This document shows positions 1 through 64,000 of a DNA stretch of 64,000 nucleotides, one piece after another. Under the pieces are notes generated by a model. It searched no databases and was not told the DNA's origin. It saw only the letters and a program-made list of their open reading frames with translations. The DNA lies in assembly GCA_021613535.1 (NCBI GenBank), contig CP075496.1, forward strand, positions 15,160,635 to 15,224,634. The letters run 5' to 3'. How positions within the stretch are numbered: the stretch's first letter is position 1; every line of letters begins with the position of its first letter. Both the position numbers and the translations under genes were made by a program. The stretch comes from Adineta vaga. Lineage: Eukaryota; Animalia; Rotifera.

Positions 1-44
1 TCAAATACAAAGCATTTCACTTAGCACAAAAACGTATTAAACGA

Positions 45-2988
45 GTGTTCGAAAATTTAAACGAGTTTTACTTTTCAACAAAGGATTGTATATCTTCTGC
101 CAGTACAGATGGAACAGAAATTATCAATAAACTGGTTGAAATTAACGAGTTCGATGATGAAAATAGTCCGATAGATTCATCGGTAGTGAAAAATTTTCTT
201 AATAATCTCTCGGCTATTATTGATGCAGTAAATCATTTACAATCTAAGAAAAGTTCATTTTTATATCCTGGTAAGAAAAATAAATCCAGTTGTCGAGTTA
301 CTCTACCGTCATTTTTTCATAAAACAGCACTTACGGAACATTTGTTACTGATGGCTGATGATAATACAAATAGGTTTACCAAAGTTCCTTCGTCATTTTT
401 GGTCATTACATCTAGCTCCAGGATCGTACGAAGACACAAGTTATAAAAGATGTATTGAAATAGATTGTCCAAGTTCTGGTATGGCTTTATGCCACAACAG
501 AACACCATTATTCGCTCTAACCTTTTGTTCACAATTAATACAAAAGATATACATTCAATTAATAGATAGTGGTCAATGTATACTTGAAAAAGATGGTACA
601 TTCGATAGTAAAGAATGTATATATGAAGCTCAATTACTAATAGAATGCGTTCTTCAATTGCATAACTGTCTTTGTTGCAAATACACCATGACATATTTGC
701 TGATTCTCTTACATTATCTATTAAAAAGAAATCGATTGGAGAATTTCGCTGCCAGTTTCATCTGGACATTGAAATCTCACAATTTAAAGGAACATTATTA
801 TTCAACGATCAATAGAATATCTGATGATCAACCAGAAGAAGAAGAAAAAGAAGAACAAGAACAAGAACAAGAAAAAGTTTATAACGAAGTGAATATCATT
901 TCTGATACGATTAATTTTGAAATGGATCGTCTACAAGAAATTTTAAATCAATCTCATCGACATGATCAACATTTATACAGCAGTATTCTATCTCTTACTC
1001 ATATATGCTGGTTCACGTCTGATGTGCCATTAAAATGGCAATTATTCAAAACAGCTATTTAAGCGATGAATTTAATGTCCAATTCTATATTGAAAATACA
1101 TCTATTAAGTGTCATATTATCACATCCTTGTGTGACACCATTATTATCAACAGCGATTTTTCAAAGTCGAACATTGCAAGATGAATTTATAATGTCTATA
1201 AAACAATTATCATTCATTGAATCTCCTATGATTACATCGTTATTAATAGTACGTTGTTTTCCACATGCACACAATAATGACATTCGATCACAATTAGTTG
1301 ATATACTTTTTAAAAAATTTCATAATTTGAAAATATCCTCTTCTGAAGAAGCTGAAATCATTGGCGAAATTTTATCCACCTGTTCTGCGGCCAACCTTGA
1401 TCCATTATTTATTCAAGAGCAACAAAAACAATTGAGAATACGTAATATGAAATCTTGCATACATCTCAACAATCTCAATTCACCTATCAGCATACATTTT
1501 ACTCCTAGTCAACAGACAACATTAGCAGCGTACCATTTAGTTGAACTCGCTCATGATGTACAGAGACTAACATTTGGACAAAATATCTCAAGTTCGTCAG
1601 AACATTTATTAAATAGCGATGGAATTCTCACAGCATTACTAGCAACAAATATGACACAACAAATTCGATCAACCTCATTTGATCTAGAAAAAATCGATGA
1701 ACTACTTCAATCTTTCCAGGAGGTGACTCCTAATGCGGTACAGATTGTTCAAGAGTGGCTTTTATATGACAAAGATGAATAAAAAATACTGAGATATCAT
1801 GCTGCCCTTCTTCTATCCTATTCTAACATTTGGTCTGTCCTTGGTATAAATACTTTATGTGATATGTTATTGAGTAAACTCGACCGATTTCGACAACGAA
1901 CTGAATTTTTTATGCGAACACATACTATACCATGGCGGAGTTCGCAGCTTGGCTTAGATGTTTTTCTTGCACTAGCCGAAAAGCATTTCACTTTTGGAAC
2001 CATATCTCCTTATGCGTCGGTAGTAACATTTTTGGCATTTGAAAAACTTCAGATAGACGACATTGATCATCTTGTTGAATTGATGAAACGGGAAAAGCAT
2101 CAGATAGAAGCTGAACTAAAGGTATCAGAGAGTAAAGATAAGAATGTTCAGATGAATCAATCTTATATGAAAGTGCCACATACAGTTTCAACACCTGTTC
2201 TTTCTCATTTTATCAAAATGATCGAAAGTGAGATTGATGAAACAATGAAAGCAGAAACAGAAACATTGTCATCGGAAGCACAAGTACAATATATAGAACG
2301 TTTACTTAATGCGTCTATTTTTCACTGGACTACAGTGGGTACACAAGAAAGGATGTTTCTCGATATGGCTCAACGTATTTTAAATAATATTACAATCAAT
2401 GTCAGAATTCGTGCAATGATTGTATTTTCACTAGGTTATTGTAGCACTGGTGGTCTTCCTATTTTGCAAGCTGAAATTTTGAAGGTAGAATCTTTTGAAC
2501 TACTTCCGATTGCAGTTAGCTCCTACTGTTACTGTATCCGTAGAACCTATAACGCTCAAGACGATTCAGCAAGAACTATTATACAAAGCTCTTTAGAATC
2601 TATTATTAGTCTACTGAACCATTCTTCCGATGATGTTGCCCAAGCTGCAGCTGATGGATTAGCTAGTGTATATGCAGCATGGGATGATGGTTTAAGCGTT
2701 CTTCTAGATACTCTTCAGCATGATCATATTCGAGCATACACCGCTCTATTAAATGCAACAAAAGATTTGACAGACAATGCGATCAATCAAAAATGCGTAC
2801 ATCGAGCAGCTGAACTAATCGAACAATATTCATCATCTCTTCTACCACTTTTTCTTCTCGAATTATATCATAGTATCAAATATTTTCATACTTCAGTTCT
2901 TCTCATAAGATCACCGCCAGGATACCGAGGTATTAATGCAACTGTTGAAGTTGCAGCACTGCTTGTTCGAAAAATGCCTGCTGCTTGA
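45..2988 (+). pseudogene. Large helical (HEAT/ARM-like) protein gene, broken into 4 ORFs and cut at its 3' end by a telomeric hairpin
   Basis: Consecutive same-strand ORFs 45-446, 358-1062, 1066-1782 and 1864-2988 are separated by frameshifts or stops. The final stop is the TGA of TTGAGGGTGTGGG at 2985. The family is not recognised. Confidence 0.5.
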
Positions 2989-3056
2989 GGGTGTGGGTGT
3001 GGGTGGGTGTGGATGAGAGTTTGCTGATTAAAGATTAAGAACCCACACCCACCCTC
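2985..3056. repeat. Telomeric-repeat hairpin site 1
   Basis: TTGAGGGTGTGGGTGTGGGTGGGTGTGG-loop-ACCCACACCCACCCTC. Confidence 0.9.
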
Positions 3057-3341
3057 TCTTGTCTACGAGAAAGAAAATACTCTGTTGTCTCTCTTCCGTA
3101 GATATTGTTCGTTTAGTAGCATTCTAAACAGACAAAGACTATCAAAATACTAATGTGATGTAATTTGTAGCAGTTAATCAACTAGTTGTATTTTTCTCAG
3201 TTTCTACTCAGACTTTCGCTTGTATGTTCGAATGCTAACAAACATCTTCCGAAAAGTTGCAAGGAAACGCGGTTATTTGTGTCAAAACGGATATGACAGT
3301 AAAAAGTGTATTATAGAGAAATATAGAAATGGTTAGCCGTA

Positions 3342-3717
3342 AGTGGTCGACTGGAGGGAGGCCAACGAACGACCAGACGTGAATGTGTATAGTTACTAAT
3401 AAAATAAAGTTTAAAAGTAAAACCGAAGTACTCTAAATCGTTTTATCTGAAGACGTGGATTACTATTCTTTAGGAGTAACGCTGACGACGTACCACACTG
3501 TTAAGGCGAAAAAATTGAAAAGTATAAGGCATCCTGAACAATATTATAAAAGTATCGGATGCCTGAGAACCGTCTATTAATTACACTATAAAAGTCTGAT
3601 TTTTACTCGGATTAAGTTTCTTTTTTGACAAACGATAGAGAGTGATAAAAAGTGTATATTATGAACAGCTAGTCGTGAGTGGCCGACTGAAGGGAGGCCG
3701 ACGAACGACTAGCTGTT
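3342..3717 (+). repeat. Two copies of a GC-rich stem-loop motif (probable TE remnant)
   Basis: GTGGTCGACTGGAGGGAGGCCAACGAACGACCAG at ~3343 and GTGGCCGACTGAAGGGAGGCCGACGAACGACTAG at ~3679. The second is closed by the stem AACAGCTAGTCGT/ACGACTAGCTGTT. Confidence 0.55.
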
Positions 3718-4689
3718 TGCATTTGGATTTATCGTAAGCCCAATAAATGATAGATGTAATGCTTTAAGAAAGTTTCAAACGATTCGATTCCTCAGTGAAA
3801 ATAATTTCCTTCTAAACGTTGAGAATAAAAACTTCATGCGGTTCAAGGTACATTAATGCTGATGTAGTACTGTGTACTCGCCGTAGGATTAGTAGACATA
3901 TATATGCAGTTATATCATCTTGAAATTTTTCAGAAATGACTGACAATTCTAAGCGGTCACGTAATATCATTCGCAACGTTTCTATAGAAAACTTCCTCCT
4001 TAGTTGTATTCTGAAACTTAAGTGTAACAAGTAATACTTTTTCTATAAACAATGATTGAAATTAAGGAGCATTTTTTATAATATACATATGAAATGTATA
4101 CATATTCTTATACAACATACATCGCTATAAGGAGTATAGCTTCTTGTTAGCTTTCCTGCAATTAAGAAATCTGTGACATAAAATATAATCATAAATCAAT
4201 TTCTTTTCATCAAAGCCATTCTGAATTTTTTGTCGAAAAGGGTCAGGTAATCCCTCGGATAAGCGTTACTTGTCATTTATTCACTTATGACACATTCGTA
4301 TACCTCCTTATTTATCCTCTGTAGTCGACGCCACTCAGTTGAGTGCATTTATCCACCTCTATATACACCTAATGATAACCTGTTCATGAACTAACTTCTA
4401 GATTGATACGAAAAACTCGATCCGCTCGACATTAGATTTCTAAAAACGGGTGTTGAAAAATTCAAATCAAGGAAAAGTTTGACTTGTCGAGTCTGGATGG
4501 CAGCAAAGAATCATTACATATAAATAAATAGATCGTAGCTCAGAATCTTACAAGAAAGTTATTAGACATCGTCTACGAAGTGTTCCTTTCAGTGGAGGGT
4601 TTAGCAACGTTTGCGTTGCGTTACTTGTGTTCAGACGTGTTCTCGGTGTTATTTTGCGCCTAGGAAACCACCATACAAAGTTTGGAGAG

Positions 4690-5107
4690 TTTACCCATCA
4701 TAAAAGCACTTGAGTGAAATTTCACCCAAATCATTTATGTCACCCACAGGACTTGAGGACCTATGGGTACCCCTATAATAAAGAACTTGAGGACACCAGG
4801 GTAATGCACATGAAGTCCATCAGACTGATATATCCTGTGAAAATGGCGAAAAACAAATTTGGGCAAAAAATCCCTGTACTCCTTCTCAGGGATGGTCTGG
4901 CCAGTTTCCAGTTTTTTTACGAGAACTCAAGCAATTCTTGACTGATCGGTCTCATCTTCGAACTCGACTGAGATATTAATGAGGCTAAACTGTGTGGAAA
5001 ATTTCAGCTCAATCGAACTCTCCTTTCGAAAGTTATCGGATAAACGGACGGACGGACACACTGACCGATTTTAGTAGTGTACTCACTTTTTGAGTACACA
5101 AAAAAAG
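4690..5107 (+). mobile_element. Helentron/DINE-1-like non-autonomous element (3' part); left boundary approximate
   Basis: (GGAC)n microsatellite at ~5046, then a terminal stem-loop GTGTACTCA-CTTTT-TGAGTACAC and an A-run. Confidence 0.45.
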
Positions 5108-5181
5108 ACCCTTCGCCACTACTTTTGGACTGCTCTAAGTACAATTTTGTTGGTTTCTCGAAAAGCGTGCAACAGTAGTCC

Positions 5182-5314
5182 ATCTTGAGGGTGTGGGTGT
5201 GGGTGAGAAACAGTGGAATGATGACACCCTCAACCATCCTCACCCACACCCAACCCCTTACCCTCATCCTCACCCATACCCACACCCTCACACCCTCACC
5301 CTTACCCTCAAGAT
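5182..5314. repeat. Telomeric-repeat hairpin site 2 (long variant C-arm)
   Basis: ATCTTGAGGGTGTGGGTGTGGGTGAG ... mixed CCCTCA/CCCACA/CCCATA/CCCTTA units ... CCCTCAAGAT. Confidence 0.9.
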
Positions 5315-6467
5315 AAATATGCTTGCTTTTTTCTTTTTTACTACCAATGAACAAAAGGTGCTCTTTATCAGCACAAATTAGTAAAAACTTTTTATAAAGA
5401 GTTGTTTCTTTTTTAACTGGGCATTTGTGATGACAATGAATAAATATCATTGAGAAAGACTTTTTTTTGCATAATTTTTAAGTTGTCGTCTTTACTTATC
5501 ATCAAGACCTAAATGTGCATTTGGATCGAGGTATAATAAACGTTAAGAAATAAAAAAAATTTGAAAAATTCAGATTTACATTTCTTTTAAATTTATAGTT
5601 CATATCTGATTTCATCTAAAAAACATTTCTTGCTAGAAACTGCATTTCCTTGAAAAACAAATGATTTTCATTGTAACTTTGTCAAAATAAGAACAGATGT
5701 TAACTGAAACGATCGATAAGAAAAAGTCAGAGCCAAATCATGAGCTTTTCATTCGTTAGAAGTGGCATGTAATAAAGAAATAATCCTAAAAGAATTTCCA
5801 TTGATTCTCTCAAGGATTTTAGATAAAAACCAATACAGATTGAGAAAATTTGCAATTTGGACCAGTTCTGATCTAGAAATCGACTATCATTGACATTTTC
5901 TATAAAATATGTGGAAGCAACGTATTCGATAAAAGTTGAGTTAAAACTGCACGTCTTTCACCATCCGGTTTTTATTTAGCTGATTTTGTTTCAATGAAGT
6001 TTGCTTCCGCACTCTACATGCGAGTCGCCCAGCATTGTTGCCAGATTGTCTGTTTATCTTGAACAATCATTTACATCTGCTTTCGTTATTTCACGAATTA
6101 ATTGTGTCTATGGATGTATTTTCATTGTTTTTATTTATCTATGATTATAGTATCGTGTTGATTGCGAATGTTCGAATAGAATCTATCGTATTAACGTGAC
6201 TATAACTAGTTTTTGTTCAGTTTTAAAGTATATACCATATATTCGAGTAAGTCAACGTGTGAGAAGAACGCTCGATGAGACTAATCATCAAGCAAACATA
6301 CAGAAGACATACGTGTCTAGTATGAGTTTTACCAATCTTTAGACACGGTCTGTATTCAAATAATCCTTACATGGTTATATTGTTTATAGGCGAATAGGAA
6401 AAAAACTACAATTAGATAATCTTCTCAGAAGATTTCGAGAAGCTTCCTCGCTGTTCATCTAACATGA

Positions 6468-9400
6468 ATGATGGAACAAAATGAAACGATGAATAACAAT
6501 TCTGCAGTATGCCAATGATTTTATTTGAAATGAAGACATATGATAACAATGTTTTTTGTCACAATGTCATTTTAGGATTGCAGAACATCTCAGAATCCAT
6601 CTGAAATACAGACTCCTTCGATGACAACAGTGTATGTGACCTTTTGTTCTCAGATAGAAACCTAAGGAATCTGTTTGTTTTTAGGAGCTCGCCCAGAAGA
6701 AGGAAAATAGGGTGCATCATAGTGATTTTGATTATTGGTATTGTGACTGTTCTTGCTGTGGCATTTCTTGTTCTAAAATACCATTGGGAAATAAGAATGG
6801 AGTATTCAACAACAATAACATTAGCCGGTAAAATTGTTTTCGAGAAAACAAGAGTTTATAGGTGGTTTTTACATTCTACTATGCAAAAAATCTTTGGATT
6901 TTCGAAAAAAACTCCGACTGGCACTTAGATTTCTTTGACATTACAGTAAAACTTCACTTTTTTAGCACCCTTCGTTGACGAACAATTTGTTGGTCTCAAC
7001 ACTTTGTAGAACGAACGAACTTTTCTTTGCTAGAAATACACCTTTTCTTCATGAATCTTCTCCTTTATGAATGTTCGAGATTGTTCAGATAAATTCCACC
7101 AATAATTATTACCAGTCAGGGAAGAAAATAAGGATGAAAGAACAAGAGAGAAAAAAATGAAATGATCTATAGTAGAGGTGCAACAAACACAAAGCTTTGG
7201 ATTTGTTTCAACAGATTTGGGTTTGGGTTTGGTTTTGAAATTAAACTCTTCTAATAGCAAAGTCACATGATTTCTAGGCATCTGAGACCCAAATAAAACT
7301 CAAACCCAAATCCAAATCTTCACTAGGATTTGTTGCACTCCTAATCTATAGAAAATTGACTGAAAAATATATCATTTTTATCAATACTGTTGCGAACATT
7401 GTGAAAGAACGAGATGAACATATAGCCGAGTACTTAAAGAAACGAAAAAAGCATCAAGAATAGTACGGCTCAGTAGATTGATGATGTTGTGTAAGAGAAA
7501 CGTCGACACAAAGCAACATTTATGGTTACTTCAGTTAACACTAAAGTTTCATCTATCTTTTATCATGAAAGAAAGGCTTCAATTTTATAGTCGTAATATT
7601 AACGTGCGAAATGCACACAGTTGTTAGTAATGTAAGAAAAGACAATCAAATGTTGACACAATAGATGCTGAGAAAGCTCCCTTTTTTGAACGCCCCTTAT
7701 ACTGACCGAATTAAGCTGTTCATCGCGCATATAATCGTTATTATCGGGCAGTATGAATAAAAACGAACAAAGACAGATGGGTTCAATAGTATCTACATAG
7801 GGGTATCCAAAAGTAGTGGCAACGATATTTTAGTACCAGATATTAAGCTTAATAAAAGTTTCTTTTCACATGGGATGATAGAGAAAAAAATGCTCTTTCT
7901 TTCTATACTATTTGATCATACTTCAACTAAAGTTATACTAATAAAATTCCGATAAGAGTTGTTTTTTGTTTGCATGTGTCCCCGTTATACTGACTCTCAT
8001 TTCCAAGAAGATGAAGGAGTATTTTTTAAATAACTTTTCATAGAAACAAGATAGAGAGCTGCGGTTTTCGCCACTGAAAAGAAGAGATGAAGATGCATAA
8101 AATCGTATACTACGGTTTTTCTGACGTGCTTATTATAAGGTTTTCAACTGATCTTTTTAAGAACAAACTTATCTCGTAAGATGTTTACAGTGAAGTTTCA
8201 ATAATCAAATGTACGTTCAAGCTGTTAATCAAAGAGTTAAAAAATGCACAAGGCTGAGATGAATAATACATGTTCTTTTTTTTTTATTATGCAAAGAAAA
8301 CTGTGATCGTTGGATCCTAACAGTACATGTTAATATATAAAAAAAAACAAGAAGAGAAAACAGAAAACAAGACAAAAGAGAATGACATAATAGAGTAAGA
8401 GAACATTTACATCTAACTCAGCAAAATGTTTCTGGAAAGATTTGCAAGAGTAGAACATCATCTATGTCAAAATGTGAAACCGAAGAGTAAGAAGGAACTG
8501 ATGAAAGCCAGGTCAAGACTTTTTCGAGAATAGATAGATGAGGAACGAATCTTTACGACCTATTCAATCCTTTAATAGAAAATTCTTTATTCAACCAACT
8601 TTTACGAAATTCTGCAAGATTAGCTTTTTCAAATAAAAGAAAACCATCTGTAGAATCAGCGAGTACATGAAGATATCTATTCCAATATAAAGCACATCGG
8701 TTCTCTAGAGACAATTCGTCAAAAACGTATGAAAAGAAACTACTATTTTATTCTAAACAATATGAATAATGCATGTTCTAGTCCAGTCTTTAATATGATT
8801 TTCTAGCGATTTCTGTGAGAAACGCTCGTTTTTCTGCTTTTACCGCTTTTCCTGAGTAAAACATTTTTGCAATAGTTATAAAAATTGAATAAAAATATTG
8901 CAGAAATCAATATTAGAAGGACCGTTATATACAATTCGATGCATATTCATCTTTTCTTTCCAATGGTGAAAATTGCAACTCTCTATCTTGTTTCTATGAA
9001 AAGTTATTTAAAAAATACTCCTTCATCTTCTTGGAAATGAGAGTCAGTATAACGGGGACACATGCAAACAAAAAACAACTCTTATCGGAATTTTATTAGT
9101 ATAACTTTAGTTGAAGTATGATCAAATAGTTTAGAAAGAAAGAGCATTTTTTTCTCTATCATCCCATGTAAAAAGAAACTTTTATTAAGCTTAATATCTG
9201 GTACTAAAATGTCGTTGCCACTACTTTTGGATACCCCTATGTAGTGCCAAGAACAAAGTTACATGTCGCAAAGCAACTTCACTTGCTGAAGATACTTTTC
9301 ATTTGAGTTCAAATTGTAGAAGAAAAGATGAGGACGATGCGTGCTCGTAGGCATTTGACTGGCTTTTGGTTTATCAACGAACATACCTGTCTCATTCAAA

Positions 9401-12400
9401 TTCGAATACAGATCAAAGTTTCGAACATGTCTCCTATTACAGTGTCAAGATAAGGAAAACATGTCTGAAACACACCTTGGAATGACATAAATTTTCTATT
9501 CATTATCATAGATACTCAAAACAGTTTTCGCTGCGAAGCCTATCGCGGTTTAATAACTTCTCATTCTGACTAGGAGTCGATGGGCTCTACTCTACAGTGG
9601 CCATAGATGTCTGTTTTGAAGTAGCATATGAACCGAATGTTGCAAGAGTTTCAATGCAAAAAATATAATGTAAGAAGAGAAATCGAATTCATGCTAACAG
9701 TCATCTTTTACAAGAAAGAAAAACTACACTATTGGACTAGCTATGCAAGATTGCACTAACTGATAATATTTGACCAGCTGGAACTTATGCAGGCTTGTCT
9801 GTTGAATCTGCATTCAACGTTCGCTCTTTTAATCTCACATCGAAATATTGACTAGAGACTTTGGCACCTTATTAACAGTTTTGTCTTTCAGTTGAAATTC
9901 GAATTGAAACAAATTTTTTTCTGATCAGTTTCGTTTAAAGGATTTAACTAAGTAGGTATTCGGCAGGAAGCGGACGTTGTGAATGTCAGATACTCGGAGG
10001 ATTCAAGGAAACCTAATGTTGCGATGCTAATACAATAGTATTTCTTGTATCATAATTCATGGCGTTCCGTTAAGTTTTCAAATATCGTCCACTTCGTGCT
10101 CCATGATACCGAATCATGTCTCGAGATACTTATTTGTTAAGCTTCTACCAGAGACGTAAAATACCTCTTGACAAGAGCCTTGTAAAATTCTAACTCTCTT
10201 CGATCCGTAGATGTGCCGTCAGTGCTATACTAGGCACCGGGAAATTTTTCTAAACGAAACTCCATCTCTGCCATGCATATCTGACGAATAATTTGCTCGA
10301 ACATGAAAGAGGAAACGACTGATTAGGAGTTTCATAATCATTCTAATCAATGCTAACCACTAATCAGCTATTTCTTCCTTGATTATTTCGTTTTCCATTG
10401 ATTTCCAAATCGATGTCATGCAGTTGAACGTTCATTTATAGGCCAATCGAATTAAACGGTTTAGATGCCTTCGTTATGTTACCACTCGGAGAATGTTCTA
10501 AATGACAATTTTATGTAAAATTCAATATAAAAATTCAAATGCTTACAATGATACGATAATAGTTCGATTCATTATCAGTAGTTTACAAAACATGCCTGTA
10601 TTAGAATAGTGTTATCTGAACTTTATTGTTTCTCACATAAAACTGATTTTAGAATTTACAGCAACAACAACAACAGTAACGACTTCAACAACATCATCAA
10701 TAACCACAACGACGACAGTATCAACAACGACGACAACAACAACTGGTAAGTGATACGCTAAATAAGCTCGAGTAATCTTTGTGATATGTCAACTGCAGCT
10801 CAGCCACAATCATGACTTCATATGATGCTTGAAAAAAAGCTGTCTCTTGCACGGCATTCGTAGTTCTAAAATGTTAAAACGGGATTCCCGAATTTCACCA
10901 ATAAGACTTTCGCCAATAGGACGTTCGCCATTGGCGAAAATATAATGAACATTCGCCAATTGGCGAAGGTTATAAGAGAATACTGGCGAAAGTACAGTGA
11001 GCTCTTTTCGACTATCATAGACGAATGTAAATGTCGGTTGCGTGTGCGGAACTAGAATATCAGACTGTACCTTATTGCTGTCCTTTATCAACTTCGTCGA
11101 AAGTACAGTGAACTTTCGCCAATGGCGAGCGTCCTATTGGCGAAAGTCTTATTGGCGAAGTTCGGGTATGCCGTTAAAACAAACGAGTTACATGAAACAA
11201 CTCCGAATGTCATTTCCACACGGAACAGTGTTTAGTACTGTTGAATTATTTTGCCGAAAAAAGGATTTCTACAGAATTAATTGCGAAGAGTGAGTAATCC
11301 ATAACAATATATGAATGTTGACAGAATAAGAAAAAAAAGATGTTAGCTGCACATTGAATCGCAAGAAATCTCTTGTATATTTTGGACTAATATCGTAATT
11401 GTGATAATCAACTTCTGTTTTTGTATCATCAGGGTATACAAATAGTTTTTTCTTCTATTCAATAGCTTGCAATATGTTTTATGAAGAAACTCGTTACTTA
11501 CTCGGTGCAAGACCTAAGGCACTCGCAGTTGCTGATTTGAACAATGATAACGTGTCCGATATTGTTGTATCGTATGTTTATTATAAACCTACTATTGAAA
11601 TTATTCTTCATAGTGCCACTGGAACAATTCTTTCTCGAACAAAATATTACGATTGGACTCTAACATATTCGTTCGCCATAGGTGACATGAATGCCGACAA
11701 TAGACTTGATATTGTTGCTACATACCGTAGTGAAAATGCTATTGGTATTGGTATTTCATTCAATATGCACAACGATACTTTTTCCAGTCCAAGAATGCAC
11801 GATTGTACATCAGTCAATTATTGGACGAGGTAGGATAAATACAAGTGTCGTAAGTAAAATTGTTATATTTGTACGTGAAAAAGACGTGCTCAATACCTGC
11901 ATTTCAATATGAGTAGTTCTCTGCTTAAGCTGAAATTTTAAAACAAAGTTCTTGTTTGTGGAGATTATCAAGATCGATCATATAGAAATATCCATAGGTC
12001 TGCAAAATAGTCGTCTCTCATAATCTAATACGCCTAGCTTTGCAAAAGCTATGCTATAAAAGAATCCATGGGCAGGTAGAGGCGAGCTCTCCAATTCAGT
12101 TCAGTAAACAATAGTCTGCCAAACATTTTTTGTTCATATTGGTTAGCAAAACTTCACACTGAGTAATTAAATTGTCTTTGACTCAACTAGAACTTAGAAA
12201 TACTCAAATTTACCAACACAACACTGCATATGACGGTGATTGAAAAGTAAAAACCCATCATATCCTATTTTATAACGCTGTAGTATCCAGTGAAGTGAAT
12301 GATATTTTTCGTTGGATAAGGAATCCAATACTATCTGTAAAAAGCTATCGATAGCTTTCGAGTACCTTGCAAGCAAACAAGGAAATTGCTTCATAAATAC

Positions 12401-13551
12401 AGTTAAAAGAGAAGTCCATTCCCCTACAATAAAATAAATCTTAGCCTAGGAACATCCAAATTAGGTGATATATGATGGATATGTGGCACCTATGATAGGA
12501 CGTTCGTACTACGAACTTCGTAGTAAAATTTTCAGCTAACTTCTACTACGCACAATCGAGATGCGAAGCGAGTCAAGGTCAAAAAAATGATTATTGCATC
12601 TGGAAGAACTCTCGCTGTCTTTATAGTATATATGATTCAGCATTTATTTTGTTTGAAAGAGTATTTGTGAATGCAATAGTTATGAGGATGTTTCTTGTAA
12701 GACCTTATTTTTGAAGAAAAAGAGAACCTTCATAAGTTGGATCACAAAAAAACCATCGAACAAAGATATTCTTCATTATAGTATTAACAGTTCGACTCGA
12801 AAAAGTGCAAAAGCTAATGTACAAATACTTTCATTCCAGGTCGAAACCATCCTCGATTGCAGTATTTGATATAAGTGGAGACAAAAATCTCGATTTTGTT
12901 GCTATATATGATCGTGACAAACGCATTGACTTTTTTCGTAACACAGGTGGTGATTTTTTGATTTGTCATAAGCGTTTTTTCGTTGAAGAATATCCGTCTT
13001 CAATAGCGGTAGGCAATTTGGATGATGATCAGTATCCTGACATTGTTGTGGGCTATGAAAATTTACATACCATTGGTATTTTTTTTCAAAACGAGTTTTT
13101 AAGTGAGTTTGATATGGAGTTTTATTCTGAAATCTCGTACCTTGTGGATGGACCTATATCCTCAATTGCGTTAGCTGATATAGATAGCGATGGCCATCTC
13201 GACATAATTGTTACATTTTTGCTCTATAATACTGTTGGTATTTTGTTCAACAAGTCTGGTCGCTCTTTTTCTCGTGTAACTACTTTTGCAACTGGTATGC
13301 GCCCGTACTCAGTAACAATTGCCGATTTAAATAATGACTATAAACCTGATATAATTACCGCAAACTCTGGTGAAGATACCATCAGCGTTCTTCTCAACGC
13401 TGAGAATCGTACATTTCTTCCTCACATCGCGTACAAAGTTGGCAGTGAACCAAAAGCAGTTGCAGTTATCGATGCGAACCGTGACAATAAACCTGATATC
13501 ATCGTTGCAAATGGATCTGACGACTATGTTGGTATTCTCTTACGTTGTTGA
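6468..13551 (+). CDS. Type II membrane protein with Thr-rich stalk and FG-GAP/VCBS beta-propeller (6 exons)
   Basis: In-phase exons ~6468-6506, 6576-6631, 6685-6827 (TM helix IGCIIVILIIGIVTVLAVAFLVL), ~10653-10745 (poly-Thr), 11466-11828 and 12840-13551. Repeated ADLNND.KPDIIVAN motifs. Confidence 0.8.
7173..7343. mobile_element. hAT-type MITE in an intron
   Basis: TIRs TAGAGGTGCAACAAA / TTTGTTGCACTCCTA, perfect 8-bp TSD ATCTATAG, internal GGGTTT/AAACCC repeats. Confidence 0.8.
7796..9241. mobile_element. Non-autonomous DNA transposon with ~265-bp TIRs and TA TSD (Tc1/mariner-like)
   Basis: 7796-~8060 is the near-perfect reverse complement of ~8977-9241. TA on both sides, no transposase ORF inside. 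Confidence 0.85.
10880..11173. mobile_element. MITE with TTCGCCAAT/ATTGGCGAA subrepeats in an intron
   Basis: ~50-bp imperfect TIRs (CGGGATTCCCGAATTTCACCAATAAGACTTTCGCCAATAGGACG...), flanked by TTAAAA on both sides. Confidence 0.75.
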
Positions 13552-14299
13552 AGCTTCTTGCTCAACTGAACTCTATATATGTGTGGATTGTTTCTTCTCA
13601 AGACATTACCATCTGAATAGATTTTTCTCACTACATGAGGCATGTTGTTCTTCAGATGCTGACACATTGAAAAGACTTGACATTTTACTTTCGGGATGCT
13701 TTTTTTTTCTAGAAAAATCCATGAATGATCTACTGTGAGTACTAATAATAATTGAAAAATGTAGTTCACTATAATATTAATCAAATATACAGAAATTTTT
13801 ATTCAGATCAAATGACACTTCCGTAAATTCATCGATATGGATGGAAAAAGACCGGAGACACTATTAGAAACAACTATCTACATTGTAAATAAAAAAAAGT
13901 TTACTACCAAACCTATCGAAAAAGTTGCCCAGGTGTTGAATAGATTGCAAATGTGTCGGCATGCTGAAAAACATGATTTTTCAAAATTGACGAAACTTGA
14001 AAAGGATCTGACCGCGAGCACACGCTCCAAATCATCGTTCACGACACTTTTTCCATAGGTTCGGTAATAAACTTTTTTTATTTACAGTGTACTGAATTAT
14101 TACAAAGTTTTCGAAGTTACTGATCAATTCGCGGAAAGTATGGTGAACCCTTGCCAAGAATACGAATCTGCAGGTCGTTTTGTAATAGCTTTGCCAAATT
14201 GTTAACAATTGATCGTGAGCACGCGTCTTTCTGCTGAAGATAGAACAAACTTTTAGAGAATGATAGAAAACTGTTTTTAGTTCAGTAGATAGCAATCAA

Positions 14300-15050
14300 A
14301 ACCTTAATGATAATAACTGGGTTACCAATACTTTCGTACAGAATATACTGAACAGCTGTGAAACAAAATCAATGGCCATTGGTTTCGCGAATAATATTAG
14401 AAATTGTTAAGAGTTCAGTGCTGATTGCGTTAAAGTTCTGATGGATTTTCGATACTTCTCAAGATTCGTATATGTTTTACGAAAGAAAAAGTTAATCTAT
14501 GATAACTACACTTTAGTCTCGGTACATCCCTATTCTGAACCTTTAGAAACATGAATAAAAGGTTATTGGTTCAGGTGATACTATACAGAACCAACACTAA
14601 TTTAGTAATGAATTTGGTAAACCTCTAAGGAATTTTCGAATCATTTAAGAATTCGTATAAATTATACTAAACTGAGAGCTGATTTGTTTAGAATTTACTG
14701 AACCTTCAATTGAAATACTAAACCTTGAACGGTTTCGGAGAAGTTTTAGCAAGCTTTTAAGAGTTTGTGAATATATCAATCGTTTCGGGTAATCTACATC
14801 AAATCTCTAGAGTTTATACGAAACCGTGTTTGGTTTAGTTAGAAATACTCTGAGCTTTCTGAAAATTGACGAACCATTGGTGATACGGTGCAAACTAACC
14901 TGAACCATCTAGTGGCTTACGAAACTATGAATAATTTCGAAAAAAATATACCAAACCTATCGTCAGACTGCGAAACTATCGATAGTTCTATGGACATGTT
15001 ACGGAACGATCAATAATTTCGCATGATACATATAAAACTTTAAGTTGTCT
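14300..15050 (+). repeat. Degenerate ~51-bp minisatellite
   Basis: Recurring (T/G)ACGAAACC / ACTGAACC anchors about 51 bp apart (e.g. ~14817, 14868, 14918); resembles the 18.6-19.3 kb array. Confidence 0.5.
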
Positions 15051-15731
15051 TTTTTTTTGTCAACTGCCAAATCTTTTCGGCCTTACTGAATTTAAAATCT
15101 TTCAATGGTAGCATGGAAAATCTTTTCAGTTCGGTAAAACGCCAATTTTTTTACAGCGCTATTTATTCATTGTGGATTTACAGAAGGAAAAAGTTAATAT
15201 TTAATTAATTCACTGCTTCTCATCTGTCCATTTATAATAATCAACAAGAACAGATCTACATGAGAGAAACCCATTCAAATGTTGTTTTTCTCATTGTTCA
15301 CTTTTGCTATGTTGGATTTTATCATTTAGCTAGAAAACATACGGAAATGCCAACAGAAGTTAGAAAAATGTTAATTGAGTAGCAGGTATTCAGCTCACTT
15401 CTGTAGAGATCAGAAATGACGTGAATATGTTGAGAAACATCGAACTGCACACATGTATTTCTTAATGTGATAAATTTCAATCTATTATTTCTCATTTTTA
15501 CTTCGAAATTTCAAGGAGTAACGATGATAATGACTGTAAGTATGATAAGAATTTTCTCTTCATGTTTTATTTGTGTTGATGAATATTGCCTGTTTATTGT
15601 CGAGAGATAAGTATTATTACAACATTCATTCGACAAACGAAAATGAAAACATCTCGATGACGAACTGTTTTGTACAAATAGTTTTTACAGATTTTCACTG
15701 ATGAAAAATATTCAGCACGATATTTGATTCA

Positions 15732-16152
15732 ATGAGAACATCACGAATACAAAAAAATCGAGTAGGAATTGTTGAGGTAATCTACGCGAAAGAAACTAGT
15801 ACAAAACCATTTAAGATCCTGTTCAACATTTTTAGTCTTATTCAACTCATCTCAACTCAACACAAACAACAGCAACAATCCAACGGAGGAGAACACTGTA
15901 TGCGTATTGAAAAATGTAATCAGTGATGAGAACAAATACTTTTTTCTTTTAGATGTTCGTCTTTGGAGAAAAGAAAATTCCTCCGAAATGTATGTTTTTC
16001 TATGCTTACTATTTTATTCTTTGCAGGAAGCCTGATTTCCATAACGATTGCTAAGATAAAAAAAAATGACATAACGACAGAAAGATCAAAAATGTCAACA
16101 ATGACAACATCGATGTCAACAGAAACAACAACAACAATGACAACATCGATGT

Positions 16153-16183
<31 letters not shown>

Positions 16184-17889
16184 GACATCAACAACAACGA
16201 CGATCACAACCACGATAACGACCACGACAGCAACCACAACAACAACAGCGACAAAAGAAACAACAACGACAGGACCCAGAGGTTAGATCTTTCGTTAAAA
16301 GCAATAGTATTTTATGGAGTAAAAAAAGCATAATCTCAAATGAAGATGTTCATACCGTAGGCAGACAAGATTTTCGAAACACGCGTTTATACCGTTAAAA
16401 CGGTGAAAATCAGATTTTTTCAGCGTTCAACCATGCAGTATTCGAGTGTCAAAGAAAAACTGCGGTTAAACGTCAAAAAATCAAATTTTCACCGTTTTCA
16501 GCGTATGATTTATCATCGAGCGTAGCTCACAGTTGGAAACATAAACTAGTATGCGCAAACGCGTATTTCAAAAATCTTGTCTGCTAGGGTATGAATGATC
16601 TCACACACCCATCGTCAGTATATTCGAGTGCATATATAATACAAGAAGCTCCCAATTCCACTACAATTCTATACTAATAGAAGTTTAAATTGTCTTTCCG
16701 AGCTCATATAGTTAGAAATGTCTGTGTATACGCACGGATAACATCAGAATTATTGCTGACTGAAACTATTAACTGTCATATGGTGTCCGTTTTGAACACA
16801 CGTATTAGTGATGTAGGCGTGAGGCAAACAGCTTTCAGTGATTAGAGATTGTACATATAGGAGATCTAAGAGGTCGAGTATCAATCTAACATTTCTATAT
16901 TTTTTTTTCCAGTATGGATATCTTCAGGGAACATAAATAACCCACATATATTTTCTCCATTATCTTTATTGCCAAACGGACAAGTGTTGCTTGTAGGTGG
17001 AGGATACTCTGATTCTATTACACGGGACACTGAATTGTACGATCCATCAACAGGTATTTGGACACTTGCTAGTCAGACATCAGATTCACGAAAATATCAT
17101 ACGGTGACTGTATTAAAAAATGGACTAGTATTGGTCTGTGGTGGAGAAGTCTCTTACAAAGTTTTATCTAGTGCTGAATTGTATAATGTGTCAACAAATA
17201 CTTGGACGATTACAGGAAGTATGAATTATGAACGACATTCTCACACAGCAACATTATTAATGAATGGCAAAGTATTAGTTGTTGGTGGACATGATCGTCA
17301 GCAGAGACCTATAAGAATTGCTGAATTGTATAATCCATCGACAGGTATTTGGATAATTACAGCTCGAACACATGTTCATCGTGTTCATCACACAGTCTCG
17401 CTGCTATCCAATGGGAAAGTGCTAGTGGCAGGAGGAGATAATTGGTCGCAATCTAAATCGAGTGCTGAACTGTATGATTCATCAACAGGTACATGGAGTC
17501 ATCCAGTTTATATGAACGGCTTACATCGAGGTCATTCAGCATCGATATTAGCCAACGGAAGTGTGTTAATCATTGGTGGATACGATGCTGAATTATACGA
17601 TCCATTAACAGAAACATGGACAATTGCAAGTAAAATGAACACTAGTCGGTATAATCATACAGCATCTGTATTACCAGATGGAAAAGTACTAGTAGCGGGT
17701 GGATTTGGTCATCAACATTGTCTAGATAGTGTTGAATTGTATGATCCACTAACAGACACTTGGTCGATGGAAAATAGTCTGAATTTTAAACGTACACATC
17801 ATACATCAATTGTCTTAATCGATGGAAAAATACTCATTGCTGGTGGCGAGAGTGAAGGTGCACCTGTGTACATTACAGAACTCTATTAA
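15732..17889 (+). CDS. Type II membrane protein with Thr-rich stalk and Kelch (galactose-oxidase-like) beta-propeller (4 exons)
   Basis: In-phase exons 15732-15776, 15836-15897, 15953-16281 and 16913-17889. About 6 repeats of R..HTA.LL.NGKVLVAGG...AELYDP.TGTW. Confidence 0.85.
16351..16593. mobile_element. MITE in Kelch-gene intron
   Basis: TIR CATACCGTAGGCAGACAAGATTTTCGAAACACGCGTTT mirrored by AAACGCGTATTTCAAAAATCTTGTCTGCTAGGGTATG. Confidence 0.75.
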
Positions 17890-18310
17890 ATATCGTAAAA
17901 ATGAACAAGTTATTGAGGAGCTTGATTTTACATCAAATTCAAATTCAAGTTTCCGTTTCTTTTTAGAAAAATTCGAGAGCACACCAGAAACATTATAGAC
18001 ATCGAAAAGCAAAAACATTAGTGAGGTACACTATAGAAAGAACTGTGATAATGTTGGCGATGCCTGTGGTATTGGTAGTATTCCATTAACTGCGCAACAC
18101 CAAAGTATCACTAGCATTAGTAACACCCCCAGAGCCAGTAACAGTTCTAACTTTATCTCTATTTTTCTAATTTTATTTTGTTATAAATTAACCGCTTTCT
18201 TAAAGAATTATTTTACCACAAAATCATATTCCCAAACATATATTCGGATGGTCATATAGCATTTCTTTCATAAAAGAAATTCATTCGTTTGTAGAAGACA
18301 ATAAATGCGA

Positions 18311-18373
18311 TGAGGGTGAGGGTGATAGTAGTATATTATTACATCAATCTCATATACACTCTTATCCTTCAAG
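18311..18373. repeat. Degenerate telomeric-repeat hairpin site 3
   Basis: TGAGGGTGAGGGTGA ... CACTCTTATCCTTCAAG. Confidence 0.5.
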
Positions 18374-18559
18374 TTTTCGCTATAAAATTTAATGAAAGAG
18401 AATCGACTATAAAGAACTTCGATCTAAATTATTCATCTATCGACAATAGATTTGGAGAGAATGCTATCAGAATGATATACTCTAAAAAAAAGGTGTTATA
18501 CCGAACTTAACAGATTTAGTATTCATCCGCGAAACGATTTTAAGGTCCGCAGAATAAAA

Positions 18560-19260
18560 ATGGGTTCGTCACTTTTCGACGGAACCTTTTTAAGTTTCGT
18601 AATTGCTATAATAGTTTCGCGTATCTTTTACGAAACCATGAATAGTTCTGTAAAAGTATACTGAACCCTTCGATACTTTACGAAACTTGGTATGGTTTGG
18701 TAAGAAGCGTACCGAACCTTCAAATGACCAATCAAACATGCAAACGTTTCGTAAGATTCATGCTGAGCCATGAAGAGATGTACGAAACTGTTTCTGGTTG
18801 CGTAAAATATATACCAAACTCGTGGATTATTTGCTGAACTGTTCATAGCTTCGTGAAGAGCATATCGAACCATCATCAAATGTGCTAAACTCTTCAAGGC
18901 TTAGATAATTGTATACCAAAACCTCTGGCCACTTACAGAACCCTACAAGGTTTCGTGTAATAACTACTGAACCTCTCAACCATTTACAGAGCTCTTCAAG
19001 GATTCGTGTAATGAATACCGAACTCTCTGGCCACTTATAGAGCCCCCTAAGGTTTCTTGTAATATGTACTGAACCCCGCAACTATTTACAAAACTCTCAA
19101 AGGTATTGAGGAATAAATACTGAACCTTCCAGCCACTTATAGAACTTTTCATGGTTGCGCGCAATGAATACTGAACCTCGCAACCATTTATAGAACTTTC
19201 CCAGGTTTCGTACAGTGTATACCGAACCTTTCGATCACTCACGAAACGATGTAAGGTTAG
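18560..19260 (+). repeat. 51-bp tandem minisatellite
   Basis: ACTGAACC/ACCGAAC anchors at ~18966, 19017, 19068, 19119, 19170 and 19221. Confidence 0.8.
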
Positions 19261-19429
19261 CATACTTTACATAGAAAACTCTTTTCAGTGATACGAAACT
19301 AATTGTGCGACCGTATTAGGTATTCTAAATCTAGAGCATATCAGAAGTCATTGTGACTGAAAAATAAGTGATAGCCCTGAAGAACGCAGCTACTATGAAC
19401 TTCTAGTGACGGTGAGATAGAAGTCATCT

Positions 19430-19780
19430 ATATCATCAATGACTATCACTGACCGACTAAGCCAGTTCAAAATAGACCGTCCATCAGGAATTTTTCTTTA
19501 GTGTCAATGACTATTATTCACTGACTAGTCCATTTCAAAATAGACCGTCCGTCACAGACTTTTCTTTAGTATCAACGATTATTATTCAGTGGCTAACCCA
19601 TATTTATATAGGCTGTCCGTTAGAAATTTCTCGATGTCATCTATGATTATCATTGACTGACTAGACCGTACGTCAGAATTTTTCCCATATTATCAATGAC
19701 TATTATTGAGACATGAGTTGATATTCATGTAGAGCGTTCGTCAGAGAATTTCTTATCTTGTCATCGACTACTACTGAGAC
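19430..19780 (+). repeat. ~68-bp tandem repeat, about 5 degenerate copies
   Basis: TCAATGACTAT..CTGAC...AAAATAGACCGTCC.TCAG..TTTTTCTTTAG units starting at ~19436, 19504 and 19572. Confidence 0.7.
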
Positions 19781-20287
19781 GAAAATGTGATTGAATATTT
19801 TTCTTGTACTCTGTTTTGATGACGGTATGTAATGTTGGTTTTAAGTGGATGAACTTGTTTTCTTCATATCGTCTTTTCTATTCCTATTTTAGAATAGTTG
19901 GCAGTTCATCCTCTAACGATGAATAGAATAGATAACTATACGACTAACTCGTTATTTCACTAGAGATTCTGTGAATATGGATCTACAAGTTGTGTTTTTT
20001 AAATTAATTTTTCAGTTTCTTTTGTAGGCCAATGGCTATTCTGGATTTTCTAGTGAGTTTCTTTGATCATATAAATATTTATGTTTGTATTTTAGAATTG
20101 TGCTACAACTTTATTAAGATTTAAATACATTTACGTGAATATATTAGTGGTCCTTATGTTCGGATCAAAACTTAACGTTGCTGTGTAAGTACAAGTTTAT
20201 TATTGAATGGACTTAGTTCTTCTATTGAACCTGTGCGGATAGTTAGTGTAAGTAGTCTTTTTGATGAGATGCTTTCAAAGGATGTGC

Positions 20288-20822
20288 TGAGCTCCTGTGT
20301 ATAGCATAGATCTCGATAAGATAACACGAATCTACTATCATGCCCTTCGTCAGGTCTTCTACTGGAAGTTGTTCTTATCTTACTATACTTTTACTTGAAT
20401 GCTAACAAGAAATCGTACACGGCTGCGAACTTGATTTTGAGCATGACTGCTGCATACCAGACAGGTCTGAATAGAGCATACAAACCTCAATAGAGCAAGC
20501 ACAGACAAATTTTCATTCGAAAACTTAGCGAAAATCTCCGTGATATATGATAATAAATATGATAAAACTCAACAGAAATGACTGATGTTTTCGAATGAAA
20601 ATTTGTCTGTGCTCGCTCTTTTGAGTTTTGTATGCTCTATTCAGACCTGTCTGGTATGCAGCAGTCATGCTCAAAATCAAGTTCGCAGCCGTGTACGATT
20701 TCTTGTTAGCATTCAAGTAAAAGTATAGTAAGATAAGAACAACTTCCAGTAGAAGACCTGACGAAGGGCATGATAGCAGATTCGTGTTATCTTATCGAGA
20801 TCTATGCTATACGCAGGAGCTC
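20288..20822. repeat. Long palindrome: ~236-bp arms with ~62-bp spacer
   Basis: 20288-20524 is the near-exact reverse complement of 20587-20822. Confidence 0.9.
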
Positions 20823-22215
20823 AACTCGAAGATGATTTTTCATTTTCTGCAAAACCATCTCGACGAATCCTTTATTTCAACAATGTCAAAAGGAGTATTG
20901 TGCGAAACTATTTGTACCGAACCTTTTCATCGTCATAATTGTGAAGGTTTTGTAATGGACCTTCAATACGAAACCTTGTTAAATTTTTCCTAGAAAGATT
21001 CGGTATAATGTGGTGTATTTAATTGTGCCTTTTTTTGAAAAGTGTGTAGTGATGGAAACCGCAGGTCTTTTGCACGTTGTGTTTTCTTGATGGTGTCCGT
21101 ATGGTGGTAGAGGTTCCCAACTGCAGTTATGTAACAGCCATAAGAGCTGTCGTAATCACCGCTGTGAGTTAGAATCATGTGAACGCGTGGATATAATTGG
21201 TTTGAAAGATTGAAAGTGTTTTTCTGTCGTACTTTCGTAGATGTGTGCACCTATTAGTTAATGTTTCCGACTGTAGTGCGGGAACGGGTTATACTAGTCG
21301 CCGGATATGGGGTTATAGTTTGTCACCGTTTGAACGAGTGAATGTATCTATGCGTCAAGACAGGAAGTGTTTTCTTGTTTTAAATTTAAATACGTTCGCA
21401 CATATTAGTTGAGGTTCCCGACTGAATGTGAGACACACTTCTGAAAAGTTTCCAAGCTAACCAACATAGTATCCATATGAATACGCGCTGTCTAATGTTG
21501 AATGTGTGTACGAGGAAAAAAATCCTGTTGCAATACACGGTGCTTATTTTCATTCGGTTGCGACTTTCAGTCGGGAACCTCGACTGTGGGGTGGACACGG
21601 TCGGGATGTTATGAGCGGTTAAACGTGTTTTTTCAATTTCTCGCCTGCTTGGGAACTGCCGTAAAAGGTTACTGTTTACAGCTGGCGTTTACGATATATT
21701 ACGGTACCATCCGAGTATCGTTTACAGTCGCCGTATTATAACAGTAGTCGTAGACGGCGAACGTATATGGACATCGTTTACGGCCGTACGTCGTTGAACT
21801 GGGAAGGTTTACATCTACTTTTGCCGTCGAGCTGTTTTTCTCATATCAGTTTTTTTCAACGATCATTTGATAAAAACACATAAGAGAAAATATACAATAA
21901 TATCATTTCATCCTGTTAGATAACTTTGAAAAAAAACACGATGTCAAAAATTCAATAAGCTCAAAGACCATTTATAAGCCATCGTCTATTTGTATTCTTA
22001 ACATAAGATTTCGATTTTTTTTGTACCATACTCTTATTTGTTTATGTTTATTCTTATCTTTCAAATATCATTTTTGTAATTGTCGAATTTAGACTAGTTT
22101 TGATTATTAGACTTGGTGATGATTTAGTAGCAATACTTGACGATGATTTTGTAGAGAGTTTAAACTGAAGAACAGAAAACAGTAGAAAAAATTATATAGA
22201 TATGAGACTGAATGA

Positions 22216-23123
22216 CAGTGATGGGATCGGTTCGTGTTTTTGCAAAATCAAACCGAACCGAGAGGATTTTCATTCAAACCGATCGAACCGAACCGAATCA
22301 AACCGAAATATAGTGCTTCTTCCAAATACTAGAAGTTTCTTTTTTAACTTTCGACTAAGAGAACCATATAAAAAGTATCCATGTCTTTAAATCCTTTTGA
22401 GCGCTTTTTTCGGAGCCTTTTGCATCGTTTTCATAGCCAATTTTGAAAAATAATTGGATTTTGAGCTTAAAATGTGTTTAAAATTCAAAATTAGGTCTAT
22501 AATCTCCGGGAGAAAGTTTGAACGGAACTGAAAACTTGGATATTTAAATTATTCAAAACTCATAGAACACATTAGCAGTTACTTCCAAAACCTTTTAGCG
22601 TTGGCAACATTAGAGGCCTTGATGAATTTCTAATATGGAAGGATATTACAAAATTCAATGTGGTGAAAAATTCTAAGTGATCCTGTGAAAAATGATTTTA
22701 TTGTTGATTTCCCTATCGATAGTGATAAATTAAAAATTCACTCCATCTAGCTAACTAATTCGACCATCAAACAATTTGAATTTTTCAAAAATTTTGCAAT
22801 AAGAGAAATCCTTATAAAGAAGCAAACAGAAAATAATAACAATTATATATCTCAATTCTCAAATCTTTGTAAAAGCGTAAAAACATGGTTAATTTTTCAC
22901 TTCTGCATTGTTTGTAATTGAATTGCGAGACATTCCAATTAGACGAGTATCACTATTACAACTTCGCAGACGACATCTTTTCTGTTCTGACTATATGTTT
23001 CTCTGCTGTTCTTATTAATCAAGGTCAACAAAACATGTGTTCACTTTACTTTTACAAATACTTGGAATCGGACCGACCCGAACCGGATTTTAAAAATGTC
23101 AAACCGAACCGATCCTATCACTG
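22216..23123. mobile_element. hAT-like non-autonomous element
   Basis: TIRs CAGTGATGGGATCGGTTCG / CGAACCGATCCTATCACTG, 8-bp TSD CTGAATGA/CTGTATGA (7/8), AACCG subterminal repeats. Confidence 0.8.
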
Positions 23124-23546
23124 CTGTATGATGCTATGTCTTTTCATTTTCACTTACGAACAACGATTCAGACTGCAATTTTCCACTCACTTAATTTTTC
23201 TGATGCAACAAATCTAGTAATACAATCTTAGATAAATGAAACAATAAAGTTAGTTCTCTTCGTGAAATCTACTTACGACAATACGAAAGCAGATGTGAAT
23301 AGTTATTAAATATAAGTATAGAATATAATAAAAACGTTGGGATTTAGGTAGACAATATGAAAGCAAGCTGCTTTCAGTAAGGTTTATTATTATCCGTGAT
23401 AAGAGTTTAATAAAAAAAAGTCATAATTTTTTTATGGAAATGCATTTTCCTGAAAAGAAAAAAAAGCTTGACAGATGGAATCTTTTTTATTTTACTGAAG
23501 CTTTTCAGATGAATAAAATTCCATTTCATACGCATTCATTGTAATC

Positions 23547-26500
23547 ATGACCAACTTTTGTCGTCAGACAATATCTTCTCTGAAAAATTATCTTTTGAAT
23601 CTCAATCTTTTCGAATCATCATCCAATAGTAATGAAACAGACGAACAACAACAACGTCGCTTCAATATTATTGTCACTCGTGTTTACTTAGTTGTTCTTA
23701 TATTTCTTCTCATTTATTACAGTTTTTTAATATGGTCAGATTTGGAAAAAATCCACATAACACTGTATAATTTCAATGAACAAGAGCTAAATGATTTGGC
23801 AATTGATGCAAATTGTCCTTGTTCTCGTATTTCACTATCATATGGTGAGTTTGTCTCATTAGAACCGATTTTACATCAAGTTTGCTCGAGTGATTTTGTG
23901 TCCGATCATTGGATTAAAGCCATTTATTCAAGTTCGAATTCTACGTATTTTAATTTGAATGACTTTCGTACATTTGGAAGTAGCCAATTTCAAGCTTTGG
24001 CTGGTTTTTGTAATCTATCACGTTCCTATCTTCAGCAAAATATTGATTCATTTAAACAAAGCATATTTTTCAATTCACAAATCTTATCAAAGACTACTTT
24101 TCAGAAGGTAGTACAATCAGCTATTGTTCAGTTTCAGCAGACCGTACCTCAAACATTTGCAACGGAATTAGATCTCATACGGCGACTAACAATAACCAAT
24201 CGACTTGTATCCGGACTTCAAACAAATTTTATTATAAAATATGATGACAGTGGCAACTATCTTACTACCAATACGTACAATAACTATAGTGAAACATCTT
24301 GTAACTGTCTATTAAATTTTCAGTGTACATCAAATGCTACCTATGATAGCATATTTGGAGCACCAACACAGGAATATTCTGAGAACATCAAGATACTACG
24401 TGGAATATCTTCGGGTTGTCTACCGGTGGATTCAATTCTTTCATCCACATTGAAATGTTTCTACAAACAGATATGTTTAGACGATCTTATCTCATTTTTT
24501 GCAACTGATAAACGATTCTTAGCAATGAAAATCAATAATAAAAGTCATTTTAGGTCATCTGCAACCGTACAATCAATCGTCGATCAATTGATGATAGAAG
24601 ATTGGATCATCAATATATCTTATCGAAAATATTTTAATAGTTGTGCCGCTCTTTCATGTACTTATTCAATAAGAAAACGATATAGTATGGTATATGTATT
24701 AATAAAGCTAGTTAGTTTTCTCAGCGGCTTGATATTAGTACTCAGACTCGTGATTCCAGCTATTGTTCGATTTATAATAGATAAATTAAATAATGTACAA
24801 TATCCAAAAATTCCTTGTAAGTAACTTGTTGTTATATTATATTCACTTGTGTACGATTTCGATTCTTAGTTTGTACTCGTATAATTCAAATAAAAGCGAA
24901 CGTGAAAAAATTAATCATTGAATTAAATACATTCGAATCTTTTCCTTGTAATGATCGACAAGTTCGATATCAACGCTATGCTACTCGATCGCGTATATTC
25001 TTGATCATTATTTCGGTAGCAATTGTAGCCGGATACATGCTGATGATTATATCAAGTCATCATCGTACTATTATAAATCCAACAGAATCGGAATATATTA
25101 ATCTTGAACAAACATATTCAACTGATCTCAATTGTTCATGTACTTCGACATCTATACCATATCTTTCTTTTATGACTATTAAATCTTGCAAACATCAGTT
25201 ATGCTCCAGTTATTTGATTACGCCACACTGGATTAACTACACTCATTCCGAGAGTCATCTTCTTATGTATATTCTTGACTATCGACAACAAGCTAGTAGT
25301 CAATTTCAAGCATTGGCAGTGCTTTGTGAACAGTCTCAAGCTGCATTCAATAATACACTCGATATTTTTCTTCGAACAGAGATTATTAATGCAAAAGTGA
25401 TTCGCCAAGAATTATTTAAAACTAAAATGAAGCAACTTATCAAAAGTTGGAAATCATTAATGATTAGTCAGTTTAGACAAAGAATAGAGCTTATTCGACA
25501 CACTACGTTTTTAAATCAACTAATGAATCGTAATAATATTTTCTTTCAGAGTGAAAGTACTGAAGGAAAAATAATTACGGAGCCTAGACGCTATGGTGAC
25601 TGCAGTTGTGGTTTGAATCGAACATGCCATGAATCTATGAAAATAGACCCTTATAAGCCAAATGATCATCTGCTAGTCTTTACGGTTCCTAATTTTTTCG
25701 TAGGTTGTTATCCTTTGGAAGCATTATTATTATCGACATTGGAATGTTTCTATAATCAATCATGTATGGAACAACTTTATTCATATTATCATGTACCTCT
25801 CCACAAATCGTGGACTCTTCCCGCACTCAATTCAAGTCTTAGTTCATCTAACGAAACAATTGAATCAATGGTCAATCAATTAATGATTGCTGAGTGGTTC
25901 GAAAATGTTAATTTTAGTTCTTACTATAATAAATGTGCTCCAAAATCATGTATCATCGAATACAATGCTCGCTATAGTCCCATGGCTATTATCAATATTG
26001 TTACTGGTGTTCTTGGTGGATTATCCCTTGGTTTACAAATGCTCATACGGTTGGCACTTTTTATTATCGAAAAACTGATCGCTGGGTTTTCTTTTCGATC
26101 ATTTTCAAAGTCGTTCTTAGAGCTTTTTGACTTCAGTGATGAGGAGAAATCGACGCATCTATTACATGTTATTGTTGTCATAGTGATTCTTTATGCCTTT
26201 TACATGCATCAAGCATTTGATTCTGACGTAATCAAAAAAGAAATAAGGAAACCGTCACGAACCATCTATGACAATTTGATTAAACAATATCCTGATTCTC
26301 TAAACTGTTCTTGCTCAGAATTATCCATTCAATATTATTCGTTTCTTAATATAACTGCTCATTTTCATCAAATATGCTCAAGAGATTTCGTTTCAGAAGC
26401 ATGGAATGTAGTTAACAGTAATTCATGGGTTTTGTTTTTGGGTATTGAGAAAAACTATGCGTATGCAGGTTTAGCACAATTACAAGCGATGGTTTCACTT

Positions 26501-27232
26501 TGTAAAATGTCTCAAGACATAGTACATGATTCACTTGATCAATTATTAACAAGTCATTTGGTCAATAATCAATTATTATCATTAACTTTATTGAAAGAAC
26601 ATATTCAAACACTTATTCATGATTTCAAAATACGAGTACCACAAACATTAATGAATATGTTTGCATTGATTCGCATGACAACAACGGCAAATAAATTGAT
26701 GGTCACATACGGTACCAGTTGGATATTTGCTTTTCCACCAACTAGAATTTCACATCATACTCTACACACAGTTACAACCGTTACATCAGACTGTAATTGT
26801 GCTTTGACTCCGAACTGTCTTATAAAAAATATTTTAGGAATACAAATTGGTTGTTATGTAACTGAAGCTGTCTGTCAATCAACAATTGAATGTCCCTACG
26901 ATCGACATTGCTTGGATTTAACGAATACTAGTCAACCATTAGATGACTCGATCGAACAGAGTCGTTTTCTTACGAATTCAACATTTGAATCAGTTTTCAA
27001 TGAATTGATGTTAGAAAAACTTGTCCATAATCTATCGTACGATGCTTATTTTAATCGTTGTGCACCCTCATTATGTACTCGTTCTTCGTCTAACGAAAGT
27101 AATATAATCAAAGGATTTACAGCATTGGTTTCTCTCTATGGTGGTGTGGTAATCATTGGAAAACTTGCTGCAGTAATCATCGTCAAACTGTTACGATGTC
27201 GATCAACTAGGGTTATAGCAACAGCGAATTAA
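23547..27232 (+). CDS. ~1200-aa multi-pass membrane protein with three Cys-rich extracellular modules (uncharacterised)
   Basis: ORFs 23547-24817 and 24870-27232 are joined in phase by a 52-nt GT-AG intron. The module TM-C.CS..SI.Y..F...HQ.CSS...W...C.C...GC...ST..C.Y...C...Y...CAP..C-TM occurs three times. Confidence 0.8.
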
Positions 27233-27437
27233 ACTATTCAAAAATATTGTTTTCTTTGCTTTAAAAATGTTTGTCAATGTAAAACTAATTTGCTAATATT
27301 AACTCTTGCTTCTTTAACAATCGATTTTGATGTCTAAATAAGTTGAAATACTGTAGATAATATTTAGAGTTCCAATCACAAGTATAAACTTAACAAAGAA
27401 AACTAGTGTCGTACATAGTTAGCAAGCCATATTGAAG

Positions 27438-27496
27438 TGAAGAGTGGGTGTGGGTGTGGGTGAAGAAAAGAGTAATACTCACACCCACACCCTTCA
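27438..27496. repeat. Telomeric-repeat hairpin site 4
   Basis: GAGTGGGTGTGGGTGTGGGTGAAG-loop-CTCACACCCACACCCTTCA; abuts the transposase break. Confidence 0.9.
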
Positions 27497-28210
27497 GATC
27501 GAGTGAATTTCCAGGCCAGATACCATTACCCCAAAACTGAATATCGTTGTCTTGAAGCAAATGTTGGGTCTCATATGCTCGCATACATAGTACTTTATTA
27601 TGGACTAATGTAACTTCATCGACATCGATAACATTTTGTTCAGTTAAGACTACATCACGAAAATATTGACCAGTCCAAGATTCACCTTTTTCTTTAATCA
27701 CCCAACGTAACCTTTTTGCGGTAAAGGTGACAACAATGCCAATACATGCTTGATTTGTAACCATTTCTCGATAACGTTCGTCTTCTTCGATATCATCGAT
27801 ACTTTTCGCCCGAATTCGATCATTTTGATGATTTGGTCGACGAGCAACACATAAATAAAATTCATCAGACGGTGCGAGATGAAGAAATTCTTCCTCGGTC
27901 CAGTCTTTCAACCAGGCACACAGCCATAATCGGTTCGATATATAAGTTTCAGATTTGAACGGTTTTGAAATAACATGGAAAGGTTTGAGCCCTTCTCTAT
28001 GACGGTAATTATTAATTGTTCCTCGAGCGACATATTCTTTTTGCTTTTGTACCATTTCCTTTGCTGACCACATTGGACTGAGCGATGAACTTTCTCCGCG
28101 ACCCATTGTCGATTAATAAATGTTGCACCAGCAACTCGAGCTTCACGGAAAGCGATATACTTAATACGGTCAATAACTCTTTGCTCTTCATTATCGTAAG
28201 TGCCAGCCAT
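27497..28210 (-). mobile_element. Tc1/mariner-superfamily transposase remnant, frameshifted and 3'-truncated
   Basis: SDEFY (first D) and IWPGNSLDL (WPxxSPDLN motif). The protein breaks into hairpin site 4 immediately after DL. Confidence 0.75.
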
Positions 28211-29161
28211 TTAGAGTGATAAGCTTGTTTGATTCACGGAAAGGACAGAGTTGTTATGAAATATATTGATCAGAAAATGCCCTTATGTGTCGTCTGATAA
28301 ATGTTTACAATTTTTTCATTCTACTGCGTTCTAAGATAAGAAAAATAAAAAAAATATCTTCTCTCCACCGCAGTCACGACGTGCAGACAACACAACGCAA
28401 AAGAACCGTAATATCTTTTGAATCATGATCAGTGGTTACGACCATTGTAACAATTTTCTTTTGATTTTTCCACAGATTTCGTTGTTTCTTTGAGCTAAAT
28501 CTCGTCAACAATCAATTACGATGATCACCGTATGCCCAATTTCTCAAACTTTGTTATTCTTATCATACAAAAAAGTTTCAGTATCAATTAAAATAATAGC
28601 GGTATTCCCCTGGCAAAATATTATTCCCAACCTAGCATATCTCTACAGAACGAAAAAAAGACGTATTGTCTTTTGCCTGCTCTATTAGATGGCCTACTTT
28701 GTGGCATGAAACGCACATATTAGCTTACAGCAGATCACTTTTTTAATCGATTCTCTATTTCAAAACGTAGAAGAAAGATATAAGTTAACGTTTTTGACGA
28801 AATAATATGCTTTTGATAAATTTCGTGGTAAGTGTTTTTCGTAAACGTTCAGTAAAAAATAACCACTGATTTGATCGAGATGACTCAAACGCAGAACGAT
28901 AGAGTAACATCTACTCTATCTATATGACATATAAAAAAAATTGAATTTTAAAAAACATTTTTCGAAAAAAGAGAGGAGAATGCTTAATCTTTTTTATCAT
29001 GAAAGTGTCCAGGTGGATTACAAATCGTCGATGAATTGACGCCCCGTCACATACACTGTGTTGTTTTCAGTCGTGAGCAAAAGCCTAGTGTATATATACT
29101 CTCGTAGTTTGATTATTTTTCACTTTGAAAGAAAGCTATTCCTGTAATACTTGTGGACGAA

Positions 29162-30386
29162 ATGACGAGCATGTTTCAAGCCATTTCTCTGTGCCTTTCC
29201 ATCATCTTGATTCTAGTGAAGATATCCCACGGTGAGTATTCGTTTCCCTCTCTCTGAACAAGGCATGTATGTATGCGTACTTTTATTGACAGGACAAAAT
29301 TGTGCAAGGGTTGGTTGCGGTCCTGGCTTCTGTTGTTCCAAATGGGGCTTGTGAGTTTTCATTCTCTCGTATAATGTGCAGTTCATATTCTAATTACATT
29401 TCTTACCGTCAGCTGTGGGAACTCGGAGCTTCACTGCAGAGAACGGATTGACGATCCAGTGGTTGGCACGATCGGTATTCCTTGTAATCCACCATGTCGA
29501 CCGGGCCATTGCTGCTCCAAATGGGGCTTGTAAGGATATTTCTCATTGCAGATTCACGGTTACAACACCTCTCTGATCTTCCATTCTAGTTGTGGCGACT
29601 CGCCTCTTTATTGCGCTCCCGGTTCGACGACAACACGAGCGACAACGACCACAACTAGAACCATGACAAGTGCGACCACCATGACTACGACAACAACGAA
29701 CTCAGAAAACGCCTACATCTAGTAATGGTTCGGAGACGAATAACAAGATCACTCGAGAACAGTTCGACTGTATCTTTGGGAAACTAAGTGAAGATGTTAG
29801 AGACAAACGCTGGCAAGGTACTCGTTCGAAGCTGATGAAGCAAACAAATATTTTCTTCTTCGGATGTGTTCTAGGTTATCAAGAGGCACTATCGATGGTG
29901 TCATTCAAACCCCAAAATCAGAACGAACTGATCATGTTTTTTGCACATGTCTCATATGAGACGAATGGCTTACAGACGTATGAAGAATATTGTGGAAAGT
30001 CAAAGGAATGCGCTAGCAGTTATGAAATTTCCTGGTGTGGGTCGGTCACCGCAGAGCCGGGCAAGCACTATTACGGTCGCGGCTGGTTGAAATTATCATT
30101 TCCATGCAACTACAATGCAGCTGGCCAAGCTCTTGGTATTGATCTCTTGAAGAACCCAGAGAAGGTTGCCGATTCAGATGTAGTGGCCGCTGCAATTGGC
30201 ATGTGGTTCTGGAATGCTAACAACATAGATCAACCAGCACGGCAAGAAAACTTTGGCGCCACGACTCAAATCATCAACAGTCTCGAATGTGGACCAACGC
30301 CACAACAGACCAACAGAATCAGTCAATATCAAGAAGTGCGGCTCTGCTTCGGTCTCGAGAGAGACACCACGAATCTACGCTGTTGA
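29162..30386 (+). CDS. Secreted GH19 chitinase with two hevein-like (CBM18) domains and Thr linker; frameshift at ~29700
   Basis: Exons 29162-29231 (signal peptide), 29293-29350, 29413-29529, 29590-29817 and 29875-30386. CCSKWGFCG occurs twice. GH19 motifs FFAHVSYET and YYGRGWLKLSFPCNY. In-frame TAG at 29720 unless one base is removed. Confidence 0.85.
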
Positions 30387-32259
30387 GCAAAGATCGATTC
30401 CTCTTGCCTTATGTTGATGGCCTCTTTTTGACTCAAAAGGAAAAACTGATATGATACACCATATTCTGCGTATCGATAGACCGTTTCATTTTTATTTGAA
30501 AAGATATAGTGCCAAAAACTGTATAAACAATTTCCTATAGGATAGAAAATTGTCACCGAAACCATTCATTTATTATACACAATATGTGGTTTATCAGGTA
30601 GATTATGTATTTTTGCTATTAAAGAAACAACTAACACGGCAAAAGACACTAGCTCCCATGGATTTTATAACGCTTTTACCGACGTAGCTTTGGAAAATTT
30701 TATAAAATATTACATAGCAATGTTTTCACTGATTCTCACCTATAATTCAAGCTATGTACAATAATTTGAGAAAGTCTCAAAGAACTTCCGAGACAACCTT
30801 CATACCCAAAACTTCCAGCTCAGCTAACTTCGATGCCCTTTCCGCTTTTTTATCAAAACAAACATCAGCTTTCTTCTCTTATCACAAACGTTTCCATCGC
30901 TGTATTTACCCTTCTCTTTTCGCCGTTCGTTGAATTAAACCCTCAGTAACTTTTTTAGATAAAGAATATCGGCAGTAATACCAGCAAGAACGAGCCTTTT
31001 CCTATGCGTCATTTTGTAGCTCATTGATTGATGCTTCATCGGTTTCCAAATGAAAAAAAGCCAGGGGATTCGTATTCAAGAGGGAACGAGCAGTTGAAAT
31101 TCTTTGAACTTTCAGTAAATCTTCAATGTCTTCAGACGTGAATTCTTGAACGAATGTATAAAAGGTATCACTTTTAAAAACTAAAAACGTCAGGAGGTAC
31201 AATCGAAAGATAAATTGCTTGAGAAGAGTAAAGATATCGTTTGTCGACTGGCAAGGACATAGCGTCAATGGTAATAACACGAGAGACAGAACTTGTGTAC
31301 TTATACAGAAAAGAACACGAAAAAAGGAATGAATGAAACTTAAGAAACACGTGGCTCGTGTATGCGACAGTGGTAAATATGTATTTCTTGTACTCTATTC
31401 AGATCATCTGAATGGATTTTCGATTATCATGGGAAATGCATTTGTTAATCAGAAAAAATAATAATAATTGTTGTAATCACAGGAAAGAGCTCATACTGTT
31501 TTCACTTCTTTCTACGTTACTTTGGATGATATCCAGTCACTACGATTGGACTTCAGGCGAAACTCCCAGCTCTTTCATTTTGATAGATATTATAGCTGAG
31601 CGTTTCTGACCAACCTTTAGTGGTTGCTAACTTTTTCCACATCCAAAATTATTTTGGAGTTAGCCGTTATCCCCTTTTAGAAAAGTATTCACCGTAACAT
31701 CCAGAATGAAAAAGAATTCTTTGGACAACTTTGGCATTTGCGATTACAGCAGTTGGATTCGATGAGTTTTCTATGATGAAAAGCACTTTCACTGACTCGT
31801 CCATACAATCACTATCAAGAAAACGCTTAAAAAAAACAGAGAAAAAAGAATGTATTTCGATTATACTTGCTTGAATCAAAATTGACACTAAATCCACTTA
31901 TAATTGCATTGGTAACCTGAGACATCCTTCACGATTGTCTTTGATATGATTGTTAACGAAATAGAAACATTTCGCTTCATTCGATCCGAGCACAACAATC
32001 ATCAAGTAAGCTTTTAACAAATGTTTGAAATATTTTTCTCGGCGACAAGAACCAATCGAATCAAATCTCTCTCTCATAAAAATCCAAAAATCATGATATT
32101 TATTCCATCAAGTTTTATCAAATATAATAGTATTGTGGGTGGAGAGAAGGATTGTAAAGGCATTGCATATTGTCTGATGTGGTATAAATACTTGATTACG
32201 AGCCTGATATCAATTCAATTCTCTCGCCATTCCATCAGTTCCATTCAAAGAGACGGGAT

Positions 32260-33240
32260 ATGTCTTTGAAAACATGTATTGGTCTCCTTTTCATGCTCAG
32301 TTTTATCTCATCGATTTCTGCTCATGCTCGAATTCGGCGTCCTATACCTTTAGCTGCTGTCCCTGAAAATCCATCTGGGAACGAATACAATAAGCCCTTG
32401 AGAAGAATACAAGGGAACGAGTTTCCTTTTCCCTGCAAGAATCTGCACAAACAACCGGGAGTAAATAAAGCACCAACCGAAGTTTGGCAAGCAGGTCGCA
32501 TGGGAAGATTTGAGTAAGTAGTATTCTGACAAGATTTACGAATCTAATGATGAACTAATCTCTTGTCTGGTTTAGAATTCTCAATCATATGTCCGATGGT
32601 GAAGGCAATTTGGCTCCCCATAGTGGAGGAAGTTGCCAGGCTTCCTTGTCGTTTGATAATGGAGAAACCTGGAAAGTTCTGCATACTTATCAGGGCGGTT
32701 GTCCTCGTGATGTAAAATTTCGTTCGGAAAGAGCTGGTCCCAATCAGGTATTCTTCTTTCATGTACCTGCAGAGACCCGAGCAGGTCAAGCGCTATTTTC
32801 TTGGTGAGTCTGCCATACACGTTCCTTAGGCATTCTAGGCTAACTCTGACTATGGTGACAATTTTCTAGGAGTTGGTTTCCAGTCACTCCAAGTCGTAGT
32901 GAAATGTTTCAAAGTGGGTAGCTCATATAGATTTCATCTATTCTCGTAAAAAATCATAACCTCTCTTTTATTTTCAGATTGTGCGTCGGTGATGATTGCG
33001 GGTTCGGGCAACGATACACTAGATCATCTTCCCGATATGTTTGTCGGTGATCTTACTATCGCAGGGCATATAGATCAAGGTGAATGTCGTACTACATTAG
33101 GGTATGCAGTGGTCTTTCCAGATCCTGGTACCGCTTTGACCATCACTGAAGTTCCTGGTGTCATATTCAAAGAGCCCACCGCTGGTAAATGTTATGCGAA
33201 GGGATCCAAAAACAAAGCTGCTACTGTCGGTCAAATGTGA
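32260..33240 (+). CDS. Fungal-type AA11 lytic polysaccharide monooxygenase (4 exons, intact)
   Basis: Exons 32260-32513, 32576-32803, 32870-32913 and 32978-33240 splice in frame. Signal peptide then His1 (ISA|HARIRRP), FPCK, PHSGGSCQASLSFD, HTYQGGCP, WSWF...RSEMFQNCASV, LPDMFV. Confidence 0.85.
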
Positions 33241-33414
33241 AGCCTCGATCTTTCACAGATGATAAAACAGAACCTTCATCCGATTGACAAGTTGTTTTGC
33301 TTGTACCCTCCACAAATTGAGATCTGAAAAAAAAATACCTGACGACATTCAGATTTATTGTGAATCTTTGTGTGAATTGAATGGGAGTTTAGTGACATCG
33401 TGGGTAGAATACAG

Positions 33415-33442
33415 TGAGGGTGTGGGTGTGGGTGAGGGTGAG
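33415..33442. repeat. Telomeric tract site 5 (G-arm only), adjacent to a hammerhead
   Basis: TGAGGGTGTGGGTGTGGGTGAGGGTGAG. Confidence 0.85.
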
Positions 33443-33452
33443 TCAGAGCATC

Positions 33453-33496
33453 CCAAGACGCGTTTCGACTGTTGCTTAGGCAGTCTCATCAGTTGG
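33453..33496 (-). ncRNA. Minimal type I hammerhead ribozyme
   Basis: Minus strand: CCAA-CTGATGA-GACTG-CCTAAGCAA-CAGTC-GAAA-CGCGTC-TTGG. Perfect core, stems I and II, palindromic ACGCGT stem III. Confidence 0.9.
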
Positions 33497-33686
33497 TATA
33501 AATCAAATAACTTGAAAAACAGATTGACTTATTTTTAATCAAAGAAAAACAAGTTCAATCTGCTGGATTTCAACTTTTGCTTTTCAGCAATCGATATTTG
33601 TCGAATTATATAATAATAATAAATTTAATAACTTGAAAAATATTGTTAATGTGTTTATATTAATAAAAAATGTAGAATTTCACTTT

Positions 33687-33740
33687 GCCGACGCGTTTCG
33701 TGTTCGTTTATTTAGGAAATAAATTAACACTCTTCAGGGC
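33687..33740 (-). ncRNA. Minimal type I hammerhead ribozyme (second copy)
   Basis: Minus strand: GCC-CTGAAGA-GTGTT...TTTATTT..AAATAAA...AACAC-GAAA-CGCGTC-GGC. Confidence 0.85.
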
Positions 33741-34026
33741 TCTACATATTTTAAACACAGAAAGAAACTAGAGAAAAATATAGACAATAACAACGAAAAA
33801 TAAATGAAAGAAAGAAAGTAACTAAGCTTGAATAATAGAATAAATGCAAATATAATAAGTGCATGCGAATAAGAAAAAACAGAAGTAGAAAGGAATGAAA
33901 TTTGATAATATATGAATGATATTTAAAAATAAAGAAAAACATAGCATGATTGTGATAGATAATTAGTTGAATGTTATTGTTCAAGTATTATGAGTTTTAA
34001 CTAGACGTCGTTGAAGATTGTTAACA

Positions 34027-34094
34027 TGGGTGTGGGTGTGGGTGTGGGCTTCATTCCTCACCCACAGCCACGGTCACACCCACACCCGCAAGAT
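34027..34094. repeat. Telomeric-repeat hairpin site 6
   Basis: TGGGTGTGGGTGTGGGTGTGGG ... CACACCCACACCCGCAAGAT; coding-like sequence (RYNACP) starts right after it. Confidence 0.9.
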
Positions 34095-36247
34095 GCGTTA
34101 CAATGCTTGTCCAATATTTTTCTATGGTCCTCTTTTGGAAGCTTCTAAAGCAGCTTTTGATTCAAAAGATCTCAAAGAGGTTTATTTACATTCAATTTAT
34201 ATGAATATATTATTTTTTCTTACTTCACTATAGCATCGTCCAATCCTTGTCTACATACACAATGATAAGAGTATGTTGAATAACATATTTTGTAAAACGA
34301 CGCTTTGTGCAGAACTTATTATTGAGTATTTACAAGAAAACTACCTCGTTTGGCCATGGGATATAACTCTGCAATCAAATAGAAATCGATTGTTAACGAT
34401 TTGGAAAGAAATCTTTGTTTTTCCATTGTTAAGTGACTTTTCTGTAGATAAGTATCCTATGTTGTTTGGGATAACTCGTCGATTTCCAGTTAAGAAGTGT
34501 TGGTTACCTACAGTTCAATATGAGTTCACATCATTAGTTAAAGGTGATAAATTAATACGTACCCAAGAGACAATAACATTAAATGCTTTCTTGTCCGAAT
34601 TGATCGCATTCAAAGAAGAATGTGATTAAATCGAAAAAGCTTTGGTAAGTCTTTTCCTTAGCCTATCCGCAAAAAGTCCTGTTTTTCTCTGTAAAGATTC
34701 ACAATAGAGAAGAAGTAAATAGTGATCTTCAAATGGAGTCTTTTTTCCAATGTTTGGAAAAACGTTATCAAAATTGCCCGACATTCTTTACTGATTCACT
34801 TCAATATGGTTGTCAACTAACGCATAATTTGTCATTGAATAAAAAAGTTTGTTAAATACATATTCTATTACATCAAGATAAATTCTAACTCTCTTTCATT
34901 CTAGCGTCGTCCAGTGCTCATATTTGTACATGATGATAACAGTATACAAAATATAAATATCAATCCAATAGGTATTATTGATTATTTATTAGAAGATTTT
35001 AATGTCTGTCCATTCGACATCACTTCACAATCAGATCAACAAATGTAATAAAATGTTAGTTGATATGATAAATACCTTTCCTTGATTTATGTTATAGATT
35101 AAGGGTTATGTGGAATGAACTGTTCAATGCGCCTTTTCTTACAAAAGTTACCATTAGAAATTGTCCATTACTTTTTGGAGTAATGAGAATGTTTGATGAG
35201 ACAAATATTGATTCGAGCAAATCTAAATACCAAATCAAATTATTATTGGATAACGCTGTACGTACTCATAACACACTTATAGAACAGCTTCTTATTTTCA
35301 AACAAGAATGCAGTGCCAATGAAAAGGCTTTGGTGTGGATATTTATTCTTTATTAAAATATGATGGTTATGTTAAACATTTATTCGTCTGTTTTCCTTTA
35401 GGCTTGTGATTTTCTGAAGAATACTGGTTTTGATTGGCCGATTATTCTTGAAATCAGTCAATATTTAACATTAAATGATATGATCAACACGTTTTCGACG
35501 AAAATTATATCTGTATTATCAGAATTTCAGATCAAAGTTCATGTATCAGATCCATCTTATGCATTTATGAATATGATTAATCAAAAACTCCACCCTCGAC
35601 AAATTGCTTCTGTACAATTTAATACAGATTATCTCGAAAGAAGAAAAGATATACATTCTTGGCCGATTTTTCGCTGTGTTCAAAACTTAACATTTATTAA
35701 TCCTTCCGGTTCTCTTGACCTTGACAACTTTCCATATTATTTTCCCAGTTCGACAAATCTTTTGTTTCGATTCGATACAGAAGTCCAGTCTAATTCCTTC
35801 GATAATATACTGCATCGATTTCCAAGTACAATTACACGATTAACAATCACTACTACTGTACCTGTAGAGTTTTGTCGTTCTCAAACAACTCCAAATACTA
35901 CGATTGAATATTTTCGATTGGATATTAGTCGCCTTGTGTCATGTCCAATGGATCCGAGTATGAATTCGTATATTTCAGAACTGTTATTGGCATCAGTAGA
36001 ATTCATCTCTAAATTGCCTAATGTTCATTCGGTTTATTTCATAGTTAACAAACTTATTATTGAGAGATTGTTAGATATAAAACGCTGGGTATATGTAGTA
36101 GAGAAATGTTCTCAATTGAAGAAGGTGACAATGAAGGTTTCAGGAGATATGTCGCCGAACAATCCATTAACACAGACGAAATTACAAATACAAGAAGCTC
36201 TCTCAACTAGTCGACAAGAATTTCAATTTCAAGTTATATTTTCGTAA
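34095..36247 (+). pseudogene. 5'-truncated gene with duplicated UAS (FAF1-like thioredoxin-fold) modules and an F-box/LRR-like C-terminus
   Basis: RY..CP.F..GPL.EA...AF / RPILVYIHND....NIFC...LC....IEYL.ENYLVWPWDIT module appears twice, with short introns. Premature TAA at 34627. Confidence 0.6.
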
Positions 36248-36665
36248 AGAATTCTTTATTTAATTGAGAAACTTATACGTCTATCTGTGCTTGTAATCTA
36301 CACTGGAGTTATAAAAATATCATTAAAGTGACAAATAAAAATTATGCTATGTTTTAAAAGTTATTTTACATCGTGTGGGCATACTATAAGACATAGTCTT
36401 AAAAGAAAGTTCGATAAAGTTTGTTTCGTTTGTTTATATTTAGTAGCGCATCTATAAAGTCGGTCACTGCGAGACTATTCAAGGAAAAGTTCTCATTAGG
36501 TATTTCATTTTTAATATATTGTGGTCGAAGTTATAGATGATTAAACTCTGACAGTAAGTGGCATGTAAAGAATATTGTAGAAAGGTGACGAAGTTAGTGG
36601 AATTCATTGGATAATTAAAAAATGTTTTTGAATTATACTTTTAATCTAAAATATAAGTTTAGATT

Positions 36666-36727
36666 TTGAAGGGTGTGGGTGTGGTGTGAGTCAGGCTATA
36701 TTCTCAGCCCATACCCACCCTCAAGAT
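36666..36727. repeat. Telomeric-repeat hairpin site 7
   Basis: TTGAAGGGTGTGGGTGTGG ... CCCATACCCACCCTCAAGAT. Confidence 0.9.
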
Positions 36728-36861
36728 TATTGATGTTTTTTGACAAATTTATCCAGAAGATGTTTTATTATTTCAGAACGTCGAATCGAGTGCAAACGCA
36801 TAAGAAATGATTTGATCTCTAATCCGCTGCCAACGAATTCTGACATGGTGAACACAGTAAA

Positions 36862-36910
36862 TGAGGGTGGGTGTGGGTGTGATTATTCCCATGTTTCTCA
36901 CCCACACCCT
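36862..36910. repeat. Telomeric-repeat hairpin site 8
   Basis: TGAGGGTGGGTGTGGGTGTGA ... CTCACCCACACCCT. Confidence 0.9.
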
Positions 36911-37539
36911 TTTTATTTCACAGCGAGTAAGTGATTTGAATCAATAGAGAATCAGTTTCTCAGATATCAATTCTTTGCAATACAATCGTGACAAAATAAG
37001 AACCGAAATGGCTTACTTATTTCAGTGTCGTTTTCATCAAACGTTGGCCTATTGCTGTGGGATGAAAAAGCAGCTGACATTTACGTTATTTAATGTTTTG
37101 ATAAACGAAATGTGCGCATATATATTTTTACCATTTCTTCTAATACATAGAAATAGACATGTGAAATTTTTCTTGTGAAACTTCGTCAATCCATATGTAT
37201 ATAAGGAGCAGCAATCTATATCATATAATCAGGTTGTTTTCGAACTAGTGATTAGAAACAGTCCTTTTGCGAACGAATAGGTAAGAAATTAAATGCATTA
37301 CAAAGTTGATTCTATTGACGATCAAAAGTGCGTTAACTCGCTTAAGAATACGAATGAGATGATGATTAAAGTTTAGATACGGAAAATTAATAAGATAAAT
37401 TATTCTTGGAAGTATACATATGTCGATTAGAAATTAGAAACAAAAGCTTTGCATTCAATAGAATTTAAGAAAAAAGACTTAGTAATGTTTCTGTCCTACT
37501 CTATCTATCTAAATTTCTTTCATAATTCATAGTCACAAG

Positions 37540-37764
37540 ATGAGCAAAATAAAATTAATGATTTATTTGGTTTTGATCATGGCATTTTTGATGGCATCCT
37601 GCAATGCAGGCAGCGTTCTGGAAGAGTTGGTACGATATACACGAGGAAATTGCAAAGTTGCTTATGCTACTTGTTGTCTTATTCATAATAATAACGAAGC
37701 TAAGTGTTGTGGTGATCTTCCATGTTGTCCTTGGGCTAATTGTGCTAGTTATACGGGACGTTAA
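37540..37764 (+). CDS. Small secreted Cys-rich peptide precursor (toxin/antimicrobial-like)
   Basis: Signal peptide, short propeptide, C-CC-CC-CC-C mature region, C-terminal GR. TATATAA at ~37198, probable UTR introns (37281-37532, 37788-37859), AATAAA at ~37872. Confidence 0.75.
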   Translation: MSKIKLMIYLVLIMAFLMASCNAGSVLEELVRYTRGNCKVAYATCCLIHNNNEAKCCGDLPCCPWANCASYTGR

Positions 37765-37970
37765 TGTTGACCGTTGCAATACACCAGGTATGTGATGCTA
37801 ATATAATATTTCAATCATATTTTATTATACTAAACTAATTCTTTATATTTTCATTGTAGACAACATCATATAAATAAACATTTAAACTGGAAAAAACATC
37901 TATTCTTATCAATATCAAGTATTATTATAATCATTGCACACTATCGATCAGTTTCTTTTCTCTTTTATTA

Positions 37971-38052
37971 TTGAGGGTGTGGGTGTGAGTAACAGAGACA
38001 CCCACACTCACTCACCCACACCCACACCCACAACCACCCACACCCTACAAGA
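37971..38052. repeat. Telomeric-repeat hairpin site 9
   Basis: TTGAGGGTGTGGGTGTGAG ... (CACCCA)n CACCCTACAAGA. Confidence 0.9.
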
Positions 38053-38353
38053 GATATAAAGAAATTAGTAAAACAATATCGCTATTGGTTAACAACCGGC
38101 GTCTTTATTAAAAATGAAATTTCTCAAACATTTTTTGTATTCATTAACAAAATTCGATCTTCAATCAATATTTTTAATTGTTCTATTCTAAAACATTATT
38201 TTCCATTACTAATTCTTTAAATTGTAATAAATATTTCACGAACTGAAGAGAATGTAGCATTTATTTTTTGCTACATAATTGAATTTTTCATATGTGTATT
38301 GGCAATATCAGATCCTTTTATGAAAGATGATCTAAAAGAAAGCGTTGAAGTGT

Positions 38354-38417
38354 TTGAGGATGAGAGTGTGAGTATTGGAGACGAATAGATGGCCACACCC
38401 ACCCACACCCTCAAGAT
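38354..38417. repeat. Telomeric-repeat hairpin site 10
   Basis: TTGAGGATGAGAGTGTGAG ... CCACACCCACCCACACCCTCAAGAT. Confidence 0.85.
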
Positions 38418-38739
38418 GGTTGCCGTTCTTGAACCGATGGAACCAATATTGTGCTGTACGAGCGGGCACTGCATCCTTGCCCATCGTGCTGCATATTTTG
38501 TTCGTTGCTTCCGTTGCTTTACGACCCAAATGGAATTAGTGAAGCAGAAGCACTCTTAGCTCTCGTCGAGATATATTTATTTCTACTTCGAGATCGACGT
38601 CCATATTCTTGATTTTGTTATCATTCGGAAGACACTCATACTCCCTTTATATACTTTTAATATGGAACTTTCTAGAACTTTCTCGACTGTTGTAGGAAAT
38701 TCCGAAAAAAAACGCAAAAAATTTCTTACCAACCTAATA
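38418..38739 (-). mobile_element. mariner 5' fragment (TIR plus HTH), truncated by hairpin site 10
   Basis: TIR TATTAGGTTGGTAAGAAA; HTH F.LGRKATEATNKIC.TMG....RTAQYWFHRFKNGN. Confidence 0.8.
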
Positions 38740-39169
38740 TTTCTCGAGAGAAAGGATCACGTAGAGTTCATCTTTACTATTAGCTATTTGTTGATTTAGT
38801 ATGAGAATTATTCTTGAGTTGGTTGCGTACGAAAAAGCATGCATAGAAAAATCTTCCTATTCGCTGGCTCGACTTTGCCGCACTTCTAATCCTCTCCTGC
38901 TGTACACGGGATATTTAAGATTTGTTGAAATACTAGAGTTTTAATACGGGTACTCTAAAGAAAACCAAACTAAATAATTCTAGTTTTTGTGAAAAGAGAC
39001 AAGATTGTCTTTTCGCTGCACTCCTATAACATTCGTAATCATTGGAACTGAATAATACATCAGAGACTTTAAAACTATAAGCATCCATAACATATCTCGG
39101 CTATTTATTCACTTGAAAAGAAAAGAAAAGAGAAAGAAGAATTGAAGGTGCACAAAAATTGAGCATAAA

Positions 39170-39382
39170 TCACGAATCCCATATATTGTTTGTTTCGTTC
39201 TCGGCTAGATCGCCCATCACTCCTAGAATTTTGTTACCACCGGCCAGGGCTCCACCAATAATGCCCAGTAACGCTCCTACCCCCGCCCCAACTGGACCAC
39301 CCATACCGAAGCCCAACGCCATTCCAGCCAAGGCTCCAGTGTGAGCTCCGTCCATTCTGTCCACGGGCTCTTTGTCACCCAT
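39170..39382 (-). CDS. 70-aa glycine-zipper peptide
   Basis: GALAGMALGFGMGGPVGAGVGALLGIIGGALAGG (GxxxG repeats). GC-rich against background, with TATTTAAA ~100 nt upstream and AATAAA downstream. Confidence 0.65.
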   Translation of the reverse strand: MGDKEPVDRMDGAHTGALAGMALGFGMGGPVGAGVGALLGIIGGALAGGNKILGVMGDLAENETNNIWDS

Positions 39383-39950
39383 TCTCGTGATGCCTGCTTT
39401 TGATAGATGTTGTAGTAGTCAACGGTAACTAGAGGTTGTTTGGTTTGTTTTAAGGATGAATGCAAAAGATCAGCCTTTAAATAGGACGAGGCCGAGGAAT
39501 TAAAAAAGAAACAAGTGTTGCGTTGCCTTCTACTGATAATAGTAAGCACCTTCTTTTTTGATGACAACGCAAGTTGGCAAGTATGGACTTCTTGTTGAAA
39601 AAATCCGAGAGAAACTTATCTTTACTGTGTTTCCAAGATGATGCGAGATGACCTTCTAAAGATGATTTTTTCACTTCTATTTTCACCGGAAAAAATTGGA
39701 AGGAAAAAGGAAAAAAAACCATGAGAAAGATTTTAATTCTAATCTTTAAAGGAGATATTTTTTGTATCATTGTTGTGCAGCACACATAAGAACGATAAAG
39801 TTATCTCCAACAACTGGAAAAAAAGAAAAAAGTGAGTGATATATCCTTAAACAACTGAAACGGCCACAAGACCGTTTTTCCCGCCCTGTATCCTGTCGCC
39901 TCTCATCCAGCCCTGTCCTGTGACCTGTCTCAAAAAAAACTTTCTCGCCC

Positions 39951-40017
39951 ATCTTGAGGGTGTGGGTGTGAAGAGTATGTCTTTCCATTACCAACATCCA
40001 CATCCACCCCATCTCAA
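39951..40017. repeat. Telomeric-repeat hairpin site 11
   Basis: ATCTTGAGGGTGTGGGTGTGAAG ... CATCCACATCCACCCCATCTCAA. Confidence 0.85.
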
Positions 40018-40220
40018 TCGCAGAGTTCAATTTTGTTTGATATCTCTTTTCTATACCAAAATTTGTCAATTGAGTTTAATATTAAATACGAAGAAACTTT
40101 ATTGATTAATCATTTTCTATGTTGCTTTTCATATCTGAATATATTTGTATATGAAGATCTATACCATTTTTTGAATAAATGAATCACATTGAGATGAGAA
40201 GATTCATCTTTTATTGAACA

Positions 40221-40266
40221 AAGGTGTGGGATAAGTGTTCGTGCCTTTCTCTCACCCATACCCTTT
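40221..40266. repeat. Telomeric-repeat hairpin site 12 (short)
   Basis: AAGGTGTGGGAT ... CTCACCCATACCCTTT. Confidence 0.65.
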
Positions 40267-40649
40267 CGAAAAGCAATAGTCGTGAAGACTGTTGGTAAGA
40301 TATCCATCTCATATCCTTCACCTTTCAGAACATTTTTCATTTCGAATTTTATCTATATCTCATGACTCATAATTGACACTCATGTTTCGAACGTACTTTT
40401 ATCTTTGTCATTCATTGGATTTTTCTCAGCAAATATCTTACGACATCCTACGTATATGTTGTACAACACATTTTAATAAGAGTATATTATCGTGACATAC
40501 CTGTGTAATCAAAAAGTTAAGAAATATTAACTTGACAAAAGAGATTCTATCATTGCTAGTTGCTGGTAAAAAACAATGATGATGATGAATGTATATTGAA
40601 AATATAATTTATAAAATAATATATTATAGACTAATCATTCTTATCTCTA

Positions 40650-41828
40650 TTATGATCCAAATTCAATTTCAAATTTTAATCGATTTCGTGTGAATCATAC
40701 ACATTTTGACTTGAATGTCAATTTTGATAGTCATATTCCACATAGTCATGTTCAATTAGATATTGTTCGTCTCAATCAAAAACAATGTGAATATTCATCA
40801 ACTATAAAAAACACTGATGAAATACCTCATAATCTTGATGGAAAACTTGTTCTTGATGCTTATCAATTAAATATAGAAAAAATCATATATAAAACAACAT
40901 TACTTCCATTTAAAATCAATAACAAATCTAATTCGTTAATTATCGATATAAAACAAATTCTAATGGACATGATTTCGATTTTGATTTATTATTTAACATC
41001 ATCGAATCGATCAAAAGCATTACAATGGATGTCAAAAGAACAAACCGCTGATCGACAATATCCATTTATGTATAGTCAATGTCAAGCAATTCATGCACGA
41101 TCATTATATCCTTGTCAAGATACACCTGGTGTGAAAAGTACATATACAGCGAAAATTATTTGTCCTAAACCATTAATAGCAGTAGGTTCGATATATTATT
41201 ATTCTTTTCAATACTACTCATGAATTTAGTTAATGAGTGCAATTCAAACCAAACATGATATAGATACAAATACATTTTATTTTGAGCAAACAATTGTTAT
41301 TCCATCTTATTTAATCGCAATTGCTGTTGGTCATTTAGTTTCGTATGATTTAAGTGATCATATACGAGTATGGAGCGAAGGAAGTTGTCGTGAACGATGT
41401 AAATATGAATTTGAAGAGACTGAACATGTTTTGTCTATTGCTGAACAACTTCTCGGTGAATATCAATGGATGTGATATGATTTTCTTGTTCTTCCACTAT
41501 CATCGACAAGTGTAATTGTACATGAATTAACTCATTCATGGACTAGTAGAATGTAAAGTTTGAATTGGTTTTTATTCTTTATTGATTTCTAGGTAATCTG
41601 GTAACAAAGGAAAATTGGGAACATTTTTGGTTAAATGAAGGTTTCACATCATTTATTCAAGCAAAATTAATCGGACTTTTAGCTAAAGATAATGGTGAAA
41701 CACGACGTTTTCATTCATAGTATCTTTCTAATATTTCAAACTATTTTAGCACAATATTATAAAGGTGCAGGACTTCTCTGGTACCTTGAACATAATATTG
41801 TTTGTTCAGAAATTGATTTTAATCAATT
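40650..41828 (+). pseudogene. LTA4H: Leukotriene A4 hydrolase / M1 aminopeptidase pseudogene
   Basis: DPNSISN, YSQCQAIHARSLYPCQDTPGVK, IPSYLIAIAVG, HELTH, ENWEHFWLNEGFT, YYKGAGLLWYLE. GGMEN segment deleted, nonsense TGA at 41473, cut at telomeric site 13. Confidence 0.85.
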
Positions 41829-41853
41829 TCTTGAGGGATGTGGGTGTGGGTGT
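41829..41853. repeat. Telomeric tract site 13 (G-arm only)
   Basis: TCTTGAGGGATGTGGGTGTGGGTGT fused to LTA4H codons FNQFL. Confidence 0.85.
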
Positions 41854-42179
41854 TTACATATTAGAAAGTTGTTACAATATATACTTCATTTTTCCTTATA
41901 GACTAAAAAATCTGTCTGAACTATCTTTGAAATATTAGTAAATATTTTACTAAATCTTTTTCGAAGCTAGAATAGAAACACTCTGTGTAATACCTGTTAT
42001 GGGGAAAACAACCAAACAGTCTTTTGATAATTTTAACGTTGTCTTCACATTAAAATAAGAAGAACGAGTTATGTAGATTATTCACAGTAAAGAGGGAATA
42101 TCTATTTTTCTTTTTCTATCATTTGTATTTGGCACATACATACTTATAAGTTGTTTAATCAAATACATTCATAATTAAA

Positions 42180-42819
42180 ATGGCTTCAATGTTTCCAACG
42201 CATGTTGCTTCAAATATAGCTAATGAAAATCCAGTTACTTCGTGGATTCGTTTAAAATACGAAGATCGTCTCGACAAAACAATGAAATACTATACATCAA
42301 AGATGGTAATTGTTCAAATAATAGTTGCATGTGCTTTCTCAATCTCGGAACTTTATTGGGGTATGAGTTATCCAAATCAATGTCCAATCGAACCTGCAAT
42401 TATTAAATTTCTTATTGCTCATGGCGCTACAAAATTTGCATGGATCTTCTTGACTATTCTTGCGATTGTTGACGCTAGATTAATTTATAAAGTGATGAAT
42501 AAAAAGAGTCTAGCACGTCGACTTATACTTATAAATCTTGCATTTTAGTCTCTTTTTGCCGTATGGTTTTTTTTCATGGTTTATTGCCGGCAATATTTGG
42601 GTTTTGTGTAATAAAAGTCGTTATCAATCTAAAGATCCAACAAATACAAGTACGTATTGTTATGAAGATTTATATCAAGCAGCAGTTTTGCTGATTATTA
42701 TGACATATGCTGGCTTTGGAATCACTCTGATTGGAACAGTTAATCGCCGCTTTATTAGTAAAAAAATTAAATATGCAATGAATAAAAAATGTAAGCGTGA
42801 AATAAATGAATTAAGTTAA
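42180..42819 (+). pseudogene. Four-TM membrane protein with a frameshift at ~42545
   Basis: Two overlapping ORFs give 4 hydrophobic helices with Y..QCPIEP.I and WFIAGNIWV...YC...LY motifs. Confidence 0.6.
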
Positions 42820-43113
42820 TAATACAATAATTAATAAACTTTAAAAAAATAATTGGCTAACAATAGAAGTTTGAAGAGAAAAGAATAGATGTTGTGTCGT
42901 TGATTTGTCTACTTTGATTAATTAAATAAAAATTGATTGAATTTATTTATTTTGTCAAAAAAAACATATTTGTTGATTTGACAATCTTCTGGTTTTGTCA
43001 TTTCCGAAAATATGAATAAGAAAAATGAAAAATGTTTATTAGTAGAGATTTTAAAGTAAAATCAAGTATATTTACTTATTTTATTCAACTAATATTAGTA
43101 TCATCAAATTTGA

Positions 43114-43208
43114 TTAAACCATGTTCCAGTGGGAAATGACAACGTTTTTTTGCTGTTTGCACATAAAAAGTTAGTTGATACATATGTAATTGAATTGTCT
43201 GTAAAGAT
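43114..43208 (-). pseudogene. ~95-bp fragment of an ART-gene paralogue
   Basis: Clearly similar to 44997-45091 (LQ.IQLHI.QL..YVQTAKK.CHFP.EHGL); ends at hairpin site 14. Confidence 0.75.
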
Positions 43209-43302
43209 AGGTGTGGGTGTGGGTGGTCCTTACTGGATCGTTATCGACATCTTCATCCATACGCATACTCTCACCCACACCCACCTACACCCACACCCTC
43301 AA
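43209..43302. repeat. Telomeric-repeat hairpin site 14
   Basis: AGGTGTGGGTGTGGGTGG ... CTCACCCACACCCACCTACACCCACACCCTCAA. Confidence 0.9.
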
Positions 43303-43465
43303 ATAAACTATTTATCTTTTGTTTAAATTAATCATAGAAAAGAATCACTCAGCGTACTGAAAAAAAAAGAAGAGACTGATTTCCAAAAGTCCGAAACACT
43401 TACGTATTCTCTAGAATTTCGTTTTTTATTTGCATCTTAAATAGGAAAAAATGTAAAAAAGGTTT

Positions 43466-45180
43466 TTATTCCAAAATTAAATCAAATCTTGCGATTCGAT
43501 GATTCCAACAATCAGCAACATAAAGATTTCCTTCAACATCAAATGATAAACCACTGGGACAATTCAATTTATTTAATTCTTCTCCTTCTCCATTTCCACC
43601 AACAATAATTTCACCTTCTTCTTTTCCTTCGCACCAACGCACTATTCGATTGTTATTACAATCTGCAACATAAACTTGACCTATATGATCGACAACTATT
43701 CCATAAGGACAAGACAGTTGATTGAGGTTATTTCCTTCATCATTTCCACCAGCAACAATAATTCCTTCTTTTGCATCTTTTCTCCATTTCATTACACGCT
43801 CATTCAAACAATCCGAAACATAAATCGATTGTTCATCATCAATAAAGATAAAAGTAGGACCATTCAATTGATTAAGTTGATTTCCTTTTCCATTTCCACC
43901 AGCGACTACTTGTCCTTCTTTTTCTCCAATTTTCCATCTTCTCACTTCATTCTTTTGTTCATCACAAATATAAAGAAATCCAAATTTATCTTTTGTAAAA
44001 CCATGACACGAAATATTTTCAATGATAATTTCTTGTTGATTTTGATTCAACCATCGAATCACTCGTCTGTTCCCTTGATCAGCAATAATCAGTGAATTAC
44101 TTTGTTCATCAATAATCACATTTATTGGTCCATCCAATTGATCAATTCTTTCTCCTTTTCCATTTCCACCTGCAATAATTTTTCCTTTCTTTCCATTTGA
44201 TTTCCATTCAATAATTCGATCATTGCCCAAATCAGCAATAAAAATATTTTGCTTTTTTGTCAATATAAATTCCTTCAGGGCTCCAGAGTTGATTTAATTA
44301 ATTCCCTTCCATCTTCATTTTCTCCTGCAACAATTGTTGCATGTTGTTTCCATTTGTTGAATTGAATTTCTTCGAAAGGAAAAAAAAGCAGTTTTGTTGT
44401 GATTCACATTGAAATTTCAAAATTTATTCAATAAAATTTCTACTTACTCCTCTCTTTTAGAATTGTTCTCGTTAGTAAATTATTCATTGCAGATGTTATA
44501 GTGTGCTGTTGCTCTTTTTCATCATTAATTTCCACCAGATGAACATGAAATGAATCTTTTGGATGTTCTAAAACATTACCTTGAACACGAAAATCAGTTC
44601 CCATTTTTAAAATGACTTCATCTTCTTGTTCTGGATCAGTATAACCTGAGATTTTCTTTCCACTTGATGTTTCAATGAGAAATATTGTTGAATTTATTTC
44701 ATTTCCAAGAAAATGTTTGATCACATGAACTGAAGATGAACAAGAATTGACACTCCACCATGTTAATTGTTGATTTTTAGAGAAATTTTTTCCAATATCA
44801 TTTGAAACACCACGCCAAACATTTTCTCGAACAGGTGGTAATTTGTCCAAAGCAGAATCAAATAATTTCAAATAAGAAAACCAAATTGTCAAAGCATCTC
44901 GATTTTCATCACGTAAAACTTTGTTTAAAACTCGATATAAACTTGTTTCACCCCATTCCATTGTATAAATGTAGATGGAAGCAGATTCATCACGTGTTAA
45001 ACCATGTTCTGATGGAAAATGACACCATTTTTTTGCTGTTTGCACATATAAAGGTAGTTGATGAATGTGTAATTGAATTGGTTGTAAAGATTCTTCAAGT
45101 GAAACAAGTTTTGCACTTCGATAACCAAAGATAGCTGGAAGTCTTTTTAAAGAACAATCAATATCACCAAAACGATTCAT
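43466..45180 (-). CDS. Mono-ADP-ribosyltransferase (R-S-E class) fused to NHL repeats; frameshifts near 44250-44305
   Basis: ART motifs VWRGV, SCSS and EQEDEV. Intron ~44370-44447. Five to six NHL repeats (VAGGNG.G..LNQL.GP...YVAD..N.RI). Confidence 0.85.
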
Positions 45181-45284
45181 TACTTTTGATTTTCTTCTTA
45201 GTTTGGAAATAAAAATCAGTTTATTTAAATTTGTGAAAATCTTTTCGATATTTTATCTAAAGAGAAATTAAATTGAAAACTTTG

Positions 45285-45335
45285 TGAGAGTGTGGGTGTG
45301 AAAGAAGAAGAGATACATCCACACCCATACCCTAA
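45285..45335. repeat. Telomeric-repeat hairpin site 15
   Basis: TGAGAGTGTGGGTGTGAAAGAAGAAG ... CATCCACACCCATACCCTAA. Confidence 0.85.
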
Positions 45336-45624
45336 ATCAATAATTAAGTCCGTAAAATGTATGAAAAAGTTCACCTGTTAATAAAAATTCAAAAAATTCG
45401 ATTGAAGAAACAACTGCTGTATGTATGTGTTATTGATTTTTTGCTTCTTTTTTTACGTGCTACTGTGGTAATGACAGAACAACAATGAGGAAATCTCAAG
45501 CGATAGTGCGTCAAAGCAATTCAGTATTGTTAATAGTATGAGTTTTTAGTGGAAATTTCTCGAGAACGGTGCTGAATCAGTAAATGTGCGGAGCACTCAA
45601 ATGTTGAAATAGAAAAATGTATAC

Positions 45625-46149
45625 TCAGTTTTTCGAGTTTTTTTTCCGGCCCCATAAATATTCAATTACCAATAAAACAATAACCGCCAAACTAGCCAGT
45701 CCTGCTAATATACCAATTGCGACATTGTATCTCAGGTGTTGTGATATAGCACCTTTGGCGATTCCAAAAACTAAAATTTTAATCATGGTTGTTCCTGCAA
45801 CGCAACCGGTTAGATATAGCGGTATAGTAGATGAACTACGTATGTAGAAGGCTAGCCCTGCGGAGCCAATATAAACCAACGCACAAAAACTTAACAGAAC
45901 TGCACCAATACGATGTAGCCAATTTATATCAGATTCATATTGGATATGAGTAGAAATAATGAAAAGAGTGAGACCAAGAGATGCCATGTATATGGCAAAG
46001 CTCACAAACAAGATATGCCATTTATTATAGTTAGAACTGCTCTGTGTTAAAGGATCTTGTTCTTCTTCATCCAACTTATGATGATGCACGGGTTGAAGAG
46101 GTTGCAGAACAGAATCTGTTGTCGAATCAGAGGTAGGTTGATTGTTCAT
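45625..46149 (-). CDS. Small four-TM membrane protein, unknown function
   Basis: 174-aa ORF with 4 hydrophobic segments; a possible acceptor lies just upstream of the ORF. Confidence 0.55.
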   Translation of the reverse strand: MNNQPTSDSTTDSVLQPLQPVHHHKLDEEEQDPLTQSSSNYNKWHILFVSFAIYMASLGLTLFIISTHIQYESDINWLHRIGAVLLSFCALVYIGSAGLAFYIRSSSTIPLYLTGCVAGTTMIKILVFGIAKGAISQHLRYNVAIGILAGLASLAVIVLLVIEYLWGRKKNSKN

Positions 46150-46927
46150 TCTAAGTAAAAATTTCTGTTATCAACATTTAACTACGATGAAACTGAAAGC
46201 GTTCACGCAAATAAAAAATGAATATCAACCGTACGTGAATAAATGTATTCTTACGCACTTTGTTTTCTTTGTTACAACTAAATCATTGTATAGAACGGAA
46301 AAAAACCCAAATAGTACAGAAAAGATTGAAGCGACAGAAGAAAAAACTCTTATTTCGAATGTTCGCGAGTAAGAAGTCAAACAAAAACACAGAATTCAGA
46401 ATTATTTATGTATTAATATGTATTTCTTTGTATAATTTCTTCCAACTCAATCAAAATGCTTATTAGAACTAAAAAGATTAGTGGGGAAAAGTCCAAAGAC
46501 AAGGTACTTCTAGACTGTTTCCATGTTGGTCAGCAGAAAAAAATTATGAGATGTCGTTTTTGACAAGTTCTAGGCTTTTCCCGACATATTCTCTATATCT
46601 GCCTATATAGAACTGCTTTTTAGACAACGACCCAGAACTTGAGGTTTTCAATAGGAATGATCTAATATTTTTCAACCAAAAGTGTTTTCGAGAGCATACT
46701 GATCGTTTGAAGCGAAGAAAAAATCGAAAAAAAACAACCTTTCCAAAAAAGTGGATGGGTCTCCAGGTATTGACACACTCTCAAAGATCTTTATCTACTT
46801 TTGATTTCAATAAACTGATCCGGTCCATTCTATTTTGCATTTTTTGGCAATCAGAATTAATCCAATCGTATAACTCTATTGCACCTCCACCATTTGTATT
46901 ACAACCATATACATTCAATAGGTGACT

Positions 46928-46947
46928 ACCCACACCCACCCTCCCTT
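46928..46947. repeat. Telomeric tract site 16 (C-arm only)
   Basis: ACCCACACCCACCCTCCCTT. Confidence 0.65.
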
Positions 46948-47115
46948 CGAATCTCCAAAGATACGCGTGATGATAGTACTGTAAATGTGTTCGAAAATTA
47001 TATTGTTGTATTTATTGTTCTTTGTCAAAATGGCAAAACAGAAAGTTGAGACAATCTATAGGAAAATATTATGATTAGTCAATAAACTCAATTTCCTTAT
47101 TGCAACTTTTCGCAT

Positions 47116-48132
47116 TTAATCATTTTTTTTCTTTAAAATTAAATAAGTAAAATTCATATGAGTATCTAATAATTGATTAAATTCTTTTCGTAGTTCATCG
47201 CTATACAATGACCAAAATTGACTTTGTATTTGTTCAATTTCTTCTCTTGATCGATTACTTGTCATTAGTGTTTGTTTAAGAATTGATTCCGACCAACTTC
47301 GAACATAGGATACTATCAATTTGATAAATTCATCTTGTGTTATTTCTTTATTGTGCCATTGTTGAATAAAAGGCATTTGAACTGAGTTAAATTCTGATTC
47401 AATTAATTCGAAAGAAAAACAATCAAAGAGTTGTATATCCACACATTCGGCATATGAACGAGCATGGATTGGAAAAGTATATTCAAGTAATTCTTGTGAC
47501 GTAAGACAAAGTTGAGCACATTGGTAAAGAATTTCTCTCAAAATATCAAAACCATTGGAACCATGATCATCGACACATGGAATTAATAAAATAAGGACAC
47601 CACCTGAAATCAATTCATTAGATCGATATTCAAGAAAAATTGAAATCAAGACGAGCTTGTTCTTGAAATGCTTTCAATTCATCACCTTGAGCAAATAGAG
47701 ATGCACAATGATTTGAAATATTACATGGTTTATGTGAAAGCCAATGAAGTGAAGTAGATGAATAACCAATTAGAAGTGAATTGGATGGAAGACATGATTC
47801 ATAGAAAGATCGACCATTTGCTATACCATAATACGATTGATCACTATTGATAAGATGAAAAAGTGTTTGTCAATCATTTGTATAGGTAAATCATTGTGAA
47901 TAACAAGAATTTCATTTTCATCTTTTATTTTAATGGTTTCTTTTAAACATTTAATAATTGTTTTAATAACATAGATTGAATTACGTCCAAGAGAAGAACC
48001 GAAATCACTAATGACGTAAGGAGGTGATGAATTCGTAATGTCAAGAACATTGATTGCTTCATGAATATATTTTATTGTAGAATTTACTGCAACCATCTGT
48101 GGATGAGAATTTTCATTATAATCTTCATTCAT
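47116..48132 (-). pseudogene. SAM-dependent carboxyl methyltransferase (SABATH / Methyltransf_7-like), frameshifted
   Basis: YNENS.PQ, SDFGSSLGRNS, IHNDLP, GRSFYESCLP.NSL.IGYSSTSLHWLS, FLEYRSNELISGG; at least two frameshifts. Confidence 0.8.
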
Positions 48133-48275
48133 TGTAATGTGTTGTTCTTGATAGAATATGTAAAATAAATCAAACCATTCTTACACATACATCGATATGA
48201 TAAGAACACGTGGTTGTGTAAGATGAAAGAGAACAGAGGAAAAAAAACGTTCGTTTTGCTTCAGTGATAGAAATC

Positions 48276-48312
48276 TCTTGAGGGTGTGGGTGTGGGTGTG
48301 GGTGTGGGTGAG
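48276..48312. repeat. Telomeric tract site 17 (G-arm only, ~5 perfect units)
   Basis: TCTTGAGGGTGTGGGTGTGGGTGTGGGTGTGGGTGAG. Confidence 0.9.
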
Positions 48313-48638
48313 CTTCAGAAATATCAACATTCAGAATCTTATTTATGTTGATATTTTTATACTTTATCGTTTTATTTGTATAGTTGGTTATAGAAGGATC
48401 ATAGTGTGTATATACAAAATCTAAAATATTAGACTTTCGACAACTTTTTTGTTTGATCAATATCTATGACTATAATTCAATGGAATTTAATTTAAATTTA
48501 TTTGGAAACTGTATGGATCCATACCCAGACCGAGTCTACTCACAAGCTTCCTAACCTACGTCTTCACCTCTTTTCATAAGATTTACTAAAAGAAAATTGT
48601 CATTTAAAAACCAATTGAATATAAAGTATTATAAGTTT

Positions 48639-50579
48639 TTATTGATTTCGAATGTTCAATATCATTTGAATAGGAACAGCAGGTCTCGTAATTGCTTCGA
48701 AAGAAAGTTGCAAATCATCAATTGTTTGTTTAGTTCGAAAAGAAAAACGACGAAAGAATGTAGACAAAACAACTTTTTCTTCGAGTAACGCAAACGTTGA
48801 CCTATAAGAATAAATATTCTGTATTTTTACAATATCAATATTAACAAAATGAAATAATACGAACCAATACAATTCCGAGGTCCATAGTTGAAAATGAAAT
48901 AAAAGCATATAGTGATCGTTCGTCGTTTGTCTCTGAACTCTTATAAAATCGATTAGGATTGAATAATTCCAGTTGAGAAAAGACATTTGAATCATAATGA
49001 ACTTCCATTATAAATATATATAAAGTAGTATCTTTTCGAATCAATTGATTATCTAAAATCAAATAAAATTATTCGAGTCAATATGGAATAGATTTATTAC
49101 CACAAATGAAATCTTCTTGTGCTTGTCGCATAACGAATGGAACTGGTGGAAGAACACGCATTGATTCCTATATAAATAGCAATTATTCCAATAGAAATGT
49201 CGATTAGTATTTACTTTAATAACAGCATCAAGATAATTCATTTGTTGAATATCTTCTATTGTACACCATCTCTCCTTATCATCTATATAAAGATAAAATT
49301 TATTAAATAAATCCAATTCGTCATGAACATTTTGTTGTACATTAGGATGAGCGAAGCAAGTAAATAACACGTAAAATTAATAGCAGCTGCTGTTGTATCA
49401 TGTCCCTATCATTAAATTAATATATTATAAAGAAAAGATAAAATATACTTCAAACATAAATGTATCAACTTCTTCTTGAATATCATCTAATGAAAGTTGT
49501 TCACAATTTATTTGTTCAAGAAGACTATTGAGAAAGACAAGACGACGTTTGTTTGTTTTTTCCTTATCATTTTTAAAAAGATTTTCATCATTAAATGTAT
49601 TAAAACGATGTTCAATAATCTATTTATTTGAAATCAAATCTAAGAAAAAGATAATAAATTATATGCCTTTCAAGAAGTATTATGAAGAATTTTCAATCGT
49701 TCATTATGTTCGTGACCCAAAGATAATTGATTAAAGATAAATATTGGCCACATCCATGGAGATCGAGTACATTCAGTAATTATAGCACATACACTAGAAC
49801 ATAATGAATTATTTTTAACAAAATAAAAAACAAATTCTTTCTATTTTACCGGCATGTTGCTTCGACAAATTTATTGTTTCCATCACTTTGCTTGAGCTTC
49901 TAGATTTTCACCCATAGCAATAATATCTAATGTACATGGAGATATATAAGGATAAAGATTACATGTTTGATCTTCTTTATTGTTAATTTGAAGATATTTA
50001 TCAATACGACAAGCGAAAATTGCTAATTGTTCATTGAATATTATGAAATGATGGTGTGATTAAACGACGACAATTGCGCCATTTTGCATTATTACTATGA
50101 ATAAATGAATTAATTTAAGAAATTGTTCGAGTATTTTGTTTTTCTATACCTAGTAAGAAGACCTGTTTTTAACCAAGGTTCAAAAAATGTATATTCCAAT
50201 GATGTTTAGTGTTGTTGATAAATAACTAAAATTAAAAAAATAAAATATTATTCAAGAAATTAATAATGTGTACGTACAGAAAGACTTTCTCCTATGTACA
50301 AACAAAAATCATTGGCCAAACAGAATACCAAAGACAAAATAATCCTTTGCCTTGTGTTTGACTTTCCTTTGACATTTGAAGTAAAAGACAAGAGAAAATA
50401 TATTGTTGTCTATCTAATTGATGAAGATTACCAATAAAGGGAATATTTGAAATAGGAAGTGATGGAACATTTCGATAATCTTGTCGAAATTTATTGTATT
50501 TACGTAATATCGGCACCACATAATAGATCAAGAGAAGAAAAAGTAAGATCATGATCATAAATAATGTTAACAGAATCAT
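48639..50579 (-). pseudogene. Cytochrome P450 family 4-like, multi-exon, frameshifted
   Basis: N-terminal TM and PFIGNL; EEVDTFMFE/GHDTTAAA; K-ESMRVLPPVPF; F.P.RF; heme motif F.YGPRNCIG. Confidence 0.85.
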
Positions 50580-51563
50580 CCAAATAATAAGTTAATGTTA
50601 ATTTAAATGAAAGAATATGAAAAGAAAGAAAATAATTTAAGGTCATGGAGATCATCCAATGATTTTAAACGATAATTTCAATAAAAACAAAACGACGTCA
50701 AGTTGTAGTATGTTAGATTAACATTATTATCAATCAGAAACTGAAAATGAATCGAATTAAATGTTTGTTATTTCGTTTAGTCGGTTTAAAAACAAATGAT
50801 CGTTTATCACATCAGTAATAATACGAAGAGTAAACAAACAGATATACTTTCTTTTTCTTTTTCCTTCTGTTTTGATACGATCGATTGCTTTCTCTTTAGA
50901 ATTGTGTAACTTATGTTATATATACCATCGAGTGCAAAAATGAATAATCGTTCAATGCTTTTCTTTGTTTTTTTCTTCATTAAAAGGTCAAATTGATGTT
51001 AATAATTATAAAATCAAAAAGCAAATTGTATTTGTAATAGTAAATAAACATTCCTAACACGTAAAAGATGAACTATTATTTTACTATATTCACGCCATTG
51101 GACAATATCGTCTTGTTAAAGATCAACACGTTTTTGATAAACTACTGGAATAATTTTAATACAATATAAAATTTAATTAAATAATTAAATAATAGATTAA
51201 AATAATGTTACAAATAATAGGAATTTTATATTTCGAGTCCATAGAGATTCATACGTAATCTTTGATTCTATGGAATTATTTTCTGTCGACATATTCACAC
51301 TACTAAATCAATAGACAGCCCAAAAACTATATATGTAATAAGTATATTTTCAAATTACTTTACTAAGAAAAATCCTTCAGTGTATTTAAAATTTTTATTT
51401 TCTCTTGATAGATAATAAAAAAAAGAAAGACTGGTGTTCGCGCATCTATAAAAACAAAGTATTTATGCATTTGTTTTCGTTCGTTTTGTTGCACAACCAC
51501 ATGACAATTACTCGAAAGAAAGAAGAACAACAACATTGTTTACTTCTGTAATACATTTACAAT

Positions 51564-54500
51564 ATGACTAACATTTCATGTGAAATTCGTAATTATTTCA
51601 AATTAGAATTCTTATTAAAACGTTCACACAATTCAGTTCGTCAATTATTTAAAAATCGATATTCTCAATTTAATGGTGGTCAACTATGGAATGATACAAC
51701 TATATGTGGAACAAATTATTTCAATAATGTTGTTCAAAAAAATAAAAAAATCAATTTAACATCAGTACAAAGAACTTCTATTCAGAATGGAAATTCAAAT
51801 GAATGGGATTTGAGTACATTAACTAATCTTCTTTTGAATGGTGATCGTCCAATAATATTAAATACATCTGAAATACAACAACTCAATCAAGAAGACAAAT
51901 TTGTCGAACAATTGAGAAATATTCGAAATAATATAGCACATCATCCATCAAAATCATTTGATAATAACGAATTTAATCAATTGTGGATTGATTTAACAGC
52001 AATTCTAGTTGCACTTGGCGACAACAGTATTGAAATCGATAAGCTAAAAGATAATCGCATTTTTGAACCACCTATTCAATCAATTAACAAAAGCAATGTG
52101 GAAGAAGCATCACAATTGAATTCTCTTGGTACACAAGCTCACAAAGCCGATAAATTTTCCGATGCTATCTCATATTTTACAAAAGCGACAGTTTTATCAG
52201 GTATTGCAGATTGTGATCGGGCCGTTTTCTTTTCTAATATGGCTTTGAGTCGTCTTGCACTGTATGAACAAAAGACAGACCTTATCGAAAGATGTAAAAT
52301 TAATGATCCAAAGGACGAACGATATCGTGCACTACAAGATGCTAAACAAGCTCGAACACTTTATTTTGCATGGTGGAAAGGACATATGCGTATAGGTCAA
52401 GTCTATGCTGCTCTAAATGAACATGAAAGAGCAATAAATTCATTTGAACAAGCATTGGCTCTCGATCCTGCACACAAAGACAAGATAATCAAAGACTTAA
52501 GTAAAAGTCGTGAAATATATAGTCGACAGCAAGTACAAGAACATCTTTACCCAAATAGAAGACCTATGTCCATGACAGAACAATTCAATGATATACAAAT
52601 GAAATCTGGTGCAAGTCCAGAACAAATACGCGCTATTCAACGTTTACGTGAAGAAATGGATCCGACTGCTTTGGATGTAATGAAAGGCTATCAATACGAA
52701 CATGGAGACGTGGATGTTAAACAGGATTATAAAGAAGCTGCTAGATATTTTACTAAAGCAGCCGAGCAAGGTAATGCCGAAGGAATGTATAACTTAGCTC
52801 GATTGACTAATAGTGGTCTTGGTGTTGAAAGAGATCCAATTCTAGCTCATAAACTTTACGAACAAACAGCCGAACAACCACCCGAACATCCAAAATTAGA
52901 AGGGCAACGAAATTTCGGCGTAGCAGAAGCTGAGCATGATTTAGGATTTCAATACGCTGAAGGTATTGTCGTACACAAAAATTTTCCAATTGCTGCATAT
53001 TGGTATGAACGAGCTGTTGCTCATGGATGCATCCAATCTGCTAATAATTTAGCTTTGATGTATAAAGATGGTATCGGTGTAGCAAACAATCTTGTTAAAG
53101 CTGAAGAATTATTTGAAATAGCAGCTAGAAGTGGTGAATCAATTGCTATGCAGAATTTAGCAATGATTTTATTGAATAGAAATGAATCTGAAATGGCTAA
53201 GATTTGGTACGATCGAGCATGTGAAGCAGGCGATGTTATTTGTCAGACTACTCGTCTCACATTTGAAAAAATGTTACAGAAAAAGCAACAAACAATGGAT
53301 CAGTGTTCGCCAGATATTCTGAAAAGTTCAGAAGCTTGTCCTGAAAAAAAGACTGTATATAAAAAACTGACCGACCATATCTTTATGATTATGAAATATT
53401 AACTGAATATGCAAATCGTGGCTCGTTAACAGCAAAGAAAATGTGTGATGCTCTGGAACATTTTATGCAAGCATTAAATATTATTATGCAACGAAAATCT
53501 TTAACTGAAAAGGAAGAAAACGTGTTTGTACATGAACTCTCACAATGTTATCGTATTGAACATATAGTCGCCCAAGTTCCCAGTATAGAAGTACTTTCTA
53601 CAATGAATGAAATCGTTGATAGTGTTCTTTATCGATGCGCTACCAGTATCAAAACAACTGATGACTACTTACAGATCGATGAAGACGTTCGAATATGTTA
53701 TGCTGTTTTACATATGGATTCACCAAAAGAAATCATTAAGTTTCTTGATAAATGTAAAGAAAAGTATCCAAAATCAATAATTTTTTTTGAATTGAGTGCA
53801 ATAGCGAATTGTTGGCTAAAACAATACGATAGAACATTGTATGAAACTAATGTCGGATTGCAATTAGATCCGAACAATTCTGAATTATTATTTTATAAAG
53901 CCGCTGCATTGCGACTCTTAAACAACAATATGGATGAGACTATCACTGCATATCAAGCATTTTTAACTGCAGCTCCTGTAGATGATCGACACGTGCCGGA
54001 ATCATATTATGCAATGGCTTATTGTTATTTTATTCAGAAACCACACGAAATTCTCACTGATCATGTGAAGATAATGTATCAACAAGGCGAAGAAGCAGAA
54101 AAACGACAATTACCATGTTTATTACCTTATGAATCCAATTCTAAAATCTTCTTGAAGTCTAAATTTGAAAGAAAATCTTCACTAAATATAGAGCTATCAG
54201 ACTCTGTTGTTGACAATAAATCGCAATTAAAAAACTCACGTCGAATCGAGATGATAGTAAAGCATCGTCAATGGCAAAAAACATTATTGGAGTGTAGTAC
54301 TCGATTTAATGGTATCATTCATGCTACTCTAAAACCTCATGTTCAACAAATAACAGTGAAATCATTGGTTGGATTAAAATCAATTACAATACGAGAAATG
54401 AATCCAATTAAAAATCATGTCTATACAGGATATGTACTTTCTGTGAGAATCATTGAAGAAGCTTATTCTTGGAAACCATCAATTCACCTGATCATTGAAG

Positions 54501-54676
54501 ATGACAATTTTGATTGCGAAAGAATGTGCATTTATAATTTTCCTACGGATGATGGAGAATACTTAACTCATAGCATATTTAAAATTGGAAGCAAAATGAG
54601 TATTATCAATCCGTATCTACGTTTATGTGCAAGTGAAAATAAACCAATGATTCGTGTTGATGATTTTTCGTCGATT
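51564..54676 (+). pseudogene. HEPN (DZIP3-like)-TPR-SEL1-TPR protein; frameshift at ~53380 and 3' end cut by hairpin site 18
   Basis: WDLSTL...LRNIRNNIAH (RxxxxH), TPR (WWKGHMRIG...FEQALALDP), SEL1 repeats (YFTKAAEQGNAEGMYNLA). The ORF runs into GGGTGTG at 54682. Confidence 0.75.
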
Positions 54677-54727
54677 TTGATGGGTGTGAATGATAGATCG
54701 GTGTAGTACCTACTCACCCACACCCTT
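54677..54727. repeat. Telomeric-repeat hairpin site 18
   Basis: TTGATGGGTGTGAATG ... CTCACCCACACCCTT. Confidence 0.85.
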
Positions 54728-54884
54728 CCTAATAAAATTTAACCAATCATCTCGAAATCGATGCCAATAATACGTTTGTTTTGTTGGATAATGTTGAGTC
54801 AGAGGAGGAGATGATGATGGCTGAAGAAGAAGAGAAAAATAATGAAGATGATATGAGAATAAACTACTTTTTTTTTCCAAGCCA

Positions 54885-55224
54885 CTAACAAAAAATAAAT
54901 TTCATATCACCATTTAATGAACGATATAATTGAAATGTAAAGTTATCTCTCGTGACACATAGTGATTGTCTAACGATAGATTCACTGTATTGACCAATAA
55001 TACTTATTTTTAAGTTGTGAATCTCTTCAAATCGAAAATGTCGAACTCGTTTAATTGTATCTATATCTATTTGATTCCGAATGGATAATTCACAAAGTTG
55101 AGGCATTGTAACTGATAAGGGCACATATGTTAATATATGATCTATTGAGTAAAGAGATAAATGTTTTATTTGATTTAGATTAATTTTCGATCTAAGGATT
55201 GAAATTGATATAGGAAATCCCATT
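54885..55224 (-). pseudogene. Internal fragment of an F-box/LRR-like gene between two hairpin sites
   Basis: INLNQIKHLSL....MPQLCELSI...IHNLKISI leucine-rich pattern; starts at hairpin site 19. Confidence 0.45.
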
Positions 55225-55281
55225 TTAAGGGTGTGGCTGTGGATGAAGAAGAATATCCAGCCACACCCACATCCTCGAGAT
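55225..55281. repeat. Telomeric-repeat hairpin site 19
   Basis: TTAAGGGTGTGGCTGTGGATGAAGAAG ... CAGCCACACCCACATCCTCGAGAT. Confidence 0.85.
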
Positions 55282-55809
55282 TTCGAGTAGAATTGGTAAA
55301 ATAAGGCACAAACCTCAGATTATCTAATTATCTATTGTAATGCTCGCTTAAAAGTGTGGTTTTTGTCGCATGTATCATATATCCTCACCGAAAGTACACC
55401 TTCACACAAAATTCTTTCTTCCATATGTTTATTTTCTACTATATCTTGTATAAAATTTATTGTCGAGTGAGATATAACTAGAGCTTTATTACATTGCAAT
55501 CGTTTTATCATACTGAAATAAAACTCTCAAGTCATATCTCTACTAGACAATAAATTTTATACAAAGTATGATACCAAAGAAACAAAGAGGGAAAATATTT
55601 CTGTTCGTAGGTGTATCTCATATTTGGATTCATTTTTCTATAAAAAATTGTTTTTCAAAAGAGTTCAAGATATATGACACTGGTTTGGTGCTACCTATAG
55701 ATTGCTATCATCTATATCTGGTTGTGACAATTTTTTTCCCCATTCTTTGTGCATTAAAAGTCATCAAAACTCAAGTAAGAAAAGAATTAAAAATCAGAGA
55801 AAAATCTTT

Positions 55810-55869
55810 AAAGGATGGATGTGGGTGTGAGTAAAGAAGAGGTACCTTGACTAACATCCACACCCTCAA
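55810..55869. repeat. Telomeric-repeat hairpin site 20
   Basis: AAGGATGGATGTGGGTGTGAG ... CATCCACACCCTCAA. Confidence 0.8.
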
Positions 55870-56391
55870 CATGACTCTATTCATGAATGTTTGAGGATTT
55901 TGCATATCTTGGAAGATAATGTGGTGAGCGATGTATCAATATGTAACTCAAACTGACAGTCCTACAGAGTTCTTATCAATGATTCATAAAGCACAACATT
56001 GAAGGTTTCAAGAGCACTGATAATAAAAATATACACAGTAATATATAACATGCGGACAAAAAAACTTGCAATCAACAAATGATTGAAAATTTTCCGCTGA
56101 TTTTAAATATGCAAATTAGTATGATAATATGTTTTAATGAATAATGAAACAAGAACAAAAGAAATGTAAGCAATGACGTATTCTCTCTCTCTCACATACT
56201 ATCAAGAACACTACAAGGCAATTGTTAGTTGTTCTTACAAAGTCCTTATCAATGATTCATAATGCTCCTTTAAACACTATGGGCGTTATAAGAATCTCAA
56301 TGATAAAAATATGCATGAGAATAGATAACATACGAAAAAAAAGATCTTTAAACATTTCATTTTCATATAACCTTTCTTTTTAAGAACATCA

Positions 56392-57946
56392 ATGTTTGTT
56401 TCGAAAATGCTTTTCTATATTCTTCATCTAATCTCCCTGTTAACTTTCATTGAATCCCAAACATTCTGTCTGGATAATACTAATGTCACATGCAATTGTA
56501 ATAACGATAAAAGTTTAGTAACTTGTATTGAAAATCATCCAAGTGATCAAATGCTTATTGATTGGTCAACATTTGCATCAACTGAACATATATATGCTGC
56601 ATTTCATTTTATCAATTTCACTCGTTTAACATCACAAACATTTACATCATTTTCATCACAATTTTCTTCACTTCACCAGGTCAATTTAAGTTTTATAAAT
56701 GGAATTGATCAAATAGCAGAAAATAGTTTTGAACTATTGAATCATTTTTCCAAAATACCAAAATATATTCGATTTTATTCACCAAGAAATTTTCAACTTG
56801 CTGATTATGCCTTTAGTAATACAGAATATCAAGAATTAACTATTGACAATATTTAATATAATGATATTTATGCTCAACCATATCAACTCAATTTAAAAGC
56901 ATTTGATAATACAACTATTGTTGAAATGAGTATTCTAAATTCAAAAGAAATTCAATTGATTTCCAATCAATCATCGATTTTATATTGGACGGATGTTTTC
57001 TTCAATAATATTACATTAACAAATATTGATCATCTTTATGATAGTTTATCACCTAATTCCTTAACAAATTTAGATTTATCATCTAGTATGGCATTGTTCA
57101 TTTTCCTTCTTTGATTAAATTTCCTCATATTATAATTCTTAATTTACATAATAATTATATTTCAGAAATAAGATCTAATTTATTCACGAGTAAAAATCTA
57201 CTGTATGAAATTGATTTATCACAAAATCGAATAAAACGAATCGCACATGATGCATTTATTCATTTGCAATTTTTAACTCGTTTAGTTTTAAATGATAATC
57301 ATTTAACATCATTGGAAACTGTGACAAATAATAATGAAATAATATCATTTTTATCTCCATTGAATCGAACATTACGTTCTCTTATTTTATCAAACAATTT
57401 TCTTTCTAATTTCGATGTATTACAAGACTTTTCATATTTGGAAGTATTAAATATAGATTATAATTTAATTCAAAAATTAAATGAAAATTCATTAAAAAAT
57501 GCACGTAGACTTCGAGTAATTAATTTGAGTCATAATCAAATTGAATTTATTCATCCATTAGTTTTTAATCATACAAGTTTGGAAATTCTTGATTTAAGTT
57601 CGAATCCAATTTCTTCATTAGAAACAATAACAACAATTTATGATGAAGAATTTCAATCTAAAAATCAAACAACTTCATTTCTTTATAATATACCATCAAC
57701 TCTTACTAAATTATCATTAGCAAATTGTACCAATTTAATTGAAATAAATTGGTTTATTTTTATGAAATTAAAAGAATTATCATCATTAGATCTTTCTGGA
57801 ATAACAAAAACGGATAGATTCTGGTTATTAGAATCGAATGATGGTACACCAATTCAATGGAATCATGAATTATATGATATTAACATTCTTATTCATGGTA
57901 TTCAGTTCAATAATGATGATTATTGTTTATCAAAACCAATATTTAA
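56392..57946 (+). pseudogene. Secreted/extracellular LRR protein, stop at 56854, 3' end replaced by unrelated repeat DNA
   Basis: Signal peptide, LRRNT-like C.....C.C, typical LxxLxLxxNxI repeats; composition changes abruptly at ~57947. Confidence 0.75.
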
Positions 57947-58226
57947 GAGTAGTGTAGAAACCGTTAATTCGATTCGAGTATTAAACTTCTTCTTCAACTT
58001 CTAAACTTATAAAGTTAGAATTCGAGTACTCGAATTTTAAACTAATCAGTTCTGCAAGTATGCTAACGTATGGTATCGTCGACTATTTTAAATGTGCATT
58101 TAAGTAATATGCGGTAAATGCTTCGCTGACTGTCATTCATCGGTGTCTCTCACGCTGAGAAGGCTTTTCGTGTGTCCAGTGTGACAGACGGGTTCGTAGT
58201 GCCCTCACTTTGTTCTATGCGTTCCA

Positions 58227-58297
58227 ACACCCTCACCCACACCCACACCCACACCCTTCTGTATATAATATAGAGAAGATGTTGAGGATGAGGGTGA
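58227..58297. repeat. Telomeric site 21 with arms in reverse order (C-arm, then G-arm)
   Basis: ACACCCTCACCCACACCCACACCCACACCCTT-~23 nt-TTGAGGATGAGGGTGA. Confidence 0.8.
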
Positions 58298-58934
58298 TTG
58301 TTCGCTTTGTACAGTTCTTACAATTACTATCATTACCAAATTTTCCAGGATGGGTACTTAGATTTAGAGAACATCAACATGGCATACTTGGGCGTTTGTT
58401 AACGCTATCGAAGTTTCCAATAAGGTTGGCATATCTGAAATAGAATTGAATTCCAAAGGTGTTTCAGTTCTACAGATATTCCTATTTACACTTTCTTTGA
58501 TTCTCTAACACAGCTCAATAAACTTTACCTGTTTCGAAGATGAATTGTTTTCTTTTTTGTTAAATTTCAATCAAAGAATGAGTCAACGTTAGAATATTTT
58601 CTGTGGTTAAAAGCTCTGTTTTTGTATGAATTTTCAATTTCGATGTGCGTAAGCAAAGAAACCTACGCAAGTAATTAATTCGTCTGCGACTACAATGCAT
58701 TAAAATGCCAGAAACAATTTTTTCGAATTACTCATTTAAAAAAAACGAATTCATGACTTTCCATTTATGGTTAAGGATCTGGGCAAAAAATGCATTATAA
58801 GCATTCAATGACTCATGACAAAAGAAAAATGTTTAATTCCAAGTGGTATATAAACATTGACGAAAACAAATGCAGTACTATATCATTATAATTTCTTTTT
58901 CTCTTATTCATACATATTATTTAGTTTTTAATAA

Positions 58935-61544
58935 ATGGAATTTCAAAAGTGTCGATACAATGATAAAATTGTAGAGATACCTGTTCGATATGTAAAAAAG
59001 AATAAATATTTATTCTTACAAGATGTTCATGATTATTTTATTGGTATTCGAAGATTTACAATTGACGAAGAGCTAATAGAATTCGAACAAGACAACAATA
59101 ATCAACTAATTTATCCACAACGAATTCCAGCTTCAACTCGATATGTAATCGATTGTCATACATCAATGTCTTCAGACAGTGCTATCTCATCAGAACGCAA
59201 CGTTTTAAATACAGTTGTAGATAATATTGAAATTCTTAAAACAAAACTCGATGTTATTCAACGTCAAATATATGAAACAGCAGAATACACCATACCCCAT
59301 CTTTTCATTGTATTACCGGTTGAAACACCTTCTTACAATCCTTCAAAATGGCTTCATTATAAATATCGTTTGCATTTTCTATGCGATTGTGCAAACGACA
59401 ATGAACGCCATTTTGCTCTTCATGATGGATATGAAATAAAGGAACCACGTGAATTCTTTCAGAAATATGGACCTTATCTTCGTAAGACGTTAACTGTAAT
59501 TAAATATATGGCATCCGTCGGAAGCATCGCTGTTCCACAACTATCATCGATCTTTACGAAATTACACAATATTAATATTTTACAAAAAAAGGAATTTTGG
59601 GATAATATTATTCATAAAGTAGAACAAACAGATGAGATTTTGGCGAAAGCTCAAACAAATATAAATATTTCAACCGAAAGAAATATTCAAGAAGGAAACG
59701 GTCCTGCATTACGGCAAATTCGAAAATATTTGAAAAAAGTAGATGAAAATGATACATTAGGAAATTTATACCGTACTGTTACATCTAATGGACAAGTTCG
59801 ATGGGTATGTATTGATCATTATAATAAACAACATTCAACTAATCGAATTAAACAATTCCGAAATGAATTTGAACGATTAGGTGGAAAAATAGAAGATAAT
59901 ATTGTTATCATAGATAAATTAAATGAAAAAGTTTTCTCAGAAATCAACAAATTATTAAATCAAGGTTTAACAATCGATACTATAAGTATCAAAGATGTCA
60001 AAATAACAGAAGATCTATTTTCAAAATTTCTCAATATTATTTCAAGAAAAATTAGAATTAATAAACTTAAATTAGAAAACATTTTCCTGACAAATTTTAG
60101 AATAAAAACTTCGAAACAAAAAATCATTTCAATGCTTAATGATGCATTAGAAAGCAATCGTCAACTTATCATTGAATATACATTTACAAAATTAATGGAC
60201 AAATTTCAATCAAAATTTTTCGATACTATTAAAGAAACAAATTCGCGATTGAAATTCACCATTCAACCAGAAGAAATAGAATCTTCATTTAAATTATTTG
60301 GAACAAATGAAACTGGATTTGTTCTATCTTTAGAAAGTATTGACGAAAAAAGTATTAAAAATATCTTTCAACAATTGAACATATCAACACTTCATTTACA
60401 GAATGCAGATCTTTCCGACAATCTATGGAATACTATTCTTACTTTCGCTATTAACAGTCGAACTCTCGAAGAAATTACTATAGATTATAATGTAATACCA
60501 GTTACAACTCAAAAACAGATATTTCATCTTTGTGAAAATAGAAATTTAAAAACATTACATATGAAGAATGTACAAATGGGTGTCTGTGAAAAAATCTTTC
60601 GAATGTTAAAAAATCAAAATACTTTGGAAACATTTTCTTTGACATCATCTACTTATTATCTTGAAATAGATTTTAGTTCTATATTATCAGAAAATGATCA
60701 ATCAATGTTCAGTTCATCTGTTAAATGGCATACTAATGAAAATAATAATATGAAAATTATTACAAATCTTCTTCAAATCATTCCAGTTCAACAATTGACA
60801 TTGGAATTAGTGCATACTGATTGTGATACATCACTTAAACAATTAGCAGAAACTATTAATCAACTATCATCATTAAAAATTCTAGAACTTAAAAACAAAA
60901 TTGGTTATGCAATTTTTTATCAAGAAAAACGAATTTTTAGAACAAGAAGTAATGTACTTAAACCACAGTTACTCCCTGCACAAGTTAAGAAACCTTCTCT
61001 GCGCAAAAGACTGAGAAAATCTCTATTGTTTCTTAGTTGTATTAGTCCTAAACGTTCCCATTCTTCTCAAATAGAAACTACTGAACCCGTACAGTCTCTT
61101 AGAGAAATCGAAGTATCTGATCAATCTTTCTCTCAAAGTTTCTCACATCCACTTTACAAACATATACAAGAAATTGCATTAAACTTTACATTAAAACAAT
61201 TACAAATCAATATTAATCGTGATATAAATATAAGTCATCTTGTTTCGGATATACAATCAAATTCAACAGTATCTCATCTACGATTTGCTGGACAAATACG
61301 AGAAAATGATATGACAACATTAATTAAAGCTGTTCGTAAAAATACGATAATATCTCATTTATCTTTGAGAGAAATTGAGATTTCATTTACTAATCTTCGG
61401 CAAATCTTTGATGTATTCTATGATAATCAAAACTTAAACGTATTAGAAATTCATCCTTGTACATCGGATACTGATCGAGAGTTATTTCAACAAGAAATTA
61501 ATAAGGCACGCTCTGAAAATCGTACTTTGCAAGTTTTATTTTGA
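58935..61544 (+). CDS. 869-aa intronless protein: COR/Roco-associated-like domain plus RNI-like LRR region
   Basis: PHLFIVLP, YRLHFLCDC, HDGYEIKEPREFFQKYGPYL and LGNLYRTVTSNGQVRWVCIDHY, followed by degenerate LRRs. Confidence 0.7.
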   Translation: MEFQKCRYNDKIVEIPVRYVKKNKYLFLQDVHDYFIGIRRFTIDEELIEFEQDNNNQLIYPQRIPASTRYVIDCHTSMSSDSAISSERNVLNTVVDNIEILKTKLDVIQRQIYETAEYTIPHLFIVLPVETPSYNPSKWLHYKYRLHFLCDCANDNERHFALHDGYEIKEPREFFQKYGPYLRKTLTVIKYMASVGSIAVPQLSSIFTKLHNINILQKKEFWDNIIHKVEQTDEILAKAQTNINISTERNIQEGNGPALRQIRKYLKKVDENDTLGNLYRTVTSNGQVRWVCIDHYNKQHSTNRIKQFRNEFERLGGKIEDNIVIIDKLNEKVFSEINKLLNQGLTIDTISIKDVKITEDLFSKFLNIISRKIRINKLKLENIFLTNFRIKTSKQKIISMLNDALESNRQLIIEYTFTKLMDKFQSKFFDTIKETNSRLKFTIQPEEIESSFKLFGTNETGFVLSLESIDEKSIKNIFQQLNISTLHLQNADLSDNLWNTILTFAINSRTLEEITIDYNVIPVTTQKQIFHLCENRNLKTLHMKNVQMGVCEKIFRMLKNQNTLETFSLTSSTYYLEIDFSSILSENDQSMFSSSVKWHTNENNNMKIITNLLQIIPVQQLTLELVHTDCDTSLKQLAETINQLSSLKILELKNKIGYAIFYQEKRIFRTRSNVLKPQLLPAQVKKPSLRKRLRKSLLFLSCISPKRSHSSQIETTEPVQSLREIEVSDQSFSQSFSHPLYKHIQEIALNFTLKQLQININRDINISHLVSDIQSNSTVSHLRFAGQIRENDMTTLIKAVRKNTIISHLSLREIEISFTNLRQIFDVFYDNQNLNVLEIHPCTSDTDRELFQQEINKARSENRTLQVLF

Positions 61545-62029
61545 ACTTAACTTGTTTTTATATTTTTCTGTATAATATTATTTATTTCTTTTTAAATAAA
61601 AGTGGTCTCAGACACCCTATAATCTTTATAATTAAGTTATTGAATAAGAAAAACAAAAACTACTAACGAACATTCTACTTCAAGTTGAATATCATCATCA
61701 AATAGACAGCCATCAAGGTCGAACCACAGTAGTAAAGTCCCGAAAATAGCTGCCTTCATGACTGTTAAGCTGAATTTATGTTTTGAACTGATCGACACAA
61801 AAAATTGTACAAAATTATCGGATAAACGCTTCATTTGTAATGATACAATCTGAGAATATCACATATTCTCACACAGTTCTCAAAATTCGAGAGAAACATG
61901 TTACAAAAAAAAGACTTTGTCTATTCTTCTTTGTCCTCTATTATAAATAGAAAAGCTTTATTTGATATTTCTTTGATGAAAATAATCATCCTTATCGACA
62001 CATTCTCAAAGTAGCTTTGATTATTATGA

Positions 62030-62335
62030 GTAATAACATGTTTATCAATCCAATCAAGTACATTCTCCAGAACCTCTTCTCATTTTAAATCATTATGCAA
62101 TTCATGCATATGATTTGGGCAATTCTTGAATGTTACATCATCACCTTTAACTCGATTTGTAACCCATTGTCGAATAGTTTCAATGGGCGTAACTGTATCA
62201 TCAATACCATGTTGAATCAACACTAGAACTGGAAAATGCAAAACAGTTGTTTCTAATGAATAACCTGTTTCAAGAAATAAAGAAATAGTGCGTGCTCGCC
62301 ATCTATCGTGCCCTAGTGGATCTTCACGATAAGCT
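62030..62335 (-). pseudogene. 3' fragment of an alpha/beta hydrolase (monoacylglycerol lipase/lysophospholipase)
   Basis: AYREDPL, PVLVLIQHGIDDTVTP, HELHND; 5' part replaced by hairpin site 22. Confidence 0.8.
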
Positions 62336-62380
62336 TTGAGGGTGTGGGTGTGATTCAAGTAGAAATACACTCACACCCTT
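62336..62380. repeat. Telomeric-repeat hairpin site 22
   Basis: TTGAGGGTGTGGGTGTGA ... ACACTCACACCCTT. Confidence 0.9.
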
Positions 62381-62624
62381 TATACTAAAACCAAAGTTAA
62401 GACGTACGATACTCGTTAAAGGAGTAACGGTTTTCTCTCGCTACTTGTAAGCGTACCTTCATCCTCATCTATATTAATGCAGAACAGTAGATAGTAGTGA
62501 CTTCTTTGAAATATTCTATTTGAAAGTCATACTGTTTGTTAATTCAAAAACAATTCAGAAATATATAAATTATTTTATCAATGTTCTTTGATGCGTTCTC
62601 TTTAGGTAAATTGTATCTCTTGTT

Positions 62625-63740
62625 TTAACGACTGATAAATGTACCAAGAATAAACGCTATTAATCCAAGTATAATATACCACGGTGATACTGAACGAATA
62701 ATATTTCTCGACATCGACTTTTCTATCGCTGACTGCTGAACTGGTCTATGTAGTGATCGTGAGGGCGTTAATGGATCACCAAGAGCTTTCAAACGACTAT
62801 AAATTGCATTTACAACATTATTATCATCCTCGTTTGAAATATCCATATAACCATCAATACTTTTGCCATCAACTGATAATAACATAATTCGGTCAAAAGA
62901 AAGAATTGATAAACATAGTTTTATTAATTCTTTACGTGAATAATCATCACACATAAAGACAACAATCAATCTTGTTTGATATCGATAGATTGTATGTAAA
63001 TAAAGATCTAAATTTGGACGAGCTAATTCTGCTTTACGATATTTATCATAAAAAATTCGTTCTCTTCCATTTTGTCCATTGATTTTTTCACAAAGTTTTT
63101 CTGCTATGCTGCAAACTCGTTCACGTATATCACCTAGAAAGTAAAGAAATAATTCTTTTTTTAAAGTAAATATTTCCATAATTAAATATTAAACCTGGAA
63201 ATGAAAATGCAACATCAAATCGATGTGCATATTTATCGATAAAATATGCATCAAGTAATTGTCCAAATCGATCAAAATCTTTTTTCTTTTGATCAGATGT
63301 CAAATTGTTTGTATAATAAACTCTATAACGTTCATAATTCTAAAATTAATTCAAATATAATGATGAAAGATTTTAACTTCACTCTTAAGATGATTTTACT
63401 TTTAATTTAAATTTAAATATTTTTGCAAGAGCTACACCAACTTTAGGGTGGGTGTGGGTGCTCATATCTTCCATTACCCATACTCATCCTCAAGATGATT
63501 TACCTATTATTCTATTATCACCGGTTGCATTTGTACTAGTTTGTTCATTTGTCAAATTTTCGCTAATTATGTCATCAGTTAATGATATCGATTGAGAAAG
63601 TGGAGTATTTTCTAAAGATAAAGGCAAAAGAATTAATTGAAAAATAATTCTTTATATTTACCTTCTAGCGACGACGACATACTTCAATAAATCATTGATA
63701 TATTACCTTTCCTATCTAAGAAAATCTTTTTAAAATTTAT
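62625..63740 (-). CDS. TIR (TIR_2, bacterial-like) domain protein with C-terminal TM; multi-exon, 5' end uncertain
   Basis: RFDVAFSFP|GDIRERV..IAEKL...IFYD...ELARPNLDLYL..IY......VVF...Y..KE; intron ~63135-63194; C-terminal hydrophobic helix. Confidence 0.7.
63443..63496. repeat. Telomeric-repeat hairpin site 23 (apparently inside a TIR-gene intron)
   Basis: TTAGGGTGGGTGTGGGTG ... CCCATACTCATCCTCAAGAT; on the minus strand it follows a GTAAAT donor. Confidence 0.85.
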
Positions 63741-64000
63741 TATTCTGTCCATAGCAATTCACAATATTTATAAGATGATGATAAAGAGAATTTTGTGTTG
63801 ACTGATAAGGTTTTTTTATGCCTTTTGAAAGAGAAAAACTTTGCATATATATACGTGATAGCGTAGAAGTGTTTTTTAAATGTATAGAATAAAAACAAAA
63901 CAGTTTTTTACAAGGAAAGAAAATGAGAAGATATACAATAAAGCCTTTTTCTATTTTATTTTAAAAAAAAGCTTGTCAGCGTAGCCCCTTTGAGGCTAAA

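Follow-up and report, generated by a model that had tools for sequence, protein, structure and literature searches.

Inverted telomere-repeat hairpins at truncated gene fragments near the end of Adineta vaga chromosome 4

Chromosome 4 of Adineta vaga ends in a 30-kb patchwork, in which gene fragments are linked by short inverted telomere repeats; this raises the question of how such joints arise. The window, the whole stretch of DNA analysed here, covers the final 64 kb of a contig of 15.2 Mb and ends where the contig ends. A sequence-only reading had offered two origins: end-to-end fusion of fragments that had been given short telomere caps, or attC-like sites or mini-elements assembling gene cassettes. 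The plus strand of the window is the G strand, as judged from an Athena hammerhead and C-tail on the minus strand (33418-33498).

Census and architecture of the sites

Inspection of every site together with its flanks gave ~17 inverted telomere-repeat hairpins, each consisting of a G-arm, a 10-45 nt spacer and a C-arm, and ~5 single arms, where ~0 would be expected by chance; the 23 sites counted earlier (18 hairpins, 4 single arms and 1 reversed site) come close to this. The hairpins lie at 2989, 5189, 27446, 34028, 36671, 36869, 37975, 38353 and 39958 and, in the second half of the series, at 40222, 43209, 45288, 54676, 55229, 55817, 62340 and 63450; one arm is decayed in 4 of the ~17. Single G-arms are clear at 33418, 41833 and 48282, and the sites at 18314 and 46927 are doubtful or weak, the latter being partly missing from a 92% paralog. 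The supposed reversed site, at 58228, is a lone C-arm followed downstream by a weak G-like patch. Strand is given below for the single arms and the Athena end, and the spacer families A, B and C are described further on.

2981..3054, hairpin: leader ctgcTTGA, G-arm 2989-3012, 28-nt spacer, C-arm 3041-3054
5181..5315, hairpin: full leader CATCTTGA, G-arm 5189-5205, long degenerate C-arm region to ~5308, outer leader copy TCAAGAT
27446..27492, hairpin: family-A spacer GAAGAAAAGAGTAATAC, folding z -6.1
33418..34027, minus strand, 5'-truncated Athena/Terminon-type 3' end: hammerhead, then 3' C-rich tail
34028..34095, hairpin: G-arm capping the truncated Athena, spacer CTTCATTCCT, C-arm to 34087, then 8 nt GCAAGATG
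36671..36727, hairpin: family-C spacer GAGTCAGGCTATATTCTCAG, decayed C-arm, outer leader copy TCAAGAT
36863..36909, hairpin: G-arm is the exact start of homology to the C3:17.69 Mb paralog, with unrelated left flanks
37967..38052, hairpin: long C-arm
38353..38419, hairpin: decayed G-arm, C-arm 38400-38410, outer leader copy TCAAGATGG
39950..40025, hairpin: full leader CATCTTGA, G-arm 39958-39970, decayed C-arm
40222..40263, hairpin: decayed G-arm
41833..41852, plus strand, single G-arm: directly after host ...CAATTTCTT, cutting an M1-peptidase gene
41853..43208, unique segment of 1356 bp: between the preceding G-arm and the hairpin at 43209, at the site of a 448-bp deletion
43209..43301, hairpin: C-arm adjoining ...AATAAAC
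45284..45332, hairpin: family-A spacer, shared with the C3 paralog
48278..48310, plus strand, single G-arm of five repeats: right end of a block shared with C3
54676..54725, hairpin: decayed G-arm, family-B spacer ATAGATCGGTGTAGTAC
55229..55274, hairpin: family A, identical in the 97% paralog C5:175670-184297
55817..55865, hairpin: family A, identical in the C5 paralog
58228..58256, minus strand, single C-arm of five repeats: shared with C5, weak G-like patch at ~58283-58298, 30 nt downstream
62336..62378, hairpin: family A
63446..63496, hairpin: family A reversed, outer leader copy TCAAGATG, shared with C5

When up to one mismatch was allowed, GGGTGTGGGTGTG was found 42 times in the window (0.01 expected), and the exact pattern GGGTGTGGG-N10-40-CCCACACCC 8 times (0 expected). 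Arm-like matches number 0-8 per 10 kb upstream; the last four bins of this size hold 12, 8, 6 and 3, the density climbing towards the window end. As single strands the hairpins fold far better than shuffled sequences (z -2.3 to -6.1). Genome-wide there are ~370 hairpins, and CACCCACACCCTCAAGATG occurs exactly 207 times (control, 0). The arms stand in the order G-then-C in 372 cases and C-then-G in 2, in agreement with the polarity described earlier, so that the G strand points towards the joint from both sides, as in head-to-head fusion; across 250 kb examined for arm arrangement, G-x-C was found 27 times, and G-x-G and C-x-G not at all. As the earlier reading had also stated, no target-site duplication was seen at any site inspected in the window.

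Truncations and added leader at the junctions

Every arm tested coincides with a gene or segment that is cut short relative to its paralogs. The flanks are unrelated except in one case, where a 448-bp deletion lies between them. The M1-peptidase gene is broken at 41832, and the paralogous sequence resumes at 43299 after this loss, where the ...AATAAAC beside the C-arm is the sequence that follows the lost 448 bp in the C3 and C1 paralogs. A FAF1-like gene is broken at 34096 and a receptor-like gene at -46889; at 41832, 43299, 34096, -46889 and C1:12728 the repeats start exactly at the breakpoint defined by uninterrupted relatives, as at healed breaks. From 3056 onward the sequence is paralogous, in inverted orientation, to a subtelomeric piece at C2:15.938 Mb; it is joined here to a truncated gene, and in its native place that piece has its own outward, terminal-facing telomere tract 355 bp further out. 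The long ORF 1783-2985 terminates at a TGA inside the leader of the adjoining hairpin.

Paralog homology begins at G-arms, or inside arms, and the left flanks differ. The segment left of hairpin 37967..38052 is shortened relative to the C3:17.69 Mb paralog, which runs on repeat-free, and hairpin 39950..40025 forms the left edge of a block common to C1:17.17 Mb and C3:17.54 Mb, in which all left flanks differ; the C3 copy has lost the 270 bp between this hairpin and 40222..40263, with the joint lying within the two spacers. At the counterpart of 45284..45332, C1 has instead a new G-arm plus ~200 bp of other sequence, and the C3 counterpart of 48278..48310 has its own G-arm at most 10 nt away, followed by different DNA. 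A 77% paralog of the 27446 region (C3:19.08 Mb) carries another hairpin, of family C, at a different distance. Five sites of the window are shared with the 97%-identical block on C5; at 62336..62378 the two copies differ at ~15% of hairpin positions but at ~3% in the flanks.

Miniature inverted-repeat or foldback DNA transposons, inserted by a transposase and with terminal repeats that are telomere-like by chance as in ciliate elements, would account for the inverted repeats, the conserved outer motif, the short length, the hundreds of copies and the recurrent internal sequences. We consider them very improbable: there are no target-site duplications, the outer termini vary, each comparison with a paralog shows flanks that are unrelated or truncated, single arms stand at the head of Athena copies and of long telomere arrays, and homology to paralogs begins inside arms. 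Both flanks occur together in paralogs at one site only, and this site shows the 448-bp deletion plus 1.36 kb of extra DNA and no empty site; the comparisons with paralogs speak against MITE-type insertion and led to its rejection. Contiguous flanks with a target-site duplication, the configuration that was to count against the earlier proposal, did not appear in the paralog comparisons.

The attC alternative, in which a site-specific recombinase assembles gene cassettes at the hairpins, has an outward resemblance in its favour, namely imperfect palindromes between gene-sized segments. It deserves scarcely any credence: Pfam scans of most window ORFs of at least 100 aa gave no integrase or recombinase, most segments are truncated genes in mixed orientation rather than co-oriented complete cassettes, the arms are the telomere repeat of the species and head Athena copies, and boundaries shift between paralogs. 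With ragged ends, no target-site duplications and no recombinase context among the ORFs scanned, the cassette half of the earlier proposal, mini-elements included, finds no support.

Each arm opens with a leader of nested lengths, (C)ATCTTGA; TGAGGG comes next, and TGTGGG repeats after it. The full leader reads (C)CATCTTGA and is progressively truncated among sites; the outer TCTTGA described earlier is thus present, but as the inner part only of this longer motif. Leader lengths form a nested series (conditional frequencies 0.5-0.9, background 0.17-0.35), and both outer ends of the hairpins are ragged. At 34088-34095, 8 nt (CATCTTGC) are missing from the C3:15.19 Mb paralog; since homology to it starts only at 34096, the leader here was added and is not host sequence. 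Elsewhere, at three breaks, GAGGG comes immediately after host TT or TCTT. These junctions carry either templated non-repeat nucleotides (34088-34095) or microhomology between end and template (TT or TCTT plus GAGGG), as expected of healed breaks. In environmental contigs the leader also stands ahead of long irregular G arrays, and so is not tied to a cassette of fixed length. In sequence, leader and repeats resemble the product of telomere seeding de novo on an RNA template, the putative source of the leader.

The junctions were checked in independent read assemblies from studies of 2013, 2015 and 2022, which cross 39958, 41833-41852 and 43209-43298 with 0 mismatches; contigs of read runs X2 and X4 cross 39950..40025 and 41833..41852, and an X4 contig (41741-43305) spans hairpin 43209..43301, again with 0 mismatches. 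The earlier caution that reads might fail to span the junctions is thereby answered. That the junctions are assembly chimeras of telomere-containing reads has practically no probability, as the contigs of these three studies refute it at the tested junctions, a paralogous block on a different chromosome repeats five of the sites, and the hairpin architecture is found in environmental contigs too; we found no evidence favouring chimeras.

Spacer families and the origin of the hairpins

The spacers had been described as a variable loop, a description that overlooked their templating: they are not free-form, and most belong to three recurrent families, A, B and C, which account for ~4/5 of the C1 spacers read. 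These families recur with unrelated flanks, and at two hairpins of C1, separated by 2 kb, the 28-nt spacers are identical but sit within different arms and flanks. Head-to-head fusion would be expected to leave a one-off joint sequence at each event, whereas spacers that fall into three families imply that the joint itself was templated or copied. Recurring spacers with unrelated flanks, the ~15% hairpin against ~3% flank divergence, and homology that starts at G-arms likewise point to copying or recombination.

The sites are probably scars of joints between two DNA ends, each of which had been given a short new telomere seed. Break, seeding and head-to-head rejoining, with later spread by recombination within the repeats, is the best reading of the observed truncations, added leader, polarity, spacer families and paralog boundaries at G-arms, from which we infer an enzyme, a template and an order of events. 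An RNA-templated polymerase, most likely telomerase, with Athena reverse transcriptase as the alternative, would extend the 3' end of DNA at a chromosome terminus, at a double-strand break or on a loose linear fragment. Synthesis would start in the stretch beside the repeat template, giving the leader (C)ATCTTGA, or a shorter leader where the end already pairs with the template, and would continue with one TGAGGG unit and then one to four TGTGGG units. Two seeded ends would next be joined head to head, which would yield a G-arm and then a C-arm on either strand. The spacer, 10-25 nt in this scheme, would be copied from a small pool of templates rather than being random filler: either an RNA next to the repeat template, or a hairpin already present that bridges the ends during synthesis-dependent annealing. 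At the end of chromosome 4, such cycles, many times repeated, would have built the terminal patchwork; they would also have involved attachment of Athena and, with priming inside telomere repeats, break-induced copying from other subtelomeres. If this is true, the flank of the telomerase RNA template would read ...CCCUCAAGAUG. The capping and end-to-end fusion proposed earlier is largely supported: arms lie exactly at truncations, the C2 piece is inverted, and the polarity is 372:2.

Some observations run against two seeded and rejoined ends. Many arms consist of one and the same 13 nt, a uniformity greater than that predicted for eroding telomeres; a hairpin-free master copy of the family-A spacer was looked for and not found; a single site only has a paralog that shows its flanks once adjacent; and the events in the window are all old, no junction having been seen as a polymorphism in independent reads. 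Moreover, both arms are always present around family spacers and G-x-G is absent, which suggests that a hairpin may be one unit rather than two independent ends. A self-contained retro-cassette would be such a unit: a short hairpin RNA (leader, G-arm, spacer, C-arm, leader), derived from existing copies or an Athena-type 3' tail, would be copied whole onto a broken end by Athena reverse transcriptase or telomerase and then bridge to the other end, so that the arms would be part of the template and not two telomere seeds. Spacers in three families amid unrelated flanks, family spacers that never occur without both arms, identical spacers with different flanks, and arms that are often exactly GGGTGTGGGTGTG agree with it. 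So does the family-C spacer: its beginning, GAGTCAGA, resembles the antisense tail of the Athena in the window, and its end falls at the position homologous to that element's hammerhead cleavage site. We nevertheless regard it as rather unlikely: the outer ends are both ragged and independently truncated, arm variants are not mirrored between the two arms, arm lengths around one and the same spacer range from 11 nt to >100 nt, and the leader also stands ahead of long irregular arrays and single arms. In addition, a genome-wide search found no hammerhead beside or upstream of family A or B spacers, and similarity of the spacer set to hammerhead tails showed no excess (14.44, against 14.45 for shuffled spacers).

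The window holds one Athena/Terminon-type 3' end. Its hammerhead ribozyme (33451-33498, minus strand) is a full-length match to the Rfam model RF00163 (E 0.0012), and its C-rich 3' tail, read on the plus strand, is the G-arm 33418-33440; a hammerhead followed by reverse-complement telomere repeats at a 3' end was found at 33418-34027 only. Pfam scans of most window ORFs of at least 100 aa gave no reverse transcriptase, and their matches are gene fragments of host or foreign type. Athena attachment and capping would place repeats in one orientation only, which leaves the C-arm directly after a G-arm unexplained.

Comparison with known systems

In yeast, new telomeres have a reproducible start sequence, set by pairing of the end on the telomerase RNA template; Kramer and Haber reportedly observed in 1993 that de novo addition begins with a selected TG1-3 subset. 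Unlike the A. vaga joints, yeast events are terminal, with neither head-to-head rejoining nor a non-repeat leader. The ciliate TBE/Tec transposons share with the hairpins the use of telomere repeats as inverted ends of a DNA unit, but they carry a transposase, their ends are fixed and they duplicate 3 bp of target; the A. vaga hairpins showed none of these features.

Athena/Terminon elements are endonuclease-deficient Penelope-like retroelements of bdelloid telomeres (Gladyshev & Arkhipova 2007; Arkhipova et al. 2017; PMC6431247). Their 3' hammerhead plus (ACACCC)n tail joins G overhangs, 5'-truncated copies are capped by telomere repeats, and both interstitial telomere repeats and chains with host genes captured between units have been published (PMC6431247). 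Organism and genomic compartment are the same here, and one such 3' end lies in the window; most window segments, however, are without Athena sequence, and only the family-C spacer resembles an Athena tail. In mutation-accumulation and irradiated A. vaga lines, according to the accessible part of a further study, telomere repeats and Athena fragments occur at deletion breakpoints, and neotelomere scars are interpreted as transient protection of broken ends; that part deals with clipped reads at a few breakpoints and describes no inverted arms, leader or spacer families (PMC13564844). The claim of an undescribed gene-shuffling system was therefore too strong, as interstitial repeats, Athena chains and A. 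vaga breakpoint repeats are already on record (PMC6431247, PMC13564844). The hairpin architecture itself appears to be undescribed in the accessible literature.

In vertebrates, interstitial telomeric sequences (ITS and TERC-ITS) at repaired double-strand breaks are short repeat tracts with deletions or additions in the flanks, some with a retrotranscribed piece of telomerase RNA beside the repeats, and the head-to-head stretches, seen at 3/41 loci, were explained by the action of a second telomerase on the opposite side of the break (Sola et al. 2021, PMC8537989). As in A. vaga, short telomere tracts mark repaired breaks. In A. vaga, by contrast, the flanks are usually unrelated, the spacers fall into families, and a constant leader, putatively homologous to telomerase RNA, lies outside both arms; hundreds of sites are concentrated in the subtelomeres of a 100-Mb genome, and the head-to-head arrangement is the rule (372:2) rather than the exception.

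Inverted telomere repeats near the chromosome end

The window (C4:15160635-15224634) constitutes the final 64 kb of a chromosome-scale contig, as C4 ends at base 15,224,634. The A. vaga genome comprises six contigs totalling 100.8 Mb, and one window protein has a 96% identical A. vaga paralog on a 16.93-Mb contig; in the six-chromosome AV20 genome of this species, (TGTGGG)n is reported from every scaffold end (PMC8494291). An Rfam scan of the entire window at the gathering threshold gave no match; below it, the following feature was recovered within a truncated Athena element.

33451-33498, - strand: hammerhead type I, full-length Rfam match (E 0.0012, below the gathering score), followed by CACCCTCACCCACACCCACACCC

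A hammerhead with such a tail is the known 3' end of Athena/Terminon retroelements, which attach to G overhangs (PMC6431247). Because the Athena 3' end sits on the - strand, the + strand is the G strand toward the chromosome end.

The telomere-repeat sites proposed in the sequence-only reading are real, as is their inverted arrangement: the 13-mer with one mismatch allowed occurs 42 times in the window against 0.01 expected, and there are 8 exact inverted pairs where 0 would be expected. Read site by site, the window holds approximately 17 hairpins (G-arm, short spacer, C-arm), 3 clear single G-arms, 1 single C-arm and 2 doubtful sites. Genome-wide, GGGTGTGGGTG-N4-34-CACCCACACCC gave 372 matches, versus 3 in the control, and the reversed order, C-arm then G-arm, was found twice; in about 250 kb of A. 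vaga sequence, 27 G-x-C pairs were counted, with no G-x-G and no C-x-G. The sites gather in the distal megabases of chromosome arms, and at the C4 end their density peaks in the last 30 kb.

Junctions were spanned without mismatch by run contigs from the independent reads of three other studies (2013, 2015 and 2022), and an origin of the junctions as assembly artefacts is disfavoured; an 8.6-kb stretch of C5, 97% identical to the window, also carries five of the sites (55229, 55817, 58228, 62340 and 63450). Apparent "joints" in the read-contig matching, with 20-nt sides and different spacers, proved to be other genomic hairpins matching the arms.

39400-40198, 41741-43163 and 41741-43305: mismatch-free contig coverage, crossing the 39958 hairpin, the 41833 G-arm and the 43209 hairpin

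Paralogous flanks and the segments between sites

Paralogous copies provide the key evidence on the flanks. M1-peptidase paralogs on C3 and C1 extend 448 bp beyond the point at which the window copy is cut (...CAATTTCTT/GAGGGATGTGGGTGTGGGTG), and the paralogous sequence picks up again at 43299, right where the C-arm of the 43209 hairpin ends; the intervening DNA is unique, spans 1356 bp and has another G-arm at its end. From these alignments, the site is a break at which 448 bp were lost, with repeats built outward on both sides and extra DNA caught between them. At 34088, GCAAGATG comes after the C-arm and homology to a FAF1-like paralog begins only afterwards; further left the paralog still has coding sequence of its own, whereas the window hairpin has the truncated Athena on its left. 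A copy of a receptor-like gene is truncated likewise at a hairpin upstream of the window (-46889). To the right of the 2989 hairpin lies an inverted copy of a C2 piece, which in its native place is terminated, 355 bp further out, by five repeats directed toward the C2 end; the open frame on the left borrows its stop codon from the hairpin and has no Pfam match at E 0.01 or better.

1783-2985, + strand: open frame of 401 codons, whose stop is the TGA of the leader of the 2989 hairpin

On C1, the 45288 hairpin and the adjoining 140 bp are replaced by ...GTCTTTT/GAAGGGTGTGGG and approximately 200 bp of other DNA. None of the flank comparisons revealed a simple insertion with a target-site duplication, in agreement with the earlier reading, which had seen none at the sites checked, and a DNA transposon origin of the hairpins is disfavoured. 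An exact-protein look-up for allele-level empty sites returned no record, and all that a protein search yielded was the paralog on chromosome 5, together with relatives from A. steineri at no more than 58% identity.

Segments between sites contain pieces of FAF1, M1 peptidase, NHL, ADP-ribosyltransferase, carboxyl methyltransferase, P450, Sel1/TPR/HEPN and LRR genes in mixed orientations, together with the following frames.

29685-30383 and about 32188-33240: two stretches of a segment that holds a GH19 chitinase ORF and runs from the 27446 hairpin to the 33418 G-arm
44443-45252, - strand: ADP-ribosyltransferase (ART/exoenzyme-type) ORF, adjoining the NHL-repeat ORF at 43469-44293 (- strand)
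58935-61544, + strand: intact 869-aa ORF, in the segment between the 58228 C-arm and the 62340 G-arm

The ART and NHL frames are apparently transcribed, both being covered by contigs from a run that is probably RNA; one such contig stops at 43301, just short of the hairpin. The 869-aa frame has no Pfam match and is likely foreign, because its best relatives outside Adineta are LRR/F-box-like proteins of Mortierellomycete fungi (25-38% identity). The 540-bp inter-hairpin segment at 55280-55797 consists almost entirely of a dispersed repeat, with an internal inverted repeat at 55395-55615 and further copies at internal sites (C3:5.61 Mb, C5:2.48 Mb and C5:14.37 Mb); it may be a small transposon trapped between two capped ends.

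Arms also coincide with the edges of homology between chromosomes. Homology begins exactly at the G-arm, with different DNA to the left, at 36869 (against C3:17.69 Mb) and at 39958 (against C1 and C3); the right end of a shared block is the 48282 G-arm, the C3 G-arm lying within 10 nt and being followed by different DNA. On C3, 270 bp between two adjacent hairpins are missing, the joint falling inside the spacers. The G-arm boundaries fit copying between chromosome ends primed inside telomere repeats, and break-induced replication has already been proposed for one A. vaga telomere (PMC2861651). Hairpins are recombination-prone palindromes bounding segmental duplications among subtelomeres.

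A nested leader outside the arms and recurrent spacers within

The starts of the arms are not random: in 76 non-redundant arms, the bases preceding the first GGG form a nested series, the leader, comprising A (49 arms), GA (24), TGA (21), TTGA (17), CTTGA (8), TCTTGA (6), ATCTTGA (4) and CATCTTGA (3), with conditional frequencies far in excess of base composition. An exact 19-mer including the 8-nt leader occurs 207 times genome-wide and 0 times in the control. By paralog comparison, the leader at 34088 is non-host; at three other breaks TT or TCTT comes from the host and the added part begins GAGGG. Such a nested leader is the trace that a polymerase would leave on copying an RNA containing ...CCCACACCCUCAAGAUG..., were the DNA end to pair at variable template positions.

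The same leader and arm were found in 15 low-GC environmental metagenome contigs, some with family-A hairpins (see below). In some of these the leader is followed by long irregular G arrays, in two an antisense Athena hammerhead comes after leader and G tract, and CTTGA precedes 3 of 9 arms that had not been picked by the query. The long arrays, the Athena ends and the unselected arms with leader therefore indicate that the leader marks the start of telomere-type synthesis generally, not a fixed cassette; assembly of genes through attC-like recombination sites, one of two explanations first offered, is disfavoured by the tests run.

The loop between the arms had been described as variable; about four fifths of the listed C1 spacers were assigned, by eye from the C1 entries of the genome-wide hairpin list, to three families occurring in either orientation.

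Recurrent spacer families
Family A: GTGAGTGAAGAAGATATAC
Family B: GTTAGATAGATGTAGTAC
Family C: GAGTCAGACTATACTCTTAA

Spacers of one family sit between unrelated flanks, and clear family spacers were seen solely between two arms; two C1 hairpins 2 kb apart have a 28-nt spacer in common, while their arms and flanks differ. Between the hairpin at 62340-62378 and its C5 copy (loci L007/L008) approximately 15% of positions differ, against approximately 3% in the surrounding 8.6 kb, which is suggestive of conversion by a different family-A hairpin, or of faster mutation within the palindrome. From the unrelated flanks, the repeated spacers and the 62340 divergence we therefore infer that the joint is copied from a template pool and that hairpins exchange sequence.

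Several readings of the spacers and hairpins were rejected. Run-off copying of hammerhead-cleaved Athena tails was discarded for families A and B: a hammerhead upstream of their cores was matched once, as in the control, and when 27 spacers were aligned to 18 hammerhead tails, their best scores equalled those of shuffled spacers. The idea was kept only as a possibility for family C, whose start resembles the antisense tail of the window's Athena and whose end is the position at which that element's ribozyme would cut. An arm-less family-A master copy, sought as a telomerase RNA candidate, was not seen: every top match carried G-arm-like sequence upstream. A spliceable "introner", prompted by the frequent GTGAGT spacer start and an outer motif ending in AG, was likewise dismissed: none of the RNA-type contigs crosses or splices a hairpin, the single apparent 53-nt skip also occurs in DNA runs, and hairpins are placed between truncated genes, not inside continuous reading frames.

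Probable end seeding and end joining, and known systems

We consider it most likely, and on balance probable, that free ends are seeded by telomerase-type synthesis beginning in the template flank, that a templated spacer then links two such ends head to head, and that the products are reshuffled later by recombination within the arms. The main rival, which we judge improbable, holds that a single small hairpin RNA is the template for the entire hairpin; it accounts for the spacer families and for the absence of G-x-G pairs, but fits poorly with outer ends that are ragged and independent, arm variants that are not mirrored, arms that range from 11 to >100 nt at a single spacer, and a leader on single arms and long arrays. 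Snap-back synthesis, which would yield long palindromes, was rejected, as flanks past the leader are not inverted copies of each other. In two environmental contigs (L019 and L027), unlike every A. vaga site read, flanks outside the hairpin are inverted repeats (ACCAAGTGACATGG ... CCATGTCACTTGGT); these may have arisen by snap-back or belong to a foldback element of larger size.

Seeding and head-to-head joining can be tested, since the constant leader is a direct prediction for the A. vaga telomerase RNA, which would contain CACCCACACCC-UCAAGAUG in the 5' to 3' direction, possibly preceded by a family-A or family-B spacer in reverse complement. More tentatively, and with some doubt, bdelloids might possess a regular RNA-templated end-bridging pathway able to seed any free DNA end, with a templated spacer bridging two seeded ends; telomerase or a telomerase-like Athena enzyme would add leader and repeats to free ends, including those of excised transposons and foreign DNA. 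If so, hairpins would be the footprint of desiccation-break patching and of foreign-gene entry into subtelomeres, and leader and spacers would read out the telomerase RNA around its template.

Bdelloid rotifers withstand massive chromosome breakage, and their foreign-gene load, mostly near chromosome ends, is to our knowledge the largest in any animal. Hairpins would provide a base-pair-resolution record of hundreds of past end-joining events, each showing the break position, the first bases added and the joining partner, and the segments that they bound include foreign-type genes such as the fungus-like 869-aa gene (58935-61544) and the chitinase upstream of 33418.

Interstitial telomere repeats and Athena/Terminon chains with captured host genes have been published (PMC6431247, PMC2861651), as have telomere repeats at A. 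vaga deletion breakpoints (PMC13564844). Within the literature covered, neither the rule-like head-to-head architecture nor the nested leader outside each of the two arms appears to have been described, and the same holds for the families of spacers and for the arms' role in bounding duplications; an earlier account in the 2007 PNAS or 2017 MBE papers is possible. Repaired breaks in vertebrates can carry telomeric inserts, some of which include retrotranscribed telomerase RNA, but these inserts lie head to head in only 3 of 41 cases (PMC8537989), whereas in A. vaga hairpins the head-to-head arrangement is rule-like.

What the first reader, a model, noticed from the sequence alone, without database searches (positions are those of the whole stretch)
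33415..34026. Tandem hammerhead ribozymes ending in a telomeric tract
Seen: two minus-strand type I hammerheads ~234 nt apart with different stems I/II but the same palindromic ACGCGT stem III. The downstream one is followed ~10 nt later by CTCACCCTCACCCACACCCACACCCTCA. Known: minimal hammerheads with palindromic loop III work as dimers in Penelope-like pLTRs and retrozymes, and bdelloid Athena/Terminon elements attach to telomeres via 3' telomeric-complementary repeats. Inference: this is a Terminon/retrozyme-like end. It is a candidate link between an RNA-templated mechanism and the hairpin sites, and it marks where their density rises sharply.
Basis: partly seen in the sequence, partly recalled or inferred. 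Interest (0 to 1): 0.8.

Follow-up and report, generated by a model that had tools for sequence, protein, structure and literature searches.

The report
Truncated Athena retroelement tail with hammerheads
This is a 0.6-kb broken-off tail of a known telomere-attaching jumping gene (Athena type) of bdelloid rotifers, with two intact-looking hammerhead ribozyme motifs and a telomere-complementary end; it is a real but ordinary fossil of an old chromosome end.

Summary
Two complete hammerhead cores lie on the minus strand, with cleavage sites after 33690 and 33457, 233 nt apart. Both have the palindromic helix III ACGCGU. The second is followed 14 nt later by a 28-nt C-rich telomeric tract (33442-33415). 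Chance is excluded: 0 matches in shuffles, and 44 matches genome-wide against 0 for the reversed control.

The details differ:
- The two ribozymes are not a tandem repeat. They belong to two different lineages.
- The upstream one belongs to the 3'UTR of an endonuclease-less Penelope-like reverse transcriptase family. That UTR also carries two conserved hairpins and is conserved in three other bdelloid genera, where it normally ends directly in the telomeric tail.
- The downstream one is the usual terminal hammerhead of other Athena families, joined exactly at that UTR's end.
- The copy is 5'-truncated 13 codons before the stop and capped by telomere repeats. It lies 30.5 kb from the assembled end of chromosome 4.
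- There is no RT gene, Terminon body, pLTR or repeat unit in the window.
- The two motifs cannot form a canonical double hammerhead with each other.
- No RNA evidence was found.

Earlier notes of this scan reached the same verdict for similar tails elsewhere in this genome.

The parts
34028..34048 (-). 5' cap of the truncated element: 21 nt of (CCCACA)-type telomeric repeat on the element's sense strand, i.e. G-strand repeats on the + strand pointing towards the chromosome end
33981..34024 (-). Remnant of the RT ORF: the last 13 codons plus the stop (34022-33981, NNLQRRLVKTHNT*). Homology to the other copies starts here.
   Evidence: Alignment with copies L002 and L003; ORF C-termini of the family copies; codons read
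33748..33980 (-). AT-rich, indel-prone part of the 3'UTR
33670..33747 (-). Upstream ('B-type') hammerhead, core 33737-33690 with GUC ending at 33690. It has a long AU-rich stem II. Stem I is 3 bp, then a 10-nt bulge on the 3' strand, then 7 bp.
33577..33590 (-). HP1: a 5-bp hairpin with a GAAA loop, almost invariant in the family
33519..33563 (-). HP2: a hairpin of about 12 bp with compensatory changes between copies
33496..33518 (-). Canonical 3' end of this UTR family (ending GATTTAYAC). In other copies it is followed directly by the telomeric tail.
33443..33496 (-). Downstream ('A-type') hammerhead module, core 33492-33457 with GUC ending at 33457. Stem I is CCAA/UUGG and stem II is GACUG/CAGUC. 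This is the terminal hammerhead type of other Athena families.
33415..33442 (-). Reverse-complement telomeric tail (TCACCC/ACACCC units), at the junction with older chromosomal DNA at 33414/33415
   Evidence: bridged by 2013 DNA contigs
34049..34095 (.). A 7-nt spacer (34049-34055) and the opposing, degenerate telomeric arm (34056-34095). The arm caps a gene fragment that starts at 34096 and is truncated relative to its paralogs on chromosome 3.

Best explanation
The stretch 34048-33415 (minus strand) is a fossil of terminal retrotransposition by endonuclease-deficient Penelope-like (Athena-type) elements onto a former end of chromosome 4.

Proposed history (inferred):
1. The chromosome once ended at 33414/33415, about 63 bp upstream of where transcript contigs of the neighbouring chitin-oxidase (AA11 LPMO) gene stop.
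2. That end carried G-strand telomere repeats.
3. An Athena RNA annealed to the overhang through its C-rich 3' tail, and the chromosomal 3'-OH primed reverse transcription.
4. The product is composite. The last 54 nt (the A-type hammerhead module) come from one Athena lineage. Directly upstream lie the complete 3'UTR and the last 13 codons of another RT family. This arose either by a template switch at the 5' edge of the hammerhead fold, or by stacking of a second element on a severely truncated first one, or from a chimeric read-through master copy.
5. Synthesis stopped early, and telomerase capped the truncated 5' end with about 3.5 repeats.
6. This end was later joined head-to-head to another telomere-capped DNA fragment. 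It now lies 30.5 kb inside the assembly.

The hammerheads are minimal type I motifs without a helix III hairpin. As monomers they are expected to fold (stems I and II) but not to cleave. By the published model the terminal fold presents the adjacent tail to the telomeric overhang. Cleavage would need a like partner, as in tandem arrays or in trans.

Shown here: the anatomy, the family membership, the conservation and the chromosomal position. Inferred: the order of events and the role of the ribozyme folds.
For: Motifs:
- Both cores are complete and beyond chance.
- There are 44 genomic copies against 0 for the control, concentrated near chromosome ends.
- Of the 28 short-stem-II motifs binned as A-type (two of them, L021 and L074, I later moved to the B-type), 20 have a C-rich telomeric word within 40 nt downstream, against 0 of the 14 long-stem-II B-type motifs.

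Pairing and covariation:
- A-type stem I has 4.15 contiguous bp natively against 1.67 when partners are crossed between copies. There are 20 distinct stem II helices among 26 copies.
- B-type: 88.7% of cells are paired against 24-52% when the partner is slid, and 4 pairs show compensatory change.

The RT family:
- The B unit is the 3'UTR of a 642-aa ORF with DKS, RPIIS, AMGSP and FIDD motifs and no endonuclease domain, preceded by a 226-aa ORF1.
- Pfam RVT_1 is only sub-threshold.
- All named homologues among the 120 listed are from bdelloid rotifers; many rows carry no name.
- The same hammerhead, two hairpins and telomeric tail follow the orthologous RT in Adineta ricciae, Rotaria magnacalcarata and Didymodactylos carnosus.

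This copy:
- It starts 13 codons before the stop, directly after a (CCCACA) cap.
- The window is the last 64 kb of contig C4.
- Contigs of a 2013 DNA run bridge tail, A-type hammerhead and the end of the B unit, in what look like two allelic forms.

Literature:
- Athena primes on exposed chromosome ends and is 5'-capped by telomeric repeats (PMC3846280).
- Terminon/Athena 3' ends are a hammerhead immediately followed by (ACACCC)n or (TCACCC)n (PMC6431247, PMC8557442).
- The A. vaga telomere repeat is TGTGGG (PMC7943196).
Against: - No Rfam hammerhead model matches, and self-cleavage is untested.
- Published minimal PLE hammerheads cleave poorly in vitro (PMC4209133).
- The origin of the composite junction is unresolved. 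A second locus (C1, 16.34 Mb) also has a B unit followed, 270 nt later, by the same A subtype. This could mean a native recombinant subfamily rather than a one-off template switch.
- I could not name the Athena family, because Arkhipova et al. 2017 and Gladyshev & Arkhipova 2007 are not held and no reference Athena sequences were available for comparison.
- Assignment of the RT to the Athena clade rests on motifs, the lack of an endonuclease, the telomeric tails and the taxon range, not on a phylogeny.
Confidence: 0.9

Rival explanations
1. A retrozyme-like non-autonomous element. [quoted passage not shown] A host ligase circularises it, and Athena RT mobilises it.
For: - Two complete cores with an identical palindromic helix III lie 233 nt apart, within the 150-300 bp size range of metazoan retrozymes (PMC7761336).
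- The MFE fold of the 346-nt RNA pairs the two ACGCGU segments with each other.
- The excised piece would contain the conserved hairpins HP1 and HP2.
Against: - There is no repeated unit, and the two ribozymes are of different families.
- A double hammerhead needs stem I to be swapped between partners. Here the swapped strands give 0 of 8 and 1 of 8 pairs (read).
- In three other genera the same UTR has only the upstream hammerhead.
- No RNA holder was found, and no RNA-like contig covers the unit.
- Real 216-bp tandem hammerhead arrays exist elsewhere in this genome and look different.
Confidence: 0.05
2. A native recombinant Athena subfamily whose genuine 3'UTR carries both hammerheads (internal B-type and terminal A-type). 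The window copy would be a simple single 5'-truncated insertion rather than two additions or a template switch.
For: - A second locus on C1 has a B unit followed by the same ACUG-stem-II A subtype and a tail.
- There are no telomeric repeats between the B unit and the A module in either locus.
Against: - The copies with the longest open RT frames, and the copies in three other genera, end the UTR at GATTTAC or close variants, with the tail or unrelated sequence following directly and no A-type motif.
- The closest relatives of the window copy (84% and 82% identity) diverge from it exactly at the end of the B unit, and have no significant similarity to the A module.
- In the C1 locus, 270 nt of unrelated sequence intervene.
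Confidence: 0.2
3. Chance resemblance: AT-rich non-coding DNA that happens to contain hammerhead-like words next to a degenerate interstitial telomeric tract.
For: No Rfam hammerhead hit.
Against: - 0 hits in shuffles.
- 44 against 0 genome-wide.
- Covariation in the stems.
- Conservation in four genera at the same place after the same RT gene.
Confidence: 0.01

Closest known systems
Athena, the endonuclease-deficient Penelope-like retroelements of bdelloid rotifers (Gladyshev & Arkhipova 2007; summarised in PMC3846280, PMC8557442)
   Same: - Family copies encode an RT with PLE motifs and no endonuclease.
- The 3' end has reverse-complement telomeric repeats.
- The 5' truncation is capped by telomeric repeats.
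- The location is subtelomeric.
- A minimal type I hammerhead sits next to the tail.
   Different: - The window copy keeps only 13 codons of the RT.
- Its tail region is a composite of two lineages.
- In the RT family concerned, the hammerhead normally lies about 180-190 nt upstream of the tail, with two conserved hairpins between, rather than immediately next to it.
Terminons, giant Athena-RT elements of up to 40 kb (Arkhipova et al. 2017; reviewed in PMC6431247)
   Same: The terminal module, a hammerhead fold followed at once by (ACACCC)n or (TCACCC)n, is the one described for Terminon 3' ends.
   Different: No Terminon body is present: no RT, GDSL, DEDDy, Rep or other accessory ORF is contiguous with the unit, which is only about 0.63 kb.
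Minimal PLE hammerheads that act as dimers (Cervera & de la Pena 2014, PMC4209133; Lunse et al. 2017, cited in PMC7761336)
   Same: - Complete core.
- Helix III reduced to a short palindrome.
- Predicted to need a second copy. A homodimer of the upstream motif is predicted to fold as a double hammerhead.
   Different: - The motifs are not in pLTRs or tandem copies here.
- The two motifs are not compatible partners for each other.
- The upstream motif has an unusually long, bulged stem I and a long stem II.
Metazoan non-LTR retrozymes (PMC7761336)
   Same: Type I hammerheads a few hundred nucleotides apart in AT-rich non-coding DNA.
   Different: - No tandem repeat unit, and the hammerheads are not identical.
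- No circRNA evidence.
- A real 216-bp tandem array with identical hammerheads exists elsewhere in this genome (C3, 20.277 Mb).

Membership tests
Hammerhead ribozyme, type I (minimal, PLE type) | Conserved core CUGANGA ... GAAA ... UH in the right order | tested here: met
   Both motifs have every core position, with GUC at the cleavage site.
Hammerhead ribozyme, type I (minimal, PLE type) | Stems I and II that pair and covary among copies | tested here: met
   The covariation is modest because the copies are related. Native pairing is far above the slid and crossed controls.
Hammerhead ribozyme, type I (minimal, PLE type) | Match to a curated covariance model (Rfam hammerhead families) | tested here: not met
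   No hit at gathering score or at E up to 10. I attribute this to the absence of a helix III hairpin.
Hammerhead ribozyme, type I (minimal, PLE type) | Self-cleavage after H17 | not testable with these tools
   No RNA reads cover the unit. An in vitro assay is needed.
Athena (EN-deficient Penelope-like element) | PLE-type RT without a GIY-YIG endonuclease | tested here: met
   Met for the family, not for this copy. The 642-aa ORF has DKS, RPIIS, AMGSP and FIDD motifs and ends without an endonuclease. Named homologues are all from bdelloids. The window keeps only 13 codons and has no RT. No phylogeny was made.
Athena (EN-deficient Penelope-like element) | 3' end with reverse-complement telomeric repeats | tested here: met
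   The tract at 33442-33415. The same is seen in other copies and other genera.
Athena (EN-deficient Penelope-like element) | 5' truncation capped by telomeric repeats; location at or near chromosome ends | tested here: met
   The cap at 34048-34028 directly precedes the truncated ORF. The window is the terminal 64 kb of C4.
Terminon | Multi-kb unit with an Athena RT and accessory ORFs upstream of the terminal hammerhead | tested here: not met
   tblastn of the RT and ORF1 against the window finds nothing. The unit is bounded by telomeric repeats 0.63 kb apart.
Retrozyme / pLTR tandem hammerheads | Direct repeat units, each carrying the same hammerhead | tested here: not met
   No repeat unit. 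The two motifs differ in stems I and II and in their flanks.
Retrozyme / pLTR tandem hammerheads | Circular or unit-length RNA | tested here: inconclusive
   No RNA run holds the stretch, and the RNA-like runs laid were contigs only.

The most novel reading that the evidence does not exclude
The 3'UTR of this RT family is conserved across four bdelloid genera. It has a bulged-stem-I hammerhead, a GAAA-loop hairpin, a covarying 12-bp hairpin and a short conserved 3' end, followed by the C-rich tail. This could be a dedicated RT-recognition and template-boundary module, analogous to the boundary helix plus template of telomerase RNA. It has no Rfam family, and I could not check the primary Athena and Terminon papers for it. 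The window copy would then capture a template switch between two Athena lineages exactly at the edge of the terminal hammerhead fold, showing that the fold is a strong stop or exchange point for the RT.
Probability: 0.2. Interest if true: 0.5.

Novelty: already known. Interest (0 to 1): 0.2.

Why it matters
As a finding it mainly confirms published biology: bdelloid chromosome ends are built from healed breaks, short telomere tracts and Athena tails that carry hammerhead motifs.

Its modest value lies in three points:
- It is a clean dated marker. The arm of this head-to-head telomeric junction was once a working chromosome end, because a telomere-dependent retroelement attached to it.
- It shows two hammerhead lineages joined at a fold boundary.
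- It points to a conserved two-hairpin 3'UTR module that could be tested as the RT's binding site.

The in vivo role of these minimal hammerheads is still called a mystery in the literature (PMC7761336), so a cleavage test would be informative for the family, though not specifically for this copy.

Tried and rejected
- **Rfam scans.** The whole window at gathering score and the region at E up to 10 gave no hammerhead hit, only chance microRNA-like hits on the telomeric palindrome and the hairpins.
- **A decayed A-type hammerhead in L002.** By eye, the closest copy (L002) seemed to carry one at the same place. Local alignment against shuffles gave z = -1.4, so I dropped the idea.
- **RNA evidence.** No run on record as RNA holds the stretch. 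The RNA-like runs laid were contigs and cover only the neighbouring gene, up to 33352. This is no proof of silence.
- **Protein naming.** Pfam gives only a sub-threshold RVT_1 for the RT, and the PDB sequence search gave nothing relevant.
- **Simple break-and-rejoin origin.** The relatives of the left flank (C5) and the right flank (C3) lie on different chromosomes, so the two flanks were not ancestrally contiguous.
- **Cis heterodimer of the two hammerheads.** Rejected on base-pairing geometry.
- **Papers not held.** Arkhipova et al. 2017, Gladyshev & Arkhipova 2007 and Lunse et al. 2017 were not available. What I say of them comes from reviews that cite them.
- **Limits reached.** No covariance model of my own was built.

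Full report
**What is there**

Read on the minus strand, the stretch has this order:
- a 21-nt (CCCACA)-type tract (34048-34028);
- three bases, then sequence homologous to other genomic copies, starting at about 34024;
- an open frame of 13 codons and a stop (34022-33981);
- an AT-rich non-coding stretch;
- a first hammerhead (core 33737-33690);
- about 180 nt containing two hairpins;
- a second hammerhead (core 33492-33457);
- 14 nt, then a 28-nt C-rich tract (33442-33415).

Both hammerheads have every conserved core position, GUC at the cleavage site, and GAAA-CGCG-UC. Helix III is therefore reduced to the palindrome ACGCGU. The cleavage sites are 233 nt apart.

**Is it more than chance?**

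- The descriptor with this helix III matches only these two places in 64 kb and none in 100 shuffles.
- A looser descriptor of my own (any palindromic helix III, stems I and II of at least 3 bp) gives the same two and none in 50 shuffles.
- In the whole genome the pattern occurs 44 times against 0 for the reversed control.
- Rfam's hammerhead models do not hit, even at E up to 10. I attribute this to the missing helix III hairpin. It is recorded as a membership feature that was not met.

**Where it lies**

The genome has 100.8 Mb in 6 contigs, and the window is the last 64 kb of contig C4. It is a bdelloid rotifer:
- the telomeric hexamer TGTGGG is the one reported for Adineta vaga (PMC7943196);
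- the named relatives of the RT family described below are all from Adineta, Rotaria and Didymodactylos.

Most likely it is A. vaga, but that is my inference from assembly size and chromosome number. G-strand repeats on the + strand at 33415-33442 and 34028-34048 point towards the contig end, as expected if the element's sense strand is the minus strand.

**Two kinds of hammerhead**

The 44 genomic motifs fall into two classes.

A-type:
- Core span of 33-37 nt, with a short stem II of many different sequences.
- Stem I of 4-9 bp that covaries (CCAA/UUGG, GCCAU/AUGGC, UCAA/UUGA and others).
- Native stems average 4.15 contiguous pairs, against 1.67 when 5' and 3' strands are crossed between copies. 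There are 20 distinct stem II helices in 26 copies.
- Of the 28 motifs binned as A-type by length (two of which, L021 and L074, I later moved to the B-type), 20 are followed within 40 nt by C-rich telomeric words. None of the 14 binned as B-type is.
- The tail starts 11-15 nt after GUC, right after the 3' strand of stem I.
- The window's downstream motif is of this type.

B-type:
- Core span of 38-48 nt, with a long AU-rich stem II.
- Stem I is 3 bp, then a bulge of about 10 nt on the 3' strand, then 7 bp.
- 88.7% of cells are paired, against 24-52% with slid partners. Four pairs show compensatory change, for example GUAGAG/CUCUAC against GCAGAG/CUCUGC.
- The window's upstream motif is of this type.

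**What the B-type belongs to**

In many copies the B unit follows an ORF that ends ...ILGTRN..NLQ..LV.TR*. Copies with long open frames encode a 642-aa protein with DKS, RPIIS, AMGSP and FIDD motifs and a conserved C-terminal region, but no endonuclease domain. A 226-aa ORF1 precedes it. Pfam RVT_1 is only sub-threshold.

There are at least 99 matches in the genome, nearly all in the outer parts of chromosomes. All named homologues among the 120 listed are from bdelloid rotifers.

These are the properties of Athena, the endonuclease-deficient Penelope-like elements. According to the literature they prime on exposed chromosome ends and are then capped by telomeric repeats at their truncated 5' end (PMC3846280, PMC8557442).

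The window has no RT (tblastn). It keeps only the last 13 codons, directly after the telomeric cap. It is therefore a severely 5'-truncated copy, not a Terminon.

**A conserved 3'UTR**

Downstream of the B-type hammerhead the family has three features:
- an almost invariant 5-bp hairpin with a GAAA loop (window 33590-33577);
- a hairpin of about 12 bp with clear compensatory changes (window 33563-33519): 93.5% paired against 30-54% slid, with G-C to A-U exchanges at two positions in 7 sequences each;
- a short conserved 3' end (ending GATTTAYAC), after which several copies go straight into the telomeric tail.

The same order follows the orthologous RT in Adineta ricciae, Rotaria magnacalcarata and Didymodactylos carnosus. 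The Didymodactylos copy ends in a clear telomeric tail, the Rotaria copy ends at the conserved 3' end, and the printed Adineta ricciae stretch stops inside the second hairpin. None of the printed stretches has a terminal A-type hammerhead. This module has no Rfam match.

**The composite end**

In the window the B-family UTR runs to its normal end at 33496/33497. There, where relatives have the tail, the 54-nt A-type module begins, with at most 1-2 shared bases at the joint.

The two closest copies (84% and 82% identical) diverge from the window exactly at this point. They have no significant similarity to the A module.

A-type hammerheads elsewhere sit at the 3' ends of more distant Athena families, whose RTs are 31-42% identical to the B-family RT. 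Examples are C3 at 2.16 Mb and C3 at 20.28 Mb.

One other locus (C1, 16.34 Mb) has a B unit followed, after 270 unrelated bases and no telomeric repeat, by the same A subtype and a tail.

I see three possible origins and cannot separate them:
- a template switch of the RT at the 5' edge of the hammerhead fold;
- a second element stacked on a first one that was truncated to its last 54 nt;
- a chimeric read-through master copy.

**Can the two motifs work together?**

In a double hammerhead the two helix III palindromes pair, and each stem I is formed by the 5' strand of one copy with the 3' strand of the other. This follows from the topology shown for tandem copies in PMC4209133.

With the window's two motifs, the swapped strands give 0 of 8 and 1 of 8 pairs, against 3 of 3 and 4 of 4 for the native stems (read).

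ViennaRNA predicts three things:
- The B-type monomer folds into stems I and II.
- Two B copies fold into a textbook double hammerhead.
- In the 346-nt natural RNA the two ACGCGU segments can pair, but within a fold that buries part of the B core.

So the pair is not a functional dimer by canonical rules. True tandem hammerheads do exist in this genome: a 216-bp unit repeated 2.6 times at 99% identity, next to 216 bp of telomere repeats at C3 20.277 Mb, and a pair 216 bp apart at the left end of C4.

**Expression**

No run on record as RNA holds the stretch. In the runs laid, all of them contigs, RNA-like contigs cover the neighbouring gene up to 33352 and stop, and none covers the unit.

Contigs of a 2013 DNA run bridge 33285-33513 in two forms, one nearly identical and one with 7 differences. 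I take these to be two alleles. The junction of tail, A module and B end is therefore not an assembly artefact.

Absence of RNA contigs does not show silence.

**The link to the 'hairpin sites'**

The cap at 34048-34028 is one arm of a head-to-head telomeric junction. The other arm (34056-34095) caps a gene fragment starting at 34096. That fragment's paralogs on C3 continue with further shared sequence that the window lacks.

The relatives of the left flank lie on C5 and those of the right flank on C3, so the two sides were not neighbours before.

The Athena tail inside the left arm shows that this arm was a real, extendable chromosome end before the two ends were joined.

Telomeric tracts are about four times denser distal to the finding. 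Earlier notes of this scan describe the same junction family and the same kind of Athena tail elsewhere in this genome.

**Verdict**

The feature is real, correctly recognised in kind, and already known: an Athena-type 3' end with a hammerhead plus a telomere-complementary tail. It is not a tandem pair, a pLTR, a retrozyme or a Terminon. The composite of two hammerhead lineages and the conserved two-hairpin UTR module are the only points that may go beyond what the reviews I could read describe.

Noticed in passing
window 33577-33590 and 33519-33563; also L086, L087, L088 downstream of the RT stop: A conserved two-hairpin module lies between the upstream hammerhead and the telomeric tail of this RT family: a GAAA-loop hairpin plus a covarying 12-bp hairpin. 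It is present in four bdelloid genera and has no Rfam match.
   Followed up: partly
window 34049-34095 and about 15 further sites (e.g. 2985-3053, 5185-5311, 27449-27496, 37971-38047, 43212-43302, 62336-62376): These are head-to-head telomeric junctions: a G-strand tract, a short spacer, then a C-strand tract. Many start with the leader TTGAGGG and end with its mirror CCCTCAA, often followed by GAT. At 34096 the junction caps a gene fragment truncated relative to its paralogs on C3.
   Followed up: partly
window 33352-33414: Transcript-like contigs of the neighbouring minus-strand AA11 LPMO gene end at 33352, only 63 bp from the telomeric tail. Whatever promotes this gene must therefore lie in or next to the retroelement tail. 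The first ATG, followed by an intron, lies at about 33346-33344.
   Followed up: no
L055 1483-2039 (C3, about 20.277 Mb) and C4 2721-2970: True tandem arrays of a 216-bp unit, each with an identical A-type hammerhead (99% identity, 2.6 copies). The terminal copy runs into 216 bp of telomere repeats. This is a retrozyme-like or pLTR-like arrangement downstream of a distant Athena RT.
   Followed up: partly
L006 (C1, about 15.818 Mb), downstream of the B unit; L013 (C6, about 0.11 Mb): These loci carry hammerhead-like modules with other helix III palindromes (ACCGGU, ACAUGU). Their cores are mutated at positions thought essential (UUGA.AAG or CUGUCGA instead of CUGAUGA). Some are followed by telomeric words, so they are probably decayed terminal hammerheads.
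   Followed up: no
window 23547-27232 and 58935-61544: Three long ORFs (425, 776 and 869 aa) have no Pfam match. Other ORFs nearby match GH19 chitinase, M1 peptidase, NHL repeats, ADP-ribosyltransferase, and Sel1/TPR with a HEPN domain. The region is a patchwork of unrelated gene pieces between telomeric junctions.
   Followed up: no
C4 2721-2970 (L059): At the extreme left end of contig C4, the Athena tail and its long telomeric tract point towards coordinate 1. This is the opposite of what terminal addition at a left telomere predicts, so the assembled left end may be inverted or may not be the true terminus.
   Followed up: no
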